DNA from: Flavobacteriales bacterium
Lineage (GTDB): Bacteria > Bacteroidota > Bacteroidia > Flavobacteriales > UBA7312
NCBI GenBank assembly: GCA_965661505.1
Contig: CBFIDX010000007.1
Location: 20 to 64,019, forward strand
Direction of reading: 5' to 3'
Length of the DNA: 64,000 nucleotides
Below, in pieces: positions 1-64,000 of this stretch; position 1 is the stretch's first letter; each line of letters opens with the position of its first letter. A program made the translations under genes and the position numbers. The notes under the pieces were generated by a model that was not told where the DNA came from, searched no databases, and worked only from the letters and a program-made list of their open reading frames with translations.

Positions 1-68
1 ATAGCTGATATGTGAATCGATGTGCTTGGTCATTGATTTGGCTAAAGTATCAAAAATTGAAATGAGAA

Positions 69-773
69 CTAAAGTAAGTGGCTAATTTTTTTGATGTCTT
101 GATGGGTGTCTATTGAAATGCTTTCTTTTTCGGTAATAGCCACTCGTATGTTGTAATCATAATCGAGCCAACGCATTTGTTCCAAGCGTTTTATCTGTTC
201 GTTGTGTGTAGGAGCAAGGGCTGTAATCTGCTTTAGTATAGCGGTTTTGTATCCGTAAAGTCCTATGTGTTTGTAAAAACACGTATCTGTTTTATAGCTA
301 ACATCGCGTTCAAAAGTACTTGCATTCATTTGCTGATCAAAAAACACCTTGGGTGTATTGATGTCTGCAATGGTTTCCGCTTTTTCAATCTTTTTTGCCA
401 GCGTAGCAATTTGCACCTCTTCATCCTCTAGGCAATGCACAAGTTTTTGTATCTGTTGGGGGTGTACAAAAGGCTCATCTCCTTGAATGTTGATGACCGC
501 ATCAAACTGTTCTTTTTGCTGTTGAACAGCTTCCCAACATCGATCTGTCCCTGAAGGGTGTTGGCTGGAGGTCATGGTAGCTTTTCCGCCAAAACTGATA
601 ACCGTATCGTAAATGCGTTTATCATCAGTGGCAACAACTAGCTCGTTTAAGGGAGCCTTTTGGGCTTGCTCATAAACACGCTGTATCATTGTTTTAGAGC
701 CTAATTGGATTAAAGGCTTTCCAGGAAATCGACTTGACCCGTAGCGCGCAGGTATGATACCAATAACTTTCAT
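69..773 (-). CDS. kdsB: 3-deoxy-manno-octulosonate cytidylyltransferase
   Basis: IIPARYGSSRFPGKPL, SGTDR, INIQGDEP, KHIGLY, LEQMR motifs; start taken at MKVIGII (ATG 773-771 overlapping upstream stop). Confidence 0.92.
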   Translation of the reverse strand: MKVIGIIPARYGSSRFPGKPLIQLGSKTMIQRVYEQAQKAPLNELVVATDDKRIYDTVISFGGKATMTSSQHPSGTDRCWEAVQQQKEQFDAVINIQGDEPFVHPQQIQKLVHCLEDEEVQIATLAKKIEKAETIADINTPKVFFDQQMNASTFERDVSYKTDTCFYKHIGLYGYKTAILKQITALAPTHNEQIKRLEQMRWLDYDYNIRVAITEKESISIDTHQDIKKISHLL

Positions 774-3178
774 TATACTTTTATACTCCATTGAATAGAT
801 ACCATTCTTGGAGGCATCAGGTTTGCCGGTCTAGATTGATACTCTGTATTCAATAAGTTGTTGATGATCAGTGAAACCCTGGTTTCTTTATTCAGTTGTT
901 TGCTTAATCGATAGTCGATAACCAAATCTCCTGAACTCAAATCTTCTCTGGATTCGTTAATTCCGGGTGCCTGTAACTCAAAAAATGGCGTCGCAAAAAT
1001 AGCGTCAATATTTTCCATAAAACTGTTGTAACGAACCGATACACCTGATGTGAATTTAGAAGTAATGAGCTCCGCATCCAGTTTAACTTGATGCTGGTGT
1101 CTGTATTTTAGCAGTTGTATATGTTCTGCTGGATTTTGAATTCCGCTTGAGTCAATAGCGCCCTCTAGGCCAACGGTCATATCGTAATTGTTAGAGCTGC
1201 TGTTGTAGTAATTTTCATAAGGAGCTTTGGCATATTCATCGAAAGGATTTATAACGATAGGCTGATTGTATAAATAGCCTGCCAAGAGATTTAATGTTGC
1301 GTTCGAGTTTATTTTTCCTTGAGCAGTAATGCTTAACTCAATACCTTTCACTTCAGTTGTTCCGATATTAACCGACTTAAAGCCTAGGCCTGTGCCCAAA
1401 AACCCCGTTCCTGAATCTCCCCAAGGTCCAAAGCTAAATTCCATCATATCGTGATACATCATCTTAAATGCTGCTACATCAATAAAACCTTTAAACGTAT
1501 TTAGCTGAAAACCTTGCCGAATAGCAACTTCTGAACTCCAGCCGTATTCAGGGACAAGACTAGGGTTAGGAAAAACATAAACATCACCTATGTTAGTGGA
1601 AATAAATAATTCGGCAATACTTGGAAAACGATACCCTTGCCCCCATGAGCTTCTTAGGAAGGTTGCCTTACCAATTCGATAGTTAGCCCCCAGTCGAAAG
1701 ACAGGCTTGCTAACACTTATTTTATTGAGTGTGTCGTTTTCAATAACAAGATTCATGTCCGATTCGAGTTGAAATATTTCGTATCTGGCACCAACAGACA
1801 GATTGAGACGATCCCCAAAAAATTTCTTATCCATTTGAGAGAAAACAGCTGTGTTTAACTTATTGTTTTTTCCATTAAAGAGATCAGATTTAGCTTGCAC
1901 TAATTCATTCATTACACCATTGGTCCAATTTAAGCCAAACTTCTCTAAGGTTTTTTGGTACTGGTATTCTGTGTAATAGGTCTGAGATTGATTGTCTTGT
2001 CCAGAATCTTCATCATTGGTGCTATTGTCGTTGATAACCTTCATGTATCTTGTTCTGAGATAGTGCTTATCGTTTCGACCGTTTACATAAGTGATAAAGG
2101 GGTCAATATGAAAAACATTTCCTGCTGTAAGGGTTGCACTGCTATCCAAAGGGATATAGCCTTGGTCGTAACTCTCCCAGATTAGCGCTGAGCCTACAGT
2201 ATTGAATAAAAAGTTTCCATTTATTCCATAAGAAAGCCCTTCTATTTTTTGGTCTTTATAGCGAGTATTGAAATTAACTCTTTTTCGATCAATTATTTCA
2301 TCATAACGGTAGCCTTCATCTTCAAGCGCAAACCCACCAACAACTAGGTCTAAATTTTTGATTTTTCTTTTGTGTAAAAAATCAACGCCATAAATGCGCT
2401 GGTTTCTTTTTCCCCACCAGTTCAAACTTTCCTTTTTAGCATCGTCATAAAAACCATGATGAAAATTTACTTTCGTTTCGGGCTCGTTGCCAGGATATGC
2501 GGTTCTAATGTTTATTACACCATTTAAGGCAGAAGAACCATAAAGAGAAGAAGATGCTCCTTTGATTACTTCAACTTGATGGATGTTTTCGGTAGCAATT
2601 AAACCCCATTGTGCTTGTCCAGCATCGCCAGAGATAAGGGGCATGTCGTCCACTAAAACTTGTACCCTTGTACCCGCACCGTAACTCCAGCCACTACCAC
2701 CTCTTATGTTTGCTTGTCCGTCAGTGACGGTTACTCCCGGAACTTGCTCTATAGCAGTTTGTATATTTGTTGTGTTTTTGCTTTCAATTAAGCTTGGCTT
2801 AATAACTTCTACAGAAACAGTTGTTTCCTCAATTTTTTGCTCGAATTTACCTGCCGACACCACTACTGTCTCGATCTTTAATGCAGCATTTTCTAATGCT
2901 ATATTAAGTGCTACATTTTCTCCTTGTTGAACAGTTACTTGGCGTTTCAATTCTTCATATCCTAAAAATTTAAAGGTCAGGGTATAAGTGCCCGGATTTT
3001 TTTGAATTTTATAGTTCCCGTTAATATCGCTTGATGTACCAGTAAAATCTCCAAATATAATATTGACTCCTATCAGAGGCTCTGCCGTATTTGCATCGGT
3101 TACTTTACCTTGTATTGTTTGTGCAACGGAAAATGTAAAATGAAAGATGAAAACAAGCAAAGAATAAAAATATCTCAT
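773..3178 (-). CDS. TonB-dependent receptor (carboxypeptidase-like N-domain, plug, beta-barrel)
   Basis: Signal peptide, IQGKVTDANTAEPLIGVNI, VEVIKGASSSLYGSSALNGVINI plug motif, INNLLN near C-terminus. Confidence 0.9.
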   Translation of the reverse strand: MRYFYSLLVFIFHFTFSVAQTIQGKVTDANTAEPLIGVNIIFGDFTGTSSDINGNYKIQKNPGTYTLTFKFLGYEELKRQVTVQQGENVALNIALENAALKIETVVVSAGKFEQKIEETTVSVEVIKPSLIESKNTTNIQTAIEQVPGVTVTDGQANIRGGSGWSYGAGTRVQVLVDDMPLISGDAGQAQWGLIATENIHQVEVIKGASSSLYGSSALNGVINIRTAYPGNEPETKVNFHHGFYDDAKKESLNWWGKRNQRIYGVDFLHKRKIKNLDLVVGGFALEDEGYRYDEIIDRKRVNFNTRYKDQKIEGLSYGINGNFLFNTVGSALIWESYDQGYIPLDSSATLTAGNVFHIDPFITYVNGRNDKHYLRTRYMKVINDNSTNDEDSGQDNQSQTYYTEYQYQKTLEKFGLNWTNGVMNELVQAKSDLFNGKNNKLNTAVFSQMDKKFFGDRLNLSVGARYEIFQLESDMNLVIENDTLNKISVSKPVFRLGANYRIGKATFLRSSWGQGYRFPSIAELFISTNIGDVYVFPNPSLVPEYGWSSEVAIRQGFQLNTFKGFIDVAAFKMMYHDMMEFSFGPWGDSGTGFLGTGLGFKSVNIGTTEVKGIELSITAQGKINSNATLNLLAGYLYNQPIVINPFDEYAKAPYENYYNSSSNNYDMTVGLEGAIDSSGIQNPAEHIQLLKYRHQHQVKLDAELITSKFTSGVSVRYNSFMENIDAIFATPFFELQAPGINESREDLSSGDLVIDYRLSKQLNKETRVSLIINNLLNTEYQSRPANLMPPRMVSIQWSIKV

Positions 3179-3210
3179 ATATTTAACGTATTATTTTAAA
3201 TCGATTGCCC

Positions 3211-4296
3211 ATGAAAAACGAAATCCTTTATATGATTGGTCTGAACCTTATTCCACGGATTGGGCCAAAGTTAGCCAAAAAGTTGATAGCTCATTGTGGT
3301 GGTGCCAAAGGGGTTTTTGAAGTATCTGCCAGTATTTTGCAGAAAATCCCACAAATTGGAACTGTTTTAGCAAAAGAGATTTCCACACAAAATGTATTAA
3401 AAAGAGCGGATTTAGAACTCGCTTACTGCAAGGAAAATGGGATAAGGGTATTGACCTTTAAATGCCCTGCTTACCCTCAACGGTTGTTGCATTGCGAAGA
3501 CGCTCCTACCGTTTTGTATGTGAAAGGAAATACGAACTTAAACAGCCCTAAAATAATTAGTGTTGTAGGAAGTCGAAAAGCCACTTCTTATGGTAAAAAA
3601 TGGACTCAGCTTATTATTGAACAGTTGAGAAGTCATCAGTGCGTTATTGTCAGCGGTCTGGCTTATGGTGTGGATACCTTTGCACATAAGGCTGCCTTAG
3701 CAAATGATCTTGCTACAGTTGGTGTTTTGGGTCATGGTTTGGATCGCATTTATCCTGCATCAAATAGAAATTTAAGCCAAAACATGATCCAAAAAGGGGC
3801 GCTCATCACAGAGTTTTTAACGGAAACAAACCCAGATAGGGAGAACTTCGTAAAAAGAAATCGAATAATTGCCGCTTTAAGCGATGCTACAATTGTAGTA
3901 GAATCAGCAAAAAAAGGAGGTGCACTTATCACCGCACAGCTTTCCAATTCTTATAACAGGGATGTGTTTGCCGTTCCTGGCCCTTTAGACTCTGAGCTTT
4001 CTGAAGGATGTAATCACTTGATTAAAACACATCAAGCGGCTTTGCTTACTAGTGTGGCAGATATTGAATACCTCCTTTCCTGGAATCAAAAAACAAAAAA
4101 TAATCCCATACTATTTACCTATACCCCACAAGAGGAGCAGTTGGTAAGCCTACTTTCTAAAACGGAGCTTTTACACATTGATAAAATAGTTATGAAATCT
4201 ACTCTCTCCTCTTCCAAAGTTTCAAAAATTCTTTTGAGTTTAGAAATGCGAGGAGCCATACAGTCTTTGCCCGGTAAACGATACAAGCTGAGTTAA
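3211..4296 (+). CDS. dprA: DNA-processing protein DprA
   Basis: VVGSRKAT, IVSGLAYGVD, RNRIIAALS, GGALITA, FAVPG, C-terminal winged helix ending SLPGKRY. Confidence 0.93.
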   Translation: MKNEILYMIGLNLIPRIGPKLAKKLIAHCGGAKGVFEVSASILQKIPQIGTVLAKEISTQNVLKRADLELAYCKENGIRVLTFKCPAYPQRLLHCEDAPTVLYVKGNTNLNSPKIISVVGSRKATSYGKKWTQLIIEQLRSHQCVIVSGLAYGVDTFAHKAALANDLATVGVLGHGLDRIYPASNRNLSQNMIQKGALITEFLTETNPDRENFVKRNRIIAALSDATIVVESAKKGGALITAQLSNSYNRDVFAVPGPLDSELSEGCNHLIKTHQAALLTSVADIEYLLSWNQKTKNNPILFTYTPQEEQLVSLLSKTELLHIDKIVMKSTLSSSKVSKILLSLEMRGAIQSLPGKRYKLS

Positions 4297-4390
4297 ATAC
4301 AACTTAAAAAAGAAGAAAGTGTCAAAAAAACACTAAGCTTGCTCTCAGTAAATTAAGCTTAAAATCATGTTTGTAGAATTGAAAAAAACA

Positions 4391-4398
4391 TACATTTG
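4391..4398 (+). promoter_or_regulatory. Bacteroidota -7 promoter element (TACATTTG) for gdhA
   Basis: Exact TAnnTTTG match 23 nt before the ATG. Confidence 0.65.
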
Positions 4399-4415
4399 CT
4401 GCGATATTCATTTAA

Positions 4416-5771
<1,356 letters not shown>

Positions 5772-5793
5772 AAGCATGATGTAAGGATTACAT

Positions 5794-5816
5794 AAGGGAG
5801 GGTGACCTCCCTTTTT
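5794..5816 (+). terminator. Intrinsic terminator after gdhA
   Basis: AAGGGAGG-GTGA-CCTCCCTT hairpin followed by T-run. Confidence 0.8.
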
Positions 5817-5851
5817 ATTTATTTAAATTTGCATTTCAAAAAATAAGCGAT

Positions 5852-7042
5852 ATGTACGGAAAGTTTCAAAAACAACTTCAAGAAGAGTTACAATCCATCC
5901 AAGACGCAGGTTTGTACAAAAAAGAGCGAATCATCATCAATCCTCAGGCAGCTGATATCCGTGTGAGTACGGGAGAAGATGTCTTGAACTTTTGTGCTAA
6001 TAATTACCTGGGGCTTTCTTCACACCCCGAAGTAGTTAGTGCTTCAAAACAAGCGCTCGATTCGCACGGCTTTGGAATGTCATCTGTCCGTTTCATTTGT
6101 GGTACTCAAGATATTCACAAAGAGTTAGAACAAAAATTATCTGATTTTTTAGGAATGGAAGATACTATACTCTACGCAGCGGCATTTGATGCTAATGGAG
6201 GTGTTTTTGAGCCTTTATTTACCAAAGAGGATGCCATCATATCAGACTCTCTCAATCATGCATCTATCATTGATGGTGTTCGTTTGTGCAAGGCTGTTCG
6301 TTATCGTTATCAAAATAACGATATGGCTGATTTGGAAGAAAAGTTAATAGCGGCACAAGCTCAGCGCAACCGGATTATTGTAACCGATGGCGTATTTTCT
6401 ATGGACGGCTACATAGCGCAACTAGATAAAATCTGCGATTTAGCTGAAAAATACGATGCACTTGTAATGGTGGATGATTGTCATGCTACGGGTTTTGTTG
6501 GCAAAACAGGAAGAGGAACACACGAGCATTGTGGTGTAATGGGTAGGGTCGATATCATAACGGGCACACTCGGCAAAGCATTGGGTGGAGCCATGGGCGG
6601 TTTTACGTCAGGAAAAAAGGAAGTAATTGAAATGTTGCGTCAGCGTTCTAGGCCTTATCTATTTTCCAATTCATTAGCACCCTCTCTAGTTGGTGCAGCC
6701 ATTAAAGTTATCGATCTTTTAAGCGCCTCGACAGAATTACGTGATAAGCTGGAAAGAAATACCGACTATTTTCGTGCAAAAATGAACGAGGTAGGATTTG
6801 ACATTAAGCCAGGAACCCATGCTATTGTCCCCGTAATGTTGTACGATGCCAAATTATCACAAGTGATGGCCGATAAGTTGTTAGAAGAAGGAATTTATGT
6901 AATCGGCTTCTTTTATCCTGTGGTTCCGAAAGAACAAGCAAGAATACGTGTGCAAATTTCAGCTGCACACGAGCCAAAACACTTGGACAAAGCCATTGCT
7001 GCATTTACAAAGGTTGGTAGAGCCTTAAACGTTATCAACTAA
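5852..7042 (+). CDS. kbl: Glycine C-acetyltransferase (2-amino-3-ketobutyrate CoA ligase)
   Basis: [37 protein letters not shown] (PLP Lys), [10 protein letters not shown]; TAAATTTG promoter at 5824-5831. Confidence 0.95.
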
Positions 7043-7080
7043 ATAGGGTTAATAATTTTTGTCAAATTAAAAATTATTTC

Positions 7081-7088
7081 TACTTTTG
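7081..7088 (+). promoter_or_regulatory. -7 promoter element (TACTTTTG) for rplM-rpsI-rpsB-tsf
   Basis: Exact TAnnTTTG upstream of rplM. Confidence 0.7.
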
Positions 7089-7142
7089 CCAGCCCTTTCG
7101 GACAGGTGGTTCGTATTGGGCACAAAATTAAAAGATTACAAA

Positions 7143-7592
7143 GTGGACACATTGAGCTACAAAACAATTTCGGCAAACAAAGAAACTGCAAATAAGCAGT
7201 GGGTTTTGATTGATGCTGAAGGGATGGTTTTGGGACGTCTAGCTTCAGAAGTTGCTAAGATGTTAAGAGGAAAGCACAAAACTAATTTTACACCACATGC
7301 CGATTGTGGAGACAACGTAGTGGTTATTAATGCCGGTAAAATCATTTTGACAGGTCAAAAATGGACAGACAGAGAGCACTTTAAACACACGGGTTACCCT
7401 GGTGGACAAAAGCGCATCTCTCCACAAGAACTTTTTGATAAAGATCAAACATCTTTGGTCAATCAGGCTGTAAAAGGAATGTTACCAAAAAATAAATTAG
7501 GTCGGGCTATTTTCAAAAACCTGCATGTTTATGCCGGTGTTGATCACAAGCACGAAGCACAAAAACCAAAAGCAGTTAAAATCAACTCATAA
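7143..7592 (+). CDS. rplM: 50S ribosomal protein L13
   Basis: GTG start (VDTLSYKT), LGRLAS, RGKHK, DCGDNVVVINA, HTGYPGG, KGMLPKN. Confidence 0.97.
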   Translation: MDTLSYKTISANKETANKQWVLIDAEGMVLGRLASEVAKMLRGKHKTNFTPHADCGDNVVVINAGKIILTGQKWTDREHFKHTGYPGGQKRISPQELFDKDQTSLVNQAVKGMLPKNKLGRAIFKNLHVYAGVDHKHEAQKPKAVKINS

Positions 7593-7594
7593 GG

Positions 7595-7981
7595 ATGGAT
7601 ACAATACACACCATTGGTAGAAGAAAAACAGCTGTTGCTCGAATATACATGAGCAAAGGCAAAGGATCTATTACTATCAACAACCGCGAGGCAAATAAAT
7701 ACTTTACAACAGGTACATTGTTGTACAAACTCAACCAACCTTTTAGTCTAACCGACGTGGAAGGAAAGTATGATGTAAAAATTAACGTCAACGGTGGTGG
7801 TATAACAGGTCAGGTTGAAGCTATACGAATGGCTATAGCTCGTGCACTTTGCCAAATAAGTGAAGAAAACCGACCTCTTTTGAAAGCAGAAGGACTGATG
7901 ACGCGTGACCCAAGAATGGTAGAACGTAAAAAGCCAGGTCAGAAGAAAGCACGTAAAAAGTTCCAGTTCAGTAAACGTTAA
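7595..7981 (+). CDS. rpsI: 30S ribosomal protein S9
   Basis: GRRKTAVAR, GGGITGQ, TRDPRMVERKKPG, QFSKR. Confidence 0.98.
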   Translation: MDTIHTIGRRKTAVARIYMSKGKGSITINNREANKYFTTGTLLYKLNQPFSLTDVEGKYDVKINVNGGGITGQVEAIRMAIARALCQISEENRPLLKAEGLMTRDPRMVERKKPGQKKARKKFQFSKR

Positions 7982-7992
7982 TATCTTAGGAT

Positions 7993-8070
7993 ATTGTTTA
8001 GTATCAAAATTACGGAGACTGTGTTTTAAGCGCACTACTCAGTAATTGTTTTAAATAGAATGTAAACAAT
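7993..8070 (+). promoter_or_regulatory. Candidate structured RNA leader upstream of rpsB
   Basis: Nested pairing ATTGTTTA(7993-8000)/TAAACAAT(8063-8070), AATTAC(8008-8013)/GTAATT(8042-8047), inner hairpin 8020-8034. Confidence 0.5.
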
Positions 8071-8077
8071 TTATAAA

Positions 8078-8851
8078 ATGTCAAAGACAAATTTCAAAGA
8101 TCTTCTAGATTCAGGTGTGCACTTCGGTCACCTTACAAGAAAGTGGAATCCAAAAATGGCTCCCTATATTTTTATGGAGAAAAACGGAATCCACGTAATC
8201 GATTTAAACAAAACAGTTGCAAAATTAGACGACGCTTCTGCGGCCTTAAAGCACATTGCTAAGTCGGGTAGAAAAGTAATGTTTGTAGCTACCAAAAAAC
8301 AAGCAAAGGAATCCGTTTCGCTGCATGCATCCAAGGTTAATATGCCTTACATTACAGAGCGTTGGTCTGGTGGTTTATTAACCAATTTTGCAACCATCCG
8401 TAAGGCCATCAAAAAGATGAATTCTATCGATAAGATGACAGAAGATGGGACCATTGATACTCTTTCTAAAAGAGAGCGTCTACAAGTTTCTCGTACACGA
8501 GCTAAGTTAGAAAAGAACTTGGGTAGCATAGCTTCAATGAACCGACTTCCAGCTGCCTTATTTATTGTTGATATTCATCGCGAAAACATTGCAGTTGCTG
8601 AAGCAAAAAAACTCGGCATACCCACCTTCGCTATCGTAGATACAAATTCGGATCCATCCAAAGTAGATTTTCCAATCCCTGCCAATGACGACGCCAGCCG
8701 TTCAATTGAAAAAATTATTGGGCTAGTATGTGAATCTATTCAAGAAGGACTTTCTGAAAGAGGAGCCGAAAAGGAAGCTGCTGAGTCCGCAAAGAAAGAG
8801 GAGAAAAAAGAAGCTGCTGAGGCTGTTGTAGCTCCTTCAAAAGAAAAATAA
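8078..8851 (+). CDS. rpsB: 30S ribosomal protein S2
   Basis: GVHFGHLTRKWNPKM, VATKKQA, RWSGGLLTN, DTNSDP, IPANDD. Confidence 0.98.
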   Translation: MSKTNFKDLLDSGVHFGHLTRKWNPKMAPYIFMEKNGIHVIDLNKTVAKLDDASAALKHIAKSGRKVMFVATKKQAKESVSLHASKVNMPYITERWSGGLLTNFATIRKAIKKMNSIDKMTEDGTIDTLSKRERLQVSRTRAKLEKNLGSIASMNRLPAALFIVDIHRENIAVAEAKKLGIPTFAIVDTNSDPSKVDFPIPANDDASRSIEKIIGLVCESIQEGLSERGAEKEAAESAKKEEKKEAAEAVVAPSKEK

Positions 8852-8877
8852 TCATTAACAGATAAAACAATACAGAA

Positions 8878-9843
8878 ATGGCAAATGTAACTGCTGCTGA
8901 TGTAAACAAGCTAAGAAAACAAACCGGCGCCGGAATGATGGATTGCAAAAAGGCTTTGGTTGAAGCAGAAGGAAACTTCGATGAAGCAATCTCAATTCTC
9001 AGAAAAAAAGGGCAAAAAATTGCTGCTAAACGTGCCGATAGAGATGCTGCCGAGGGGATAGCCATCGCTAGAATCAATACGAACAATACTGTTGGTGTGG
9101 CCATTGTGTTAGCATGTGAAACAGATTTCGTTGCTAAGAACGACTCTTTCAAAACTTTAGCTGCACAATTTGCTGATATCGCTATCAATTACTCTGACAA
9201 AGATTCATTTATGGCAGCGGATTTTGGCGGCCTTACTGTTGCTGAAAAACTAATAGAGCAAACAGGTGTTATTGGAGAAAAATTAGATATCTCTTCTTTT
9301 GAAAGAATAGAGGCTTCTTTTGTTGGCTCTTACATTCATGGAGGCAAAATTGCCACCATTGTGGGCTTAAGCAACGCTGTAAACAATGCTGATGTGTTGA
9401 CTAAAGATTTAGCCATGCAGGTTGCTTCAATGGGAGCAACGACTCTATCGTATAAAGATTTTGATCCTTCATTTGTTGCTTCTGAGACAGAGGCCCGAAT
9501 TGCTGTTATTGAAAAAGAAAACATAGAGTTAGGTAGATTGGGAAAAACCTTGAAAAACGTACCCCAATACATCTCGATGGCACAGCTAACGGATGACGTT
9601 TTGGCTCAAGCAAAAGAAACTGCAAAGGCAGAACTAAAAGCTGAGGGAAAGCCTGAGCAAATTTGGGATAGAATTCTTCCAGGAAAAATGGAACGCTTTA
9701 TTTCTGACAATACAACTCTTGATCAAGAGCAATGTTTGTTGGACCAAAATTTTATTAAAGACGATAAAAAATCCGTAGCCGAGTATGTTAGCTCTTACGG
9801 AGAAGTAGAAGTGAGTGGATTTAAACGTGTAGCATTAGGCTAA
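8878..9843 (+). CDS. tsf: Elongation factor Ts (long form)
   Basis: [36 protein letters not shown]. Confidence 0.97.
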
Positions 9844-9869
9844 ATTTTTTTCGAATTTAAATATTTTAT

Positions 9870-9896
9870 ACCACCTTTTAAAGGTGGTTTTTTTTT
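9870..9896 (+). terminator. Intrinsic terminator after tsf
   Basis: ACCACCTT...AAGGTGGT hairpin followed by a T-run. Confidence 0.8.
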
Positions 9897-9970
9897 GCCC
9901 AAAAAAAGCTAAAAATTCAAAAGGAGTGGGTGCTGCTATTTTTCTATCTTTGAAACGATTTATTATATCT

Positions 9971-10678
9971 ATGAAATACAATAGAATACTTTTAAAGTTA
10001 AGTGGTGAAGCCCTTATGGGTGACAAGCAATTCGGTATAGATACCGAAAAGCTAACAGCCTACGCAGAAGAAATTAAATCAGCAGTTAATGCTGGAGCAG
10101 AAGTTGCCGTAGTAATAGGTGGCGGAAATATTTTTAGAGGCGTGCAAGTGGAGGGAGAAGGATTGGACAGAGTGCAAGGAGATTACATGGGGATGTTAGC
10201 CACTATTATTAATGGAATGGCCTTACAGTCAGCATTAGAAAAAGCAGCAGTTGAAACCCGTCTGTTAACAGCAATTAAAATGGAACAGGTAGCCGAGCCT
10301 TACATACGAAGAAGGGCTATGCGTCATATGCAGAAAGGAAGAGTAGTTATTTTTGGTGGCGGAACAGGGAACCCTTACTTTACTACTGACACCGCAGCTA
10401 CCCTAAGAGCCATTGAGATGGAGACCGATGCTATCTTTAAGGGAACAAGAGTCGACGGTATTTATACTGCCGATCCAGAAAAAGATGTGACAGCAACTAA
10501 ATTTGACACCATCACATTTGAAGAAGTTTTTCAGAAAAAACTTAAAGTTATGGATATGACAGCTTTCACACTTTGTGAGGAAAATAAGTTGCCAATAGTT
10601 GTTTTCGATATCAATCAAAAAGGCAACCTACTGAAAGCTTTAGAAGGTCATCAAATAGGTACACTTGTCAATTTTTAA
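9971..10678 (+). CDS. pyrH: UMP kinase
   Basis: [30 protein letters not shown]; ATG 9971 follows TATCTTTG promoter at 9945-9952. Confidence 0.96.
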
Positions 10679-10696
10679 AATAAAAAACAAAAAATA

Positions 10697-11251
10697 ATGG
10701 AAGAAATAGAGTTTATTTTAGACACTTCAAAAGAGTCAATGCAAAAGTCAATTGGGCATCTTGAAGTAGCCTTTTCTAAAATTCGTGCTGGAAAGGCCTC
10801 TCCTCAAATGTTGGATAGTGTAAGCATTGATTATTATGGATCTTTAACACCATTAAATCAAGCTTCGAATATAAACACTCCCGATGCTAAAACAATCTCG
10901 GTTCAGCCATGGGATAAATCCTTGTTAGAAGTAATGGAAAAAGCCATTATAGATGCTAATCTTGGTTTTACACCAATGAATAACGGAGAAATGATCATGA
11001 TCAATATTCCTCCCGTTACTGAGGAAAGAAGAAGAGAACTAGTGAAGCTAGCTAAATCTGAGTCTGAAAACGCAAAAGTTAGTATCAGAAACTCCCGTAA
11101 AGAGGCCAACGATGAGCTAAAGAAATTAGAAGGGATTTCAGAAGACGTTCTGAAAGATGCTGAGCAAAGTGTTCAAGACATTACGAATGATTTTTCTGCA
11201 AAGATTGATTCTTTTTTCACAAAAAAAGAATCAGAAATAATGACTGTTTAA
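10697..11251 (+). CDS. frr: Ribosome recycling factor
   Basis: IRAGKASP, DYYG, IPPVTEERRRELVK, IRNSR, KESEIMTV. Confidence 0.96.
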   Translation: MEEIEFILDTSKESMQKSIGHLEVAFSKIRAGKASPQMLDSVSIDYYGSLTPLNQASNINTPDAKTISVQPWDKSLLEVMEKAIIDANLGFTPMNNGEMIMINIPPVTEERRRELVKLAKSESENAKVSIRNSRKEANDELKKLEGISEDVLKDAEQSVQDITNDFSAKIDSFFTKKESEIMTV

Positions 11252-11266
11252 TAATCTTTATCGATG

Positions 11267-11296
11267 AAAAAGCTCGACCATCGGTCGAGCTTTTTT
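11267..11296 (+). terminator. Intrinsic terminator after frr
   Basis: AAAAAGCTCGACC-ATC-GGTCGAGCTTTTT perfect hairpin plus T-run. Confidence 0.85.
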
Positions 11297-11345
11297 GTTT
11301 TCTAAGCTATAATAATCTGTATTTTTACCAGCAAATAAAAAACAT

Positions 11346-13730
11346 ATGTGGTCAGTAACGGCACGTGTTATTTTAAGATTCAGAGCAGTATTTATTTGGC
11401 TTATTGTTGCCATGACTTTTTTCATGTTTCAGCAATCAAAAAAAGCGGAATTATCCTACACAATGGCTCGCTTACTGCCAAGTGATTCAGAAACCCAGTT
11501 AGACTACAATTACTTTGTTGAACGTTTTGGAGAACGAGATAACATCATGATTATTGGTGTTCAGGATTCTACTTTTTTTGAACTCAATCATTTTCTTTCT
11601 TGGCAACAACTCTCTGATACCCTTCGAAGTATTGAAGGGGTTAAACAGGTAACTTCCATTTCTGATGCGGTTTATTTTACGAAAGATACGGATGAAAAAT
11701 TGTTTTTATCAGCGAAGGTCTTTGGTGATATAAAAACACAAAAATTACTAAATCAGTCTGTTGAGAGGTATAAGAGTTTGCCTTTTTATAAAGATTTATT
11801 TTTTAACGAATCTACTTACGCTGCTGCAATGTTGGTTGCAATAGACGAGGATGTTTTAAAATCTGAAGCTCGTACTCCACTAGTAACTAAAATTGTTGAT
11901 CACAGTCAAAAGCACTTTGAACGGACAAACATAGCATTACATTATTCAGGCTTGCCTTATCTGCGTGTAATAAATTCTGAGTTGATAAAACAAGAAATAG
12001 CTTTGTTTATTTTCTTAGCACTGCTAGTAACAGCCATCATATTATTGCTATTTTTTAAGTCTTATAAACCCGTTTTAATTTCTATCCTAGTAGTTGCAAT
12101 TGGTGTAATATGGTCTTTTGGTACGCTAGGATTATTGCAATATAAAATTACCATACTGTCTGCTATAATACCTCCATTATTAATCGTAATTGGTGTTCCC
12201 AATTGTATCTTTTTAATTAACAAATACCACAACGAATTTAAACGACACGGCAATAAAGCAAAATCGTTAAGCAGAATGATTCGAAAGATCGGTAATGTTA
12301 CCATTTTAACCAATACTACCACTGCGCTAGGTTTTGCAACGTTCATACTAACCTCAAGCAGAGACTTAAGAGAGTTTGGGTTAGTTGCTTCGATAAATAT
12401 TTTAGCAGTTTTTATACTTTCTCTTTTATTGATTCCTATCATTTTTAGTTACCTCAAGCCTCCCAAGAAAAAACATACCCAACACCTAGATAGAGAATGG
12501 ATGTTATCGGTGATTCAAAAATTGATTTTTTGGGTAACACACCGCAGAACCGTTGTTTATGTTTGGACTATTTTATTAGTATTTTTTGGAATAGTAGGAG
12601 TGTTTAAAGCAAAAACAACCGGTAATATCACCGATGATATTCCAAAGTCATCGGCATTGTATCAAGATGCAAAGTTTTTTGAAAAACACTTTACATCAGT
12701 GCTCCCTTTTGAAATAATAATTGATACCCATCGTAAAAATGGAATCACCAAACTTTCTACGCTTAAAAGGTTGAACCAATTACAAGACACGCTGAAAACC
12801 TATCCGTCATTATCAAGGTCTCTCTCGGTATTGGATGTGGTAAAATTTTCTAAGCAAGCCTTTTACAATGGCAATTCAGGCTTTTATAGTTTACCCAACT
12901 CTCAGGAAAAAAATTGGCTGTTATCGTATACCCAGGCCACTAAAGATCAACAAGAATGGTCAAACTCATATGTAGATGAAACTATGCAAGTAGGCAGGGT
13001 AAGTGTGCAGCTTGCCGATATTGGCACCTCTCAGATGGAGGTGTTGAAACAAAAGTTAAAAAAACAAATCAATGAAATTTTTGAGGTCGAAAAATACGAT
13101 GTGAAGTTAACAGGAACAAGTGTGGTTTTTCTTGAAGGCACTACCTACCTAGTACGTAATCTATTTATTAGTTTATTTTTAGCAGTTCTTTTAATTTCAT
13201 TATTTATGGCTTGGATGTTCAATTCATTTAGAATGGTAGTTGTTTCGTTAATTCCTAATCTAATTCCTCTGTTGTTAACCGCTGCAATAATGGGTTATTT
13301 TGGAGTGCCTATTAAGCCATCAACAATTTTAGTTTTTAGTATTGCCTTTGGCATATCCGTTGATGATACCATTCACTTTTTAGCTAAATATCGTCAAGAA
13401 TTAAAGGCTAGAAAATACAATATACGATCGGCAGTTTTGGCTGCAATAAAAGAAACAGGAGTGAGCATGCTCTATACATCTATTGTACTTTTCTTTGGAT
13501 TTTTTATCTTTATCGCTTCTCAATTTGGTGGTACAGTAGCATTGGGTTTATTAGTTTCTATTACCTTGTTAATAGCAATGCTTTCTAATTTAGTAGTGCT
13601 ACCAGCCTTATTGCTAACACTTGAGAAGTCTGTTCATTTAGAGGCATTTAGAGAACCACTTTTAGATGTTTTTGATGAAGAGGAGGACATTGATTTAAGA
13701 GAACTAACATTAAAAAGCGAAGAACAATGA
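11346..13730 (+). CDS. MMPL/RND-family transporter
   Basis: Two repeats of TM bundle plus periplasmic loop; [12 protein letters not shown] motif. Confidence 0.85.
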
Positions 13731-14584
13731 AAGGAATCATTTTAGCTGGAGGAGCAGGCACACGATTACATCCGTTAACCCTAGCAATCAGTAAGCAAAT
13801 GATGCCTGTTTATGATAAGCCCATGATTTATTACCCTCTATCTACGCTTATTTTCTCAGGAATTAGAGACATACTTATCATTTCAACTCCTCATGATTTA
13901 CCACTTTTCGAAAAGCTTTTGGGCGATGGTTCTCAGATAGGGTGTAATATTCAGTACAAAGTTCAAGAAGAGCCTAATGGGCTTGCTCAAGCCTTTGTCA
14001 TAGGGGAAGATTTTATCGGCAATGATCGTGTATGCTTAATTTTAGGAGACAATATTTTTTATATGAAAAGACGCATACTTGAATCATGTCAAAACGTACA
14101 GGGCGGGGTTGTTTTTGGTTACCATGTAAATGACCCTGAGCGCTATGGTGTTGTTGAATATGATGATAACTACAAAGCAATTTCAATTGAAGAAAAGCCA
14201 ACTGAGCCAAAATCTAATTATGCTGTTCCAGGGTTGTATTACTATGATAACGATGTTGTAGACATTGCAAAAAACATCAAACCTTCAGCTAGAGGAGAGT
14301 ACGAAATAACAGATGTCAATCGATGCTACTTAGCAATGGGAAAGCTTGAAGTTAGGTTGTTAGGAAGAGGCACCGCATGGCTTGATACAGGCACTTTTAA
14401 CTCGTTAATGCAGGCAAGTCAGTTTGTACAAGTAATTGAAGACAGACAAGGTAGAAAAATCGGCTGTATTGAGGAGGCGGCCTACAAAATGAACTTTATA
14501 GATGCTGAGCAATTAGAAAAATTAGCACAACCCTTACTCAAAAGCGGTTATGGTGATTATTTAATGAACCTAATTAAAAAATAG
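13727..14584 (+). CDS. rfbA: Glucose-1-phosphate thymidylyltransferase
   Basis: [50 protein letters not shown]. Confidence 0.95.
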
Positions 14585-15550
14585 ATGAAGTCAATAGTAG
14601 AGCTTCGACAACAAATAGAAAAAGAGATAGCAGCTATTTCTTATCCAACTTCCCCCAATGATTTATACAGCCCTATCGATTATATTTTGGCCTTAGGAGG
14701 TAAGCGAATGCGTCCAATATTATTACTACTAGCTCATCAATTGTATAATTCAAATATCCAACCAGCCTTAAAAGCCGCATTAGCAATAGAGGTTTTTCAT
14801 AACTTCACTCTTTTGCATGACGATATTATGGACAAAGCCCCTTTAAGAAGAGGGCAGAAAACAGTACACGAAAAATGGAATACCAATGTAGCGATACTTT
14901 CAGGAGACACAATGTTGGTGCAAGCATATCAATATGTATCTCAAGTACCAGAGCCTGTTTTAAAGAAGGTTTTGAGTGTGTTTAGCAAAACAGCTGTACA
15001 AGTGTGTGAGGGTCAACAATGGGATATGGAGTTTGAAAATAGAGTAGATGTTAGTGTTTCGGACTATTTAAAAATGATTGAGTTTAAGACAGCAGTTTTA
15101 TTAGCGGGTGCATTAAAAATTGGTGCCCTCACAGCAGGAGCTAATGAAACTCAAGCTCAACATTTGTATGAATTTGGTAGAAATATGGGAATGGCTTTTC
15201 AGCTTAAGGACGACTTGTTAGATGTTTTTGGCGATCAAGAAAAATTTGGAAAACAAGTTGGGGGAGATATTTTATCTAATAAGAAGACTTATTTATACCT
15301 TCAGTCATTAGCCCTTGCTGAAGGAACGCAAAAAGAAACTTTGCAATATTGGTTTTCTTCAAAGAAACACAACGATCAAGAAAAAGTTAATGCGGTAAAA
15401 TCAATCTATACAGAGTTAAAAATACCTGATTTGACAAAAGCATTAATGCATAAATATCATGATGCTGCTTTAGCCCATCTAGGCGTTATTGAGGGGGATA
15501 AGAGTGGTTTGAAGCAGTTTGCAAATAGCTTACTGGAGCGGGAAAGTTAA
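14585..15550 (+). CDS. Polyprenyl diphosphate synthase (IspA/CrtE family)
   Basis: GGKRMRP, LHDDIMD..RRG, EGQQWD, FQLKDDLLD. Confidence 0.92.
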   Translation: MKSIVELRQQIEKEIAAISYPTSPNDLYSPIDYILALGGKRMRPILLLLAHQLYNSNIQPALKAALAIEVFHNFTLLHDDIMDKAPLRRGQKTVHEKWNTNVAILSGDTMLVQAYQYVSQVPEPVLKKVLSVFSKTAVQVCEGQQWDMEFENRVDVSVSDYLKMIEFKTAVLLAGALKIGALTAGANETQAQHLYEFGRNMGMAFQLKDDLLDVFGDQEKFGKQVGGDILSNKKTYLYLQSLALAEGTQKETLQYWFSSKKHNDQEKVNAVKSIYTELKIPDLTKALMHKYHDAALAHLGVIEGDKSGLKQFANSLLERES

Positions 15551-15936
15551 TGAAGTTTCCCGCAAAAGATTCGCATTCCTACCTCTTGCAAAAGAAATGG
15601 CTACTACCAACGATTAGACAAATACAAAAAGATCTTTCTTTCCAAAACCTAGCCTTAACACTCGGCTCTAACCCATCCTTTAGTGAGTTAAAAGAACAAC
15701 TTCTTATACTTCTAATAGACTTGGAGGCTAATGATCATCAGGTACTCAAAAACGTATTGTATCAGGTAGATTTAGACGAACGTCATATTAGGAAGTCAAT
15801 GTTAATGTCTTCAGATCAATCATTCTGCGAAGTTCTTTCGTTACTACTTATCAAAAGATGTTTTCAAAAAGTTTGGACAAGGCTTCATTTTTCTAATACT
15901 GAAAATAGGAGTTCAGATGGACTTCTGAATCAATAA
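15550..15936 (+). CDS. Hypothetical protein
   Basis: 128-aa ORF coupled by TAATG overlap; QIQKD and LYQVDL motifs recall a small conserved Bacteroidota family. Confidence 0.65.
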   Translation: MKFPAKDSHSYLLQKKWLLPTIRQIQKDLSFQNLALTLGSNPSFSELKEQLLILLIDLEANDHQVLKNVLYQVDLDERHIRKSMLMSSDQSFCEVLSLLLIKRCFQKVWTRLHFSNTENRSSDGLLNQ

Positions 15937-15972
15937 ATTTAAATAATTTTGTTGTTTAACTTTAGTTAATTA

Positions 15973-18675
15973 ATGGATAAGTATTCTTTCATTGGGGCAG
16001 TGCACTCTAACATGATTGAGATGATGTATGACAAATACATCCAAAACCCCGAAAGCATAGAGGAAGGGTGGCGTAATTTTTTTCAAGGATTTGATTTTGC
16101 AAAAGAAGTCTATTCCGAAGAGGATGATGTTCCGGAAACATTTAAGAAAGAATTCCGAGTTGTAAATCTGATTAATGCCTATCGAAAAAGAGGACATTTG
16201 TTTACTAAGACAAACCCTGTTCGAGAGAGAAGAAAGTACACTCCAACACTAGCATTAGAGCATTTTGAATTAGAAAAGGCTGATTTAGAAACCATCTTTC
16301 AAGCTGGTTCCATAGTAGGTATTGGCCCATCTACTTTGCAAGAGATCATAGCGCATCTAGAGCAAGTTTATTGCCAGTCTATTGGTGTTGAGTACATGTA
16401 TATCCGTAAGCCAGAAGAGGTAGAGTGGATAAAAAACAGACTACATCAAAACAATAACACACCTACTTTTGATGTAAATCAAAAACAACACATCTTACAT
16501 AAATTAAACCAAGCCACTGCTTTTGAAAGTTTTTTACACACCAAATATGTTGGACAAAAACGGTTTTCTTTAGAGGGAGCCGAATCACTAATACCAGCAT
16601 TAGATGCCTTGATAGAAAAAGGAGCTGAATTGGGTGTTGAAGAGTATGTAATGGGAATGGCTCACAGAGGTCGGTTAAATGTATTAGCCAATATTTTTAA
16701 TAAGACTTATAAAGATATTTTTTCTGAGTTCGAAGGCAAAGAATATGAAGAAAGACTTTTTGATGGCGATGTTAAATATCATTTAGGGTTTACTTCTGAG
16801 CAGACATGTGATAATGGCAAAAAGGTCACTTTATCGCTTTCTCCAAATCCTTCTCACCTTGAGGCTGTTGATCCAGTTGTTGAAGGTATTTCAAGAGCAA
16901 AAATAGACGAAAAGTATGCCGGTGATAGTACTAAGTTAGTTCCAATTTTACTGCACGGTGATGCAGCCTTGGCAGGGCAGGGGGTTGTATATGAAGTAAT
17001 CCAAATGGCACAGCTCGATGGTTATAAAACTGGAGGAACCATCCACATTGCCATAAATAACCAAATAGGTTTTACTACTAATTACTTAGATGCTAGATCA
17101 AGCACTTATTGTACCGATGTGGCAAAAGTTACTTTATCTCCCGTTTTTCATGTCAACGGAGACGATCCAGAAGCAGTTGTACATGCTATGCAAATAGCAA
17201 CTGAGTACCGCCAAAAATTTAAGAAAGATGTATTCATCGACCTATTGTGTTATCGAAAATATGGACACAATGAAGGGGATGAACCACGTTTTACCCAACC
17301 CTTACTATATAAAGCAATTTCTAAGCATAAAAACCCCCGCGAGATTTACAATCAAAAGTTGATGAGTGAAGGAGTGGTTGAAGCCAATATTGCAAAAGAA
17401 ATGGAAGCGGAGTTTAAGTTGCTTCTTCAGGAACGGTTTGATGAATCTAAAGAGCTTGAAAAGGCTTTTATTACTCCTTTTTTAGGCCAGGAATGGAAAA
17501 GTTTTAAAAAAGCAACAGCCCAAGACTTTATTGCCTCGCCAGAAACAGGTGTTTCTCAAGAAGAGTTGCAATCTGTAGCTAAAAAAATATATGATATCCC
17601 TGAGGTAAATAAGCTCTTTAAAAAATCACAACGATTATTATCCGATCGTAAGAAGATGTTTGAAGAAACAAAAAAGCTTGATTGGGCGATGGGAGAATTG
17701 TTAGCCTATGGAACTTTATTAAAAGAAGGTCATCCTGTTAGGCTTAGTGGACAAGATGTGGAAAGAGGAACATTTTCGCACCGCCATGCGGTACTAAAAT
17801 TAGAAGCATCTGAAAAAGAAATTTGTCCATTGAATAACATCAGTGAAAACGCAAAATTCACCGCTTATAACTCCTTGCTTTCGGAGTATGGTGTACTTGG
17901 GTTTGATTACGGATATTCTATGGTAAACCCTAATGTGTTGACAATATGGGAGGCGCAGTTTGGTGATTTTAGCAATGGAGCGCAAATTATGCTCGATCAA
18001 TTTATAAGTGCAGCTGAAGATAAATGGAAAATGATGAACGGCTTAGTGATGTTGCTGCCTCATGGATATGAGGGCCAAGGAGCCGAGCATTCGAGTGCAA
18101 GAATGGAGCGTTATTTACAGCTTTGCGCACAATACAATATGCAAATGGTAAACTGTACAACGCCTGCTAATTTCTTTCATGTGTTGCGCAGACAGTTAAA
18201 ACGTGACTTTCGTAAACCTTTGGTGGTGTTTACACCAAAAAGTTTGTTGCGTCATCCCAGTTGTAACTCTACCATTGAAGAGTTTACAAATGGTAAGTTT
18301 CAAGAAATTATTGATGATTCAATAGACGCTTCATCAGTGAAAAAATTAGTGCTTTGTAGTGGTAAGTTATATTACGAATTGCTACAAGAACGAATAGAAA
18401 ACAAACGAACTGATGTTGCCATTGTTCGGTTAGAACAATTATACCCCATTGCTGAACAACAGCTTCAAAAAATTATAAAAAAGTATAACCCTGAACATCT
18501 TGTGTGGGCGCAAGAAGAGCCAGAAAACATGGGTGCTTGGAGTCATATTTTACGCAGCCTACGTCATTTGCCATTTGAAGTAATTGCGCGAAGTGAGAGT
18601 GCTGCTACTGCTAGTGGATCCAGTAAACGTTCTGCAAAACGACAAAATGAAATTATAAAACAAGTTTTTAAATAG
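15973..18675 (+). CDS. sucA: 2-oxoglutarate dehydrogenase E1
   Basis: KRFSLEG, GMAHRGRLN, HGDAALAGQG, GHNEGDEP, WEAQFGDF, LPHGYEGQGAEHSS. Confidence 0.97.
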   Translation: MDKYSFIGAVHSNMIEMMYDKYIQNPESIEEGWRNFFQGFDFAKEVYSEEDDVPETFKKEFRVVNLINAYRKRGHLFTKTNPVRERRKYTPTLALEHFELEKADLETIFQAGSIVGIGPSTLQEIIAHLEQVYCQSIGVEYMYIRKPEEVEWIKNRLHQNNNTPTFDVNQKQHILHKLNQATAFESFLHTKYVGQKRFSLEGAESLIPALDALIEKGAELGVEEYVMGMAHRGRLNVLANIFNKTYKDIFSEFEGKEYEERLFDGDVKYHLGFTSEQTCDNGKKVTLSLSPNPSHLEAVDPVVEGISRAKIDEKYAGDSTKLVPILLHGDAALAGQGVVYEVIQMAQLDGYKTGGTIHIAINNQIGFTTNYLDARSSTYCTDVAKVTLSPVFHVNGDDPEAVVHAMQIATEYRQKFKKDVFIDLLCYRKYGHNEGDEPRFTQPLLYKAISKHKNPREIYNQKLMSEGVVEANIAKEMEAEFKLLLQERFDESKELEKAFITPFLGQEWKSFKKATAQDFIASPETGVSQEELQSVAKKIYDIPEVNKLFKKSQRLLSDRKKMFEETKKLDWAMGELLAYGTLLKEGHPVRLSGQDVERGTFSHRHAVLKLEASEKEICPLNNISENAKFTAYNSLLSEYGVLGFDYGYSMVNPNVLTIWEAQFGDFSNGAQIMLDQFISAAEDKWKMMNGLVMLLPHGYEGQGAEHSSARMERYLQLCAQYNMQMVNCTTPANFFHVLRRQLKRDFRKPLVVFTPKSLLRHPSCNSTIEEFTNGKFQEIIDDSIDASSVKKLVLCSGKLYYELLQERIENKRTDVAIVRLEQLYPIAEQQLQKIIKKYNPEHLVWAQEEPENMGAWSHILRSLRHLPFEVIARSESAATASGSSKRSAKRQNEIIKQVFK

Positions 18676-18681
18676 AAGAAC

Positions 18682-19875
18682 ATGCTATTAGAAATGAAAG
18701 TTCCCAGTCCTGGAGAGTCTATCTCCGAAGTTGAAATTGCTGCTTGGTTGGTTGAAGAAGGGGAATATGTAGAAAAAGATCAAGAAATAGCCGAAGTTGA
18801 CTCAGACAAAGCTACCCTAGCATTGCCTGCAGAGGCCAGTGGTGCTATTAAAATTCTAGTTGAAGAAGGTGAAACAGTTGCTGTAGGTGATGTTGTTTGC
18901 ATCATCGATACAAGTGTTGAAGGAACAGCTAAAATAGCTGTTGAAAAGAAAACAGAAGATACCTCGCCAGCTACTTCTCTTGCAACTGACAATGCCAACA
19001 ATTCTATAGATGCAAAAGCGACTCCGTTGGCCAAAGAATACATCAAACAAAATGATGTTTCTACTTCTGGTCTTAAAGGATCAGGTGAGGGAGGTAAGAT
19101 TTTAAAAGATGATGTTGTCGAAGCATTAGCCGAGGTTAAAACTGATGGCCCCAGAGGTATTGAACGAAAGAAAATGTCAATGCTACGAAGAAAAGTAGCT
19201 CAACGGCTCGTTTCTGTTAAGAATGATACCGCAATGCTTACAACTTTCAATGAAGTTGATATGAGTGCTATTAATGCTATCCGTAAAGAATTTAAAGAGG
19301 TTTTTAAAGAACAATATGGAGTTGGTTTAGGCTTTATGTCTTTTTTTACTAAAGCGATTACCACTGCCTTAATGGAATTTCCTGATGTAAATGCAATGAT
19401 TGATGGAAAAGAGGTGCAGTATCATAATTACGCAGATATCAGTATTGCGGTAAGCGCGCCAAAAGGGTTGATGGTACCTGTTATTCGTAATGCAGAATTG
19501 ATGAATTTCCAAGAGGTTGAATCGGAGGTAAAGCGTTTGGCAATAAAAGCAAGAGACGGAAAAATTACTCCAGATGAGATGCTTGGAGGAACCTTTACCA
19601 TTACTAATGGAGGTGTTTTTGGTTCCATGTTATCAACGCCTATTATTAACCCTCCTCAATCCGCTATTTTAGGAATGCATAATATTGTTGAGCGACCTGT
19701 AGCTGTAGATGGAAAAGTAGAAATTCGTCCAATTATGTACATCGCTCTATCCTACGATCATCGAATTATTGATGGTCGAGAATCAGTAGGTTTTTTATGT
19801 AGAGTAAAAGAGTGCCTAGAAGATCCAACAACGCATTTGCTTGGAGGAGATATTAAGAAAAGTTTAGGATTATAA
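18682..19875 (+). CDS. sucB: Dihydrolipoyl succinyltransferase E2
   Basis: Lipoyl domain [38 protein letters not shown]. Confidence 0.96.
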
Positions 19876-19880
19876 AATGT

Positions 19881-19906
19881 AAAGCCCTCGAAAGAGGGTT
19901 TTTTTT
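19881..19906 (+). terminator. Intrinsic terminator after sucB
   Basis: AAAGCCCTC-GAAA-GAGGGTTTT plus T-run. Confidence 0.82.
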
Positions 19907-19925
19907 AGCAAGGAACAATAATGGC

Positions 19926-20297
19926 TCAATAAACGCCTGTTTCTGAGTTGTAGCCCACTTCAACACAGTTTTCCAAGGCGTAGATTTTTTTGTACACCCA
20001 TTTTGCGAAATCAATTCTGGTTTCACTTTCGTAATCGTATTCCTTTTCAGCTCTTGCGTTTTGGGGGCTTCCACTACGCCACTCAACGCCATCGTCTTTG
20101 AGTTGTAAGAACAATAGGTCTCCTTCTTGGTAGGTGTCATAAAATAAATAAAGTCCATTTCTAAAATTGATGAAGTCCTGATCAACTTCTATCGATGTGG
20201 TATTGTCTATAACTGAATGTTCAATATTTTTTTCGCAGCTTAATAGGCTGTAGGATAATACTAAAAAAAACAAAAAGGTAAGGGTAAGATTTTTCAT
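19926..20297 (-). CDS. Hypothetical lipoprotein
   Basis: Signal peptide ending LLSC-EK lipobox; no recognisable domain. Confidence 0.6.
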   Translation of the reverse strand: MKNLTLTFLFFLVLSYSLLSCEKNIEHSVIDNTTSIEVDQDFINFRNGLYLFYDTYQEGDLLFLQLKDDGVEWRSGSPQNARAEKEYDYESETRIDFAKWVYKKIYALENCVEVGYNSETGVY

Positions 20298-20358
20298 AGT
20301 CTATGATTTTAACGTTCGTGCTATAAACCTATATAAAAAAACAAAGAACTCCAAATTA

Positions 20359-21060
20359 TTACTGGAAGTAATACCTAAAATCAATCGTTAAAAAGTTCCC
20401 TAAGACATCTATATAGTAAGCATCTGTACTTGGAGCTTGTTCGTTAAAATCGTCATATTCAGGATAAATTCTCCCGATTTCCTTCCATGGCCTATGAAGA
20501 GAAGTTCCTACATAAAAGATGCCATTTCTTTTAGTTCTAAACTCAGCTCCAATATTAGCTAACATAGCCATCTGTATTCTTTTTCTTTTGAGTGTGTTTT
20601 GAATAAATTGGTAATCTGCTTCTCCTTCCGAATATACATCAGAAGCAAAAATATTATGAGAAAAGCCAAAAGCTACGTTTAAATAAACATCGTTAGATAC
20701 TTGTACATAAGTAAGCAGTTGATAAGGTATTTCGTAAGACCTTATACTAAAAGTTGTGTAGTCATTTAAACTAATGTAGTTGTTTACGGTACTTAATTGA
20801 AGGTTTCGATCAATGTAATTAATTCCTGTTTCAAAAAAGAATGTTTTGTTTAATTCTGTTCTGACAACCATCCCCAAGGAGTAGCTGTATTTTGGGGCTA
20901 AATTAAATTGATAACCTTCCCAACTAGCACTGCTATTACTGGCATCAAAATAAGCAGCAGGTATAATCGGTTTATATTGAAGGCCAAATACTGTGCTATT
21001 TTCTTGTGCTTGCACTACAGAGATAAAGCAACAACAAATGCTTACAATTCTTTTAATCAT
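20359..21060 (-). CDS. Outer-membrane beta-barrel protein
   Basis: Signal peptide, amphipathic aromatic strands, C-terminal DFRYYF. Confidence 0.7.
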   Translation of the reverse strand: MIKRIVSICCCFISVVQAQENSTVFGLQYKPIIPAAYFDASNSSASWEGYQFNLAPKYSYSLGMVVRTELNKTFFFETGINYIDRNLQLSTVNNYISLNDYTTFSIRSYEIPYQLLTYVQVSNDVYLNVAFGFSHNIFASDVYSEGEADYQFIQNTLKRKRIQMAMLANIGAEFRTKRNGIFYVGTSLHRPWKEIGRIYPEYDDFNEQAPSTDAYYIDVLGNFLTIDFRYYFQ

Positions 21061-21661
21061 TATCGGCCACTACTTCTTTAACTTCATTTGGCATCATTTT
21101 TTTAAGCAAGCCTTCAATACCTCCTTTTAATGTTTGTGATGAGGATGGGCATCCGCTGCAGGCACCTTGTAAGGAAACGGTAACAATACCATTTTCGTAT
21201 TTTTTCAAAGAGATGAATCCACCATCTTGTTCTACCGCTGGACGTACATACTCATCCAATAAATCAGCAATTTTTTGTTCCACTTCATTAAACACTCTTT
21301 TTAACTCCTCTTTGTGTTGTATAACCGGAATATCTTCTTTAGCCTGGGCGCTTTCTTTAACAACAAGTCCTCCACCCACAAGGTAATCTCTGATGAATTC
21401 ACGCATTTCCATCACAATATCACCCCACTCAATACTATTTTCTTTTTTGCTAATAGACACAAAGTTGTTGCTAATGAAAATACTGTTAACAAAAGGAAAT
21501 CCGAACAACTCTAACGCTAAGGGAGAGTCGATTGCTTCGGCTCGATTATTAAATTCATAAATGTGTGTATCTACTAGCATTTTATTTGCGGTAAACTTCA
21601 TTACGTTGGGGTTGGGTGTAGCCTCTGCATATAATGAAACAGGAATTTTTGTGGTACTCAT
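21053..21661 (-). CDS. NifU/NfuA-family Fe-S cluster scaffold
   Basis: EATPNPNVMKF N-domain, VRPAVEQDGG, GACSGCPSS. Confidence 0.93.
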   Translation of the reverse strand: MSTTKIPVSLYAEATPNPNVMKFTANKMLVDTHIYEFNNRAEAIDSPLALELFGFPFVNSIFISNNFVSISKKENSIEWGDIVMEMREFIRDYLVGGGLVVKESAQAKEDIPVIQHKEELKRVFNEVEQKIADLLDEYVRPAVEQDGGFISLKKYENGIVTVSLQGACSGCPSSSQTLKGGIEGLLKKMMPNEVKEVVADND

Positions 21662-21723
21662 AATTGTATGATTTAGTTTACAAATTTAAGCCATTCTTTT
21701 ATCTTTGAAACAAATGATATAAG

Positions 21724-22239
21724 ATGACTTTAATCAAAGAAGTGAGAGGGCATAAACCTATTTTTGGTGCGAATGTGTTTTTAGCAGAAAATGCTACTGT
21801 AGTTGGAGAAGTACAAATGGGAGATCATTGTTCTGTTTGGTTCAATGCTGTAATACGCGGAGATGTGCATTATATTAAAATAGGAGACAAGGTTAATATT
21901 CAGGACGGTGCAGTAATACATTGCACCTATCAAAAGGCAGCTACCACAATAGGAAATAATGTTTCTATTGGGCATAATGCCTTAGTACATGGTTGTACTA
22001 TTCATGATAATGTTCTGATAGGGATGGGAGCCATTGTGATGGATGGTGTGGTAATAGAAACGAATAGTATTATTGCAGCTGGCGCGGTAGTTTTAGAAGG
22101 AACACATGTTCGTTCCGGAAGCATTTATGCAGGTGTTCCTGCTAAAAAAGTGAAGGAGTTAAGTAAAGAGCAGATGGCTAGCCTAATTGATGGTGTTGCA
22201 GATAATTACGTGATGTATGCATCTTGGTTTACAGCTTAA
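21724..22239 (+). CDS. Gamma-carbonic anhydrase-like hexapeptide repeat protein
   Basis: VIRGD, NIQDGAVIH, IGHNALVHGC; TATCTTTG promoter at 21700-21707. Confidence 0.92.
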   Translation: MTLIKEVRGHKPIFGANVFLAENATVVGEVQMGDHCSVWFNAVIRGDVHYIKIGDKVNIQDGAVIHCTYQKAATTIGNNVSIGHNALVHGCTIHDNVLIGMGAIVMDGVVIETNSIIAAGAVVLEGTHVRSGSIYAGVPAKKVKELSKEQMASLIDGVADNYVMYASWFTA

Positions 22240-23023
22240 CTTCTTCTAAAGATATTTTTTCATGAAAAAATAATTTAGCTGATTGCTCAAAAGACCTTGT
22301 GTAATCAGAAACAAAAAAGCGATGTTCTTTTTTTTGATTATTGAGCAGGTTTTTGTTTTCTAATTGATGTTTCACAGTTAAAGCAACTTGAGAAGCAGAA
22401 TCAATAATCTCTACTTTTCCTTGATAATATTCTTGAATAGCCTCTTGAATAAGTGGATAATGAGTACAAGCTAAAATTAGTTTTTGAATCTTATTCAAAG
22501 CCTCATTGCTGAGATAAGACTCAATAACGGTACGACTCAACCGATCGTTAAAAAAACCTTCTTCAACCATGGGTGCTAACAGTGGTGTAGCTAAAGAAAC
22601 TACTTGTGTATTAGGTTTTAGTTGTTGTATTTTTTTAGGATACACTTTTGTTTGAGTTGTTCTCTTAGTACCGATTACACCAATGCGACAATTTGTGGAT
22701 AACGAAGCAATGTAGTCTATAACAGGATCAATAACATTAATGACAGGAACACCTGCTGCAGTTTGTTCTACAACATGATTAGCTACCGAAGATGCTGTAT
22801 TACAAGCAATCACAATCATTTTACAACCTTTTGTTAAAAGAAAAGCTGTGATTTTTTCTGAAAACTCTTGAATGGCTTCTGTTGATTTTTCACCATAGGG
22901 AAGGTGTTGGGTATCGCCAAAGTAAAGGATGCTTTCGTTAGGAAGCGTCTTTTGTATTGCGTTTGCTACTGTAAGACCGCCAATGCCTGAATCAAAAATC
23001 CCTATGGGTAAATTCTTTTTCAC
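22229..23023 (-). CDS. murI: Glutamate racemase
   Basis: FDSGIGGLTV, PYGEKS, IACNTAS, LACTHYP. Confidence 0.96.
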   Translation of the reverse strand: MKKNLPIGIFDSGIGGLTVANAIQKTLPNESILYFGDTQHLPYGEKSTEAIQEFSEKITAFLLTKGCKMIVIACNTASSVANHVVEQTAAGVPVINVIDPVIDYIASLSTNCRIGVIGTKRTTQTKVYPKKIQQLKPNTQVVSLATPLLAPMVEEGFFNDRLSRTVIESYLSNEALNKIQKLILACTHYPLIQEAIQEYYQGKVEIIDSASQVALTVKHQLENKNLLNNQKKEHRFFVSDYTRSFEQSAKLFFHEKISLEEVKL

Positions 23024-23038
23024 TGTCCGAAGTTACAT

Positions 23039-23067
23039 AAAAAAAGCAGCTCAATTGAGCTGCTTTT
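23039..23067 (-). terminator. Intrinsic terminator after second skp gene
   Basis: AAAAGCAGCTC-AATT-GAGCTGCTTTT hairpin; A-run gives U-tail on minus strand. Confidence 0.75.
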
Positions 23068-23085
23068 CTAAAATGGGTTTGACTA

Positions 23086-23586
23086 TTACAAGCCTAACTT
23101 AGCTTTTACTAGCGGTAAAATATTTTCATTTTCATTCGCATACAAGATGTTCCCGGTACTTGCGTCAAAAATATAAGTGAAGTTGCCTTCTTTGGCTACT
23201 TCATCAATTGCTTTTCTTGCTTTGTCTAGAATAGGGGTTATCAACTCTTGTTCTTTAGCAGATAAAGACTCTTGTGCGTTTTGCTGAAATTCTAAAATAC
23301 GTTGCTGAATGTTTTCGAGTTCACGAATTTTGTCTTGTTTAACAAGTTCGCTCATTGTTGCTTCGTTCTGTTGGTAATCGGCCAACTTCTTCTCTCCTTC
23401 TGCTTGCATAGCACCTAAGGAAGATTCTAGCCCTTTTGCATAAGATTGAAGTTCATCTTGCATGGCAACACTCTCAGGCATAATGCTCAATAACTCATTT
23501 GAATTAATGTATCCTAATTTATCTTGAGCTTTAACGGCACAAAGCCCTAGCGCCACAAAACATATGGTTAATATTGTTTTTTTCAT
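23086..23586 (-). CDS. OmpH/Skp periplasmic chaperone
   Basis: KLGYINS, coiled coil, YIFD..ILYA; second of tandem pair after bamA. Confidence 0.9.
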   Translation of the reverse strand: MKKTILTICFVALGLCAVKAQDKLGYINSNELLSIMPESVAMQDELQSYAKGLESSLGAMQAEGEKKLADYQQNEATMSELVKQDKIRELENIQQRILEFQQNAQESLSAKEQELITPILDKARKAIDEVAKEGNFTYIFDASTGNILYANENENILPLVKAKLGL

Positions 23587-23600
23587 TTTGTAAAATTTGA

Positions 23601-24113
23601 TTATTTATATCCTAACATTTCTAAAATATCATCGCTCTTGTCCAAGTCAGGATCGGCAAACAACATGCTTAACTCTCCTGTTTTATCAAAGATGACTCCA
23701 TATCTTTTTTCGGTAGCTAAATCCTGAATGGCATTGTAGATTTTGTCTTGTATGGGTTTAACTAGCTCTTGTCTTTTGGTAAACAAATCCCCTTCAGGTC
23801 CAAAGCGTTTTCGTTGTAGTTCTTTAACTTCTTTTTCTTTATTGATGATTTCACTCTCTCTCTTGACTTTCATATCTTGAGTAAGTAAAATTTGATCTGC
23901 TTGGTATTTTTTATAGAGCTGATCAATTGTTTCATAAATCTGCTCTATTTCTTCTTGCCAACTAAGTGTTAGCTTGTCCAGTTGTTCTTGAGCAGATTGA
24001 TATTCAGGTACTTTTTCTAATATATAATCAGAATCTACATAGGCAAACTTTTGTGCGTTTACATTCATTGCTAAGCAGAAAATACTCAATATAAGTGTTA
24101 ACCTTTTTATCAT
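23601..24113 (-). CDS. OmpH/Skp periplasmic chaperone
   Basis: KFAYVDSDYIL, FGPEGDL..KRQELVKPIQD. Confidence 0.92.
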   Translation of the reverse strand: MIKRLTLILSIFCLAMNVNAQKFAYVDSDYILEKVPEYQSAQEQLDKLTLSWQEEIEQIYETIDQLYKKYQADQILLTQDMKVKRESEIINKEKEVKELQRKRFGPEGDLFTKRQELVKPIQDKIYNAIQDLATEKRYGVIFDKTGELSMLFADPDLDKSDDILEMLGYK

Positions 24114-24132
24114 AATTCTTTAGCTAAGTTAA

Positions 24133-26625
24133 TTAAAATTGTTGATTGATAGAGAAATGGAATTGTCCTTTATTAGCATCTGGAATTCCAATAATATCAT
24201 CAAATCCATACCCCCAATCGACCCCCATCATTCCCATCATTGGAATAGTGATTCGTATTCCTACCCCAGCAGACCTTTTGACGTTAAACGGATTAAAATC
24301 TTTAAAAGTATCCCACGAATTACCAGCTTCAATAAAAGCCAATGCATAAATTGGAGACTGCGGATTTAACGAAAGTGCATAACGCATTTCCATGGTATAT
24401 TTATTATAAAGCGTAGCGCCTTCATTAGGCGATAATGAACCGTTAGAGTATCCTCTTAAAGCAATCACTTCTCTATCATCTAGTGCATAGCCACTTAAGC
24501 CATCTCCGCCTAAATAGAATCTTTCAAATGGTGATAGGCCAATTTCTGAATTGTACGTTCCTATCAGTCCATAATCTAAATTTGTCTTAAGAACTAGTTT
24601 GTCCGCTAAGCTGCTGAACCAGTTTGCACCAATATTCCATTTATGATATTCTACCCATCTAAATTTTTCTATATCAGCAATGTTGCTGTAATCGTCAATA
24701 TCATCGAACAAAGAGTAGGGGGGCGTCAGTTGAACGGAAAGGCGCATATTAGAACCTCGTCTGGGAAAGGTGGGTTGATCAACAGAGTTTCTACCTAGAG
24801 AAAAATTATAGCTGTAGTTATAAGCCGTTCCCGTACCTAATGAGCTGAGATTAGTCCATTCGTCAAGGTTGTATTTTTTGAGTGTAATACTTTGCTGTAA
24901 AGTAAAAAAGTCATCGGGCCATTGTAATCGTTTGCCTAATCCAACAGTTACTCCTGTAATCTTCATTTTAGGCATGGAGCTAACGGGTACATCTGTAGAG
25001 GTAGGAGATCGTTGTATTGAATGCCAAGCTCCGATTGTTAAGGCATTGGGTTTTTTTCCTCCTAACCAAGGCTCAGTAAATGAAATATTACCAGATTGGT
25101 AATAAATACCATTAGACGATGCTGATAGGCTTAATCTTTGACCATCACCTGATGGTAGAGGCGTCCAATTTCCTTTACCTTTGGATAACATCTTACGAGC
25201 AGAGAAGTTGTTGAAAGACAGTCGGAAGGTTCCGATAATTCTATTGGCTCCATAGCCTCCCTGTAGCTCTACTTGATCGGTTGACTTTTCTTCTACTACA
25301 TAGGTTAAATCAACTGTTCCATTTTCAGGATTTGGACTAACATCAATGTCTAACTTTTCAGGATCAAAGTAGTTTAAAGTTGCTAATTCTCTTTGAGATC
25401 TTATAATCAATGAACGGTTAAATAACTCTCCCGGTTTGGTGCGAATTTCACGCATGATTACGTGGTCGTTTGTTTTTGTGTTTCCAATAACGGAGACCTT
25501 ATTGATACGGGCTTGCTGACCTTCGTAAATACGTACTTCCAAATCTATGGTGTCGTTTCTTACTTCTGTTTCTACTGGCGTAACTTGAGAAAATAAATAA
25601 CCATTATCTAAATACATTGAATGCACATCACGACTGTCAGGACTTCCAAGAAGTCGGGTTTGCAAAACGGTATTGTCGTAAATATCCCCTTGCTCTATCC
25701 CTAGTAGATTGGTCAGTTCCTTATTGGAGTATTTATTATTTCCAACCCAGTTTATTTTTCCAAAATAATATGGTGATCCTTCGTAAAGGTTTATCTGCAT
25801 GGACAAGTTCCCTTCTTGGTTGAGCCATGTGCTATCGGAAACTAACTTTGCGTCTCTAAAGCCTTTTTCATTGTACTTGGCAATGATCGAGTTTTTGTCT
25901 TCCTTATAGGCCTCTTCTAAAAACTTTGAGGCTTTAAAAATCCGAAAGAACTTTTTTTCTTTCGTTTCTTTGAGAAAGCGTTTTAATTTCTTTTCAGTAA
26001 ATACGGTATTTCCTACAAAATTGATTTCTGAAATTTTTACTTTTTCTCCTTTTTTCACATCGATGATTAAAAGGACGTGCTTTTTGCTGTCCGGGTCTTC
26101 CTTTTCAGAAACGTCAATACGAACATTCAGGAATCCTTTTTCGATGTAATGATCACGGATAATATTTTTAGTATTACTGATGATGTTTTCAGTAATGATT
26201 TTTCCTCTAACTAATTTGATTTTATCTCTGATGGCATCGATATCAGATTTTTTGACTCCTTCAAATTTAAATTTAGAGAGCCTGGGTCTTTCTTCTAAAT
26301 AAAAGTTTAAAAAGATGCTGTTTCCCAAGATTTTTTCAGCACTAATTTGGATATCAGAAAACAAACCTTGTTCCCATAGTTTTTCGATGGATTTGGTAAG
26401 GTCATCACCTGGAATCGTTATGGTTTTTCCAATTTCCAAACCTGAGATTTGTATGAGTGTCTTATGGTCAAGATACTTAGTACCGCTGATATTTACACCT
26501 CCTAAAACATATTGCCTTGGAGATGAGTATGAAATAGTTTCAAGACTTTTGTTTAATGTAACTTGAGCTTTTGACAGGTAAGTTGTTCCAAACAAAAATG
26601 CAATGATAAGTATTGTTTTATGCAT
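24133..26625 (-). CDS. bamA: Outer membrane protein assembly factor BamA
   Basis: POTRA repeats (GNTKTNDHVIMRE), FTEPWLGGKKP, LRGY, DWGYGFD, C-terminal QQF; start at MHKTIL. Confidence 0.94.
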   Translation of the reverse strand: MHKTILIIAFLFGTTYLSKAQVTLNKSLETISYSSPRQYVLGGVNISGTKYLDHKTLIQISGLEIGKTITIPGDDLTKSIEKLWEQGLFSDIQISAEKILGNSIFLNFYLEERPRLSKFKFEGVKKSDIDAIRDKIKLVRGKIITENIISNTKNIIRDHYIEKGFLNVRIDVSEKEDPDSKKHVLLIIDVKKGEKVKISEINFVGNTVFTEKKLKRFLKETKEKKFFRIFKASKFLEEAYKEDKNSIIAKYNEKGFRDAKLVSDSTWLNQEGNLSMQINLYEGSPYYFGKINWVGNNKYSNKELTNLLGIEQGDIYDNTVLQTRLLGSPDSRDVHSMYLDNGYLFSQVTPVETEVRNDTIDLEVRIYEGQQARINKVSVIGNTKTNDHVIMREIRTKPGELFNRSLIIRSQRELATLNYFDPEKLDIDVSPNPENGTVDLTYVVEEKSTDQVELQGGYGANRIIGTFRLSFNNFSARKMLSKGKGNWTPLPSGDGQRLSLSASSNGIYYQSGNISFTEPWLGGKKPNALTIGAWHSIQRSPTSTDVPVSSMPKMKITGVTVGLGKRLQWPDDFFTLQQSITLKKYNLDEWTNLSSLGTGTAYNYSYNFSLGRNSVDQPTFPRRGSNMRLSVQLTPPYSLFDDIDDYSNIADIEKFRWVEYHKWNIGANWFSSLADKLVLKTNLDYGLIGTYNSEIGLSPFERFYLGGDGLSGYALDDREVIALRGYSNGSLSPNEGATLYNKYTMEMRYALSLNPQSPIYALAFIEAGNSWDTFKDFNPFNVKRSAGVGIRITIPMMGMMGVDWGYGFDDIIGIPDANKGQFHFSINQQF

Positions 26626-27373
26626 TTTCTTCTTCTTCAATTTGTTCGCTAGTTTTTCCAAACCTTCTTTCTCTTTTTTGATAATCTAAAATCGCTTCTT
26701 GTAAATTTTCTCTTCTAAAATCAGGCCATAAAATATCAGAAAAATAAAGCTCTGAATAGGCAATTTGCCAAAGTAAAAAGTTACTTACTCGATGTTCGCC
26801 ACTTGTTCTAATTAACAACTCTGGGTCGGGTATATTGTATGTAGTTAGCTCTGAAGTCAGAATTTCTTCAGAAATTTCTTCTGGAGCAATGTTTTTTGAC
26901 TGTACTTTTTTTGCAATCTTTTTTATTCCTTCTACGATTTCCCATCGAGAACTGTAACTAAGCGCAAGCACTAGCGTCATCCTTTTATTGTGTGCTGTTT
27001 TTGTTATTGCCTCCGAAAGGTTTTTTTTACAGCTAGAGGGTAAGCTATCAATGTTTCCGATGGCTTGTAACTTAATGTCATTATCCATCAGCGTTTTGGT
27101 TTCTTTGTTGATGGTTTTAACAAGAAGCTCCATTAATGCATCTACTTCCAGTTTTGGACGATTCCAATTTTCTGTAGAAAAGGCATACAACGTCAGGTAC
27201 TTTATGCCCATTTCAGCAGCTCCTTCCACAGTGTCTTTTACTGCCTTAACCCCTCCTTGATGCCCAAAAACACGAAGCTTAGATTGTTGCTTGGCCCATC
27301 GCCCATTACCATCCATTATAATTGCTATGTGTTTGGGTAATTTTGCCTTATTGATTTCTGCTAAGTAGGTCAT
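26618..27373 (-). CDS. uppS: Undecaprenyl diphosphate synthase
   Basis: HIAIIMDGNGRWA, YAFSTENWNRP, IRTSGEHRVSNFLLWQ, RERRFG. Confidence 0.96.
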   Translation of the reverse strand: MTYLAEINKAKLPKHIAIIMDGNGRWAKQQSKLRVFGHQGGVKAVKDTVEGAAEMGIKYLTLYAFSTENWNRPKLEVDALMELLVKTINKETKTLMDNDIKLQAIGNIDSLPSSCKKNLSEAITKTAHNKRMTLVLALSYSSRWEIVEGIKKIAKKVQSKNIAPEEISEEILTSELTTYNIPDPELLIRTSGEHRVSNFLLWQIAYSELYFSDILWPDFRRENLQEAILDYQKRERRFGKTSEQIEEEENA

Positions 27374-27376
27374 TTT

Positions 27377-28339
27377 TTAATACTGACAAACTTTTGGGGT
27401 TTTTAAAATTTTAAAGGATAGTGTAATTCCAGCAAATGTATACCAGTCGTTCCATTCATTAGTGTCTGCTCTTCGTTTGTCAGTATTTTGAAACACTTCG
27501 GTTCCATCGTTTAATTGACCACCGTTTCGGTATAAATCGCTAATGCTATATAAAGGATTTTGATTTAACCATGATTCAATTCTATTGAGTGTGTTAATAT
27601 CTCTTACCGCAAGCTGTGCTGCAATGATATCTTCGTTAGCTAATTTTTGTGGATCAGCATAGGTGCCTCCCACATCATCTAAGTAATCAGTAAATGTTCT
27701 TCTTATGCCGTATTCTGCTACTAGGCTAAAGCGCTGGCCTAAACTCCATTTAATACCAACTCCAAGTGGTATCGCAAACTGAGTGAGAGAATAGGCTTCT
27801 TTTTCAGGATAATGGAAAGAGTTTTGTCCCTCTGTTCCTAGAGATTGTAATTCAATCCAGTCGTTACTTGTTCCAAAACCATCTCGGTCAAATGGGTTTT
27901 CTGTATCAAACCTTCTTGCTTGAGGATTATGTTTAAAAATGGAAAGTCCTGCAAAGATAAAAGGAGAGAATGGATATCGGGTACTTCCTGTCTCGTATTC
28001 AAAAAAATTGAATTCAACTTGTCCAGAGAGTTCTATGATAGGAGATCGGAAATGAAGGTTCCGATTAATTTTAAAAGTGTCTACTACGTTTTTTTTATCG
28101 CTTCCTCTTAGTTCTCCAGACCAAGCAGAAGCTTTTAGCGCAAAGCGTCTGTTAAGATTGTTTCTATAAATAAGTCCTACGGCAGGTTGAGCTAACTCAA
28201 AATGATTTTCGTTTAAATCACCGATGTAATACGAAGTCCCTAGAAAAACACCCACTTCTGTGTAGGGGTTAAACGACTGGGCATTAACTAGGTGAGCCGA
28301 ACATGCGCAAAGACAAACTAAAAGCCACTTTTTTATCAT
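27377..28339 (-). CDS. porG: PorG-like (DUF6089) beta-barrel of type IX secretion system
   Basis: YYIGDLN, RNLHFRS, RRTFTDYLDD, NDWY.F.G motifs; position before uppS-bamA-skp; TATATTTG promoter at 28367-28374 sets start at MIKKW. Confidence 0.75.
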   Translation of the reverse strand: MIKKWLLVCLCACSAHLVNAQSFNPYTEVGVFLGTSYYIGDLNENHFELAQPAVGLIYRNNLNRRFALKASAWSGELRGSDKKNVVDTFKINRNLHFRSPIIELSGQVEFNFFEYETGSTRYPFSPFIFAGLSIFKHNPQARRFDTENPFDRDGFGTSNDWIELQSLGTEGQNSFHYPEKEAYSLTQFAIPLGVGIKWSLGQRFSLVAEYGIRRTFTDYLDDVGGTYADPQKLANEDIIAAQLAVRDINTLNRIESWLNQNPLYSISDLYRNGGQLNDGTEVFQNTDKRRADTNEWNDWYTFAGITLSFKILKTPKVCQY

Positions 28340-28395
28340 GTGATTAAATCTTTTAATCGTAACGGACAAATATAAGTATTTATGATATACTGAAT

Positions 28396-29274
28396 CTAAT
28401 TTCTTTTATCCTTGCCCCACATTAGTTTTTCTCTTATGGTTGCGATAAATGATTGACTGTGAAGTTTTATAAAATTAGCTTTAAAATCTGCTTTTCTTAT
28501 TGTTAATTCTAAAATAGGGTCAATAGCTCTAGACCGAGAGTCTAAAGCAACAAGGGCAAGCTCATCTCGATCTTCAACACGAAGTATAATTTCCCTATCT
28601 TCGGAAACAATAACAGGTCTTACATTGAGGTTGTGTGGTGCAATAGGCGAAATGATGAAGTTTTCTGTGCCAGGAACAACAATTGGCCCTCCACAACTTA
28701 AGGAATAGCCAGTTGATCCGGTTGGAGTAGCGATAATAAGCCCATCTGCCCAATAAGAATTGAGAAATTCTCCATCTAAATATGCATGGATGCGAATCAT
28801 TGAAGAAGTATCCTTTTTAAGAACAGTGACTTCGTTTAGAGCAAAATTTGTTTCTCCAAATAATTGATTATTTGTGTCTAACTGAAGTAACGTTCGTTTC
28901 TCAATACTGTATTCTTTTTTAAATATTTGATTCAGTGCACTGTCAATCTGATCTGTTGATACACTAGAAATAAAACCAAGTGTTCCGGTGTTAATCCCCA
29001 AAATTGGAATTCCTGAGTCCCTAACGAGGGTGATTGTATTAAGTAGTGTTCCATCACCGCCTATACTCAAAAGAATATCTGTATCAGCAGGGATTTCTTT
29101 TGCTGTTTCAAAAAGTTGAGTTTTTTTAGTAAAATGAAGATGATCAATTAAAAAGTCGTGAAACTGACTTTCAATAATGAGGGCAATATTATGCTCCTCT
29201 AATTTATGAATTAAATGCTGAATATATTTTGCTTTTACTGGATTAAAAGCATTTCCGTAGATCGCAATTTTCAT
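28396..29274 (-). CDS. nadK: NAD kinase
   Basis: SIGGDGTLL, GINTGTLGF, ALNE, DGLIIATPTGSTGYSLSCGGP. Confidence 0.95.
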   Translation of the reverse strand: MKIAIYGNAFNPVKAKYIQHLIHKLEEHNIALIIESQFHDFLIDHLHFTKKTQLFETAKEIPADTDILLSIGGDGTLLNTITLVRDSGIPILGINTGTLGFISSVSTDQIDSALNQIFKKEYSIEKRTLLQLDTNNQLFGETNFALNEVTVLKKDTSSMIRIHAYLDGEFLNSYWADGLIIATPTGSTGYSLSCGGPIVVPGTENFIISPIAPHNLNVRPVIVSEDREIILRVEDRDELALVALDSRSRAIDPILELTIRKADFKANFIKLHSQSFIATIREKLMWGKDKRN

Positions 29275-29277
29275 ATG

Positions 29278-30648
29278 TTAAAAAGGGTTAGAAAAGTGAA
29301 GATAAAAACCTGTTTCCCCCATGTGGTTTCGACTACATTCAAGTCGAATCAACTTATCGTAGTAGCTAACAACATCCATGCTAAAACCTTGGCTCATTAA
29401 TAATCTATTATTCAAAGGGTTGTTCGTTTCATCAAAATTACGAACGTATCCCACATCGGCAAAGATACTCAAGTAAATAGAAAAATGTGTTTTGCTAATT
29501 GATTCCATTGGAATAAAAGGTAATTGAAAATCAGTTTTCGGAAGAAGGGTCCATTTCAAAGCAGTTTTGCTTAGCGCAAATGCGCTTCCATCAATCACAT
29601 AATACTCATACCCCCTGAGGTAATCATCGTAGCCAAAGCTTTGATTTAAGATGTATGGAAGATTATTCTTCCAGTATTTTTTTGTTTTTAGGCTACTACC
29701 AATAAACCATCTTGGATAGATATTGTAATGATATTCTAGCTTGGTAGTTAGGCTAATATTTTCATAGTCATTTTTTAGTCCATTGTAATATTCAATCCAT
29801 ACTTCGCTCATATTTCCTTCTAATGGATAAATGATATAATCCCTTTTTTCTCTTGTGAAGTAATAATCTAGTTTTAGGTAATTAAAGTGTTTATCTTGAT
29901 TCAAAAAAAACAGGGGGTTGTCAATTGGTTGGAGTGTGCTCATTTGTGTTTTTTCAACGGAAAATTTATGGGTGTTGTGTAGCTTGGGCTTGTATTGAAT
30001 ACTCAATGAAAATTTCTGATCTTTCATTTGGTTTTCGCCTAGTTTTGTATAAACTAGCTCATGACGATCTGTTTTGTATTGAAATTTCTTCATCTGAAAT
30101 AACTCAAGATTTAAGCTTGCCCCCCAAGTTTTTGCTCTGTTTAGAAACGGAACCTCATATTCTAACTGATAATGTTCTTTAAACCCTATTCGATATTTTA
30201 TTTTAAGCAATTCATTTCTGCCCCTAAAGTTGTACCAATTTAAAAATACGCCGTAGTTTAAATTTGAGAAATCAGTAAATTGTGAGTTATGTAAGCTATC
30301 CCAAAAAACATTAAAGTTACGTTCCGAAATTTCAAAAATTGGATAAGGCCATACATACCATCGCTCAATGACTTTAAGTTTAATATCGAGCTGTTGGTCT
30401 TCAAGAGTTGGTGTAAACTCAATAAAATTAAAGAGCCATTGATTCTGTAAATTCTGTTTACTTTCTGCTAAAATTAACGGAACTTCATCAAGTGTTACTT
30501 TTTCTCCAACTTTAAAACTTAGTTCTCTAAGAACTACTGATTCTTTTGTTTTTTTTAGCCCTTCTATATGGATGTTTCTGATTTCTACTTCTTGTGCACT
30601 TAATAGACAGACTTGTGAAAAAAAAATGAAAGACAAAAAAAATTTCAT
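29278..30648 (-). CDS. Omp85/TamA-like protein with one POTRA domain
   Basis: GLKKTKESVVLREL POTRA start, ERWYVWP, NFRGRNE, LRGYEYY, C-terminal F. Confidence 0.8.
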   Translation of the reverse strand: MKFFLSFIFFSQVCLLSAQEVEIRNIHIEGLKKTKESVVLRELSFKVGEKVTLDEVPLILAESKQNLQNQWLFNFIEFTPTLEDQQLDIKLKVIERWYVWPYPIFEISERNFNVFWDSLHNSQFTDFSNLNYGVFLNWYNFRGRNELLKIKYRIGFKEHYQLEYEVPFLNRAKTWGASLNLELFQMKKFQYKTDRHELVYTKLGENQMKDQKFSLSIQYKPKLHNTHKFSVEKTQMSTLQPIDNPLFFLNQDKHFNYLKLDYYFTREKRDYIIYPLEGNMSEVWIEYYNGLKNDYENISLTTKLEYHYNIYPRWFIGSSLKTKKYWKNNLPYILNQSFGYDDYLRGYEYYVIDGSAFALSKTALKWTLLPKTDFQLPFIPMESISKTHFSIYLSIFADVGYVRNFDETNNPLNNRLLMSQGFSMDVVSYYDKLIRLECSRNHMGETGFYLHFSNPF

Positions 30649-31307
30649 CAGGTATTCAAGTATCGCATTAAGGAATCATATCTGTCATGAAGATCATTAT
30701 TAGATTCGGATTGATCGTAATGGGCTGTAATAGTGTATTGATATCGTTCAAATGTTTGGATAATTGGTTTTAGATCGTTTACATTTAGCTTAAGGGTAAC
30801 TTTAAGCATCTTGTTTTCCCTATGGTTACTGATGTAAGAACTTAATATTTTTGCACCATTACCCTCTACAATTTGTGCCATTTCGCTCATGGAGTAATCG
30901 TTTTTATTCATCTCAAGTATTAGTACACCGCCGTCTGATTGCATTGCAACAATAGATGCCAAAGCTTTAAGTATGGAGCGAATACTAATGGCACCCATAT
31001 AACGACCTTTATCAACCACAGGGATTAATGAAAGATCATGTTCGTTAACCAGCTTAACAATTTCAAAAACATCATGTTCAAAAGTAACCTGCGCTTGTTT
31101 TAATCTTTGTAGGATGTTCTTAATGGGTTTTTCTTGATTGTGCATGGACCACAAATCTTCTTCAGAAACAATACCTAGTAGCTTTCCGTTTTCAACAACA
31201 GGTAGGTGCAACACTTTGAATTCATCCATCAAAGACATTACATTGACTCCCCTATCTTGGGGATGAGCCGGAGTAATATCGGTAGCTATTAATTTTTGAC
31301 TTAGCAT
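30648..31307 (-). CDS. CBS-domain protein
   Basis: HLPVV and LIPVV CBS pair plus ACT-like C-terminus. Confidence 0.88.
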
Positions 31308-31364
31308 AATCTTACAACAAACATAAGTAATAGTATTTATACCTTTGTTCTTTATTTATACGAG

Positions 31365-32078
31365 ATGACAAGATTAAGTGTTAACATTAACAAAATAGCT
31401 AGTTTACGAAATGCTAGAGGTGGAAATTTACCTGATGTATGTGAGGCGGCAAAAAAATGCGAACATTTTGGTGCTGACGGAATTACAGTGCATCCAAGGC
31501 CTGATGAAAGACACATTACTTATCAGGATGTACACCACCTGAGTGGTATTGTGAAAACAGAATTCAATGTAGAGGGTTATCCTTCCGATAGGTTCATGGA
31601 GTTGGTTTTATCTGTTAAGCCAGCTCAGGTTACTTTGGTTCCAGACCCACCTGGTGTTTTAACCTCAAATGCTGGATGGGATACGGTTAATGAAAAAGCA
31701 CTTTTAGATCAAACCATCGATGTGCTACACAAAAATGGAATTCGTACTTCTCTTTTTGTTGACACAGAATCGAAAAATATTGAAGGAGCTAAAATTTGTG
31801 GTGCTGACCGAATCGAGTTATTTACTGGAAACTATGCACACTATTATCATCAAGACAAGCAAAAAGCGATTCATCCCTTTGTAAAAGCAGCTGCTTTTGC
31901 GCAAGAACTTGGATTGGGAGTAAACGCTGGTCATGATTTAAATATTGAAAACTTGCGTTTTTTTGCGCAAAAAATCCCTAATTTATTAGAAGTATCCATA
32001 GGTCATGCTTTGATTTCTGACGCTTTGTATTTAGGATTAGAAAATACCATACAGCTTTATAAAGGTCAGTTGCGATGA
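31365..32078 (+). CDS. pdxJ: Pyridoxine 5'-phosphate synthase
   Basis: [39 protein letters not shown]; TACCTTTG promoter at 31340-31347. Confidence 0.96.
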
Positions 32079-32842
32079 AACTATTTTCAAGGATTTCTGG
32101 TCAAGGGCAACCCTTGCTTATTATTCATGGTTTGTTTGGTATGTCTGATAATTGGCAAAGTATTGGCAGGCAGTTTTCTGATTTTTTTGAAGTACATTTA
32201 ATAGACCTACGCAATCATGGTCGCTCACCACATTCGTCTAATTTTAACTACGACGTGATGGTAGAAGACCTAGTTAAATATATTACAGAAAGAGAATTGA
32301 GTAAGGTAATACTAATGGGGCATTCTTTGGGAGGGAAAACTGTGATGGAGTTAGCGGTTAAACACTCTGAATTGGTAGAAAAATTAATTGTTGTTGATAT
32401 TGCACCGAAGGCTTATCCAGTTCATCATGACCTTATAATTGAAGGTTTAAGCAAGCTAAATTTTAATGAGATTAAAAGTCGTGCACAAGCAGACCAGCTA
32501 CTAGCACAAGAGGTAAAAGAGCAGAGTGTACGTCAGTTTTTATTAAAAAGTTTATACTGGAAAGAGAAGAAGAGATTAGCCTTTAGGTTTAATCTTTATG
32601 CAATCGCTTCCCATATAAAAGAAGTAGGTAGGTCATTAGCGCATGGAACAGCTTATACAAAAGCTTGTTTATTTGTGGATGGAGCAGATTCTAGTTATAT
32701 CAATGAAGAAGATGAAGATTTGATTTTGATTCATTTTCCCAATGCAGAAATTATAACCATTAATGATGCAGGACACTGGGTACATGCTCAACAACCAAAA
32801 CAATTTTACGAAACAATTTTACGTTTTTGTCTTACCGCTTAA
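32075..32842 (+). CDS. Alpha/beta hydrolase (YbfF-like esterase)
   Basis: [28 protein letters not shown]. Confidence 0.9.
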
Positions 32843-32896
32843 TAGACAATGTTTTCCCAAACAATGTTCTATTATTCGGTGCTATTCAAACTAATG

Positions 32897-34957
32897 TCAA
32901 GGGGTTAAGAGGAACTTCTTCTCAACTGAACCATCATCGTAAATCAAAAATTGAATACTCCCTTTTTTAGGATTCATTCTTCTTCCTAACGGATCACTTA
33001 TATAAAGAAGTTTCTTGGTGGATGAAGGGTGTGCACTTTCCTCAATAGCGCTTGGTGTCAACTCATTAAAGCGTTCTATAAACTCTTGATAATATTGATT
33101 CGCTATGTTTTGATTGTGGTAGATAATGGTATTTTCATCGTTATCATTTTCCGCCGCTGCAGACCAGTTGTGCGAGCCTGTTATTAAAGTTGGATCTGAG
33201 CTTGCTATAGCTTGGTCTATAATACAGTATTTATGATGAAAGATATTACTCACTCCAGTATGAGAACGTACATCAACACCTGCATCTACTAAGTACTGAT
33301 ATTCGGATCCTGTGGTGTTTGTTTGCTCGATAATTCCTTGAACAGAAACACCACTATTATGCAAGTCTTCAATAGCCCATCCGAGGTCGTTATTTGTAAA
33401 AACTAATAAAGCAAAGTTTAAGTTGTTATTTGTTGTTTCGATTGCATCAACAATTTTATTTGTTGTATTGTCTGAAGGAGAAAAGTGGACCTCCATTGCT
33501 GAGCCATTAACTAAAAAATGATGAGGGGTATTGTTCTTTTTACTAGATCCAAAAAGAGCATTGTTAGCGTCAGGTAATTCGAGCTTACTTCCCCACATTT
33601 CATTAAATTCAATTTCATATGTTCTAGCAATTGACTGGTCTTGTATGGCAATCAAATTGTTTGGGTCGTCAAAAAGTTGACCACTCGTCCAATTTGTTGA
33701 GCCAGTTAAAACCCAACAACTATCTGTAACATTAGCATCAACAATCACGAATTTATTATGCATGATTCCTACACCATTTGGTTTTTCAAAAACTGGAATT
33801 GAGGGGTCTAAATTACTTACTGCTAAACTTGATGTTGAGGCACATGTTAAGTAGCGAACAATTACTCCTCTATTATAAGCATCATTAATGGCAGTAGTAA
33901 TCAATGCATCAGAATGGTTATATATTGCGATATCTAGTGTATACTGAGCTTTGTCTATGTATGCTTTTATGGTATCGTTAATGGCTGTGCCAATATTTTG
34001 TGCATTTTGAGTAATGGCTACACTATTATCAACACTTTTATTGAAATATGCACGTACTGCACCCGAAGAGTTTGAGACAGTAGCAAAAATTCCTACAGCT
34101 GTAAAGGCAGTGTCTGTTCCATTCACTGAAAAACCTTGAGCATAATAGATGGTTCCAGCTGTAAGTCCAGATAAATTAACGGAATGTGATGTGTTGCTTC
34201 CTGAAATGTTTATGGTATCAATTAAGTTGTTTTCAGAAATTCCATAAACCAGGCTTGAAAAACCTGCTAAATCTGTTGTCCAACTCAAATCAAAACTTGT
34301 ATTATTTAGGTTTGTTTGTTGTAATGCGGAAGTAATATTTATTCCACTACCTAGCACTAGATCATCTTCATCTCTTGGTAAGAGTTGATACCCTCCGCTT
34401 CCTGTAAATGTATATTGAGAGCTTATACCGATAATTGTTATAGGTCCTGTTGGGATTATTTGCCCGATTAACGGATGCCCCGATCGAAGGTAAAGGATTC
34501 CGCTTTCGCCATTTGAGGTGAAATTATGCAATCCTTGTGTAAAATTGCTTCCACCATTATCAATAATTGTATTTTGTATCTCTACTAACTCAGCTTCAGT
34601 ATTCTCATCTATTTGTAGAGGGGTAATTAACTGTGGAGTGATTGTATAACCATTTCCGTGATCAGTAAAGCTACTTACAGGTTGTATTTCTAGTAAGCCA
34701 TTGTAATCAATTAAATTTCCAGTAACAGTGATACTATCCCCTCTGTCAACACCAGTTAAATTTGTTGGATCGTATACAGCTATGCCTGCTGTGGCGTCTT
34801 CGATGTATCGAACGGGTCCTAATTCGTCTCCATTTGTCACAATTCCACTAATTGTTACAGAGGCTCCTATTGCTTGTGTTCTTGCATTTGCAATATCTTG
34901 AGCATACAAGAAGGAAGTGCTCAATAAGGTAATGATGATAATGTGAATTAGTTTCAT
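32897..34957 (-). CDS. Secreted phospholipase D-superfamily enzyme (OB-fold-like + Fn3-like + two HKD domains), putative nuclease
   Basis: Signal peptide; N-terminal VTISGIVT..IEDATAGIAVY OB-like region; MHNKFVIVD..TGSTNW and FHHKYCIID..TGSHNW motifs; CTD-like tail. Confidence 0.8.
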   Translation of the reverse strand: MKLIHIIIITLLSTSFLYAQDIANARTQAIGASVTISGIVTNGDELGPVRYIEDATAGIAVYDPTNLTGVDRGDSITVTGNLIDYNGLLEIQPVSSFTDHGNGYTITPQLITPLQIDENTEAELVEIQNTIIDNGGSNFTQGLHNFTSNGESGILYLRSGHPLIGQIIPTGPITIIGISSQYTFTGSGGYQLLPRDEDDLVLGSGINITSALQQTNLNNTSFDLSWTTDLAGFSSLVYGISENNLIDTINISGSNTSHSVNLSGLTAGTIYYAQGFSVNGTDTAFTAVGIFATVSNSSGAVRAYFNKSVDNSVAITQNAQNIGTAINDTIKAYIDKAQYTLDIAIYNHSDALITTAINDAYNRGVIVRYLTCASTSSLAVSNLDPSIPVFEKPNGVGIMHNKFVIVDANVTDSCWVLTGSTNWTSGQLFDDPNNLIAIQDQSIARTYEIEFNEMWGSKLELPDANNALFGSSKKNNTPHHFLVNGSAMEVHFSPSDNTTNKIVDAIETTNNNLNFALLVFTNNDLGWAIEDLHNSGVSVQGIIEQTNTTGSEYQYLVDAGVDVRSHTGVSNIFHHKYCIIDQAIASSDPTLITGSHNWSAAAENDNDENTIIYHNQNIANQYYQEFIERFNELTPSAIEESAHPSSTKKLLYISDPLGRRMNPKKGSIQFLIYDDGSVEKKFLLTP

Positions 34958-34959
34958 TT

Positions 34960-37761
34960 TTAGAAATTTAATTTAATAGATGCATTATACCTTCGGCCCA
35001 TCCCAAAAAAGACCCCGGCAGAGGTAGCATCAAAGCTATCGGTTCCTCCTGCAATGTATGGATCATTATTTTGTGCGTCAGAGATATAAGTTGTGTTTAA
35101 AAGGTTTAGAATACTAAAATTGATTCGAATAGACATCAATTTGTTGATTGCAATTTTATGACCAGCATGTAAGTCATAAATGTTATATTTAGGCAGTATC
35201 CACGATTCTGTCTGTGCAGTTTCTCCTTCCAATGAGGTGGGTTCAAAATCTGCATAATGTTTGTCGTATGAAGACCTTCTTACTTTAATCCAAGCATTTT
35301 TGGTTATATCCCATCGGATGCTCAATCCAAATTGTGTTTGGGCAGCATCTCCTACATGTACTCCACGAGCATCAAAAGGAACTACCTCTGGATTTCCGTT
35401 ATCATTCAGGACAGGGTTTCCTTCATCGTCATAAAAGCGAGCGGTATCTTGAGAGGTCCAGGTCCAATCTCCTAAGGAACTCATCCATTCTATAGTAATT
35501 GGGTTTAACTTCAATGCCCAATCTACCTCAATTCCTCTATGTAGTGCATCCATGCCATTTATATTTGCTCTATACGGAGTGTCGTCAATGAGCACAGTTA
35601 CGCCTCCGTTAACAGGTTTGTTTTTCCATACTGTATTATAGGCATTGGCATTTAGTGAAAATCGACTTGATCGGAAAGAATATCCAAGTTCAACAGCTTT
35701 GACAAATTCATTTTGAATGTCTCGATAAAGTTCATTGTTGTTATCAAATACATTACTAAAACGAGGTGCTTTAGAAATGTATCCAGCATTGGCAAAGACG
35801 TTATGTTGGTCATCAATATTGTAGTTGGCACCTGTCTTAAAAGTCCATCCACTCGCTTTAAACCAGTCTGTTTCGGCAGTTCTTGCCTCTGGAGAATTTA
35901 AAGTGTAGGCCACTCCTTGATGCCATATAGTATCTTCTACCATAACTTTATTTGCCCCCACAAGGTTTCCTTCCTCATCGTAGATAATTTCTGTACTAAC
36001 CGAAGTTCCTAATGCCGCATTATAGGTGGTGTCGTCCAGTACTAAGTCTTTCTTTTTAAAGTAGTCTATGCGTTTGTACATTGAGGTGGCTTCTGAAACA
36101 TTAAGAAACAAGCTGAAGCGATCATCCACATATTCTACTTGTCCAAAACCACCATACCATCTTACAAGCCCATCATTATCATAGCCCATTTTGTCCCCTA
36201 CAACCTTAATCATGCTATTTTGGGTCTGGTTTGCTTCATCAATGAAATAATCGCCTCCCAAAAGATCGTACACCTCTTGGTAATGCTCTCCTTTGTACGA
36301 TCGGGCATCAATACCACCTGAAAGGGTAGTTCGATCATCTAACTTATAGTTTAACGTTGACAAAAACCCATACCAATAGTGATTGTTAATTGAGCTTTTT
36401 AAAATACTGGTTGATTTATGAAGAGTACTGCTATAAAGCGGATCTAAAAAAGAGGTGTTTTCGTCATAAAGCGGTTGAAGGTTAAGTTGTCCATCAGTAT
36501 CATAACTAGAGGTTTGACCGTCTAAGCGTGTGCCTCCTCCTGTTCCGATAGAGGCATAAACAATGTTTGAAACGTGAAACTTGTCGTTTACAGCCCAAAA
36601 ATCACGTAGTGAAAACTGCGGTTTATGATAATAGTTTTTAGCCGTATTCAATGCCTCTTTTTCTCCATGAATTGTATCTCCATTCTCATTAATCGTCCAA
36701 CGGTTTAGCCACCCCCAGTGTTTATTATATCGCAATCCTTTGTTTAGAAAAGGTTGCCCTGTGGTGTCAGCGCCAAGAGATAAAGCGTATTCAGTATCAT
36801 AGGTGCTTATGCTACTTTTGTATTTTCTTTGCCCATGTTCTTGAGGAGCGCCCATGGCTGACAAACTGATAACGTGCTTGCCAATACTCTTTTGAACTTT
36901 AGCATAATAGAAGTAACCTTTGGTAAAGTTCTGATCTACCCAACCGTCACCTTGTTTATAAGACCCTGCAAGCGTTAGTCCCCAGCCACTTTTACTTTTG
37001 CCAGTGTTTAAGCCAAAGGAAGTCTTTAGGTAACCGTTGGGCCCAACACTTTGCTTAAGCATACCTCCTGCTTTGTTGCTGATTCCTTTTGTGATGATAT
37101 TCATGGTTCCACCAACGGAGGGAATAGCAATTTTGGAAGCTCCCAATCCTCTCTGTACCTGTGTATTGCTCGTAACTGAACTTAGTCCGAACCAATTAGA
37201 CCAATAGACCCAACCATTCTCCATATCGTTTACAGGAATTCCATCAATCATCACTGCTACGTTTCTTTGGTTAAATCCGCGGATGTTTATCCTAGCATCA
37301 CCATCTCCACCCCCTTGCTGGGTAGCATATACGCCCGGAGTAGAGTTGAGCAACATTGGTAGGTCTTGATCTGCTAACTCTTCTTCAATTTTTTTTGCTG
37401 GAATGGTAGAAAAAGCAATGGGTGTTTTACGATCAATTGCTATATCGGCAATTACTTCTACTTCAGATAGAGTAGTTGTTTCAAGCGAAACGTTAAGCTC
37501 CATATTTCGATCAACGGTTATTTTTTTCTCAAAATTTTTATAACCTACATAGGAAACCAAAAAGCGGTATTCTCCCTTTTGTAGCATCAACGTAAATTGA
37601 CCATCGAAATCACTGACTACCCCCTCATTTTCGGCATTCAAAATAGTAGCCCCTATCAATGGCTCTCCAGTTTGACTATCTGTAACCGTTCCACTTATTG
37701 TGTGCTGAGCAAAAGAAACCACATTAAAAAAAAGGAACCCAAGGACAAAGGTTAATCGCAT
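34960..37761 (-). CDS. TonB-dependent receptor
   Basis: ISGTVTDSQTGEPLIGA, NSTPGVYATQQGGGDGDARINIRGF, NDMENGWVYWSNW plug, NLLN, C-terminal F; start at MRLTF. Confidence 0.92.
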   Translation of the reverse strand: MRLTFVLGFLFFNVVSFAQHTISGTVTDSQTGEPLIGATILNAENEGVVSDFDGQFTLMLQKGEYRFLVSYVGYKNFEKKITVDRNMELNVSLETTTLSEVEVIADIAIDRKTPIAFSTIPAKKIEEELADQDLPMLLNSTPGVYATQQGGGDGDARINIRGFNQRNVAVMIDGIPVNDMENGWVYWSNWFGLSSVTSNTQVQRGLGASKIAIPSVGGTMNIITKGISNKAGGMLKQSVGPNGYLKTSFGLNTGKSKSGWGLTLAGSYKQGDGWVDQNFTKGYFYYAKVQKSIGKHVISLSAMGAPQEHGQRKYKSSISTYDTEYALSLGADTTGQPFLNKGLRYNKHWGWLNRWTINENGDTIHGEKEALNTAKNYYHKPQFSLRDFWAVNDKFHVSNIVYASIGTGGGTRLDGQTSSYDTDGQLNLQPLYDENTSFLDPLYSSTLHKSTSILKSSINNHYWYGFLSTLNYKLDDRTTLSGGIDARSYKGEHYQEVYDLLGGDYFIDEANQTQNSMIKVVGDKMGYDNDGLVRWYGGFGQVEYVDDRFSLFLNVSEATSMYKRIDYFKKKDLVLDDTTYNAALGTSVSTEIIYDEEGNLVGANKVMVEDTIWHQGVAYTLNSPEARTAETDWFKASGWTFKTGANYNIDDQHNVFANAGYISKAPRFSNVFDNNNELYRDIQNEFVKAVELGYSFRSSRFSLNANAYNTVWKNKPVNGGVTVLIDDTPYRANINGMDALHRGIEVDWALKLNPITIEWMSSLGDWTWTSQDTARFYDDEGNPVLNDNGNPEVVPFDARGVHVGDAAQTQFGLSIRWDITKNAWIKVRRSSYDKHYADFEPTSLEGETAQTESWILPKYNIYDLHAGHKIAINKLMSIRINFSILNLLNTTYISDAQNNDPYIAGGTDSFDATSAGVFFGMGRRYNASIKLNF

Positions 37762-37800
37762 TTTAAAAAATTTAAACGCCAAAATACCGGCGTTTTTATG

Positions 37801-38760
37801 TTATTTAATGATGAGCTTTTCTTTCCAGCTTTCTCCTTCATTACTGACATGAATAAAGTATGTACCAACCGCTAATTGATGCGTATTCAGGGTAATTATT
37901 TTTAGTTCACTTTTAAACTTACGAATCGTTTGGCCAAGTGAATTAATTAAATGGATAGTGCCTAGGGCCTCCTCTGACTGTAACACTACTACTTGTTCAT
38001 TAGAGCTAGGATTTGGATATAAACGAATATTTTTGCTTTGTTCTAACACGGACGAAGGTGTAAAGCAATCACAACTGTGTGAACCCAATTCTGTAAACGT
38101 ATTTCTTGGCAGTGTATCCCATTCAGTTGTTGGATCAAATAAGATGGGGCTTGATGTAACCCCTTGCTTGATACTTGACTTTCTAATTAGTGTTTTATCT
38201 CTCGTCCACCAATCTCCACCATTTGCATCTGTAAAGCCAGCAGAGGCATCATCAGTCCACCCATATCCCGGGTCTTCTCCGATTTTACCAAAGATATCTA
38301 TCTTATTACCATCTTTTCTTAATCCAAGGGCATCGTTTCCGTTGAAAACCATCACTCTACAGCCATCTGTTCCAGAATTATAATCTGTAGAGTAAAAATC
38401 AGTGTTAGGGTTATTGTAACCTATTGATAGTAAGTCACTAAAAAGAATAGTGTCATAACCAGTACCTAATGAGTCTTGTCGGTCTAATAGGGCAATAAAT
38501 GTTCCGTATGCAGGCACAATACCTGAAAGTGGCTGAACATATTGTATATCTGACTCAATTGATTCTCCAGCTCCGTTGGAATACCTCACTAGGTCATAGG
38601 CTCCATCAAGAGTGATAGCGTTCGATGTAGGATTGTAAATTTCAAGGGCTTTATTGTTATGGCTACCTTCTACATACTCAGAAATAAAAAGGTCTGAACA
38701 GTCTTGTGCAACAGTGTAAGTAGCTAAAAGTGTTAGTGTAAATGTAAAAATCCGTTTCAT
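37801..38760 (-). CDS. Lamin-tail-domain protein with T9SS type A sorting domain
   Basis: LFISEYVEGSHNNKALEIYNPT, FNGNDA, IDIFGKIGEDPG, TLIRK; CTD LYPNP..NSLGQ..GTYF..KLIIK. Confidence 0.85.
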   Translation of the reverse strand: MKRIFTFTLTLLATYTVAQDCSDLFISEYVEGSHNNKALEIYNPTSNAITLDGAYDLVRYSNGAGESIESDIQYVQPLSGIVPAYGTFIALLDRQDSLGTGYDTILFSDLLSIGYNNPNTDFYSTDYNSGTDGCRVMVFNGNDALGLRKDGNKIDIFGKIGEDPGYGWTDDASAGFTDANGGDWWTRDKTLIRKSSIKQGVTSSPILFDPTTEWDTLPRNTFTELGSHSCDCFTPSSVLEQSKNIRLYPNPSSNEQVVVLQSEEALGTIHLINSLGQTIRKFKSELKIITLNTHQLAVGTYFIHVSNEGESWKEKLIIK

Positions 38761-38833
38761 ATATTTTGAGTTAAAATTTATATCAAATTTAGGGTATTAA
38801 AATTTATATTTGAAGTTACTAAGTTATGATTTC

Positions 38834-40729
38834 ATGAACAAATTAAAAACTTTTGATAAATATCTTAAAGCGTACGATAAAAGTGTCGAGGATCCAACGC
38901 TTTTTTGGGCAGAAAAAGCCACTAGTTTTTACTGGTACAAAAAATGGAATACTGTACTAGATTGGAACTTCAAAGAGCCAAATGTTAAATGGTATGATGG
39001 GGGTAAATTAAATATTACAGAAAACTGTCTGGATAGGCATTTGAAAAAGAAAGGCGAGCACACGGCTATTACCTGGGTGCCTAATAACCCAAAAGAAAAA
39101 TCCAGACTATTGACCTATCGACAACTTCATGAAGAAGTGTGTAAGTTTTCCAACGTTTTAAGATCTAATGGAGCCAAGAAAGGCGATCGAATTTGCCTGT
39201 ACATGCCTATGGTCCCTGAGTTAGCAATAGCAGTATTGGCGTGTGCAAGAATTGGAGCAATTCATTCGGTTGTTTTTGCTGGTTTTTCAGCCCAATCTTT
39301 GGCTGACAGAATAAATGATGCCAAATGTAATATAGTGGTAACTGCAGACGGCGCCTTTCGAGGAACAAAAATGATTGCTCTAAAAGAGATTGTTGATGAA
39401 GGATTACAACATTGTAGCACAGTAGATAAAGTTATTGTGGTGGAGCGAACAAAACAATCTGTGTCAATGCAAGTAGGAAGGGATGTGTGGTGGCATGAAC
39501 AAATGTTGACAGCAAGTAGTATTCGCCCCGCAGAAGTAATGGATTCTGAGGATTCTCTTTTTGTTTTATATACATCAGGTTCGACCGGAAAGCCAAAGGG
39601 GGTCGTGCACACAACCGGAGGGTACATGGTTTATGCTGAGTATTCTTTCCGTAATGTTTTTCAATATGAAGAGGGCGATGTTTATTGGTGTACCGCCGAT
39701 ATAGGATGGATTACGGGACATTCCTACATTATTTATGGTCCTCTATTAGCTGGAGCTAATACCTTGATGTTTGAGGGTATTCCAACATATCCCGATGCTG
39801 GACGCTTTTGGAACATTGTTGATGAATACAGTGTAAACATTTTTTATACCGCCCCAACCGCCATACGAGCCCTACAAGCTAAAGGACTGGATTTTGTAAA
39901 ACCTTACAAATTAAATTCACTAAAAGTTTTAGGCACTGTTGGTGAGCCCATCAATGAAGAAGCTTGGCAATGGTATCATAAAAATATTGGCAAAGAAAAA
40001 TGCCCTATAGTTGACACATGGTGGCAAACGGAAACAGGAGGGATAATGATTTCTCCTCTAGCTGGCATTACAGATTTAAAACCAACTTATGCTGGCTTGC
40101 CATTACCAGGAATTCAGCCTTGTTTGGTAGATGCTGAGGGAAATGAAATAGAAGGGAATAATGTTAGTGGAAACCTATGCATCAAATTCCCTTGGCCATC
40201 TATGATTCGAACTACCTATGGAGATCATGAGCGCTGTAAAGAGATTTATTTTTCTACTTACCAAAATAAATATTTTACTGGTGACGGATGCTATCGAGAT
40301 AAGGATGGGTTTTATCGAATAACAGGAAGAGTTGATGATGTAATCAACGTTTCTGGACATCGAATAGGCACCGCAGAAGTCGAAGATGCTATTAACGCAT
40401 ACGAAAGAGTCGTAGAGTCAGCTGTGGTAGGTTATCCTCACCCGATTAAGGGACAAGGGATTTATGCTTTTATTATATGTGACTCAGTAATAAATGATGA
40501 AGCAAAATTAAAAGAAGCCATACTGGCTATGGTAACAAAGGTTATTGGGCCTATTGCTAAGCCTGATAAAATTCAAATTGTAAGCGGTTTACCCAAAACA
40601 CGATCGGGTAAGATAATGAGAAGGATTTTGAGGAAAATAGCGTCATTAGAATTTGAAAACCTTGGGGATATTAGCACATTGTTAGATCCATCCGTTGTTG
40701 AAGATATAAAAAAAGAAACCATTCGGTAG
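38834..40729 (+). CDS. acs: Acetate--CoA ligase
   Basis: YTSGSTGKPKG, DTWWQTETG, GRVDDVINVSGHR, LPKTRSGKIMRR. Confidence 0.96.
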   Translation: MNKLKTFDKYLKAYDKSVEDPTLFWAEKATSFYWYKKWNTVLDWNFKEPNVKWYDGGKLNITENCLDRHLKKKGEHTAITWVPNNPKEKSRLLTYRQLHEEVCKFSNVLRSNGAKKGDRICLYMPMVPELAIAVLACARIGAIHSVVFAGFSAQSLADRINDAKCNIVVTADGAFRGTKMIALKEIVDEGLQHCSTVDKVIVVERTKQSVSMQVGRDVWWHEQMLTASSIRPAEVMDSEDSLFVLYTSGSTGKPKGVVHTTGGYMVYAEYSFRNVFQYEEGDVYWCTADIGWITGHSYIIYGPLLAGANTLMFEGIPTYPDAGRFWNIVDEYSVNIFYTAPTAIRALQAKGLDFVKPYKLNSLKVLGTVGEPINEEAWQWYHKNIGKEKCPIVDTWWQTETGGIMISPLAGITDLKPTYAGLPLPGIQPCLVDAEGNEIEGNNVSGNLCIKFPWPSMIRTTYGDHERCKEIYFSTYQNKYFTGDGCYRDKDGFYRITGRVDDVINVSGHRIGTAEVEDAINAYERVVESAVVGYPHPIKGQGIYAFIICDSVINDEAKLKEAILAMVTKVIGPIAKPDKIQIVSGLPKTRSGKIMRRILRKIASLEFENLGDISTLLDPSVVEDIKKETIR

Positions 40730-40772
40730 ATGCTAAAATCAATTACTTACTTTTGTAAATGAATATAAGGTA

Positions 40773-41522
40773 ATGTCAGATAGCTTAATAATCATACCTA
40801 CCTACAACGAAAAGGAAAACATTGAACGTATTTTACGCAAGGTATTTTCTTTGGAAAAAGCTTTTCATGTACTTATTGTAGATGACGGATCTCCTGACGG
40901 AACCGCTGATATAGTAAAGGGTTTACAGAAGGAATTTAAAGGCTTACACATTGAGGAGCGAACGGGAAAATTGGGACTTGGCACTGCTTATATCCATGGC
41001 TTTAAATGGGCCCTTAAAAGAGACTATCAGTTTGTTTTTGAAATGGATGCAGACTTTTCACATGATCCAAATGATTTAATACGACTTCAAAAAGCTTGCC
41101 TTGATGGAGGTGATCTGGCTATAGGATCTCGGTATGTAAACGGAGTAAATATTGTAAATTGGCCCATGAGTCGATTATTGATGTCTTACTTTGCATCGAT
41201 CTATGTAAAATTCATTACCGGCCTTCCCGTTCACGATTCTACCGCAGGATATAAGTGTTATCGTCGAGCAGTTTTAGAGAACATTATTTTCGATAACATT
41301 CAGTTTGTGGGATATGCTTTTCAAATTGAAATGAAGTTTAAGGCATGGAAGTACGGCTTCAATGTTGTAGAGGTTCCGGTTGTTTTTACCGATCGAACAG
41401 AAGGAGAGTCTAAAATGAGTTCCGATATCTTTTTTGAAGCGTTCATTGGGGTTATCCAAATGAAAGTAAGAAGTTGGTTTACAAAGTTTGAACGCAAATC
41501 GAATGGCAACAACACTCATTAA
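40773..41522 (+). CDS. Polyprenol monophosphomannose synthase (GT2)
   Basis: IIPTYNE, VDDGSPDGT, KLGLGTAY, EMDADFSH, GYAFQIEM; TACTTTTG promoter at 40748-40755. Confidence 0.9.
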   Translation: MSDSLIIIPTYNEKENIERILRKVFSLEKAFHVLIVDDGSPDGTADIVKGLQKEFKGLHIEERTGKLGLGTAYIHGFKWALKRDYQFVFEMDADFSHDPNDLIRLQKACLDGGDLAIGSRYVNGVNIVNWPMSRLLMSYFASIYVKFITGLPVHDSTAGYKCYRRAVLENIIFDNIQFVGYAFQIEMKFKAWKYGFNVVEVPVVFTDRTEGESKMSSDIFFEAFIGVIQMKVRSWFTKFERKSNGNNTH

Positions 41523-42840
41523 AAACGCAACCATTGTTAATGAAGGAAAGATTTTTCAATCAGATTTATTCCTTCAAAATGGCATCATTCAAGAAATTTC
41601 AGAAAACATAGATAGAACTGCTGAACAAGTAGTTGATGCTACTGGAAAACACTTAATTGCTGGAGTGATTGATGATCAAGTGCACTTCAGGGAGCCAGGA
41701 TTAACACATAAAGCTGAGATTTATACCGAAGCTAAAGCAGCTGTGGCAGGAGGCATCACATCTTTTATGGAGATGCCAAACACCAAACCACAATCCCTTA
41801 CTCAGGAATTATTGGAAAAAAAGTTTAAAAGAGCTGCAAAAGTTTCTTTGGCAAACTTTACTTTTTTTATGGGTGCATCTAATGATAACTTGGATGAGGT
41901 TTTAAAAACGGACCCCAAGACAGTAGGTGCGGTAAAAATTTTCATGGGCTCTTCTACTGGTAATATGTTGGTAGATAACCGTTCAGTCTTGGAAGAGATT
42001 TTTGCAAAATCACCTATGTTGATCGCGGTTCATTGTGAGGATGAGTCAACAATCCAGACAAATACCAAAAAGTATAAAGCACAATTCGGGGAAAACATAC
42101 CCATTGAATATCATCCTAAGATTAGAAGTGCAGAAGCTTGTTACAAGTCGTCAAGCATGGCAGTAGAGTTGGCTAAAAAACACAATACTCGCTTACACGT
42201 CTTTCACCTTTCTACAGCCAAAGAAATGGAGCTTTTTGATAATAGCATTCCATTAGAAGAGAAACGCATCACAGCAGAAGTATGTATTCATCATTTATGG
42301 TTTGATGAAAGTCAATATGCAAAGAAAGGTACTCACATTAAGTGGAACCCAGCGGTGAAAACACTCACCGATAGAAAGGCCGTTTTTCAGGCCTTGCTTG
42401 ATGATAAAATAGACCTAATAGCCACTGATCATGCTCCACACACTCTAGAAGAAAAAGACAATACATATTTTACAGCTCCATCAGGTGGGCCCTTGGTTCA
42501 ACATGCCTTGCCAGCAATGCTAGAATTTTATCACCAAGGAAAAATGACACTTCCGAAAATCGTTGAAAAAATGTGTCATGCACCTGCTGTTTGTTTTCAA
42601 ATAGAAAATCGTGGTTTTATTAGAGAAGGTTATGCCGCTGATTTGGTTTTAATAGATTTGAATAAGCCGTGGCAAGTAAAAAAAGACAACATTTTATATA
42701 AATGCGGTTGGTCTCCTTTTGAAGGAATTACTTTTCAATCGAGCATAACCCATACTTGGGTCAATGGGCATCTAGCTTACGTAAACGGATATTTTGACGA
42801 ATCTCAAAAAGGACAACGATTACTGTTTAATAGAGCATAA
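41503..42840 (+). CDS. pyrC: Dihydroorotase
   Basis: DDQVHFREPG, EMPNT, KIFMGSSTG, KWNP, ATDHAPH. Confidence 0.93.
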   Translation: MATTLIKNATIVNEGKIFQSDLFLQNGIIQEISENIDRTAEQVVDATGKHLIAGVIDDQVHFREPGLTHKAEIYTEAKAAVAGGITSFMEMPNTKPQSLTQELLEKKFKRAAKVSLANFTFFMGASNDNLDEVLKTDPKTVGAVKIFMGSSTGNMLVDNRSVLEEIFAKSPMLIAVHCEDESTIQTNTKKYKAQFGENIPIEYHPKIRSAEACYKSSSMAVELAKKHNTRLHVFHLSTAKEMELFDNSIPLEEKRITAEVCIHHLWFDESQYAKKGTHIKWNPAVKTLTDRKAVFQALLDDKIDLIATDHAPHTLEEKDNTYFTAPSGGPLVQHALPAMLEFYHQGKMTLPKIVEKMCHAPAVCFQIENRGFIREGYAADLVLIDLNKPWQVKKDNILYKCGWSPFEGITFQSSITHTWVNGHLAYVNGYFDESQKGQRLLFNRA

Positions 42841-42870
42841 AAAAAAGGCATTCATTTGAATGCCTTTTTT
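42839..42870. terminator. Bidirectional terminator between pyrC and the Cys/His lipoprotein
   Basis: AAAAAAGGCATTCA-TT-TGAATGCCTTTTTT with A- and T-runs on both sides. Confidence 0.85.
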
Positions 42871-42886
42871 AATTAGTTAAATCTTA

Positions 42887-43189
42887 TTAGTGATTGTGAC
42901 TATGTTCTTCGTCATCACTATGGTCGTGATCGTGGTCATGACTGTGTTCTACACCCTCATTTTTGGAAGCGCAATCTTCCTTTGTACCACCGCAACATTT
43001 TTTATCACCGTCAGTTTTAGAAGCGCAATCCTCCTTTGTGCCACCACAACATTTTGTATCCTTAGTAGCAGCGTCATTTGCAACTTCCTCTACAGATACG
43101 TCTTCAGAAGTAGATGAATTGTTAGCATTGCCACAAGAAGCAACTAGGCCCATGAGTGCAATGACGGAAAAATAAAATAACTTTTTCAT
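42887..43189 (-). CDS. Small Cys/His-rich lipoprotein (putative metal-binding)
   Basis: Start MKKLFYFS, lipobox VASC, two KCCGGTKEDCASK repeats, His-rich tail. Confidence 0.8.
   Translation of the reverse strand: MKKLFYFSVIALMGLVASCGNANNSSTSEDVSVEEVANDAATKDTKCCGGTKEDCASKTDGDKKCCGGTKEDCASKNEGVEHSHDHDHDHSDDEEHSHNH
42961..43055. repeat. Intragenic tandem repeat, two 41-nt copies 54 nt apart
   Basis: 42961-43001 vs 43015-43055, 4 mismatches, same encoded peptide. Confidence 0.9.
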
Positions 43190-43190
43190 C

Positions 43191-43397
43191 TTATTCTTCT
43201 GTTGCTTCTGTTTCCATTTCCATCTCAGTTGCTGTTGAGTCTTCCGTTGCGATTGTTGAATCACTTACAGCAGCTGTTTCTTCTACAACTGTTTCCTCAA
43301 CGACTGTTTCTTCTGCAGTACTAGAGTTATTAGCGTTGCCACAAGCAACAACCAAACCCATAAATGCAACTGCAAATACATAAAATAACTTTTTCAT
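43191..43397 (-). CDS. Small acidic lipoprotein (paralogue of downstream gene)
   Basis: MKKLFYVF..VVAC-GNANNSST, EETVV repeats; TATCTTTG promoter at 43429-43436 (minus strand). Confidence 0.8.
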   Translation of the reverse strand: MKKLFYVFAVAFMGLVVACGNANNSSTAEETVVEETVVEETAAVSDSTIATEDSTATEMEMETEATEE

Positions 43398-43476
43398 TTT
43401 TGTTTGTTTTAGAATTCGAATTCGGGGACAAAGATACTTTTTTATTTTAGTAAATAAATAGTTTATTTTTGCTGTT

Positions 43477-43818
43477 ATGAGGTATATATTGTTAATTAGT
43501 ATGTTATTTGTGGCTTGTAGTCATTCAAAGACCAATGAAATTCCTTCTTATGTGGTGCCTCAGAAAAAAATGATAGACGTTTTAACAGATCTTCATTTAT
43601 TAAAAGCTAAAGTAGCTGTTTGGCGTATCCAACTACCAGTTAGTCAAAATCAAGAAGATTCACTTTTTCAACAGTTATATTCAGAACATGAGCTCACTCA
43701 ATCTTCCTTAGATAGTAGTATGTCCTACTACATACATCATGAACCATTGATACTTGAAGATATTTATGCTAAAGTTTTGGAAGGTTTACAACTACAAGAA
43801 GCCAATCTTGGAAATTAG
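43477..43818 (+). CDS. DUF4296-like lipoprotein
   Basis: Lipobox FVAC, KMIDVLTDLHL, SMSYY, IYAKV pattern. Confidence 0.7.
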   Translation: MRYILLISMLFVACSHSKTNEIPSYVVPQKKMIDVLTDLHLLKAKVAVWRIQLPVSQNQEDSLFQQLYSEHELTQSSLDSSMSYYIHHEPLILEDIYAKVLEGLQLQEANLGN

Positions 43819-44813
43819 TTTTCATTCAAAAACCACTCAGCATATTTTTTTATGCTTTTTCGGATAGGAGTGGGTGTAAAGCCTAAGTCACGAATTTTTT
43901 GATTGGAATATCGAGTAGTGATCATCGCACTCTTAGCTGTCTCTTTAGTTATTAACGGAGATTTTCTCGTGAAGACGCATTTTATAAGCTCCATTCTCCA
44001 GGCTATTTCCTTCAGAAAGGGATTGACTTTGATACTAGCTTTTGGCTTGGCTAGATCTTCAGCAATCCACTCAAAAATAGTCTTGTAACTGATGTTTTCA
44101 CCGTTTATGATAAAACGTTCATTTACAACTTTGTCTCCCATTAGTTGTACCAATGCGCTTGCAACATCTACCACATCAACATATCCGCTGCCTCCACTAG
44201 AATAATATCTGAGCCCTTCCCAAACTTTCTGGAACATTTTTGAACTTCCTTTTCGCCAATCTCCTGGCCCCATTATAATAGAGGGATTGATGATTACCGC
44301 ATTAAGTCCTTCTTGTATTCCTCTCCATACCTCTTGTTCAGATAAATATTTACTGATTGCATAATTTGAGTTGTGAGGATGTGATTTCCAATAGTTTTCT
44401 TCGGTCACCAAGTCATTATTTTCATAACGATTTAATGCAGCAATAGAGCTGACGTGTGCTAGCTTTTCAATCTTCTGGGACAGGGCTATATTGACCACAT
44501 TAGCTGTCCCTTGCACATTGGTTGCAAGCATTTTTTGAGCATATCTTGATTGAAAGGAAACCATTGCAGCCGCATGATATACTTGTAAGCAGCCCGTCAT
44601 TCCCTCTGCAACAGACGGAACATCAAGAAGGTCTCCATCTACCCATTCAAGTTTTGATAAAAGATCCTCTTTCTGGTAATACCTAAAGACTTTCTCAGTA
44701 ATGGCCAAGCTGCTCTTTTTGCGCTTTAAGGCTCTTATGGTTTGACCTTTTTCTGTTAACTGAAGCAACAAATGAGCCCCAAGCATTCCCGTACCCCCCG
44801 TAACAAAAATCAT
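43815..44813 (-). CDS. NAD-dependent epimerase/dehydratase
   Basis: VTGGTGMLG, HAAA, YAISK. Confidence 0.9.
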   Translation of the reverse strand: MIFVTGGTGMLGAHLLLQLTEKGQTIRALKRKKSSLAITEKVFRYYQKEDLLSKLEWVDGDLLDVPSVAEGMTGCLQVYHAAAMVSFQSRYAQKMLATNVQGTANVVNIALSQKIEKLAHVSSIAALNRYENNDLVTEENYWKSHPHNSNYAISKYLSEQEVWRGIQEGLNAVIINPSIIMGPGDWRKGSSKMFQKVWEGLRYYSSGGSGYVDVVDVASALVQLMGDKVVNERFIINGENISYKTIFEWIAEDLAKPKASIKVNPFLKEIAWRMELIKCVFTRKSPLITKETAKSAMITTRYSNQKIRDLGFTPTPIRKSIKKYAEWFLNEN

Positions 44814-44883
44814 AAAACAAAGGTACCTAAAAAATGTGCCTTAAAAAACGACATTACTTATATTTGCCACAAAGCATACATCT

Positions 44884-46152
44884 ATGAATTTTGTAGAAGA
44901 ATTAAAATGGAGAGGCATGATACACGATATCATGCCTGGAACAGAAGAGCAATTTGCGAAGGAGATGACCACAGCTTATATTGGCTTTGACCCTACTGCA
45001 GACTCCCTTCATATCGGTTCTTTAGTGCAAATCATGATTTTGGTTCATTTACAAAAAGCGGGACATAAGCCTCTTGCTTTGGTAGGTGGTGCCACCGGAA
45101 TGGTTGGTGATCCCTCGGGCAAATCAAAAGAAAGAAACCTTTTAGACGAAGAGACTTTGACTCACAACTTAAAGTGTATGCAAAGGCAGTTGGAACAGTT
45201 TTTGGATTTTAATTGTGGAGACAATGCTGCTGAGGTGGTGAATAATTTCGATTGGTTCAAAAACTTTTCTTTTTTAGATTTTATCCGTGATGTAGGCAAG
45301 CATATTTCTGTTAATTACATGATGGCTAAAGACTCTGTAAAAAGCCGATTAGAAACAGGTATGAGCTTCACAGAATTCTCCTACCAATTGGTACAGGGTT
45401 ACGATTTTTATTGGCTATGGAAAAACAAAAACTGCCGGGTACAATTAGGAGGTTCCGACCAATGGGGAAACATTGTGACGGGAACAGAACTAATTCGTAG
45501 AAAGGGAGGAGGACAGGCTTTTGCAGTAACTACTCCATTAATTAAAAAGGCAGACGGAGGCAAGTTTGGCAAAACGGAAGAGGGAAATGTGTGGCTCGAT
45601 AAGACCAAAACTTCTCCCTATAAGTTTTACCAATTTTGGTTGAACTCATCTGATGAGGACGCGAAAAACTTCATCAAGATATTTACTTTGAAATCGCAGG
45701 AAAAAATCAATGCAATTATTGTTGAACATGAACAAGCACCACATTTAAGAGTTTTGCAAAAAGCATTAGCTGATGAGGTGACGACCCGTGTACACTCGGC
45801 AGAAGATTTAGACATGGCGATTAAAGCATCTAACATATTATTCGGGAAATCTACTGCTGATGATTTAAAATCTTTAGATGAAGATACTTTTCTATCTGTT
45901 TTTGATGGCGTTCCTCAGTTTGAAGTTTCTGCTGCCGATTTAGATAGTGGAATCGTAGATTTCTTAGTAGAGAAAACGCAGGTTTTTGCTTCTAAAGGCG
46001 AAGCGCGCAGAATGCTAAAAAGCAATGCGGTAAGCGTTAACAAAGAAAAAGTAAGTGAAGAAAAACAAATCAGCAATGCTGACTTGATATCCAATAAATA
46101 CATCTTAGCCCAAAAAGGGAAAAAGAATTACTTCTTAATTATTGTAAAGTAG
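44884..46152 (+). CDS. tyrS: Tyrosine--tRNA ligase
   Basis: [29 protein letters not shown]4 domain, GKKNY; TATATTTG promoter at 44859-44866. Confidence 0.97.
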
Positions 46153-46156
46153 TTCG

Positions 46157-46579
46157 CTATGCCGGACAAGGCAAAGAAGAGTGGTGTAAATTGATTTTCA
46201 ATTCACCATCTACTAAAGCGTATCCAAAAGAGTATTCTACCATTGTTTCTTCTCCATTATTGGTGAAGAAATAGTGCCCCATTGCCATGGCTTGATTGCC
46301 GTTGATGATGATATCGCCTGTATTCACAAAACGAACAGCCGACCATGGTTTTAAAGCAAAGCCGTGATCCTCATCGCAACAACCACCAACAAAATAAGAG
46401 ACCGCATCCTCTTCTTCAATTCTAAATGGTTTTACTCTTGCTAAAGTTGGTTTAAATAAAGCATGTGCTACATACATTTTTTGTACAAACTCACGAGCAT
46501 CTTGCTCACCTTTGCCAATGGCTATAATGCCATTTCCCCATGCCTCTTGTGCGGCTAAAACTTGTTCTTTTGTAATCAT
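46157..46579 (-). CDS. COG4337-like protein, putative metal-independent (iota-type) carbonic anhydrase
   Basis: ITKEQVLAAQEAWG, FKPTLA, SYFVGG, EDHGFAL.PW, VEYSFGY, C-terminal LHHSSLP. Confidence 0.7.
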   Translation of the reverse strand: MITKEQVLAAQEAWGNGIIAIGKGEQDAREFVQKMYVAHALFKPTLARVKPFRIEEEDAVSYFVGGCCDEDHGFALKPWSAVRFVNTGDIIINGNQAMAMGHYFFTNNGEETMVEYSFGYALVDGELKINLHHSSLPCPA

Positions 46580-46596
46580 GAGCGCAAGATATTAAA

Positions 46597-47097
46597 TCAA
46601 AATAACTTCTCGAAGCAGTAGTAAATTTCTTTGTTTGCTTTTAAATTAATATGCCCTAACTGAGTGTACCCTCGTTTTTTGTAAAAGGCTATAGCCTTTG
46701 GGTTGTGGCTATATGTGTCTAATCGGAAAGAGGAGCAGCCTTTTTCTTTGGCTAGATTCTCAGCAAAGTCCATCATTTGTTTTCCGACACCTTTATTCCA
46801 CACTTTGGTCTTAGAGCCCAGACGATGCACTACCATAAAGTTATTGCTTTTATCTGCCCAGTTTATGCTGAGGTAACTAGGGTCTTGGATGTTATCCACT
46901 CGCATACCGGCAACAATCTCATTATCTAAAATACCAATATAATAGCAGGCGTCTTTTAAATCTTGCTCAATTATTTTTCGACTAGGATAGTTTTCGTCCC
47001 ATTGGTCAATGCCTAATGCAAGCATGCCTTTTACGCAGGAAGCATACATTTCCATAATAACGTCTAAATCTTGCGTTTCTGCTTGCTTTATGATCAT
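46597..47097 (-). CDS. GNAT-family N-acetyltransferase
   Basis: VHRL..NKGVG, RLDT..N..AIAFYKKRGY. Confidence 0.88.
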   Translation of the reverse strand: MIIKQAETQDLDVIMEMYASCVKGMLALGIDQWDENYPSRKIIEQDLKDACYYIGILDNEIVAGMRVDNIQDPSYLSINWADKSNNFMVVHRLGSKTKVWNKGVGKQMMDFAENLAKEKGCSSFRLDTYSHNPKAIAFYKKRGYTQLGHINLKANKEIYYCFEKLF

Positions 47098-48047
47098 TGA
47101 ACTAATAAGTTACAGCCTCTAATATCAGCTTGTTTAAAACGCCCCAATACTTCAAAAGTATTGTTCTCATAAACGCGACCTAAATCTTGCGTAGCAATGA
47201 AGGCGCAAGAATGTACATTTGCTAAATCTACGATGTTGAGTCCTCCTGTTTTTCCATGCCTTACCAAGCTAAACGGATCTTCCACATCTCTCGTTAAAAC
47301 ACGCATCCAATGTGGTGTGCTGAATCGGCCATTTCCTTTGGAGTAAGCTTGTGACAAGAGCTCGGTCATGCCGTATTCGGAATGAATTACATCAACACCA
47401 TAAGCATTGCAAAGTGTCTGATGAAGTTCTTCTTTCATCATTTCTTTTCGTTTTCCTTTCATGCCTCCGGTTTCCATGATCATGGTGTTTCTTAAGCTAA
47501 AAGGACCAATGTCGGCTAGGTCTAATAAAGCATAAGAAACACCTAATAATATGGTTGGACTGTCTTCTTTTAAAACATCAGCTAATTCGTTTATGTTATG
47601 TAGGTAAAAGCCACTTTGTGGATGGTTGCTTTTTTGAATTAAGTCTTCGCACATATAAATGAGTGAGGAACCTTCCCGCTCTAAATAAGAAGGGAGTAAG
47701 GCGAGTATTCGATAATGTTCGATATTGCCATAAAACTGCTCGAAAGCAAGGCGAAAACTATGTTCATAAAGTGATAAGTCAGCTACTAAATGCTGACTGC
47801 GCTCCATTCCTGTTGTGCCGCTACTACTAAAAGTAATAGCTGCTGTTTTACCTTCAGCTATAATCGAGTGCGTTTTGAAAAACTGAATCGGCAAAAAAGG
47901 AATTTCCTCTATGCTTGAGATGCTTTCAATATCGGTGTTTAAGAGCGCTAAATACTGTTTGTAAGGGAGGCAGCTTTTGGCTTGCTCTTTAAACAAGCGA
48001 AGCGCTCTCTCTTCAAAAGAAATGGTATTGTCAAAAACCCAATGCAT
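47094..48047 (-). CDS. LuxE-like acyl-protein synthetase / acyltransferase
   Basis: FLPIQFFK, FSSSGTTG, METGGMKG, HSEYGMTELLSQAY, FIATQDLG, IRGCN. Confidence 0.85.
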   Translation of the reverse strand: MHWVFDNTISFEERALRLFKEQAKSCLPYKQYLALLNTDIESISSIEEIPFLPIQFFKTHSIIAEGKTAAITFSSSGTTGMERSQHLVADLSLYEHSFRLAFEQFYGNIEHYRILALLPSYLEREGSSLIYMCEDLIQKSNHPQSGFYLHNINELADVLKEDSPTILLGVSYALLDLADIGPFSLRNTMIMETGGMKGKRKEMMKEELHQTLCNAYGVDVIHSEYGMTELLSQAYSKGNGRFSTPHWMRVLTRDVEDPFSLVRHGKTGGLNIVDLANVHSCAFIATQDLGRVYENNTFEVLGRFKQADIRGCNLLVQ

Positions 48048-48060
48048 ACTCCAAAAATAG

Positions 48061-48084
48061 AAAAAGCCCCATTTATTTGGGGCT
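48061..48084 (-). terminator. Terminator after the PiT-like gene
   Basis: AGCCCCA-TTTATT-TGGGGCT hairpin preceded by A-run (U-tail on minus strand). Confidence 0.65.
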
Positions 48085-48110
48085 AAATGAGGGTATATAT
48101 TATGACTAAA

Positions 48111-49256
48111 TTACAAGCCTAACTTTCCAAAAAACTTTATTATTCCTTTTATAAATTCGGTCGGCACATCGTTTATCATTGATGAAAAAGTTAATTGTTC
48201 ATTGACACCTACTGCGATTGCAATTGAAATTAAAAGGCCAATTAAGGCAAAAGAGAAGTCTTTTATGGCTAATTTAAAAGCAACTTTGACAGAATTATCA
48301 CCTGCTTTCCTCAATGACATTGCTAATTCTCGCCCTCCCAATAAGCCAATAAATACCCAAGTAGTACTCATAGGAACTTGCGAATAAAGTTTAAAATAGA
48401 AAAGGATAATACAATAAATAAAATCAATTACGGTCGCAAAGCGAACATCCGTTACAACTGATTTTTCGGTTACAATCTTTTGTATTCTACCTCCTTTGTA
48501 ATAAAGCAGTAATCCGAGTCCAATAAAAATAACTAATGCAAAACCTAAAAACTCTTCTAGTGCCATGCTTCTAGGAAGGTAAACAGCAATGTTAGCGGCA
48601 TCCTGCATCAGCCAAACAGACCACAAGGTACCTGAAGTTAACCATTGAGCTATGGTCCATCCAAAAGAAGCTTTATTTTTGAACTTTTTTCTCATCCATT
48701 TAGATACCATTATAAAGATGAAGAAACCGAGAATAAATGCCAATAAATACCCACTCATACTTTTAGCAAGCACTTTCCCTACAGCAGCTGGTGCAGATGC
48801 AAACGATGTGAGTAAGATAAATGTTGTAGAAACCGGCATCCGGAGTCTCGTCAGTATCAGTAGAAATATGGGGGCAGCGATTTGAAGAAAATGAAACTCA
48901 GTTGGAGATTTTTCAAAGCCTTTTGCCATTAGCCGACCGTGACTTACATCACCAGAAAAATTGAGCCAAGAATAAGTTACTGTTGCAAGAAAAATTCCTC
49001 CAATAAATATCCAAAGCACCCACCATTTTTTATTTTGATTTGAGGCAATGAAAGTCCCTAATGTTTGTATACTATCATTGGCAACAGCTGCATAAGCTGC
49101 AAAAATAAAGCCAACCCACATCCCTAACTGAGGATATGGAGTCGCAAACATGGCTATGATAAACGCAATTACGACAAAAGATAAGAATGTCCTTTCGTCT
49201 TTGTGAACCCATAGACTTGTAGGATATCCAAATTTACGAGTAAACTTCTTGAACAT
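48111..49256 (-). CDS. Divergent PiT/PHO4-like membrane transporter (putative phosphate permease)
   Basis: About 10 hydrophobic helices; duplicated motifs VANDSIQ/MPVSTT and QDAAN/VPMSTT resembling PiT GAND and PVSTT signatures; Pho context. Confidence 0.65.
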   Translation of the reverse strand: MFKKFTRKFGYPTSLWVHKDERTFLSFVVIAFIIAMFATPYPQLGMWVGFIFAAYAAVANDSIQTLGTFIASNQNKKWWVLWIFIGGIFLATVTYSWLNFSGDVSHGRLMAKGFEKSPTEFHFLQIAAPIFLLILTRLRMPVSTTFILLTSFASAPAAVGKVLAKSMSGYLLAFILGFFIFIMVSKWMRKKFKNKASFGWTIAQWLTSGTLWSVWLMQDAANIAVYLPRSMALEEFLGFALVIFIGLGLLLYYKGGRIQKIVTEKSVVTDVRFATVIDFIYCIILFYFKLYSQVPMSTTWVFIGLLGGRELAMSLRKAGDNSVKVAFKLAIKDFSFALIGLLISIAIAVGVNEQLTFSSMINDVPTEFIKGIIKFFGKLGL

Positions 49257-49264
49257 GAATAAAC

Positions 49265-49348
49265 TTATCCGAGATAAATAGCTAGGGCATAAACAGCAAT
49301 CATAATTGCTGAGTATAAAATTTTACTGATATCAAATTTTGTCTCCAA
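49265..49348 (-). CDS. Unannotated 27-aa membrane peptide (METKFDISKILYSAIMIAVYALAIYLG)
   Basis: TTG at 49348-49346 to TAA at 49267-49265, read by hand; lies between TATATTTG promoter and the PiT-like start; one TM helix. Confidence 0.5.
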   Translation of the reverse strand: METKFDISKILYSAIMIAVYALAIYLG

Positions 49349-49365
49349 AACGAAAATGTTTTATG

Positions 49366-49373
49366 CAAATATA
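49366..49373 (-). promoter_or_regulatory. -7 promoter element (TATATTTG) for sORF and PiT-like gene
   Basis: Plus strand CAAATATA. Confidence 0.65.
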
Positions 49374-49404
49374 CTAGTACACTGATTTTAAATCTCCGTT
49401 TTCA

Positions 49405-49422
49405 ATGTTAAGAAAACGTTAA
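49405..49422 (-). promoter_or_regulatory. Candidate Pho box TTAACGT-N4-TTAACAT
   Basis: 11-bp-period direct repeat 31 nt upstream of the -7 element. Confidence 0.55.
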
Positions 49423-49465
49423 ATCCAAAATACGAAAGTCATTTGTATAAGATTTCAAATAGTTT

Positions 49466-52318
49466 CTATTTAAAATTATGAGTCCATTTGAAAGAGAAGA
49501 ATCTTCCAGGTTTATAAGAACGATAAATTAAAGGATCGACACCGTAAGACTGGGTTAATAGTTCTTTGTCTTGATCCAATATATTCTTCACATTGAATGT
49601 AAATTTTGTTTCATCGCTGTAATTATACGTAAAGTTAATGTTTACACTATGAAACGGTGAAGTGTATATGTCAGGAATTTTATTCATACTTACAACTGTT
49701 AAAGTTGGACCCTGAACATTATAAAAAATACCAGCCTCCATGTCTAGATCTTCATATTTATAGCTTAATCCCGTATTTACAAGAAATGGAGCCTGACCTT
49801 GCATTTCTCTTACAATGGTAGCGTTTTCCGCATTCTCCAGCCATCTTGTTTCTAAGATTTCTCCTTCTCGTAAATTTGTTTGCCTAGCAATTAATTCTTC
49901 ATCAATAATTTCGACTTCAGATTTAATAACGGATGTGTTCAAGTTTAAAAATAAGTTTTCCGAAAGAAATGAAAGATTAGATCTGGCTTCAAGTTCCAAC
50001 CCAAAAATGCGGGCATCTCCTGTATTTCTTGGTTGTATATTGTCAGGATCTGATGAAAAAGCCGTCATTTCAATGGGGTTATACAAGGCTTTGTAAAAGC
50101 TGCTTAACGAAAATGTTTGATTTCCGCTTCCGAAATACTCATAACGCATGTCATAATTATAAATATTTGATGCAATAAGGTCTAGATTTCCGATGAAAGT
50201 AATGCCTGATAAAACATCAAGTATTTGGGCATTCGATTTTTCTTTAAAAGAAGGGCGTGCTGTAGTTCTAAAAAAAGTACCTCTTAAGTTCGATGATTTA
50301 TTTAGCGTATATATCAAGCCTAAAGAGGGGAAAATGTCAATATTTGATAACACATTTTCGTTATCATATTTGACACCAGATTGATTTTCGCCAGTATACA
50401 ATTGATCGTATTTTTCTATTCTAATACCTGCAATTGACTTTAATTGATCATTTAACTGAAATTCTTCAGAAAAATAGGCGCCTATATTTGATTGAATTCC
50501 AGTATACGCATTTGATGGTTGGTATTCTCCTTTGATGTAAAAACCAGACTCTGTATTAATATCGTACAATTGACTGCTTAGTAATTCATTCGGATCTCCT
50601 GTAAGGTTTGATGCTGCAGTAACATTTTGAGGATTTATCAAATAACGTAAAATTTCATAATCTCGATATTTAAATGTGTAGTTTAAACCATATTTCATTT
50701 TAGCATCAAAATTAAACAAGGTATGTTCTTTAATAAGTTCAATTTTAGATGCGATATTATATTCATTAAGATTTCTCCACATCCTTGAAGGTGTACCGGC
50801 ATTTGAAACATCAATTGTAAATTCATTGTCGTTTACTTCATATGCGGATTCACGAATATCCTTATCTCTTATCATTGAGTAGGTAGGTGAAATTTTCCAT
50901 ATTAATTCAATTTCACCATTTTTATAATTATGATTACCTTCAAGGAGTAAATTTGATATTGATCGTTGAGTATATTCTAAGTTTTCTTTTTTTATGGTAT
51001 TAAAATTACTTTCATAATTATTTTCTATGAAGAATCCAGCTTTTGATTCTCCATTTTGAAGGTGTAAAAGGTTAAGTTTGATTTTTGATTTACTAGTCTT
51101 TAGTGCCGCACCTGCCATTGCGCTTATCAGCACTTCGTTTTTTCCAATTTCACCTGTTTGTTCTTTGTTTGTTACCAAATTTATCTGGGTGATATCATCG
51201 TTTTTTTCAAATTCATTTTGTTGAACGTTTTCATAAAAGCTTGTGGTATTTTTGTAGGATAAGGCCCCACTGTAGCCCAGCTTATTGTCTCCAATGCTTT
51301 TTTGATTGCCCCCGGATATTCCAAAGCTGCCGTCAATAAATCTGTTTTTTCTTACTGTTGCTAATTCTGAGTTGAATCTTTTTGTTGCATCCATGACAAG
51401 CTCTTCATCACTTAAACGGATATCAACAATATTATCTAAAAGCGTTGGTTCTATCGGTAAATCTCTATTCCCATCATCGAAAGCTAAAAAATCAGTACTG
51501 CTCCCGTTGTAGGATAGAAAATTGTCATTTGGATTGTTAAAGTTATAATGGATTTCTGTGTTATAACTTAAACCTGCAGAGACTTTAAGTTGAGGTGTCT
51601 CAGGAAATGATTTAGTACTTATGTCTACCACGCCACCAGTAAAATCTCCTGGAAGATCTGCTGTAAATGTTTTCTTGACAATTATATTGTCAATTATGTT
51701 CGTTGGAAAAATATCGAGTTGAAGAGAGTTGCGATCTGGGTCTAGTCCTGGAATGTCTAGTCCATTAAACATTGTTTTGGTGTATCTATCGCCGAGTCCT
51801 CTTACATAAACATATTTACCTCCTTCTACTGAAACTCCGGGGACTCTGGTTACGGCAACAGCGGCATCTCCATCGCCCATTTTTTTAAAACTTTGAGCTG
51901 AAATCCCATCAATTACATTAACAGATTTTTTCTTAAATGTAAGGATTGCAGTTTCAGAATTTTTAACAGCTTCAGCTGTTATTGTTACCGTTTCTACATT
52001 TACTGCTGATGATTTTAAGCGAATGTTTCCAAGAGATGTAACTTTATTAGCTTCTACGTTTACATCCGTTACACGGGCTGTATTATAGCCAATGAATGAG
52101 GCAATTATAGTATAGTTTCCAGCTTCAACAGAAAGTTCAAAGTTTCCGTCAAAGTCTGCTGACGCACCGATCGTTGTTCCTTCAATACCCGCATTTGCAG
52201 CAAACATCGGTTCGGCATTTTCATCATCAATAATGCAACCCCTAATAATACCGCTTTGAGCGATAGTAAGATTTGAAATGAATAAACAAACACAAAAAAT
52301 AAAAATTCTTAAAGTCAT
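49466..52318 (-). CDS. TonB-dependent receptor
   Basis: RVPGVSVEGGKYVYVRGLGDRY, LQLDIFP, KTFTADLPGDFTGG plug, TARPSFKE, KNILD; start at MTLRIF downstream of a hairpin. Confidence 0.92.
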   Translation of the reverse strand: MTLRIFIFCVCLFISNLTIAQSGIIRGCIIDDENAEPMFAANAGIEGTTIGASADFDGNFELSVEAGNYTIIASFIGYNTARVTDVNVEANKVTSLGNIRLKSSAVNVETVTITAEAVKNSETAILTFKKKSVNVIDGISAQSFKKMGDGDAAVAVTRVPGVSVEGGKYVYVRGLGDRYTKTMFNGLDIPGLDPDRNSLQLDIFPTNIIDNIIVKKTFTADLPGDFTGGVVDISTKSFPETPQLKVSAGLSYNTEIHYNFNNPNDNFLSYNGSSTDFLAFDDGNRDLPIEPTLLDNIVDIRLSDEELVMDATKRFNSELATVRKNRFIDGSFGISGGNQKSIGDNKLGYSGALSYKNTTSFYENVQQNEFEKNDDITQINLVTNKEQTGEIGKNEVLISAMAGAALKTSKSKIKLNLLHLQNGESKAGFFIENNYESNFNTIKKENLEYTQRSISNLLLEGNHNYKNGEIELIWKISPTYSMIRDKDIRESAYEVNDNEFTIDVSNAGTPSRMWRNLNEYNIASKIELIKEHTLFNFDAKMKYGLNYTFKYRDYEILRYLINPQNVTAASNLTGDPNELLSSQLYDINTESGFYIKGEYQPSNAYTGIQSNIGAYFSEEFQLNDQLKSIAGIRIEKYDQLYTGENQSGVKYDNENVLSNIDIFPSLGLIYTLNKSSNLRGTFFRTTARPSFKEKSNAQILDVLSGITFIGNLDLIASNIYNYDMRYEYFGSGNQTFSLSSFYKALYNPIEMTAFSSDPDNIQPRNTGDARIFGLELEARSNLSFLSENLFLNLNTSVIKSEVEIIDEELIARQTNLREGEILETRWLENAENATIVREMQGQAPFLVNTGLSYKYEDLDMEAGIFYNVQGPTLTVVSMNKIPDIYTSPFHSVNINFTYNYSDETKFTFNVKNILDQDKELLTQSYGVDPLIYRSYKPGRFFSFKWTHNFK

Positions 52319-52332
52319 CTTAATTTCAATTA

Positions 52333-52371
52333 AAAAACTCATCAAAACTATAGAAGTTTTGATGAGTTTTT
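52333..52371 (-). terminator. Intra-operon hairpin/terminator between lipoprotein and TonB receptor
   Basis: Perfect 17-bp inverted repeat AAAAACTCATCAAAACT-ATAGA-AGTTTTGATGAGTTTTT. Confidence 0.8.
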
Positions 52372-52404
52372 AAAATTTGTTATGAATATATATTAACAGT
52401 ACCT

Positions 52405-53619
52405 TTAGTAAGTTCCAGCAGTCCAGCCAGAGAACTCAGACGTATTTGCTCCGCCAGATGTTCCTAATGAAGCATTAAAGTTTGTACTGTTGCCTGTTTG
52501 ATCATCACAGATGTCAGCTACAGTAAGGTTACAAGCGTCACCCATTTCATTTGCAGCAGGTAGGTGTGTAACATTAAAGATGATATTTGAAAAAGTAAGG
52601 TTAGCAGTTGAGCTACCCCCGTCAATTTCAAAATCAGAACCGCAAGAGAAACTATGGAAATAAACATTACTCATGCTTCCCATCGCTTCTTTTCTAAAAT
52701 CTGCGTATTCTCCGTTAATTGATTCGTCGTCGTAGCCCATCATTGTTGCTCCATCAACAGTAAATAATCCATCCCACGACCCTTCAGGTCCATCAATTTC
52801 AAAGGCGTGATCAGATTCAGCATCAGCGATACCTACAATGTTAGTAATGGTTCCATTGTATGATTGATCGATATCAAAAGCGTCGTCACCTTGGCTGTGT
52901 ACAGCAAGATGAGAAGCATCTACACTACCACCAAAGAATTCAATACCATCATCAACATTTGCTACTACTTCAACGTGATGAATTTCAGTGCCAGAACCAA
53001 CACCACCTAAAGTAAGACCGTTGATTTCGTTTCCTTCACCTAAAAGTGTTCCACCATGACGAATTTGCACATACTTGAATACACCTGAGTTATCAGCATC
53101 ATTTGTTCCACCGTACAATCCATTTGTATCGTCAGCAGGAATTCCCTCAATTTGAACGGCTTCAGCATCAGCTGAAATACCAGCATTACCTAAGATTATA
53201 ACACCACCCCATAATCCTTTGTATGAAGGGTCTAGGTTTGCGAATCCTGGGTATGAGGAATGGTTTCTTGTGATTTCGTCTGCAGATGAAGTGAAGATAA
53301 TTGGTTCAGAGGCTGTTCCATTCGCAAATACTTTACCACCTCTGGCAACAATAAATGCGCAAGCATTAGCTTCTTGTCCCGCATTGGCTTTAATTACCGT
53401 TCCTGCTTCGATTGTTAACTCAACACCGCTAGGTACAACAACGCGTCCATCTAATGTGTACACATTATCAGAAGTCCATGTCGTGTTTTCTGTAATAACT
53501 CCTGAATATGTTGTTACAGGGGTTGGTACAATTGGATCATCGTCACCATCACTACCTCCGCAGGCTGCTAAAGAAAAGATAGCTAGAAATGCCGAAAGTT
53601 TTAAAATTGTCTTTTTCAT
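52405..53619 (-). CDS. Surface lipoprotein with beta-helix-like repeats (non-SusD partner of TonB receptor)
   Basis: Lipobox LAAC then acidic SDGDDD; LTIEAGT, PIIFTS, WGGVIILG, NEINGLTLGGVGSGT, DDGIEFFGG, DDAFDID. Confidence 0.8.
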   Translation of the reverse strand: MKKTILKLSAFLAIFSLAACGGSDGDDDPIVPTPVTTYSGVITENTTWTSDNVYTLDGRVVVPSGVELTIEAGTVIKANAGQEANACAFIVARGGKVFANGTASEPIIFTSSADEITRNHSSYPGFANLDPSYKGLWGGVIILGNAGISADAEAVQIEGIPADDTNGLYGGTNDADNSGVFKYVQIRHGGTLLGEGNEINGLTLGGVGSGTEIHHVEVVANVDDGIEFFGGSVDASHLAVHSQGDDAFDIDQSYNGTITNIVGIADAESDHAFEIDGPEGSWDGLFTVDGATMMGYDDESINGEYADFRKEAMGSMSNVYFHSFSCGSDFEIDGGSSTANLTFSNIIFNVTHLPAANEMGDACNLTVADICDDQTGNSTNFNASLGTSGGANTSEFSGWTAGTY

Positions 53620-53665
53620 TTTTTATAGATTGATTAGTTAGTTATGGTGCAAAAGAAGTGTACTA

Positions 53666-53727
53666 ATGTTAAAAAAGCGTGTTCAGTTGTTTAATTTTTT
53701 AAGAACTTAACATTAACTAAACGTTAA
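53666..53727 (-). promoter_or_regulatory. Phased candidate Pho-box half-sites upstream of the lipoprotein
   Basis: Plus strand ATGTTAA 53666, TGTTTAA 53688, ACATTAA 53710, ACGTTAA 53721 (offsets are multiples of 11). Confidence 0.4.
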
Positions 53728-54388
53728 GAGGCATTTTATACCCTACACCTTTTATTGTGTTGATGCAATTGTAACCTAGAACTTTTCGAATGCTATTGAT
53801 GTGAACATCTACTGTCCTTTCGGTAACAAAAATATTTTCACCCCAGACTTCTTTAAATATTTTCTTTCTTGAAAACACTGCTCCAGGGTTGGAAGCTAGT
53901 AATGAGAAAATCAAAAATTGTTTTTTTGATATGTTGTATTCTTTATTTTCTTTTTTTATTGTGTGTGAATTGAAATCGACAGTGTATTCTCCAATATTTA
54001 TAGAATCAACTTTTGAAGTTTTATTATCCTTGATTCTATTTAAAGCTTTGATTTTTTTGGTGAATATTTTTGGATGAATTGGCTTTGTTATATAGTCATT
54101 GCATCCTGCATCAAAAGCAGCTAGTTTAGTGTAATTTTCTGATCTAGCAGATAACATTATGATAATATTATCATTGTATCCTCGACGTCTTATTTCGAAG
54201 CAAGTTTCTACACCATCCATGCCAGGCATCATTATGTCAAGAACTACTACGTCAGGATTATATTCTTTGATTTTTGTAATAGCTTCTAAGCCATCTTTGG
54301 CGGTAATGACATTTATATTCTCCTCTCTTAGATTATAAGAGATAAACTCCCTAATATCAGGGTCGTCATCTGCAATTAAAACATTCAT
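53717..54388 (-). CDS. OmpR/PhoB-family response regulator (second, divergent copy)
   Basis: IADDD, LDIMMPGMDG, DYITKP, RTVDVHI..IRK, TIKGVGY. Confidence 0.92.
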   Translation of the reverse strand: MNVLIADDDPDIREFISYNLREENINVITAKDGLEAITKIKEYNPDVVVLDIMMPGMDGVETCFEIRRRGYNDNIIIMLSARSENYTKLAAFDAGCNDYITKPIHPKIFTKKIKALNRIKDNKTSKVDSINIGEYTVDFNSHTIKKENKEYNISKKQFLIFSLLASNPGAVFSRKKIFKEVWGENIFVTERTVDVHINSIRKVLGYNCINTIKGVGYKMPLNV

Positions 54389-54420
54389 CTGGTTAAATTT
54401 TTAACAAAAATAATTTGTGA

Positions 54421-54460
54421 ATGTTTGCTTTGTGTTAAATAGAAATAATTTTAATGTAAA
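54421..54460 (-). promoter_or_regulatory. Candidate Pho-box half-sites upstream of the second regulator
   Basis: Plus strand ATGTTTG 54421, GTGTTAA 54432, ATGTAAA 54454; -7 element TATTTTTG at 54405-54412. Confidence 0.4.
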
Positions 54461-54506
54461 TTTATGCTTGTTAAATCATTTTGGTAATTTCTTAGAATTT
54501 TGAAAT

Positions 54507-55463
54507 TTAAAATTGATAAGAAACATTAAGAAATAATGTTTCATTAGAGTATGATTCATTATCTTTTGTTGAGCTGCGATAAGTTAAAGCAGTTTTTATA
54601 CCTTCTGTAAGTTCTTTTTCAACACCAACAATAATGTAGGTGCCATCATGAGTTATATTCCAGTCATTTTCGGAAGTAATTTCGTCATACCTAGCCAAAA
54701 TAGAAATTTGTCTCTCAATTTGATAAGAAGCGTACAAAGAAGTTGATTTAATGGATTGATCTACAGTATTTTGACTGCCATTTTGCAAATTAAACTCAAA
54801 GCCAAGATTAAACTTACTATCTCCGTAAGAAATAGAGGCAGATGAAGTTTCTTCGTTTACATCTTTGTTTGAATATGTTGTTCTTGGAGAAACCTCTTGT
54901 TGAATTCTTAAGGAAAGATTTTCTGAGGCTACAAAAGTAATACCAATACCGCCAGTATTTTTTCCATCAATATTATTTGTAAAACGTACCCCTTCTCCAT
55001 TTAAAACATGTAAATCAAGACTTAAATTTGAATTAATAGAGTAACAAATTTCTGCCCCCAAATCGACAATAGGTATCCAATCATTTTTACCCATTATTGA
55101 CGGATCTATGTATCTAAATCCCCAACTTTTATCTAAAAACTTATAGTGAGTAGACTTGAACTGGCCAAATTTGAAAGCAAATTTATCATTGATATTCCAA
55201 TTTATATTTGCCTCTCTTACTACTGTTGATAAATTATTTCCATTGATTACAGGTGTTGCATTCAAAATTATTGTCGAAAAAAAATGATCGTTGAAAACAT
55301 GTTTTGTTCCGATAAAAACACGATTAAATTTAAACGATTTTGTTAAAGTTTTTTCATTAGATAGGTCTGTGCTAACATGTGAAAAAACTTGTCCGTTTAA
55401 AGTGTTTTGAGCAACTGCCGAAAAAATCGAGAAAACAAATAATATAGTTAAAGTAAATTGCAT
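54507..55463 (-). CDS. Outer-membrane porin (phosphate-selective porin-like)
   Basis: Signal peptide, FNRVFIG, FGQF, DLG, NGEG, ARYD, C-terminal YQF. Confidence 0.65.
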   Translation of the reverse strand: MQFTLTILFVFSIFSAVAQNTLNGQVFSHVSTDLSNEKTLTKSFKFNRVFIGTKHVFNDHFFSTIILNATPVINGNNLSTVVREANINWNINDKFAFKFGQFKSTHYKFLDKSWGFRYIDPSIMGKNDWIPIVDLGAEICYSINSNLSLDLHVLNGEGVRFTNNIDGKNTGGIGITFVASENLSLRIQQEVSPRTTYSNKDVNEETSSASISYGDSKFNLGFEFNLQNGSQNTVDQSIKSTSLYASYQIERQISILARYDEITSENDWNITHDGTYIIVGVEKELTEGIKTALTYRSSTKDNESYSNETLFLNVSYQF

Positions 55464-55512
55464 GATTTTTTTTGCTAATATAATTTATATTTGTCAAGAT
55501 ATTTATTGTAGT

Positions 55513-56184
55513 ATGAGTGTTAAGGTTTTAGTTGTTGATGATGAACAAGACATTTTAGAGTTTGTTAAATATAATCTTGACAAAGAAGGTTATAATGTTA
55601 AAACAGCTTTTAATGGTGTAGATGCTATTGAAGAAGCAAAGAAATTTGTTCCTGATTTAGTCATTCTTGATGTAATGATGCCTGGCATGGATGGAATAAC
55701 CACTTGTGAAAAACTTAAATCAATTGATAAATTATCTGAAACTATTATCACATTCTTAACAGCACGCTCAGAAGACTATTCGCAGATTGCTGGGTTAGAT
55801 TCTGGAGCAGATGACTACATTACCAAACCCATTAGACCTCGATTATTGCTAAGCCGCGTAAAGGCATTGTTAAGAAGGAAATCAGACAATCAAAGTTTAA
55901 GTGTTATCGAGGTTGGTGATATAGTTCTTGATGTCGAAAAGCATACCGTAAAGTACAAGAATGATTTCGTTTCACTTGCAAAAAAAGAGTTTATGTTATT
56001 ACAGCTTTTACTTTCTAGACCGGGAAAGGTGTTTGCAAGACAAGAAATATTAAATGACGTTTGGGGTACTGATGTAATTGTTGGAGATAGAACGATTGAT
56101 GTACACATAAGAAAGCTAAGATCTAAAATAAATGATAACTATTTCAAAACAGTAAAAGGGGTAGGATATAAATTCGAATGTTAA
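55513..56184 (+). CDS. phoB: PhoB/PhoP-like response regulator
   Basis: VVDDE, LDVMMP, FLTARSEDYSQIAG, DDYITKP, VGDRTIDVHIRKLR; TATATTTG promoter at 55486-55493; adjacent PhoR-like kinase. Confidence 0.8.
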   Translation: MSVKVLVVDDEQDILEFVKYNLDKEGYNVKTAFNGVDAIEEAKKFVPDLVILDVMMPGMDGITTCEKLKSIDKLSETIITFLTARSEDYSQIAGLDSGADDYITKPIRPRLLLSRVKALLRRKSDNQSLSVIEVGDIVLDVEKHTVKYKNDFVSLAKKEFMLLQLLLSRPGKVFARQEILNDVWGTDVIVGDRTIDVHIRKLRSKINDNYFKTVKGVGYKFEC

Positions 56185-57212
56185 TGAAGTTTACTACTCC
56201 AAAATCAATTTCTCTTTTTACTTCTTTATTACTAGCAACTATAGTTACCACTTTTTTTTCATTATCAAATCTTCTTCTTGATAAATTCGATTTGCTTCAA
56301 TCATTTTTGATTTTTGTAATAACAGTTCTTTTTGGAAGGATTGTTTTAAGCATAGTTTTGAGGAAGTTTATATATGATAAAGTAAAGGTTGTTTACAAAA
56401 CAATCCTTAGCCAAAAAGGATCCTCTGATAACATCATTCCTGATTTAGAAAAAGTTAATAATGATGTATACGAAGCATTAACGAATAGACAGACGGAATT
56501 TGAGGAGTTAAAAAAAATGGAATCGTTCAGGCGTGAGTTTGTTGGAAATGTCTCTCATGAGTTAAAAACACCAATTTTTAATATGCAAGGATTTATATAT
56601 ACCCTACTTGACGGTGCTATTTATGATGAGGAAGTAAATATAAAGTATCTCAAAAGAGCTGCAAAATCTATTGATAGAATGATTTCTATTGTGGACGATC
56701 TAGATGTAATTAGTAAAATTGAGGCTAACCAACATAGTATTGAGCTCACAGATTGGGATATTGTTGCATTGCTTGAAGAAATAATTGAGCAACTTGAAAT
56801 GAAGAGTAAGCAAAAAAACATTATAATTGAGATAAAAGAAGGCTTTACCTCTTCTTCAGTATTTGCAGACAGAGATCATATTCATCACGTAGTTACAAAT
56901 CTTTTAGTAAACTCGATTAAATATGGTAAGGAGGGAGGAGTCACAGAAGTTCGATTGTTTCATATGGGCGATAATTTTCTCATTGAAATTGCAGATAATG
57001 GCATAGGTATTGCTCAAGAACATTTGTCAAGATTATTTGAACGATTTTATAGAGTCGATAAATCTAGATCTAGAGGACAAGGAGGAACCGGTTTAGGTTT
57101 GTCCATTGTTAAACATATCATAGAAAGCCATGGGCAAACTATTAACGTTAGAAGTACTGAAGGTGTCGGCACAACTTTTGGATTTACACTTGCAAAGTCA
57201 AAATTAAACTAA
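56184..57212 (+). CDS. phoR: PhoR-like sensor histidine kinase
   Basis: Two TM helices, EFVGNVSHELKTP, NSIKY, DNGIGI, FERFYRVDKSRSR, GGTGLGL. Confidence 0.8.
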   Translation: MKFTTPKSISLFTSLLLATIVTTFFSLSNLLLDKFDLLQSFLIFVITVLFGRIVLSIVLRKFIYDKVKVVYKTILSQKGSSDNIIPDLEKVNNDVYEALTNRQTEFEELKKMESFRREFVGNVSHELKTPIFNMQGFIYTLLDGAIYDEEVNIKYLKRAAKSIDRMISIVDDLDVISKIEANQHSIELTDWDIVALLEEIIEQLEMKSKQKNIIIEIKEGFTSSSVFADRDHIHHVVTNLLVNSIKYGKEGGVTEVRLFHMGDNFLIEIADNGIGIAQEHLSRLFERFYRVDKSRSRGQGGTGLGLSIVKHIIESHGQTINVRSTEGVGTTFGFTLAKSKLN

Positions 57213-57268
57213 CATTTTTCTGTTAATTCTTTTTCTGTGTAGAATGATTAAAATGGATTCTAATTGCT

Positions 57269-57709
57269 ATGTTTATCATAGTGAAAAATTATGATCGCAT
57301 ATCTGCTGGAGGCCTTGTTATCAATAATAACAATGAGTTTTTGCTTATTCAAAGAAAAGGAAAATGGGATTTGCCCAAAGGTAGATTAGAAACTAATGAG
57401 AATTTGTTAGAGACAGCAAAAAGAGAAATTTCAGAAGAAACAGGCTTAGAAGAAAAGTTTTTAAATCTAATAAGTAAGCTTGATCCTACTGTCTACACTA
57501 AAAAACAACAACTAAGACAAGCTAATTGGTTTCTTTTTCGATACGAGGATGCAAATGCGTATTTATTTCCACAGACTTCTGAAGGAATAACGATGTGTAA
57601 ATGGGTAAGTCAAGATTTAATTCCCTATTACTTTTCAAACATGAGAAATTATTCGAAAAAAGTACTCTTGGAATACAATCGATTATACACACAAAAGTTA
57701 GCTATATAG
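57269..57709 (+). CDS. NUDIX hydrolase
   Basis: WDLPKG..E..AKREISEETGL Nudix box. Confidence 0.88.
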   Translation: MFIIVKNYDRISAGGLVINNNNEFLLIQRKGKWDLPKGRLETNENLLETAKREISEETGLEEKFLNLISKLDPTVYTKKQQLRQANWFLFRYEDANAYLFPQTSEGITMCKWVSQDLIPYYFSNMRNYSKKVLLEYNRLYTQKLAI

Positions 57710-57840
57710 TTTTTGTATTTACCAAAGTTATAGTGTGGCATTTACCGAAAGATGATTATTGTTAAAAATCAAAACACAATCAAGATAGTTTTGTTGAAAT
57801 TCAAAAGCAATTAAAAACAACCTAAATGTGAAAAAACATG

Positions 57841-58821
57841 CTAAAGGGAATAAATTTTCTGCTTTATGATTTCTGAAATATTGTTGTCAAAGGAAATTTT
57901 AACTGGTTTACTTTTTAGCCAGTTGTAAATTTTTTGTTCTGAAAGTTCATTTAAATGATGAACACTACCTATCCCCATTTTTTCTAACGCTATTGCATTA
58001 CACAACTGCTCGTATTGACCATTCAAAGGGATGACTATTAATCGTTTACCTAAAAACAAAGCTTCTGAAGGTGTTTCAAAGCCGGCATTGCATATAACTC
58101 CTTTTGAAGAGCTCATGCTTTTTGTAAACATCTGTTCGTCAATTGGAAAAAAAGTAATGTTATTTCTCTTAGTCTTTGAGCCTACTTCTTTTGTAAAAAT
58201 GTGAAAATTTACATCTTTCACTTTATTAAATAAATAGCTTAAATCATCCAATTCATACCAAGGTAGATATATTGTAATGTGATCTCCTTCTACAATTACT
58301 GATTTTAAAATTGATTCTTTTATTATTGGACCCGAAATAGTATCATCATAATTGTTAAAATGAAGACCTATGTAGTGATCGGTTGGAGCAAAATATTTCA
58401 AAATCCATTCAGCAATTATATTCTTATTTTTTGGCCTTGGTGTTTTTGGACTTAAAAAAGATGCTTGGTGACTAATTTGAATAGACGGTATCTTATTTCT
58501 TTTTGCCCCGTAGGCTGACAGAGGATCGAAATCAGAAACTATTAAGTCATAACTTTTGAAAGGGATGCTTTTCATATTACTAAAAAAACGAAAAAGATTA
58601 ATGTTTCTCAGTGTTTTGGAATAGCTAATGCGACCATTTATAGTTTTAAAAGAAATCCCATCAGAAGCATATTTTACAGGAAAGCATGGCTGTAAGCTAT
58701 AGTTGTTTCCAGAGATCAAAACATCAACATCATTACTTACTTCCTTAAGAACCGGGTAGATTGTAGATGCTTTACTAATATGTCCATTTCCAGTGCCTTG
58801 AATACCATACAAGATCTTCAT
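57841..58821 (-). CDS. Glycosyltransferase (MJ1255/VC2487-like, GT-B fold)
   Basis: MKILYGIQGTGNGH, SDFDP, ISHQ, CNAGFETPSEAL, GQYEQLCNA. Confidence 0.85.
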   Translation of the reverse strand: MKILYGIQGTGNGHISKASTIYPVLKEVSNDVDVLISGNNYSLQPCFPVKYASDGISFKTINGRISYSKTLRNINLFRFFSNMKSIPFKSYDLIVSDFDPLSAYGAKRNKIPSIQISHQASFLSPKTPRPKNKNIIAEWILKYFAPTDHYIGLHFNNYDDTISGPIIKESILKSVIVEGDHITIYLPWYELDDLSYLFNKVKDVNFHIFTKEVGSKTKRNNITFFPIDEQMFTKSMSSSKGVICNAGFETPSEALFLGKRLIVIPLNGQYEQLCNAIALEKMGIGSVHHLNELSEQKIYNWLKSKPVKISFDNNISEIIKQKIYSL

Positions 58822-59630
58822 ATTATTTCGTTTTGAATGAAGCTGATATCAGCTTTGTTAAGGGTTGTTTCAACAATGAAGTCTTCAAAGTTTTTAGGGT
58901 CGTATTGAAAAATAGTCCATTTTTCATCATTATACTCTAATGCAGTTAAACTTTCAACCCAATCGCCAGAGTTTATGTATTTGACCTTTCCCTTTTTTGT
59001 TTGTATATCTTTAATGATGGGTTGATGAATATGTCCGCAAGCAACAATATCGTATTTGTTATCCACAGCCATTTCTGCTATTGTTGTCTCAAAGTCATCA
59101 ATAAACTGAACTGCTTTCTTTACACTTTTTTTGATTTTTTTTGAGAAAGAAACTCTATCTTTTCCTAAGAACTCAAGCAATTGGTTTATGATTCTATTTA
59201 ATACTATCAACAGGTCATACCCCTTTCCTCCGAGTTTAGCTAGCCATTTTGTTGTTTTCATTGTGAAGTCATATATATCTCCATGAAATATCCAGATTTT
59301 TTTTCCATTCACTTTCAAAACAAGTTTATTGACGATGTTTAAGTTACCCATATTAATGGGTATAAATTTTCTTAATAGTTCATCATGATTTCCTGATACA
59401 TAATGTACCTTGGTTTTTTTACTCGAAAATTCAATAATTTTCTTGAGAACTTTCATATGAGATTTTGGCCAGTAACGCTTTTTAAATTGCCAAATATCAA
59501 TAATGTCCCCATTGAGGACTAACACCTTGGGTTTGATAGAGTTTAAATATTTTAACAACTCTTCTGCATGACAACCGTATGTTCCAAGATGTACGTCAGA
59601 AATTATTACTAATTCTACTCTTCTTTTCAT
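58818..59630 (-). CDS. plcP: PlcP-like metallophosphoesterase (LpxH-like family)
   Basis: SDVHLG, GDIIDIW, GNHDE, HGD, CGHIH, NSGDWVES; coupled to a glycosyltransferase within a Pho cluster. Confidence 0.7.
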   Translation of the reverse strand: MKRRVELVIISDVHLGTYGCHAEELLKYLNSIKPKVLVLNGDIIDIWQFKKRYWPKSHMKVLKKIIEFSSKKTKVHYVSGNHDELLRKFIPINMGNLNIVNKLVLKVNGKKIWIFHGDIYDFTMKTTKWLAKLGGKGYDLLIVLNRIINQLLEFLGKDRVSFSKKIKKSVKKAVQFIDDFETTIAEMAVDNKYDIVACGHIHQPIIKDIQTKKGKVKYINSGDWVESLTALEYNDEKWTIFQYDPKNFEDFIVETTLNKADISFIQNEII

Positions 59631-59661
59631 ATCTGCAATTTGTTGTATGTTACTTAACTAA

Positions 59662-59690
59662 AAGTTTGTAAAATGCTAATTTTATGTTAC
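59662..59690 (-). promoter_or_regulatory. Candidate Pho box upstream of the plcP-like gene
   Basis: Plus strand AAGTTTG 59662, ATGCTAA 59673, ATGTTAC 59684 (11-bp period). Confidence 0.45.
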
Positions 59691-59716
59691 CTAATCCGTT
59701 AGATATTTTAAATACC

Positions 59717-59734
59717 ATAACATTATTTTAACAT
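59717..59734 (+). promoter_or_regulatory. Candidate Pho box ATAACAT-N4-TTAACAT upstream of ppk2
   Basis: 11-bp direct repeat 30 nt upstream of TATATTTG (59765-59772). Confidence 0.55.
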
Positions 59735-59776
59735 TTGATTTACTATAACATTCTAAGCTCAATATATATTTGTTTT

Positions 59777-60616
59777 ATGGAATTTATAAAATACTTAAAT
59801 AGTGATTACACTGAGCTGACAGACTCTATTTATAGAGAAGAGAAGTTTAGGCTTCAAATTGAACTACTGAAACTACAAGAATGGATTGAAAAAAATAATA
59901 AAAGAGTTGCTATTATCTTTGAAGGAAGAGATGCCGCTGGTAAAGGTTCTACTATTAAAAGATTTATTGAAAACTTGAATCCAAGGAAGCTTAGAGTATT
60001 TGAATTAGGAGTGCCAACAAAAAAACAGAATAGATCATGGTTTAAAACACATGAGAGGATTATGCCAAAAGCTGGTGAAATGGTATTTTTTGACCGGTCT
60101 TGGTATTCTAGAGCAATGATACAACCCACAATGGGTTATTGCACAAAAAATCAGTACGAATATTTTATGAAGAATGTAATTGACTGGGAAGAGGAATTAA
60201 TCCGAGATGGAACTCACATAATAAAAATTTACCTCTCTGTTCAGAAACCTGTACAAAAACTTCGCTTTAAAATAAGAAAAGAGCATAAGTTAAAATATTG
60301 GAAACTCTCAAAAAACGATCTAAAAACATTAGGAAAATGGGAAGAATACACTTATTACAAAAATAGAATGTTTGAATTTTGTTCTTCCGAAAAATCTCCT
60401 TGGATCATCATTAACTCAAACAATAAAATGATTGCTCGTTTAAATGCTATGCGTTATGTGCTGAGGCAATTCAGTTATGATGGTAAAATTGATTTAGAAA
60501 ATGAAAATTGGTCTGTAAACTACGATCAAAATGACTTAACTCTTTTTGGAGTTTACTTCGACAATCTTTCAGTTGAACAATACACATTACTTAATAAATT
60601 AAAGTCTTATGAATAA
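59777..60616 (+). CDS. ppk2: Polyphosphate kinase 2
   Basis: LQIELLKLQ, FEGRDAAGKG (Walker A), FDRSWY, WKLS..D. Confidence 0.9.
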   Translation: MEFIKYLNSDYTELTDSIYREEKFRLQIELLKLQEWIEKNNKRVAIIFEGRDAAGKGSTIKRFIENLNPRKLRVFELGVPTKKQNRSWFKTHERIMPKAGEMVFFDRSWYSRAMIQPTMGYCTKNQYEYFMKNVIDWEEELIRDGTHIIKIYLSVQKPVQKLRFKIRKEHKLKYWKLSKNDLKTLGKWEEYTYYKNRMFEFCSSEKSPWIIINSNNKMIARLNAMRYVLRQFSYDGKIDLENENWSVNYDQNDLTLFGVYFDNLSVEQYTLLNKLKSYE

Positions 60617-61040
60617 AATTCAATCTTGTGGTGGTCTTGTTGTTAATGAAAAGCATCAATTGCTTTTGATTTATAAAAAAAATAGATGGGACTTGCCAAA
60701 AGGAAAAAAAGAAAACTTTCAGTCTCATAAAGAGACCGCACTCAGAGAAGTTTCAGAAGAAACGGGTCTTAATGTAAATGGAATTGATCAACTCACTGAG
60801 TTAATTCCAACACATCACTATACAAGATGTGAAGGAAATAAGGTGTTAAAAGAAACGATTTGGTATTACATGAAATATAAGGGTGACAGTTTTAAGCTTA
60901 AGCCTCAAGAAGTAGAAGGCATTATTCATGCTAAATGGGTGCCAATATGGAAGCTCAATGAATACCTTCAGTACGCTCCTTTAAGAATACAATACATAGT
61001 AGACTTTTTTCTCAAGAATATATATTATCCTACAAAATGA
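60609..61040 (+). CDS. NUDIX hydrolase
   Basis: WDLPKG..E..ALREVSEETGL; PQEVEGI. Confidence 0.88.
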   Translation: MNKIQSCGGLVVNEKHQLLLIYKKNRWDLPKGKKENFQSHKETALREVSEETGLNVNGIDQLTELIPTHHYTRCEGNKVLKETIWYYMKYKGDSFKLKPQEVEGIIHAKWVPIWKLNEYLQYAPLRIQYIVDFFLKNIYYPTK

Positions 61041-62323
61041 AAAAGAAAATTTTTGTAATCGATACATCGGTAATTTTATACGACAATCAGTCTGTTTTTT
61101 CATTTGAAGAACACAGAATTGCTATACCAATAACGGTATTAGAAGAGCTTGACGGACTAAAGAAAGGGAATCAAAATAAAAATTTTCAGGCTCGCGAGTT
61201 TATTCGATTTTTAGATGGTTTTTCAAGCCAAAATTTGTCCTCAAGATGGCTGCCAATGAAACCTCTATCAAAAGGTAAAATCAAAATTGTATGTTTTAAT
61301 TCTCTTAAAAATTTGAATGATAATAAAATCATAGACATTACAATACAGCTCCAAAAAAAATATCCAAATGATGAAGTGGTCTTAGTATCAAAAGATATTA
61401 ATCAACGAGTTAAAGCGCGTGCGTTAAAAATTCGTTCGGAAGATTATAAAAAGGGTAAAGTAAGTAGAGATTTATATAAAGGCGTGAGAAAAGTAAAATG
61501 TTCTAACCCCAAATTGATTAACAATATCAATGCTCACGGTAAGGAAAGTAAATTTAAAAAAACAGTCAAGTCACCTCAAAATAATGAGTTTTTTCTCTTA
61601 GAATACAATAATCAATCTTCATTGGCTTATTATAACCCCTATAGTGGAGACTTACAAAAAGTTTCAAAGAAAACAGCAGTCGGAATTAAGCCAAGAAATG
61701 CAGGTCAAACATTTGCTATGCATGCTTTACTTAATGATTCAATAAAACTTGTTACGTTAGAGGGGCCTGCTGGAACAGGAAAAACCTTAATTGCTCTTGC
61801 AGCAGCACTTGAACAACAATCACAATTTGATAAAATTTTTGTTTCTAGACCTTTGGTGCCTTTAAATAATAAAGATATTGGTTATTTGCCAGGCAATGAA
61901 AAAGAAAAAATAAATCCTTATATGATGCCATTATGGGATAATCTTGACTTTATCAAAAGTAATTTTTCTGCTAAATCAAAAATGAATGCAAAACTTGATG
62001 ACATTGTTAAAAGTGAGAAAATCATGATTACCCCACTAGCATTTATTAGGGGGAGGAGTTTTGTAAATAAGCTCTTAATAATTGATGAAGCACAAAATTT
62101 AACCCCTCTTGAGGTTAAAACAATAATTACAAGGGCTGGAGAAAACACCAAAATAATACTGACAGGCGATAGAAAGCAAATAGACACTCCTTATCTTGAT
62201 GAGTTCAGCAACGGTTTAAGTCATTTAATCGATAGATTTAGGGGAGATAAACTATATGCTCATGTCCACCTAGAAAAAGGAGAGAGATCAATCTTAGCAA
62301 ATATGGCATTTGAAAGATTGTGA
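61037..62323 (+). CDS. PIN-PhoH (PhoH2/YlaK-type) ATPase
   Basis: PIN residues VIDTSV, LEELD, NDNKI, SKDINQR; GPAGTGKT, GYLPG, FIRGRSF, DEAQN, TRAG, GD..QID. Confidence 0.92.
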   Translation: MKKKIFVIDTSVILYDNQSVFSFEEHRIAIPITVLEELDGLKKGNQNKNFQAREFIRFLDGFSSQNLSSRWLPMKPLSKGKIKIVCFNSLKNLNDNKIIDITIQLQKKYPNDEVVLVSKDINQRVKARALKIRSEDYKKGKVSRDLYKGVRKVKCSNPKLINNINAHGKESKFKKTVKSPQNNEFFLLEYNNQSSLAYYNPYSGDLQKVSKKTAVGIKPRNAGQTFAMHALLNDSIKLVTLEGPAGTGKTLIALAAALEQQSQFDKIFVSRPLVPLNNKDIGYLPGNEKEKINPYMMPLWDNLDFIKSNFSAKSKMNAKLDDIVKSEKIMITPLAFIRGRSFVNKLLIIDEAQNLTPLEVKTIITRAGENTKIILTGDRKQIDTPYLDEFSNGLSHLIDRFRGDKLYAHVHLEKGERSILANMAFERL

Positions 62324-62324
62324 C

Positions 62325-62642
62325 CTAACGATCCATTTGATCATCCCTAGGAACTTTTACCTCAATTTTTGCATCAGGATAGCGACTGGACATAAAAATT
62401 GCAATCTTTTCAGTCATGCTATCATAAACTGCAGCGTATTGAATTAAACTAACCTCAACAATAAAGGATCCCCTGTTGTACTCATATTCCATTGGCCCCA
62501 TCTTAGCAACAGCGGTATTTTCATAGAAGACTTCATTCCCTCTCAAAGAGAATTTTTCAGACTCAGAACTAGAAAGTTTTGCGGGTGTACTACATGAAAA
62601 AAGTAAAAAGCCCACAATAAATGAAATAAATAGATTTCTCAT
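62325..62642 (-). CDS. Hypothetical lipoprotein
   Basis: Lipobox LFSC; 105 aa; no domain recognised. Confidence 0.65.
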   Translation of the reverse strand: MRNLFISFIVGFLLFSCSTPAKLSSSESEKFSLRGNEVFYENTAVAKMGPMEYEYNRGSFIVEVSLIQYAAVYDSMTEKIAIFMSSRYPDAKIEVKVPRDDQMDR

Positions 62643-62667
62643 AAACTGTTTTTACGAATTTAGTAAT

Positions 62668-63711
62668 TTAATCGAATATATCCAAAATTGATTTCCAGTC
62701 AGTCTCCATGTCTAGAGTTTTAAAGCCCAAGTAATCTTTGCTTTTTTGCAAAGCTTGTTCAATATTGAGTTTATTCTGATGCATAGCGAAAGCCATCTTT
62801 TCTTTATAAAAATGCTCAGCTAAATAGATTTGTTCTGTTTGTCCAGGAGTCGGAATGAAAATCGCTTTTTTGCCCAATTTAGCTAAATCCATAATAGTAG
62901 AGTAACCCGAGCGACTGATAACTATTTCAGCATCCACCATTGCTTGGTTTAATGCCTCACTATTTAGGTGCGAAAGGATGCGTAAGTTTCCTATCTGTTC
63001 GTCCACTTTTCCCTCTGGTTTTCCTAATAGTAAAAGCGCATTTTTTTCTTTCAACTGTTCGCGCATTTTTTGCTCAAACAATGTGCGTTGAGGTTCAGGA
63101 CCCGAAACAATAGCTAAAATTTCAATCTTGTCTTTTGTTGATTTAGGAACAAATCGTGAAAGCGTTCCTAAATACTTAGTGTGTATAGGAGGAGTGATGC
63201 CTTCTGTCAGTTTGCCGCTTAAAGAGTGGTTGGCATCATCGGGAATCCAGCAAGCATCAAACTTTCGGATGTGCTTAAAGTTTAATTTTTGGATAAAGTT
63301 TTGAAAATAAGGTGCCTGTATGCGCAGTTGGTGGCTCATGAAAACACAAGGTACTTCTTTAGAATAAAGTCCAAATCGATTGTCGGAGATAACTCCATCA
63401 ATATTGAAGTCGCGAATAACGCCTTGCAAAGCCAAGCCCTCCGCTTTGATGCCGCGTATAATTTTGGGTAATTGCCACAACATGCTTGCGGCCATATTTC
63501 CATTTTTTGGATAGCGAATATCGTAACCGGGTAACTTGATGAAATGATGCTGTGGAAATTCTTGCATGAGCAAATTTAGTGGACGACCATCGGCAGCAAA
63601 AACAACTTCGTATCCATGCGCCTCTAAAGCATGTGCAATAGGGATGCATCGAGTGGCGTGTCCGAGACCCCAATTTAAGGGAGCTAAGAGTATGCGTTTT
63701 TTCTTATTCAC
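62668..63711 (-). CDS. Glycosyltransferase (GT28 C-terminal-like)
   Basis: PLNWGLGHATRCIP, ISDNRFG, SGPEPQR, SRSGYSTIMDL, IPTPGQTEQ. Confidence 0.88.
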   Translation of the reverse strand: MNKKKRILLAPLNWGLGHATRCIPIAHALEAHGYEVVFAADGRPLNLLMQEFPQHHFIKLPGYDIRYPKNGNMAASMLWQLPKIIRGIKAEGLALQGVIRDFNIDGVISDNRFGLYSKEVPCVFMSHQLRIQAPYFQNFIQKLNFKHIRKFDACWIPDDANHSLSGKLTEGITPPIHTKYLGTLSRFVPKSTKDKIEILAIVSGPEPQRTLFEQKMREQLKEKNALLLLGKPEGKVDEQIGNLRILSHLNSEALNQAMVDAEIVISRSGYSTIMDLAKLGKKAIFIPTPGQTEQIYLAEHFYKEKMAFAMHQNKLNIEQALQKSKDYLGFKTLDMETDWKSILDIFD

Positions 63712-63751
63712 GCTCCAAAAATAGCCCTATTTTTGTCCAAAATAAGAAACA

Positions 63752-64000
63752 TTGGCAAAGAATAAGTTACGCAAGTTTTCAGAGATGGATACCTATCTAC
63801 ATGTAGTTCAACCTGAATTGGAGGAGCTGAAGGAAGGCTTTGATATGAAAGGAAAGTGGAAGAAAGAATTCTTTAAAAATGACAACCCACTTGTTTTGGA
63901 GCTGGGTTGTGGGAAAGGAGAATACAGTGTGGGCTTGGCCAAAAAATACCCTAACAAAAACTTTTTAGGAATTGATATTAAAGGCTCTCGTATGTGGACG
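63752..64000 (+). CDS. trmB: tRNA (guanosine-46-N7)-methyltransferase, 5' part (runs off window)
   Basis: Hand translation from TTG 63752: AKNKLRKF...[41 protein letters not shown]. Confidence 0.9.

Follow-up and report, generated by a model that had tools for sequence, protein, structure and literature searches.

In F. johnsoniae, the genes Fjoh_0541-0549 are described as encoding a glycosyltransferase, OprP, PhoR, PhoB, a TonB-dependent receptor (TBDT) and FII, a lipoprotein with a pectin-lyase fold (PMC8115612). The same account gives increases of log2 8-10 for the TBDT and FII upon Pi depletion. Bacteroidota that lack Pst and carry PhoBR-OprP-TBDT-lipoprotein clusters are also already known from it. 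Operons of plcP and a glycosyltransferase are described as carrying Pho boxes and as being commoner in low-P seas (PMC4796936).

The window analysed here is a 64,000-nucleotide stretch of contig CBFIDX010000007.1 (assembly GCA_965661505.1) from a Flavobacteriales bacterium, whose genome is a 53-contig draft of 1.65 Mb with a completeness of 99.75%. Thirteen contiguous genes lie in 48111-62323, and at least 11 of them belong to phosphate-related families by Pfam and NCBIfam profiles. This agrees with the gene count and the phosphate-economy content given in a first-pass annotation. The small ORF mentioned there may be either 62325-62642 or a 27-aa mini-ORF at 49265-49348. The features are as follows.

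48065..48084, minus strand: intrinsic-terminator-like hairpin (7-bp stem, 5 G-C pairs, T run)
48111..49256, minus strand: PiTl, divergent PiT-fold permease, 381 aa, multi-TM (weak PHO4 match and fold match)
49265..49348, minus strand: 27-aa mini-ORF, single helix, presumed TTG start (conserved peptide motif)
49406..49422, minus strand: direct repeat resembling a Pho box, TTAACG-N5-TTAACA, 5' of the mini-ORF/permease operon
49466..52345, minus strand: TonB-dependent receptor, 959 aa, TTG start uncertain (Plug, CarbopepD_reg_2, barrel)
52330..52374, no strand: inverted repeat between the lipoprotein and receptor genes (20 nt, 95% complementary, 5-nt loop)
52405..53619, minus strand: surface lipoprotein, 404 aa (lipobox ...LAAC; right-handed parallel beta-helix; precomputed PF28492)
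53717..54388, minus strand: RR2, second, orphan PhoB-like response regulator (OmpR/PhoB-type; 45% identity to PhoB)
54507..55463, minus strand: OprP/O-like outer-membrane porin (Porin_O_P 24.1 bits, cut-off 20.9)
55462..56184, plus strand: PhoB-type response regulator (OmpR/PhoB-type; TIGR02154 232 bits, below the 296 cut-off)
56178..57212, plus strand: PhoR-type histidine kinase lacking a PAS domain (two TM helices, short loop)
57269..57709, plus strand: NUDIX hydrolase 1, first gene of the 5.1-kb block (NUDIX profile)
57841..58821, minus strand: MJ1255/VC2487-type (GT28-like) glycosyltransferase (profiles; 4-nt overlap with the upstream phosphoesterase gene)
58818..59630, minus strand: PlcP-like metallophosphoesterase (metallophosphoesterase profile)
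59717..59744, plus strand: tandem repeats resembling Pho boxes (ATAACA-N5-TTAACA-N5-TTTACT) in the promoter region of the divergent PlcP and PPK2 genes
59735..60616, plus strand: PPK2, single-domain polyphosphate kinase 2 (229 bits)
60609..61040, plus strand: NUDIX hydrolase 2 (NUDIX profile; ~40% identity to NUDIX 1)
61037..62323, plus strand: PIN-PhoH2, a PIN RNase with a PhoH ATPase (Pfam/NCBIfam profiles)
62325..62642, minus strand: 105-aa lipoprotein, no assigned family (ORF translation)
62668..63711, minus strand: GT2, GT28-like glycosyltransferase, conserved flank (profiles and synteny)

The region is likely the Pho locus of streamlined marine Flavobacteriales, made up of an old fixed backbone, a recombining slot and an inserted block. 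This reading builds on direct observations: gene families and folds, synteny that varies, trees that conflict, a conserved repeat motif, the lack of Pst, PhoU, PitA and NptA matches, and the occurrence of this gene order in other marine metagenomes. The backbone would consist of the glycosyltransferase, PhoR and PhoB, old and fixed in position between trmB and the LuxE-like gene/tyrS. The slot beside phoB would be a recombination hot spot where lineages swap transporter modules. The version found here lacks pstSCAB-phoU and has in its stead an OprP-like porin, a three-gene module (orphan PhoB paralogue, beta-helix lipoprotein and TonB-dependent receptor) that would capture a phosphorus-bearing substrate at the outer membrane, and an operon in which a 27-aa membrane peptide precedes the divergent PiT-fold permease. 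Behind phoR, the block would bring P-sparing and P-storage functions by means of PPK2, PIN-PhoH2, two NUDIX hydrolases and a PlcP-like phospholipase C paired with a glycosyltransferase for glycolipids.

The first-pass annotation had described a self-contained, AT-rich island with no integrase or att repeats. Integrases are indeed absent among the ORFs (Pfam/NCBIfam profiles), no att-like direct repeat was found flanking the region, and the window also has no tRNA genes. The AT-richness holds for 53717-62642, where GC is 0.31 and the genome averages 0.368; just ~1.1-1.5% of 1418 genome windows (5-kb) are lower, and by tetranucleotide distance the stretch ranks among the top 2-4%. It fails for 48111-53619, which has an ordinary GC of 0.353 (25th percentile), and the low-GC stretch does not match the limits 48111-62323. 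Compared with relatives' versions of the locus, low GC is peculiar to the present one. The idea of a self-contained island does not stand. The GT2-PhoR-PhoB-lipoprotein-TonB receptor backbone is old and occupies the same position in several Flavobacteriales genera, and flexible parts are limited to the slot contents and the 5.1-kb block. A Phosphodiest-family enzyme (PafA's kind) on contig C6 and an ordinary phoH on contig C3, both off the locus, also count against it.

Across the order, the Flavobacteriales Pho locus reads trmB-GT-PhoR-PhoB ... LuxE-like-tyrS. When the interval from the LuxE-like gene to trmB is compared among relatives, as had been suggested, the slot beside phoB proves hypervariable: 18 genomes from a single family show 8 versions that differ in gene content. 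In a congener (G001), the order is GT2, PhoRB, porin, pstSCAB-phoU, LuxE. Its pstSCAB-phoU occupies the exact place of the RR-lipoprotein-TonB receptor-permease genes of the present genome (G000); the pst genes of relatives were confirmed by scores above NCBIfam cut-offs. The porin of G000 is a divergent allele, with 34-38% identity to porins of relatives. Directly 3' of the permease gene and ahead of the LuxE-like gene, the hairpin at 48065..48084 bounds the Pho unit on its left.

The same arrangement occurs in other marine metagenomes. Contigs from two other studies have the same junctions at ~99.5% identity (X2, 52931-64000 and 47439-51026; X7, 55615-59697 and 59764-64000), and no contig convincingly skipping or replacing part of the locus was found in 3 DNA runs. 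RNA-library contigs, which speak for presence only and carry no strand, cover the lipoprotein, receptor, porin, PlcP, PPK2 and NUDIX2/PhoH2 genes; none lie over tyrS-GNAT or GT2.

Trees of the flanking genes place G000 and G001 together (LuxE 100/100, GT2 100/100, GNAT 100/99). Those of PhoR and PhoB instead join G000 to G008, a genome of another genus (100/100 and 99/98), apart from the other 11. Since the PhoB and PhoR trees conflict with the flank trees, their alleles appear to have been exchanged, and recombinational replacement would account for the disagreement of locus genes with flanks. Alternatively, the locus may have been inherited vertically: relatives would differ because they lost different genes and because a non-essential region diverged fast and with an AT bias, with no recombinational exchange. 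Such a history would agree with the absence of mobile-element marks, with reads that contain no alternative joint, and with the position of the backbone, and indeed of the lipoprotein-receptor pair too, which is the same in Psychroflexus, Maribacter, Allomuricauda, Polaribacter, Salegentibacter and Schleiferiaceae loci. The G008 branch is also long in the PhoR (0.67) and PhoB (0.53) trees, and long-branch attraction could inflate their conflict. However, locus proteins of G000 are 64-86% identical to those of G008 (lipoprotein 86%, receptor 72%, 105-aa lipoprotein 69%) while flanks reach only 57-63%, and 38-70% identical to those of the congener while flanks reach 75-93%. Relatives also carry the modules at other genomic places, and the grouping of PhoR and PhoB with another genus while three flank genes join the congener (>=99) conflicts with purely vertical descent, which is unlikely though not negligible. 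For the earlier proposal of a flexible island swapped by homologous recombination, the swapping agrees with the tree conflict and with gene content that differs among close relatives without mobile marks; the fixed position of the backbone does not agree with a self-contained island.

The inserted block (NUDIX, GT-PlcP, PPK2, NUDIX, PIN-PhoH2) separates phoR from the 105-aa lipoprotein gene, and is missing from the corresponding position in 17/17 relatives' loci. GT2 adjoins phoR in 17/17 family loci, and in G008 the 105-aa lipoprotein gene is flanked directly by phoR and GT2. The PlcP-like product probably remodels lipids as a phospholipase C, and its neighbouring glycosyltransferase is probably a glycolipid synthase. 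Orthologues of the former (56-73% identity) occur in 8/40 relatives; an LpxH-like paralogue is a separate copy on contig C13. Translation of PPK2 probably begins with the ATG at 59777, and no PPK1 was found across the genome. Full-length PIN-PhoH2 is present in only one of 20 family relatives (G014, 69%).

PhoB, PhoR and PPK2 all score under NCBIfam equivalog cut-offs, and the true PhoB start is probably 55513 (MSVKVLVVDD). The locus holds one of the genome's two HisKA kinases and two of its three response regulators, both of which PhoR would phosphorylate. The motif TTAACA-N5-TTAACA (<=1 mismatch) stands 5' of pstS in 10/10 relatives' loci (shuffle mean 0.08) and 5' of the permease in 13/14 (shuffle mean 0.21), counts that overstate the evidence because the relatives are not independent. 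It also precedes the lipoprotein gene in 23/72 Bacteroidota loci (shuffle mean 0.6, max 2). All three window matches at <=1 mismatch lie inside the locus. Genome-wide, the 33 matches are no commoner than chance (30-37 in shuffles), and the remaining intergenic ones stand ahead of unrelated genes; relatives' NUDIX-PPK2-PlcP-GT modules lack the motif (0/3 loci). PhoB is expected to bind this repeat, and the locus genes would be co-induced under P limitation.

RR2, the lipoprotein and the receptor form a 3-gene module also found in G005, G009, G011 and G014. The lipoprotein gene is followed by the receptor gene on the same strand in 75/80 Bacteroidota loci, and within 7 kb of the pair there is a PhoB-like gene in 26/80 and PhoR in 16/80. 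No family in the Pfam/NCBIfam library searched matches the lipoprotein. Its model (pLDDT 85) gives a top Z of 22.7 in a structure search (VIA wide), with beta-helix proteins making up all of the best 50 matches listed. It probably acts as the receptor's lid or binding partner; the inverted repeat is possibly an attenuator.

The module and RR2 might instead serve uptake of glycans or other nutrients and lie at the Pho locus by chance. The beta-helix fold is common to pectate and alginate lyases, polygalacturonases and tailspikes. Ahead of RR2 and the lipoprotein gene here the best motif has 2 mismatches, and relatives' RR2 modules, located among housekeeping genes, lack it at <=1 mismatch (0/4 loci). 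These points are opposed by the excess of motifs 5' of the lipoprotein gene across Bacteroidota, by the nearby PhoB-like genes, and by G009, where the module adjoins pstSCAB-phoU. The F. johnsoniae counterparts are described as among the genes most strongly induced by Pi depletion (PMC8115612), and the family is described as taking in the Pho-regulated ElpS of Caulobacter (10.1101/2023.03.17.533168). A role outside P acquisition is quite improbable.

PiTl, noted earlier as PiT-like, has a real though divergent PiT fold. Its AlphaFold model (pLDDT 91.6) matches 6L85 (TmPiT) with Z 21.6, rmsd 3.8 and 289 aligned residues, the second best Z being 7.5 (VIA), and 6L85 is the single Foldseek match at E<=0.001. 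A sequence search against the PDB gave no match. The family comprises 803 representative clusters. The mini-ORF stops 8 nt upstream of the permease ATG, and its peptide motif, D/E-I-S-K-x-L-Y..I-M..V-Y, was found by script pattern in 11/14 relatives' loci and by eye in a 12th (L018). PiTl is a probable inner-membrane phosphate importer, and it is probably the cell's sole one for Pi.

PiTl could also move sulfate, some other anion or a complex of metal and phosphate, or serve mainly as a sensor. It is only 17% identical to TmPiT, scores under the Pfam PHO4 cut-off (E 0.014, 14.8 bits against 33.7), and belongs to Atlas clusters auto-named 'Phosphate/sulfate permease'. Nevertheless, its motifs align with those of relatives' canonical PitA (hhalign, 79% probability, E 1.6e-5), the permease adjoins phoU-pstBACS or phoBR in all family loci and has the same upstream repeat as pstS, and it is the only candidate Pi importer in 5 high-quality genomes. 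A cargo other than phosphate, or a mainly sensory role, is doubtful, and PiTl would transport Pi.

The locus has no pstS, pstC, pstA, pstB or phoU, and the genome-wide search proposed earlier likewise gave no match by profiles or tblastn. There are no hits to PhoU PF01895, to the PHO4 (canonical PitA) profile or to PstS-type PBP_like_2; the best PstB TIGR00972 score is 154.6 bits (cut-off 343.2), Na_Pi_cotrans yields nothing but a 20-bit fragment, and tblastn with relatives' PstS, PstC, PstA and PhoU gives 0 matches. This genome is not alone in lacking Pst. Among 13 high-quality family genomes, five have the permease only (without PhoU), five both, two Pst only and one neither; the locus of the last is probably unassembled, because its LuxE flank is missing too. 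It is very improbable that Pst-PhoU or another Pi transporter was simply lost from the draft assembly: the assembly does consist of 53 contigs, G012, G006 and G009 carry pst elsewhere than at the Pho locus, and variable islands often break MAG assemblies (the G003 LuxE is at a contig edge and the G010 locus is missing), but completeness is near total, 5 independent genome searches agree, 4 further high-quality family genomes have the permease without PhoU, and the usual slot is assembled throughout in the present contig and in those of other studies.

The closest known systems are the PhoBR/PUSIV cluster of F. johnsoniae and the flexible phosphate islands of HIMB59. The position of GT2 is that of the Pi-induced glycosyltransferase Fjoh_0541 in the F. 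johnsoniae cluster as described in PMC8115612.

The Pho locus of this genome, a member of the Flavobacteriales, is a conserved gene neighbourhood that holds a flexible slot and one inserted block. The window (bases 20-64019 of contig C7) belongs to an assembly of 1.65 Mb in 53 contigs, which is 99.75% complete and has a GC content of 0.369. The first-pass annotation had described 48111-62323 as a self-contained phosphate-starvation island of 13 genes and a small ORF, most of them fitting phosphorus economy. All 13 were recovered by ORF, Pfam and NCBIfam assignment, and one more gene follows them.

Gene order of the Pho locus
48111-62323, first part: multi-TM permease of divergent PiT-like fold (PiTl), TonB-dependent receptor, 404-aa lipoprotein, second regulator of OmpR/PhoB type (RR2), OprP/O-like porin
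48111-62323, second part: PhoB-like regulator, PhoR-like kinase, NUDIX, GT28-like glycosyltransferase, PlcP-like metallophosphoesterase
48111-62323, third part: PPK2, second NUDIX, PIN-PhoH2
62325-62642: gene of a 105-aa lipoprotein, after PIN-PhoH2

Two listed starts in this stretch are probably wrong. The ATG of phoB at 55462 would overlap the start codon of the porin gene, and an in-frame ATG at 55513 fits the relatives and the motifs better. Likewise, the TTG of PPK2 at 59735 lies inside an array of Pho-box-like repeats, and an in-frame ATG at 59777 fits the relatives and the motifs better. An Rfam scan of 46-64 kb gave no match at E of 0.1 or below. A sigma-70 promoter scan gave 71 sites where 67.6 were expected, about as many as by chance; promoters of the Bacteroidota differ from this type.

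The locus had been judged AT-rich by eye. This is correct for 53.7-62.6 kb, whose GC of 0.31 is undercut by only about 1.1-1.5% of 1418 5-kb genome windows; in AT-richness it ranks second among the regions of the genome. It does not extend to 48.1-53.6 kb, where the GC is 0.353. The tetranucleotide distance of 53.7-62.6 kb falls in the top 2-4% of the genome. The most AT-rich stretch of all is found elsewhere, on contig C4 at about 43-56 kb, with 5-kb windows of GC 0.286-0.307. No tRNA, att-like flanking repeat or integrase occurs at the locus, of which the annotation had already noted the lack of att repeats and integrase; it bears none of the classical marks of an integrative island.

For comparison, the syntenic region was taken from 17 family genomes, and the proteins of the window, together with the pst genes of one relative, were mapped onto them. 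The relatives' pst genes were confirmed over the NCBIfam cut-offs. All 17 share trmB, a conserved glycosyltransferase gene (GT2), PhoR and PhoB on one side, and the LuxE-like and GNAT genes (with a carbonic-anhydrase-like gene and tyrS) on the other. The carbonic-anhydrase-like gene (46157-46579, minus strand) codes for a 140-aa protein that is kept in the flank of all relatives. It scores 79 bits against a cut-off of 350 for the model “metal-independent carbonic anhydrase”, of which it covers the C-terminal two thirds. Between phoB and the LuxE-like gene the content differs, and eight versions of this slot are found in 18 family genomes.

Versions of the slot between phoB and the LuxE-like gene (G numbers are family genomes)
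Empty: G006
Porin: G009
PiTl: G005, G018
Porin and PiTl: G013, G012, G019
Porin and pstSCAB-phoU: G001 (same genus as the window), G017
Porin, pstSCAB-phoU and PiTl: G016, G007, G004, G011
235-aa lipoprotein, beta-helix lipoprotein, receptor and PiTl: G008
Porin, RR2, lipoprotein, receptor and PiTl: this genome (G000)

One position therefore holds different gene sets of a single functional theme, which is what defines a flexible island in the sense of PMC10734472. On the other side of phoBR, a 5.1-kb block running from the first NUDIX gene to PIN-PhoH2 lies between phoR and the 105-aa lipoprotein gene in this genome alone among the 18. In G008, a family member of another genus, the 105-aa lipoprotein gene follows phoR directly. 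Parts of the same material occur at other places in the family. RR2, lipoprotein and receptor form a three-gene unit in G005, G011 and G014, and the unit adjoins pstSCAB-phoU in G009. NUDIX, PPK2, PlcP and glycosyltransferase form a four-gene unit in G005 and G014, where it sits among housekeeping genes. Full-length PIN-PhoH2 is present in one of 20 family relatives.

The backbone is also found beyond the family. Of at least 630 matched stretches, 605 were confirmed to hold a homologue of the 404-aa lipoprotein, and the backbone was surveyed in the best 80 of these Bacteroidota loci. The arrangement trmB/GT2-PhoR-PhoB-lipoprotein-receptor-LuxE/tyrS, whole or partial, appears in records of Psychroflexus, Maribacter, Allomuricauda, Polaribacter, Salegentibacter and Schleiferiaceae. 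The backbone of the Pho locus is old. The “island” of the annotation is thus a conserved Pho locus in which one slot is flexible and one block has been inserted. One further record, a 9.9-kb contig labelled “MAG: Methanobacteriota archaeon” (L045), carries trmB, GT2, the 105-aa lipoprotein gene, PhoR, PhoB, the lipoprotein (84%), the receptor and PiTl (82%). This contig is almost certainly flavobacterial and misbinned in an archaeal MAG.

The slot versions do not follow the phylogeny, and exchange rather than simple descent probably accounts for them, with a caveat on long branches. In maximum-likelihood trees of the LuxE-like, GT2 and GNAT flanks, this genome groups with its congener G001 (support 100/100, 100/100 and 100/99). 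In the trees of PhoR and PhoB it groups with G008, apart from the other 11 (100/100 and 99/98). Protein identities point the same way.

Protein identity (%) to the window's genome
G001, congener: flanks 75-93, PhoB 70, PhoR 54, porin 38
G008, other genus: flanks 57-63, lipoprotein 86, receptor 72, PhoB 72, PhoR 64

Part of the tree signal could be an artefact, because G008 sits on long branches. The gene content shared with G008 argues that the conflict as such is not one. The phoBR and receptor genes of G008 also have the low GC, which is absent from the other versions.

The version in this genome is free of Pst, as the annotation had proposed. A whole-genome search for pst and phoU found no subunit in the locus or elsewhere in the assembly. 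There is no PhoU domain and no PstS-type binding protein in the genome; no PstB exceeds its cut-off, the best ABC ATPase reaching 154.6 bits against 343.2. The PstS, PstC, PstA and PhoU proteins of close relatives gave no tblastn match to it. Other phosphate transporters were also sought genome-wide: no PHO4 domain passes its cut-off, and the Na/Pi cotransporter domain is represented by a 20-bit fragment only. Among 13 high-quality family genomes, five have PiTl without PhoU, five have both, two have Pst/PhoU only and one has neither. In the last of these the locus is probably unassembled, because the LuxE flank is missing too. Absence of PstSABC in the phylum is already documented, and pstS was found in only 26 of 102 surveyed Flavobacteriaceae genomes, mostly Flavobacterium, according to the available part of PMC8115612. 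A literature search on absence of PstSCAB and on the term Pst-independent met neither phrase among the papers listed, which does not prove that none is in print.

PiTl probably transports phosphate, because of its gene context and because no other Pi transporter was found in the genome. No Pfam or NCBIfam family is assigned to the protein. Against PHO4 (PF01384) it scores 14.8 bits in three stretches (E = 0.014), below the gathering score of 33.7. Its homologues number more than 7800, most of them without a name or called “hypothetical protein”; there are 803 representative clusters at 50% identity, and the nearest Atlas clusters are automatically named “Phosphate/sulfate permease”. A structural model built from a 43-sequence alignment has a pLDDT of 91.6. 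Foldseek matched it significantly to a single structure, TmPiT, the Na-dependent phosphate transporter of Thermotoga (6L85; probability 1.00, E = 8.4e-4). Comparison of the two by VIA gave a Z of 21.6 and an rmsd of 3.8 over 289 of 381 residues with 17% identity, the next entry having a Z of 7.5. The model thus predicts the PiT fold, as in TmPiT.

Profiles agree with this to a moderate degree. Aligned by hhalign with three canonical PitA proteins of larger relatives, PiTl gave 79% probability and E = 1.6e-5 over 196 columns. The repeated motifs pair as IPVSTTF with IPSSSSH, QDAANI with GNDSQKV, and IPMSTTWVF with IPVSTTHTI, which suggests homology at the profile level. The family profile had no match among PDB sequences at E of 10 or below. 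PiTl is nearly invariant among ten relatives of three genera (loci L010-L023; branches 0.006-0.15), whose flank proteins differ by 35-40%. Either the protein is under very strong constraint or its gene has recently spread horizontally. The protein of this genome is the outlier of the permease tree (branch 0.22).

Two small features precede the permease gene.

Features upstream of PiTl
49265-49348, minus strand: mini-ORF for a 27-aa hydrophobic single helix; TTG start inferred, stop 8 nt before the ATG of PiTl
49406-49422: TTAACG-N5-TTAACA, upstream of the mini-ORF

As a peptide, the mini-ORF product is conserved across genera, with at least 11 of 14 loci of relatives encoding it. It may serve as an accessory subunit or as a leader peptide. 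Compared with the PiT/PHO4 family (PF01384; TmPiT, 6L85), PiTl shares the fold, the two-fold repeated motifs that align with PitA, and the linkage to Pho genes. It differs in falling below the Pfam gathering score, at 17% identity and outside every Pfam and NCBIfam model, and in being preceded by a conserved gene for a 27-aa membrane peptide and a Pho-box-like repeat. E. coli pitA is not known to be induced by the Pho system.

The repeat before the mini-ORF belongs to a motif, TTAACA-N5-TTAACA, that is a candidate for the Pho box of the Bacteroidota. Pho boxes of E. coli have an 11-bp period, as expected of a PhoB-type operator, and this motif has the same period. It was counted upstream of three genes in other genomes; the counts are not independent, because the relatives are kin.

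Loci with the motif at one mismatch or fewer, and in shuffled sequence
Upstream of pstS, relatives: 10 of 10 loci (shuffles: mean 0.08, maximum 1)
Upstream of PiTl, relatives: 13 of 14 loci (shuffles: mean 0.21, maximum 3)
Upstream of the lipoprotein gene, diverse Bacteroidota: 23 of 72 loci (shuffles: mean 0.6, maximum 2)

When two mismatches are allowed, 53 of 72 loci have it before the lipoprotein gene, where shuffles average 8.1. At one mismatch or fewer, the 64-kb window has three matches, all of them within the island. One precedes the mini-ORF, another is in phoB, and the third is a tandem array in the divergent PlcP/PPK2 region (59717-59744). RR2 has the motif upstream at two mismatches only. 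The motif was found before none of four RR2 modules and none of three NUDIX-PPK2-PlcP-GT modules in relatives. A search for a published Bacteroidetes Pho box met none among the papers listed, which does not prove that none is in print.

As a predictor of a genome-wide Pho regulon at one mismatch or fewer, the motif was rejected. The total of 33 matches equals chance (30-37 in shuffles), and the other intergenic matches precede unrelated genes. Ten of the 33 are intergenic, and intergenic DNA makes up 8% of the genome. Six of the genes beside these other matches were annotated, and they code for a TPR protein, an FAD synthetase, an ATP synthase subunit, PurL, a T9SS-secreted protein and a Trp dioxygenase-like protein.

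The lipoprotein and the receptor make up the outer-membrane part of the locus. The lipoprotein has a lipobox (...LAAC|GGSDG) and a precomputed Pfam assignment, PF28492. Its model (pLDDT 85) is a right-handed parallel beta-helix; VIA wide gave Z of 20-22.7 to tailspikes, alginate epimerases, NosD and polygalacturonases, with 139 chains at Z of 8 or more. Foldseek returned no match at E of 0.001 or below, and the fold was settled by VIA wide alone. In 75 of the best 80 Bacteroidota loci the lipoprotein gene is followed by the receptor gene. In this genome another feature lies between the two.

52330-52374: near-perfect inverted repeat of 20 nt between the lipoprotein and receptor genes, overlapping the listed TTG start of the receptor

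This repeat could be an attenuator that sets the ratio of lipoprotein to receptor. With its lipobox, predicted beta-helix and TonB neighbour, the lipoprotein would belong to the ElpS, FI-FIII and BT4056 type, and the features of the pair match the published descriptions. In F. johnsoniae, the FI, FII and FIII lipoproteins, of pectin-lyase fold, adjoin TonB transporters induced on Pi depletion; FII lies within the phoBR cluster Fjoh_0541-0549, with a pf04101 glycosyltransferase and OprP (PMC8115612, in the part available). The transporter-lid pair BT4055/BT4056, kin to Caulobacter ElpS, is adjacent in 621 genera, as the accessible text of the preprint states (10.1101/2023.03.17.533168).

Signalling is concentrated in the same locus. 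The whole genome has two HisKA kinases and three response regulators, of which one kinase (PhoR) and two regulators (PhoB and RR2) are in the locus. The PhoB model is the best for both regulators, at 232 bits for PhoB and 185.7 for RR2; neither reaches the cut-off of the equivalog TIGR02154 (296.2). For the kinase, PnpS scores slightly above PhoR, and the PhoR equivalog TIGR02966 is not reached either (238.6 against 334.2, model positions 105-332 only). RR2 is 45% identical to PhoB. PhoR would be its likeliest partner by elimination, because kinases are few in the genome and none is encoded beside RR2. In relatives, phoBR adjoins pstSCAB-phoU, and the motif upstream of pstS at all ten loci is a putative common operator that links the two sets.

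The build of PhoR bears on the question of what it senses. Pfam finds only HisKA and HATPase_c in the protein, and no PAS domain; about 57 residues separate TM2 from HisKA. All 13 family proteins, from genomes with and without Pst alike, share this build: two TM helices with a very short loop, a conserved juxtamembrane segment, and DHp and CA domains, with no room for PAS. In enterobacteria of the E. coli and Salmonella type, PhoU acts via the PAS domain of PhoR, as far as the available part of PMC13577022 goes. The Pst-free members of the family form a natural set of strains whose PhoR has to do without both PstSCAB-PhoU and a PAS domain.

A speculative and rather improbable model would join these parts into a “transceptor”. 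Some streamlined marine Flavobacteriales would have given up PstSCAB-PhoU altogether. The surface beta-helix lipoprotein and the TonB receptor would take up a phosphorus compound at the outer membrane, and the divergent permease, with its 27-aa partner peptide, would import Pi. PhoR, lacking both PAS and loop, would gauge phosphate supply through the permease/peptide pair instead of Pst-PhoU, and would relay the signal to both PhoB and RR2, which are paralogues.

The remaining genes concern the economy of phosphorus. PPK2 is well over the cut-off of PF03976 (229.1 bits against 22.3) and just under that of the class I equivalog TIGR03707 (281.6 against 301.8). No PPK1 is present in the genome. 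The porin is a marginal OprP/OprO match (PF07396, 24.1 bits against 20.9) in which residues 31-103 alone are aligned. The PlcP-like protein has Metallophos domains; its gene overlaps that of the GT28-like glycosyltransferase by 4 nt, a separate LpxH-like paralogue is found on contig C13, and 59717-59744 is a candidate Pho box. On these features, namely distinctness from LpxH, coupling to a glycosyltransferase and a putative Pho box upstream, the enzyme appears to be of PlcP type. Not all phosphorus genes are in the locus, since an enzyme of the Phosphodiest family (the PafA kind) is on C6 and an ordinary phoH on C3.

This version of the locus also occurs in natural populations. Sixteen DNA runs, from eight studies of marine metagenomes, each contain at least 73% of the words sampled from 53701-63700; the assembly may itself derive from one of these runs. 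The junctions LuxE|PiTl, lipoprotein-RR2-porin-phoBR, phoR|NUDIX and PhoH2-lipoprotein|GT2 recur at about 99.5% identity on contigs of two studies. Contigs of three DNA runs have this version only, with no convincing skip or replacement of any part of the island, as far as contigs go, which drop rare variants. Joints that seemed to skip the island have sides of just 22-36 nt at 90% likeness and were taken as other organisms. One metatranscriptome library has contigs with 98-100% identity to the receptor, lipoprotein, porin, PlcP, PPK2 and NUDIX2/PhoH2 genes. None matches tyrS-GNAT or 61.5-64 kb, missing RNA cover not being evidence of silence. The RNA contigs are compatible with expression in the sea, and speak of presence only, neither of induction nor of strand.

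Growth is limited by phosphate across much of the surface ocean, and flavobacteria play a major part in degrading the organic matter that blooms leave. In this one family of marine flavobacteria with small genomes, the genes of phosphorus acquisition form a cassette that can be swapped while its place on the chromosome stays fixed, with versions that range from empty, through Pst alone, to Pst-free sets with receptor, permease, lipid-remodelling and polyphosphate genes. What is new is the eight-version slot in such a family, including Pst-free versions, and the concentration of a genome's two-component signalling in its Pho locus. Also new are a candidate Pho box and a large, uncatalogued permease family of predicted PiT fold with a leader peptide; in several genomes no other Pi importer seems to exist.

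Similar phosphate islands are found in Prochlorococcus and SAR11. Another example is the flexible phosphate island (fGIp) of the marine order HIMB59 (Molina-Pardines et al. 2023, PMC10734472), for which the following holds in the available text. Like the present locus, it belongs to a streamlined marine lineage, has a fixed position and bears no marks of mobile elements. Its versions differ in genes of phosphorus acquisition and storage (phoBR, polyphosphate kinase, glycosyltransferase, LpxH-like) and do not track phylogeny. All eight HIMB59 versions have pstSCAB-phoU, whereas several here, including that of the window, lack it; the phylum is also different, and modules of TonB receptor and lipoprotein and the PiT-fold permease are found here.

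The plcP-agt lipid-remodelling operons of marine heterotrophs (Sebastian et al. 2016, PMC4796936, in the part available) likewise couple the translation of a metallophosphoesterase gene to that of a glycosyltransferase gene and are preceded by a Pho-box-like site. The glycosyltransferase of the window differs in being of the MJ1255/VC2487 (GT28-like) type, and the operon is joined divergently to PPK2-NUDIX-PhoH2. With BT4055/BT4056 and ElpS the locus shares a non-SusC TonB transporter beside a surface lipoprotein of pectin-lyase fold, in an adjacency that is widely conserved both in the preprint and here, and members of that system are Pho-regulated (10.1101/2023.03.17.533168; PMC2996285; both as far as their accessible text goes). 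The lipoprotein is placed with BT4056, Fjoh_0546 and ElpS by fold, lipobox and context only.

By its published description, the PhoBR/“PUSIV” locus of F. johnsoniae (Fjoh_0541-0549) is also among the closest known systems. In the part of PMC8115612 (Lidbury et al. 2021) available, that locus unites a GT28-type glycosyltransferase, an OprP-like porin, PhoR, PhoB, a TonB-dependent transporter with a CarbopepD_reg domain and a lipoprotein of pectin-lyase fold. F. johnsoniae is likewise without PstSABC, and PlcP belongs to its response. The present genome differs in being marine and small and in its gene order. It adds an orphan second regulator and a divergent permease of predicted PiT fold with a leader mini-ORF, and it has PlcP-GT, PPK2, two NUDIX genes and PIN-PhoH2 joined on.
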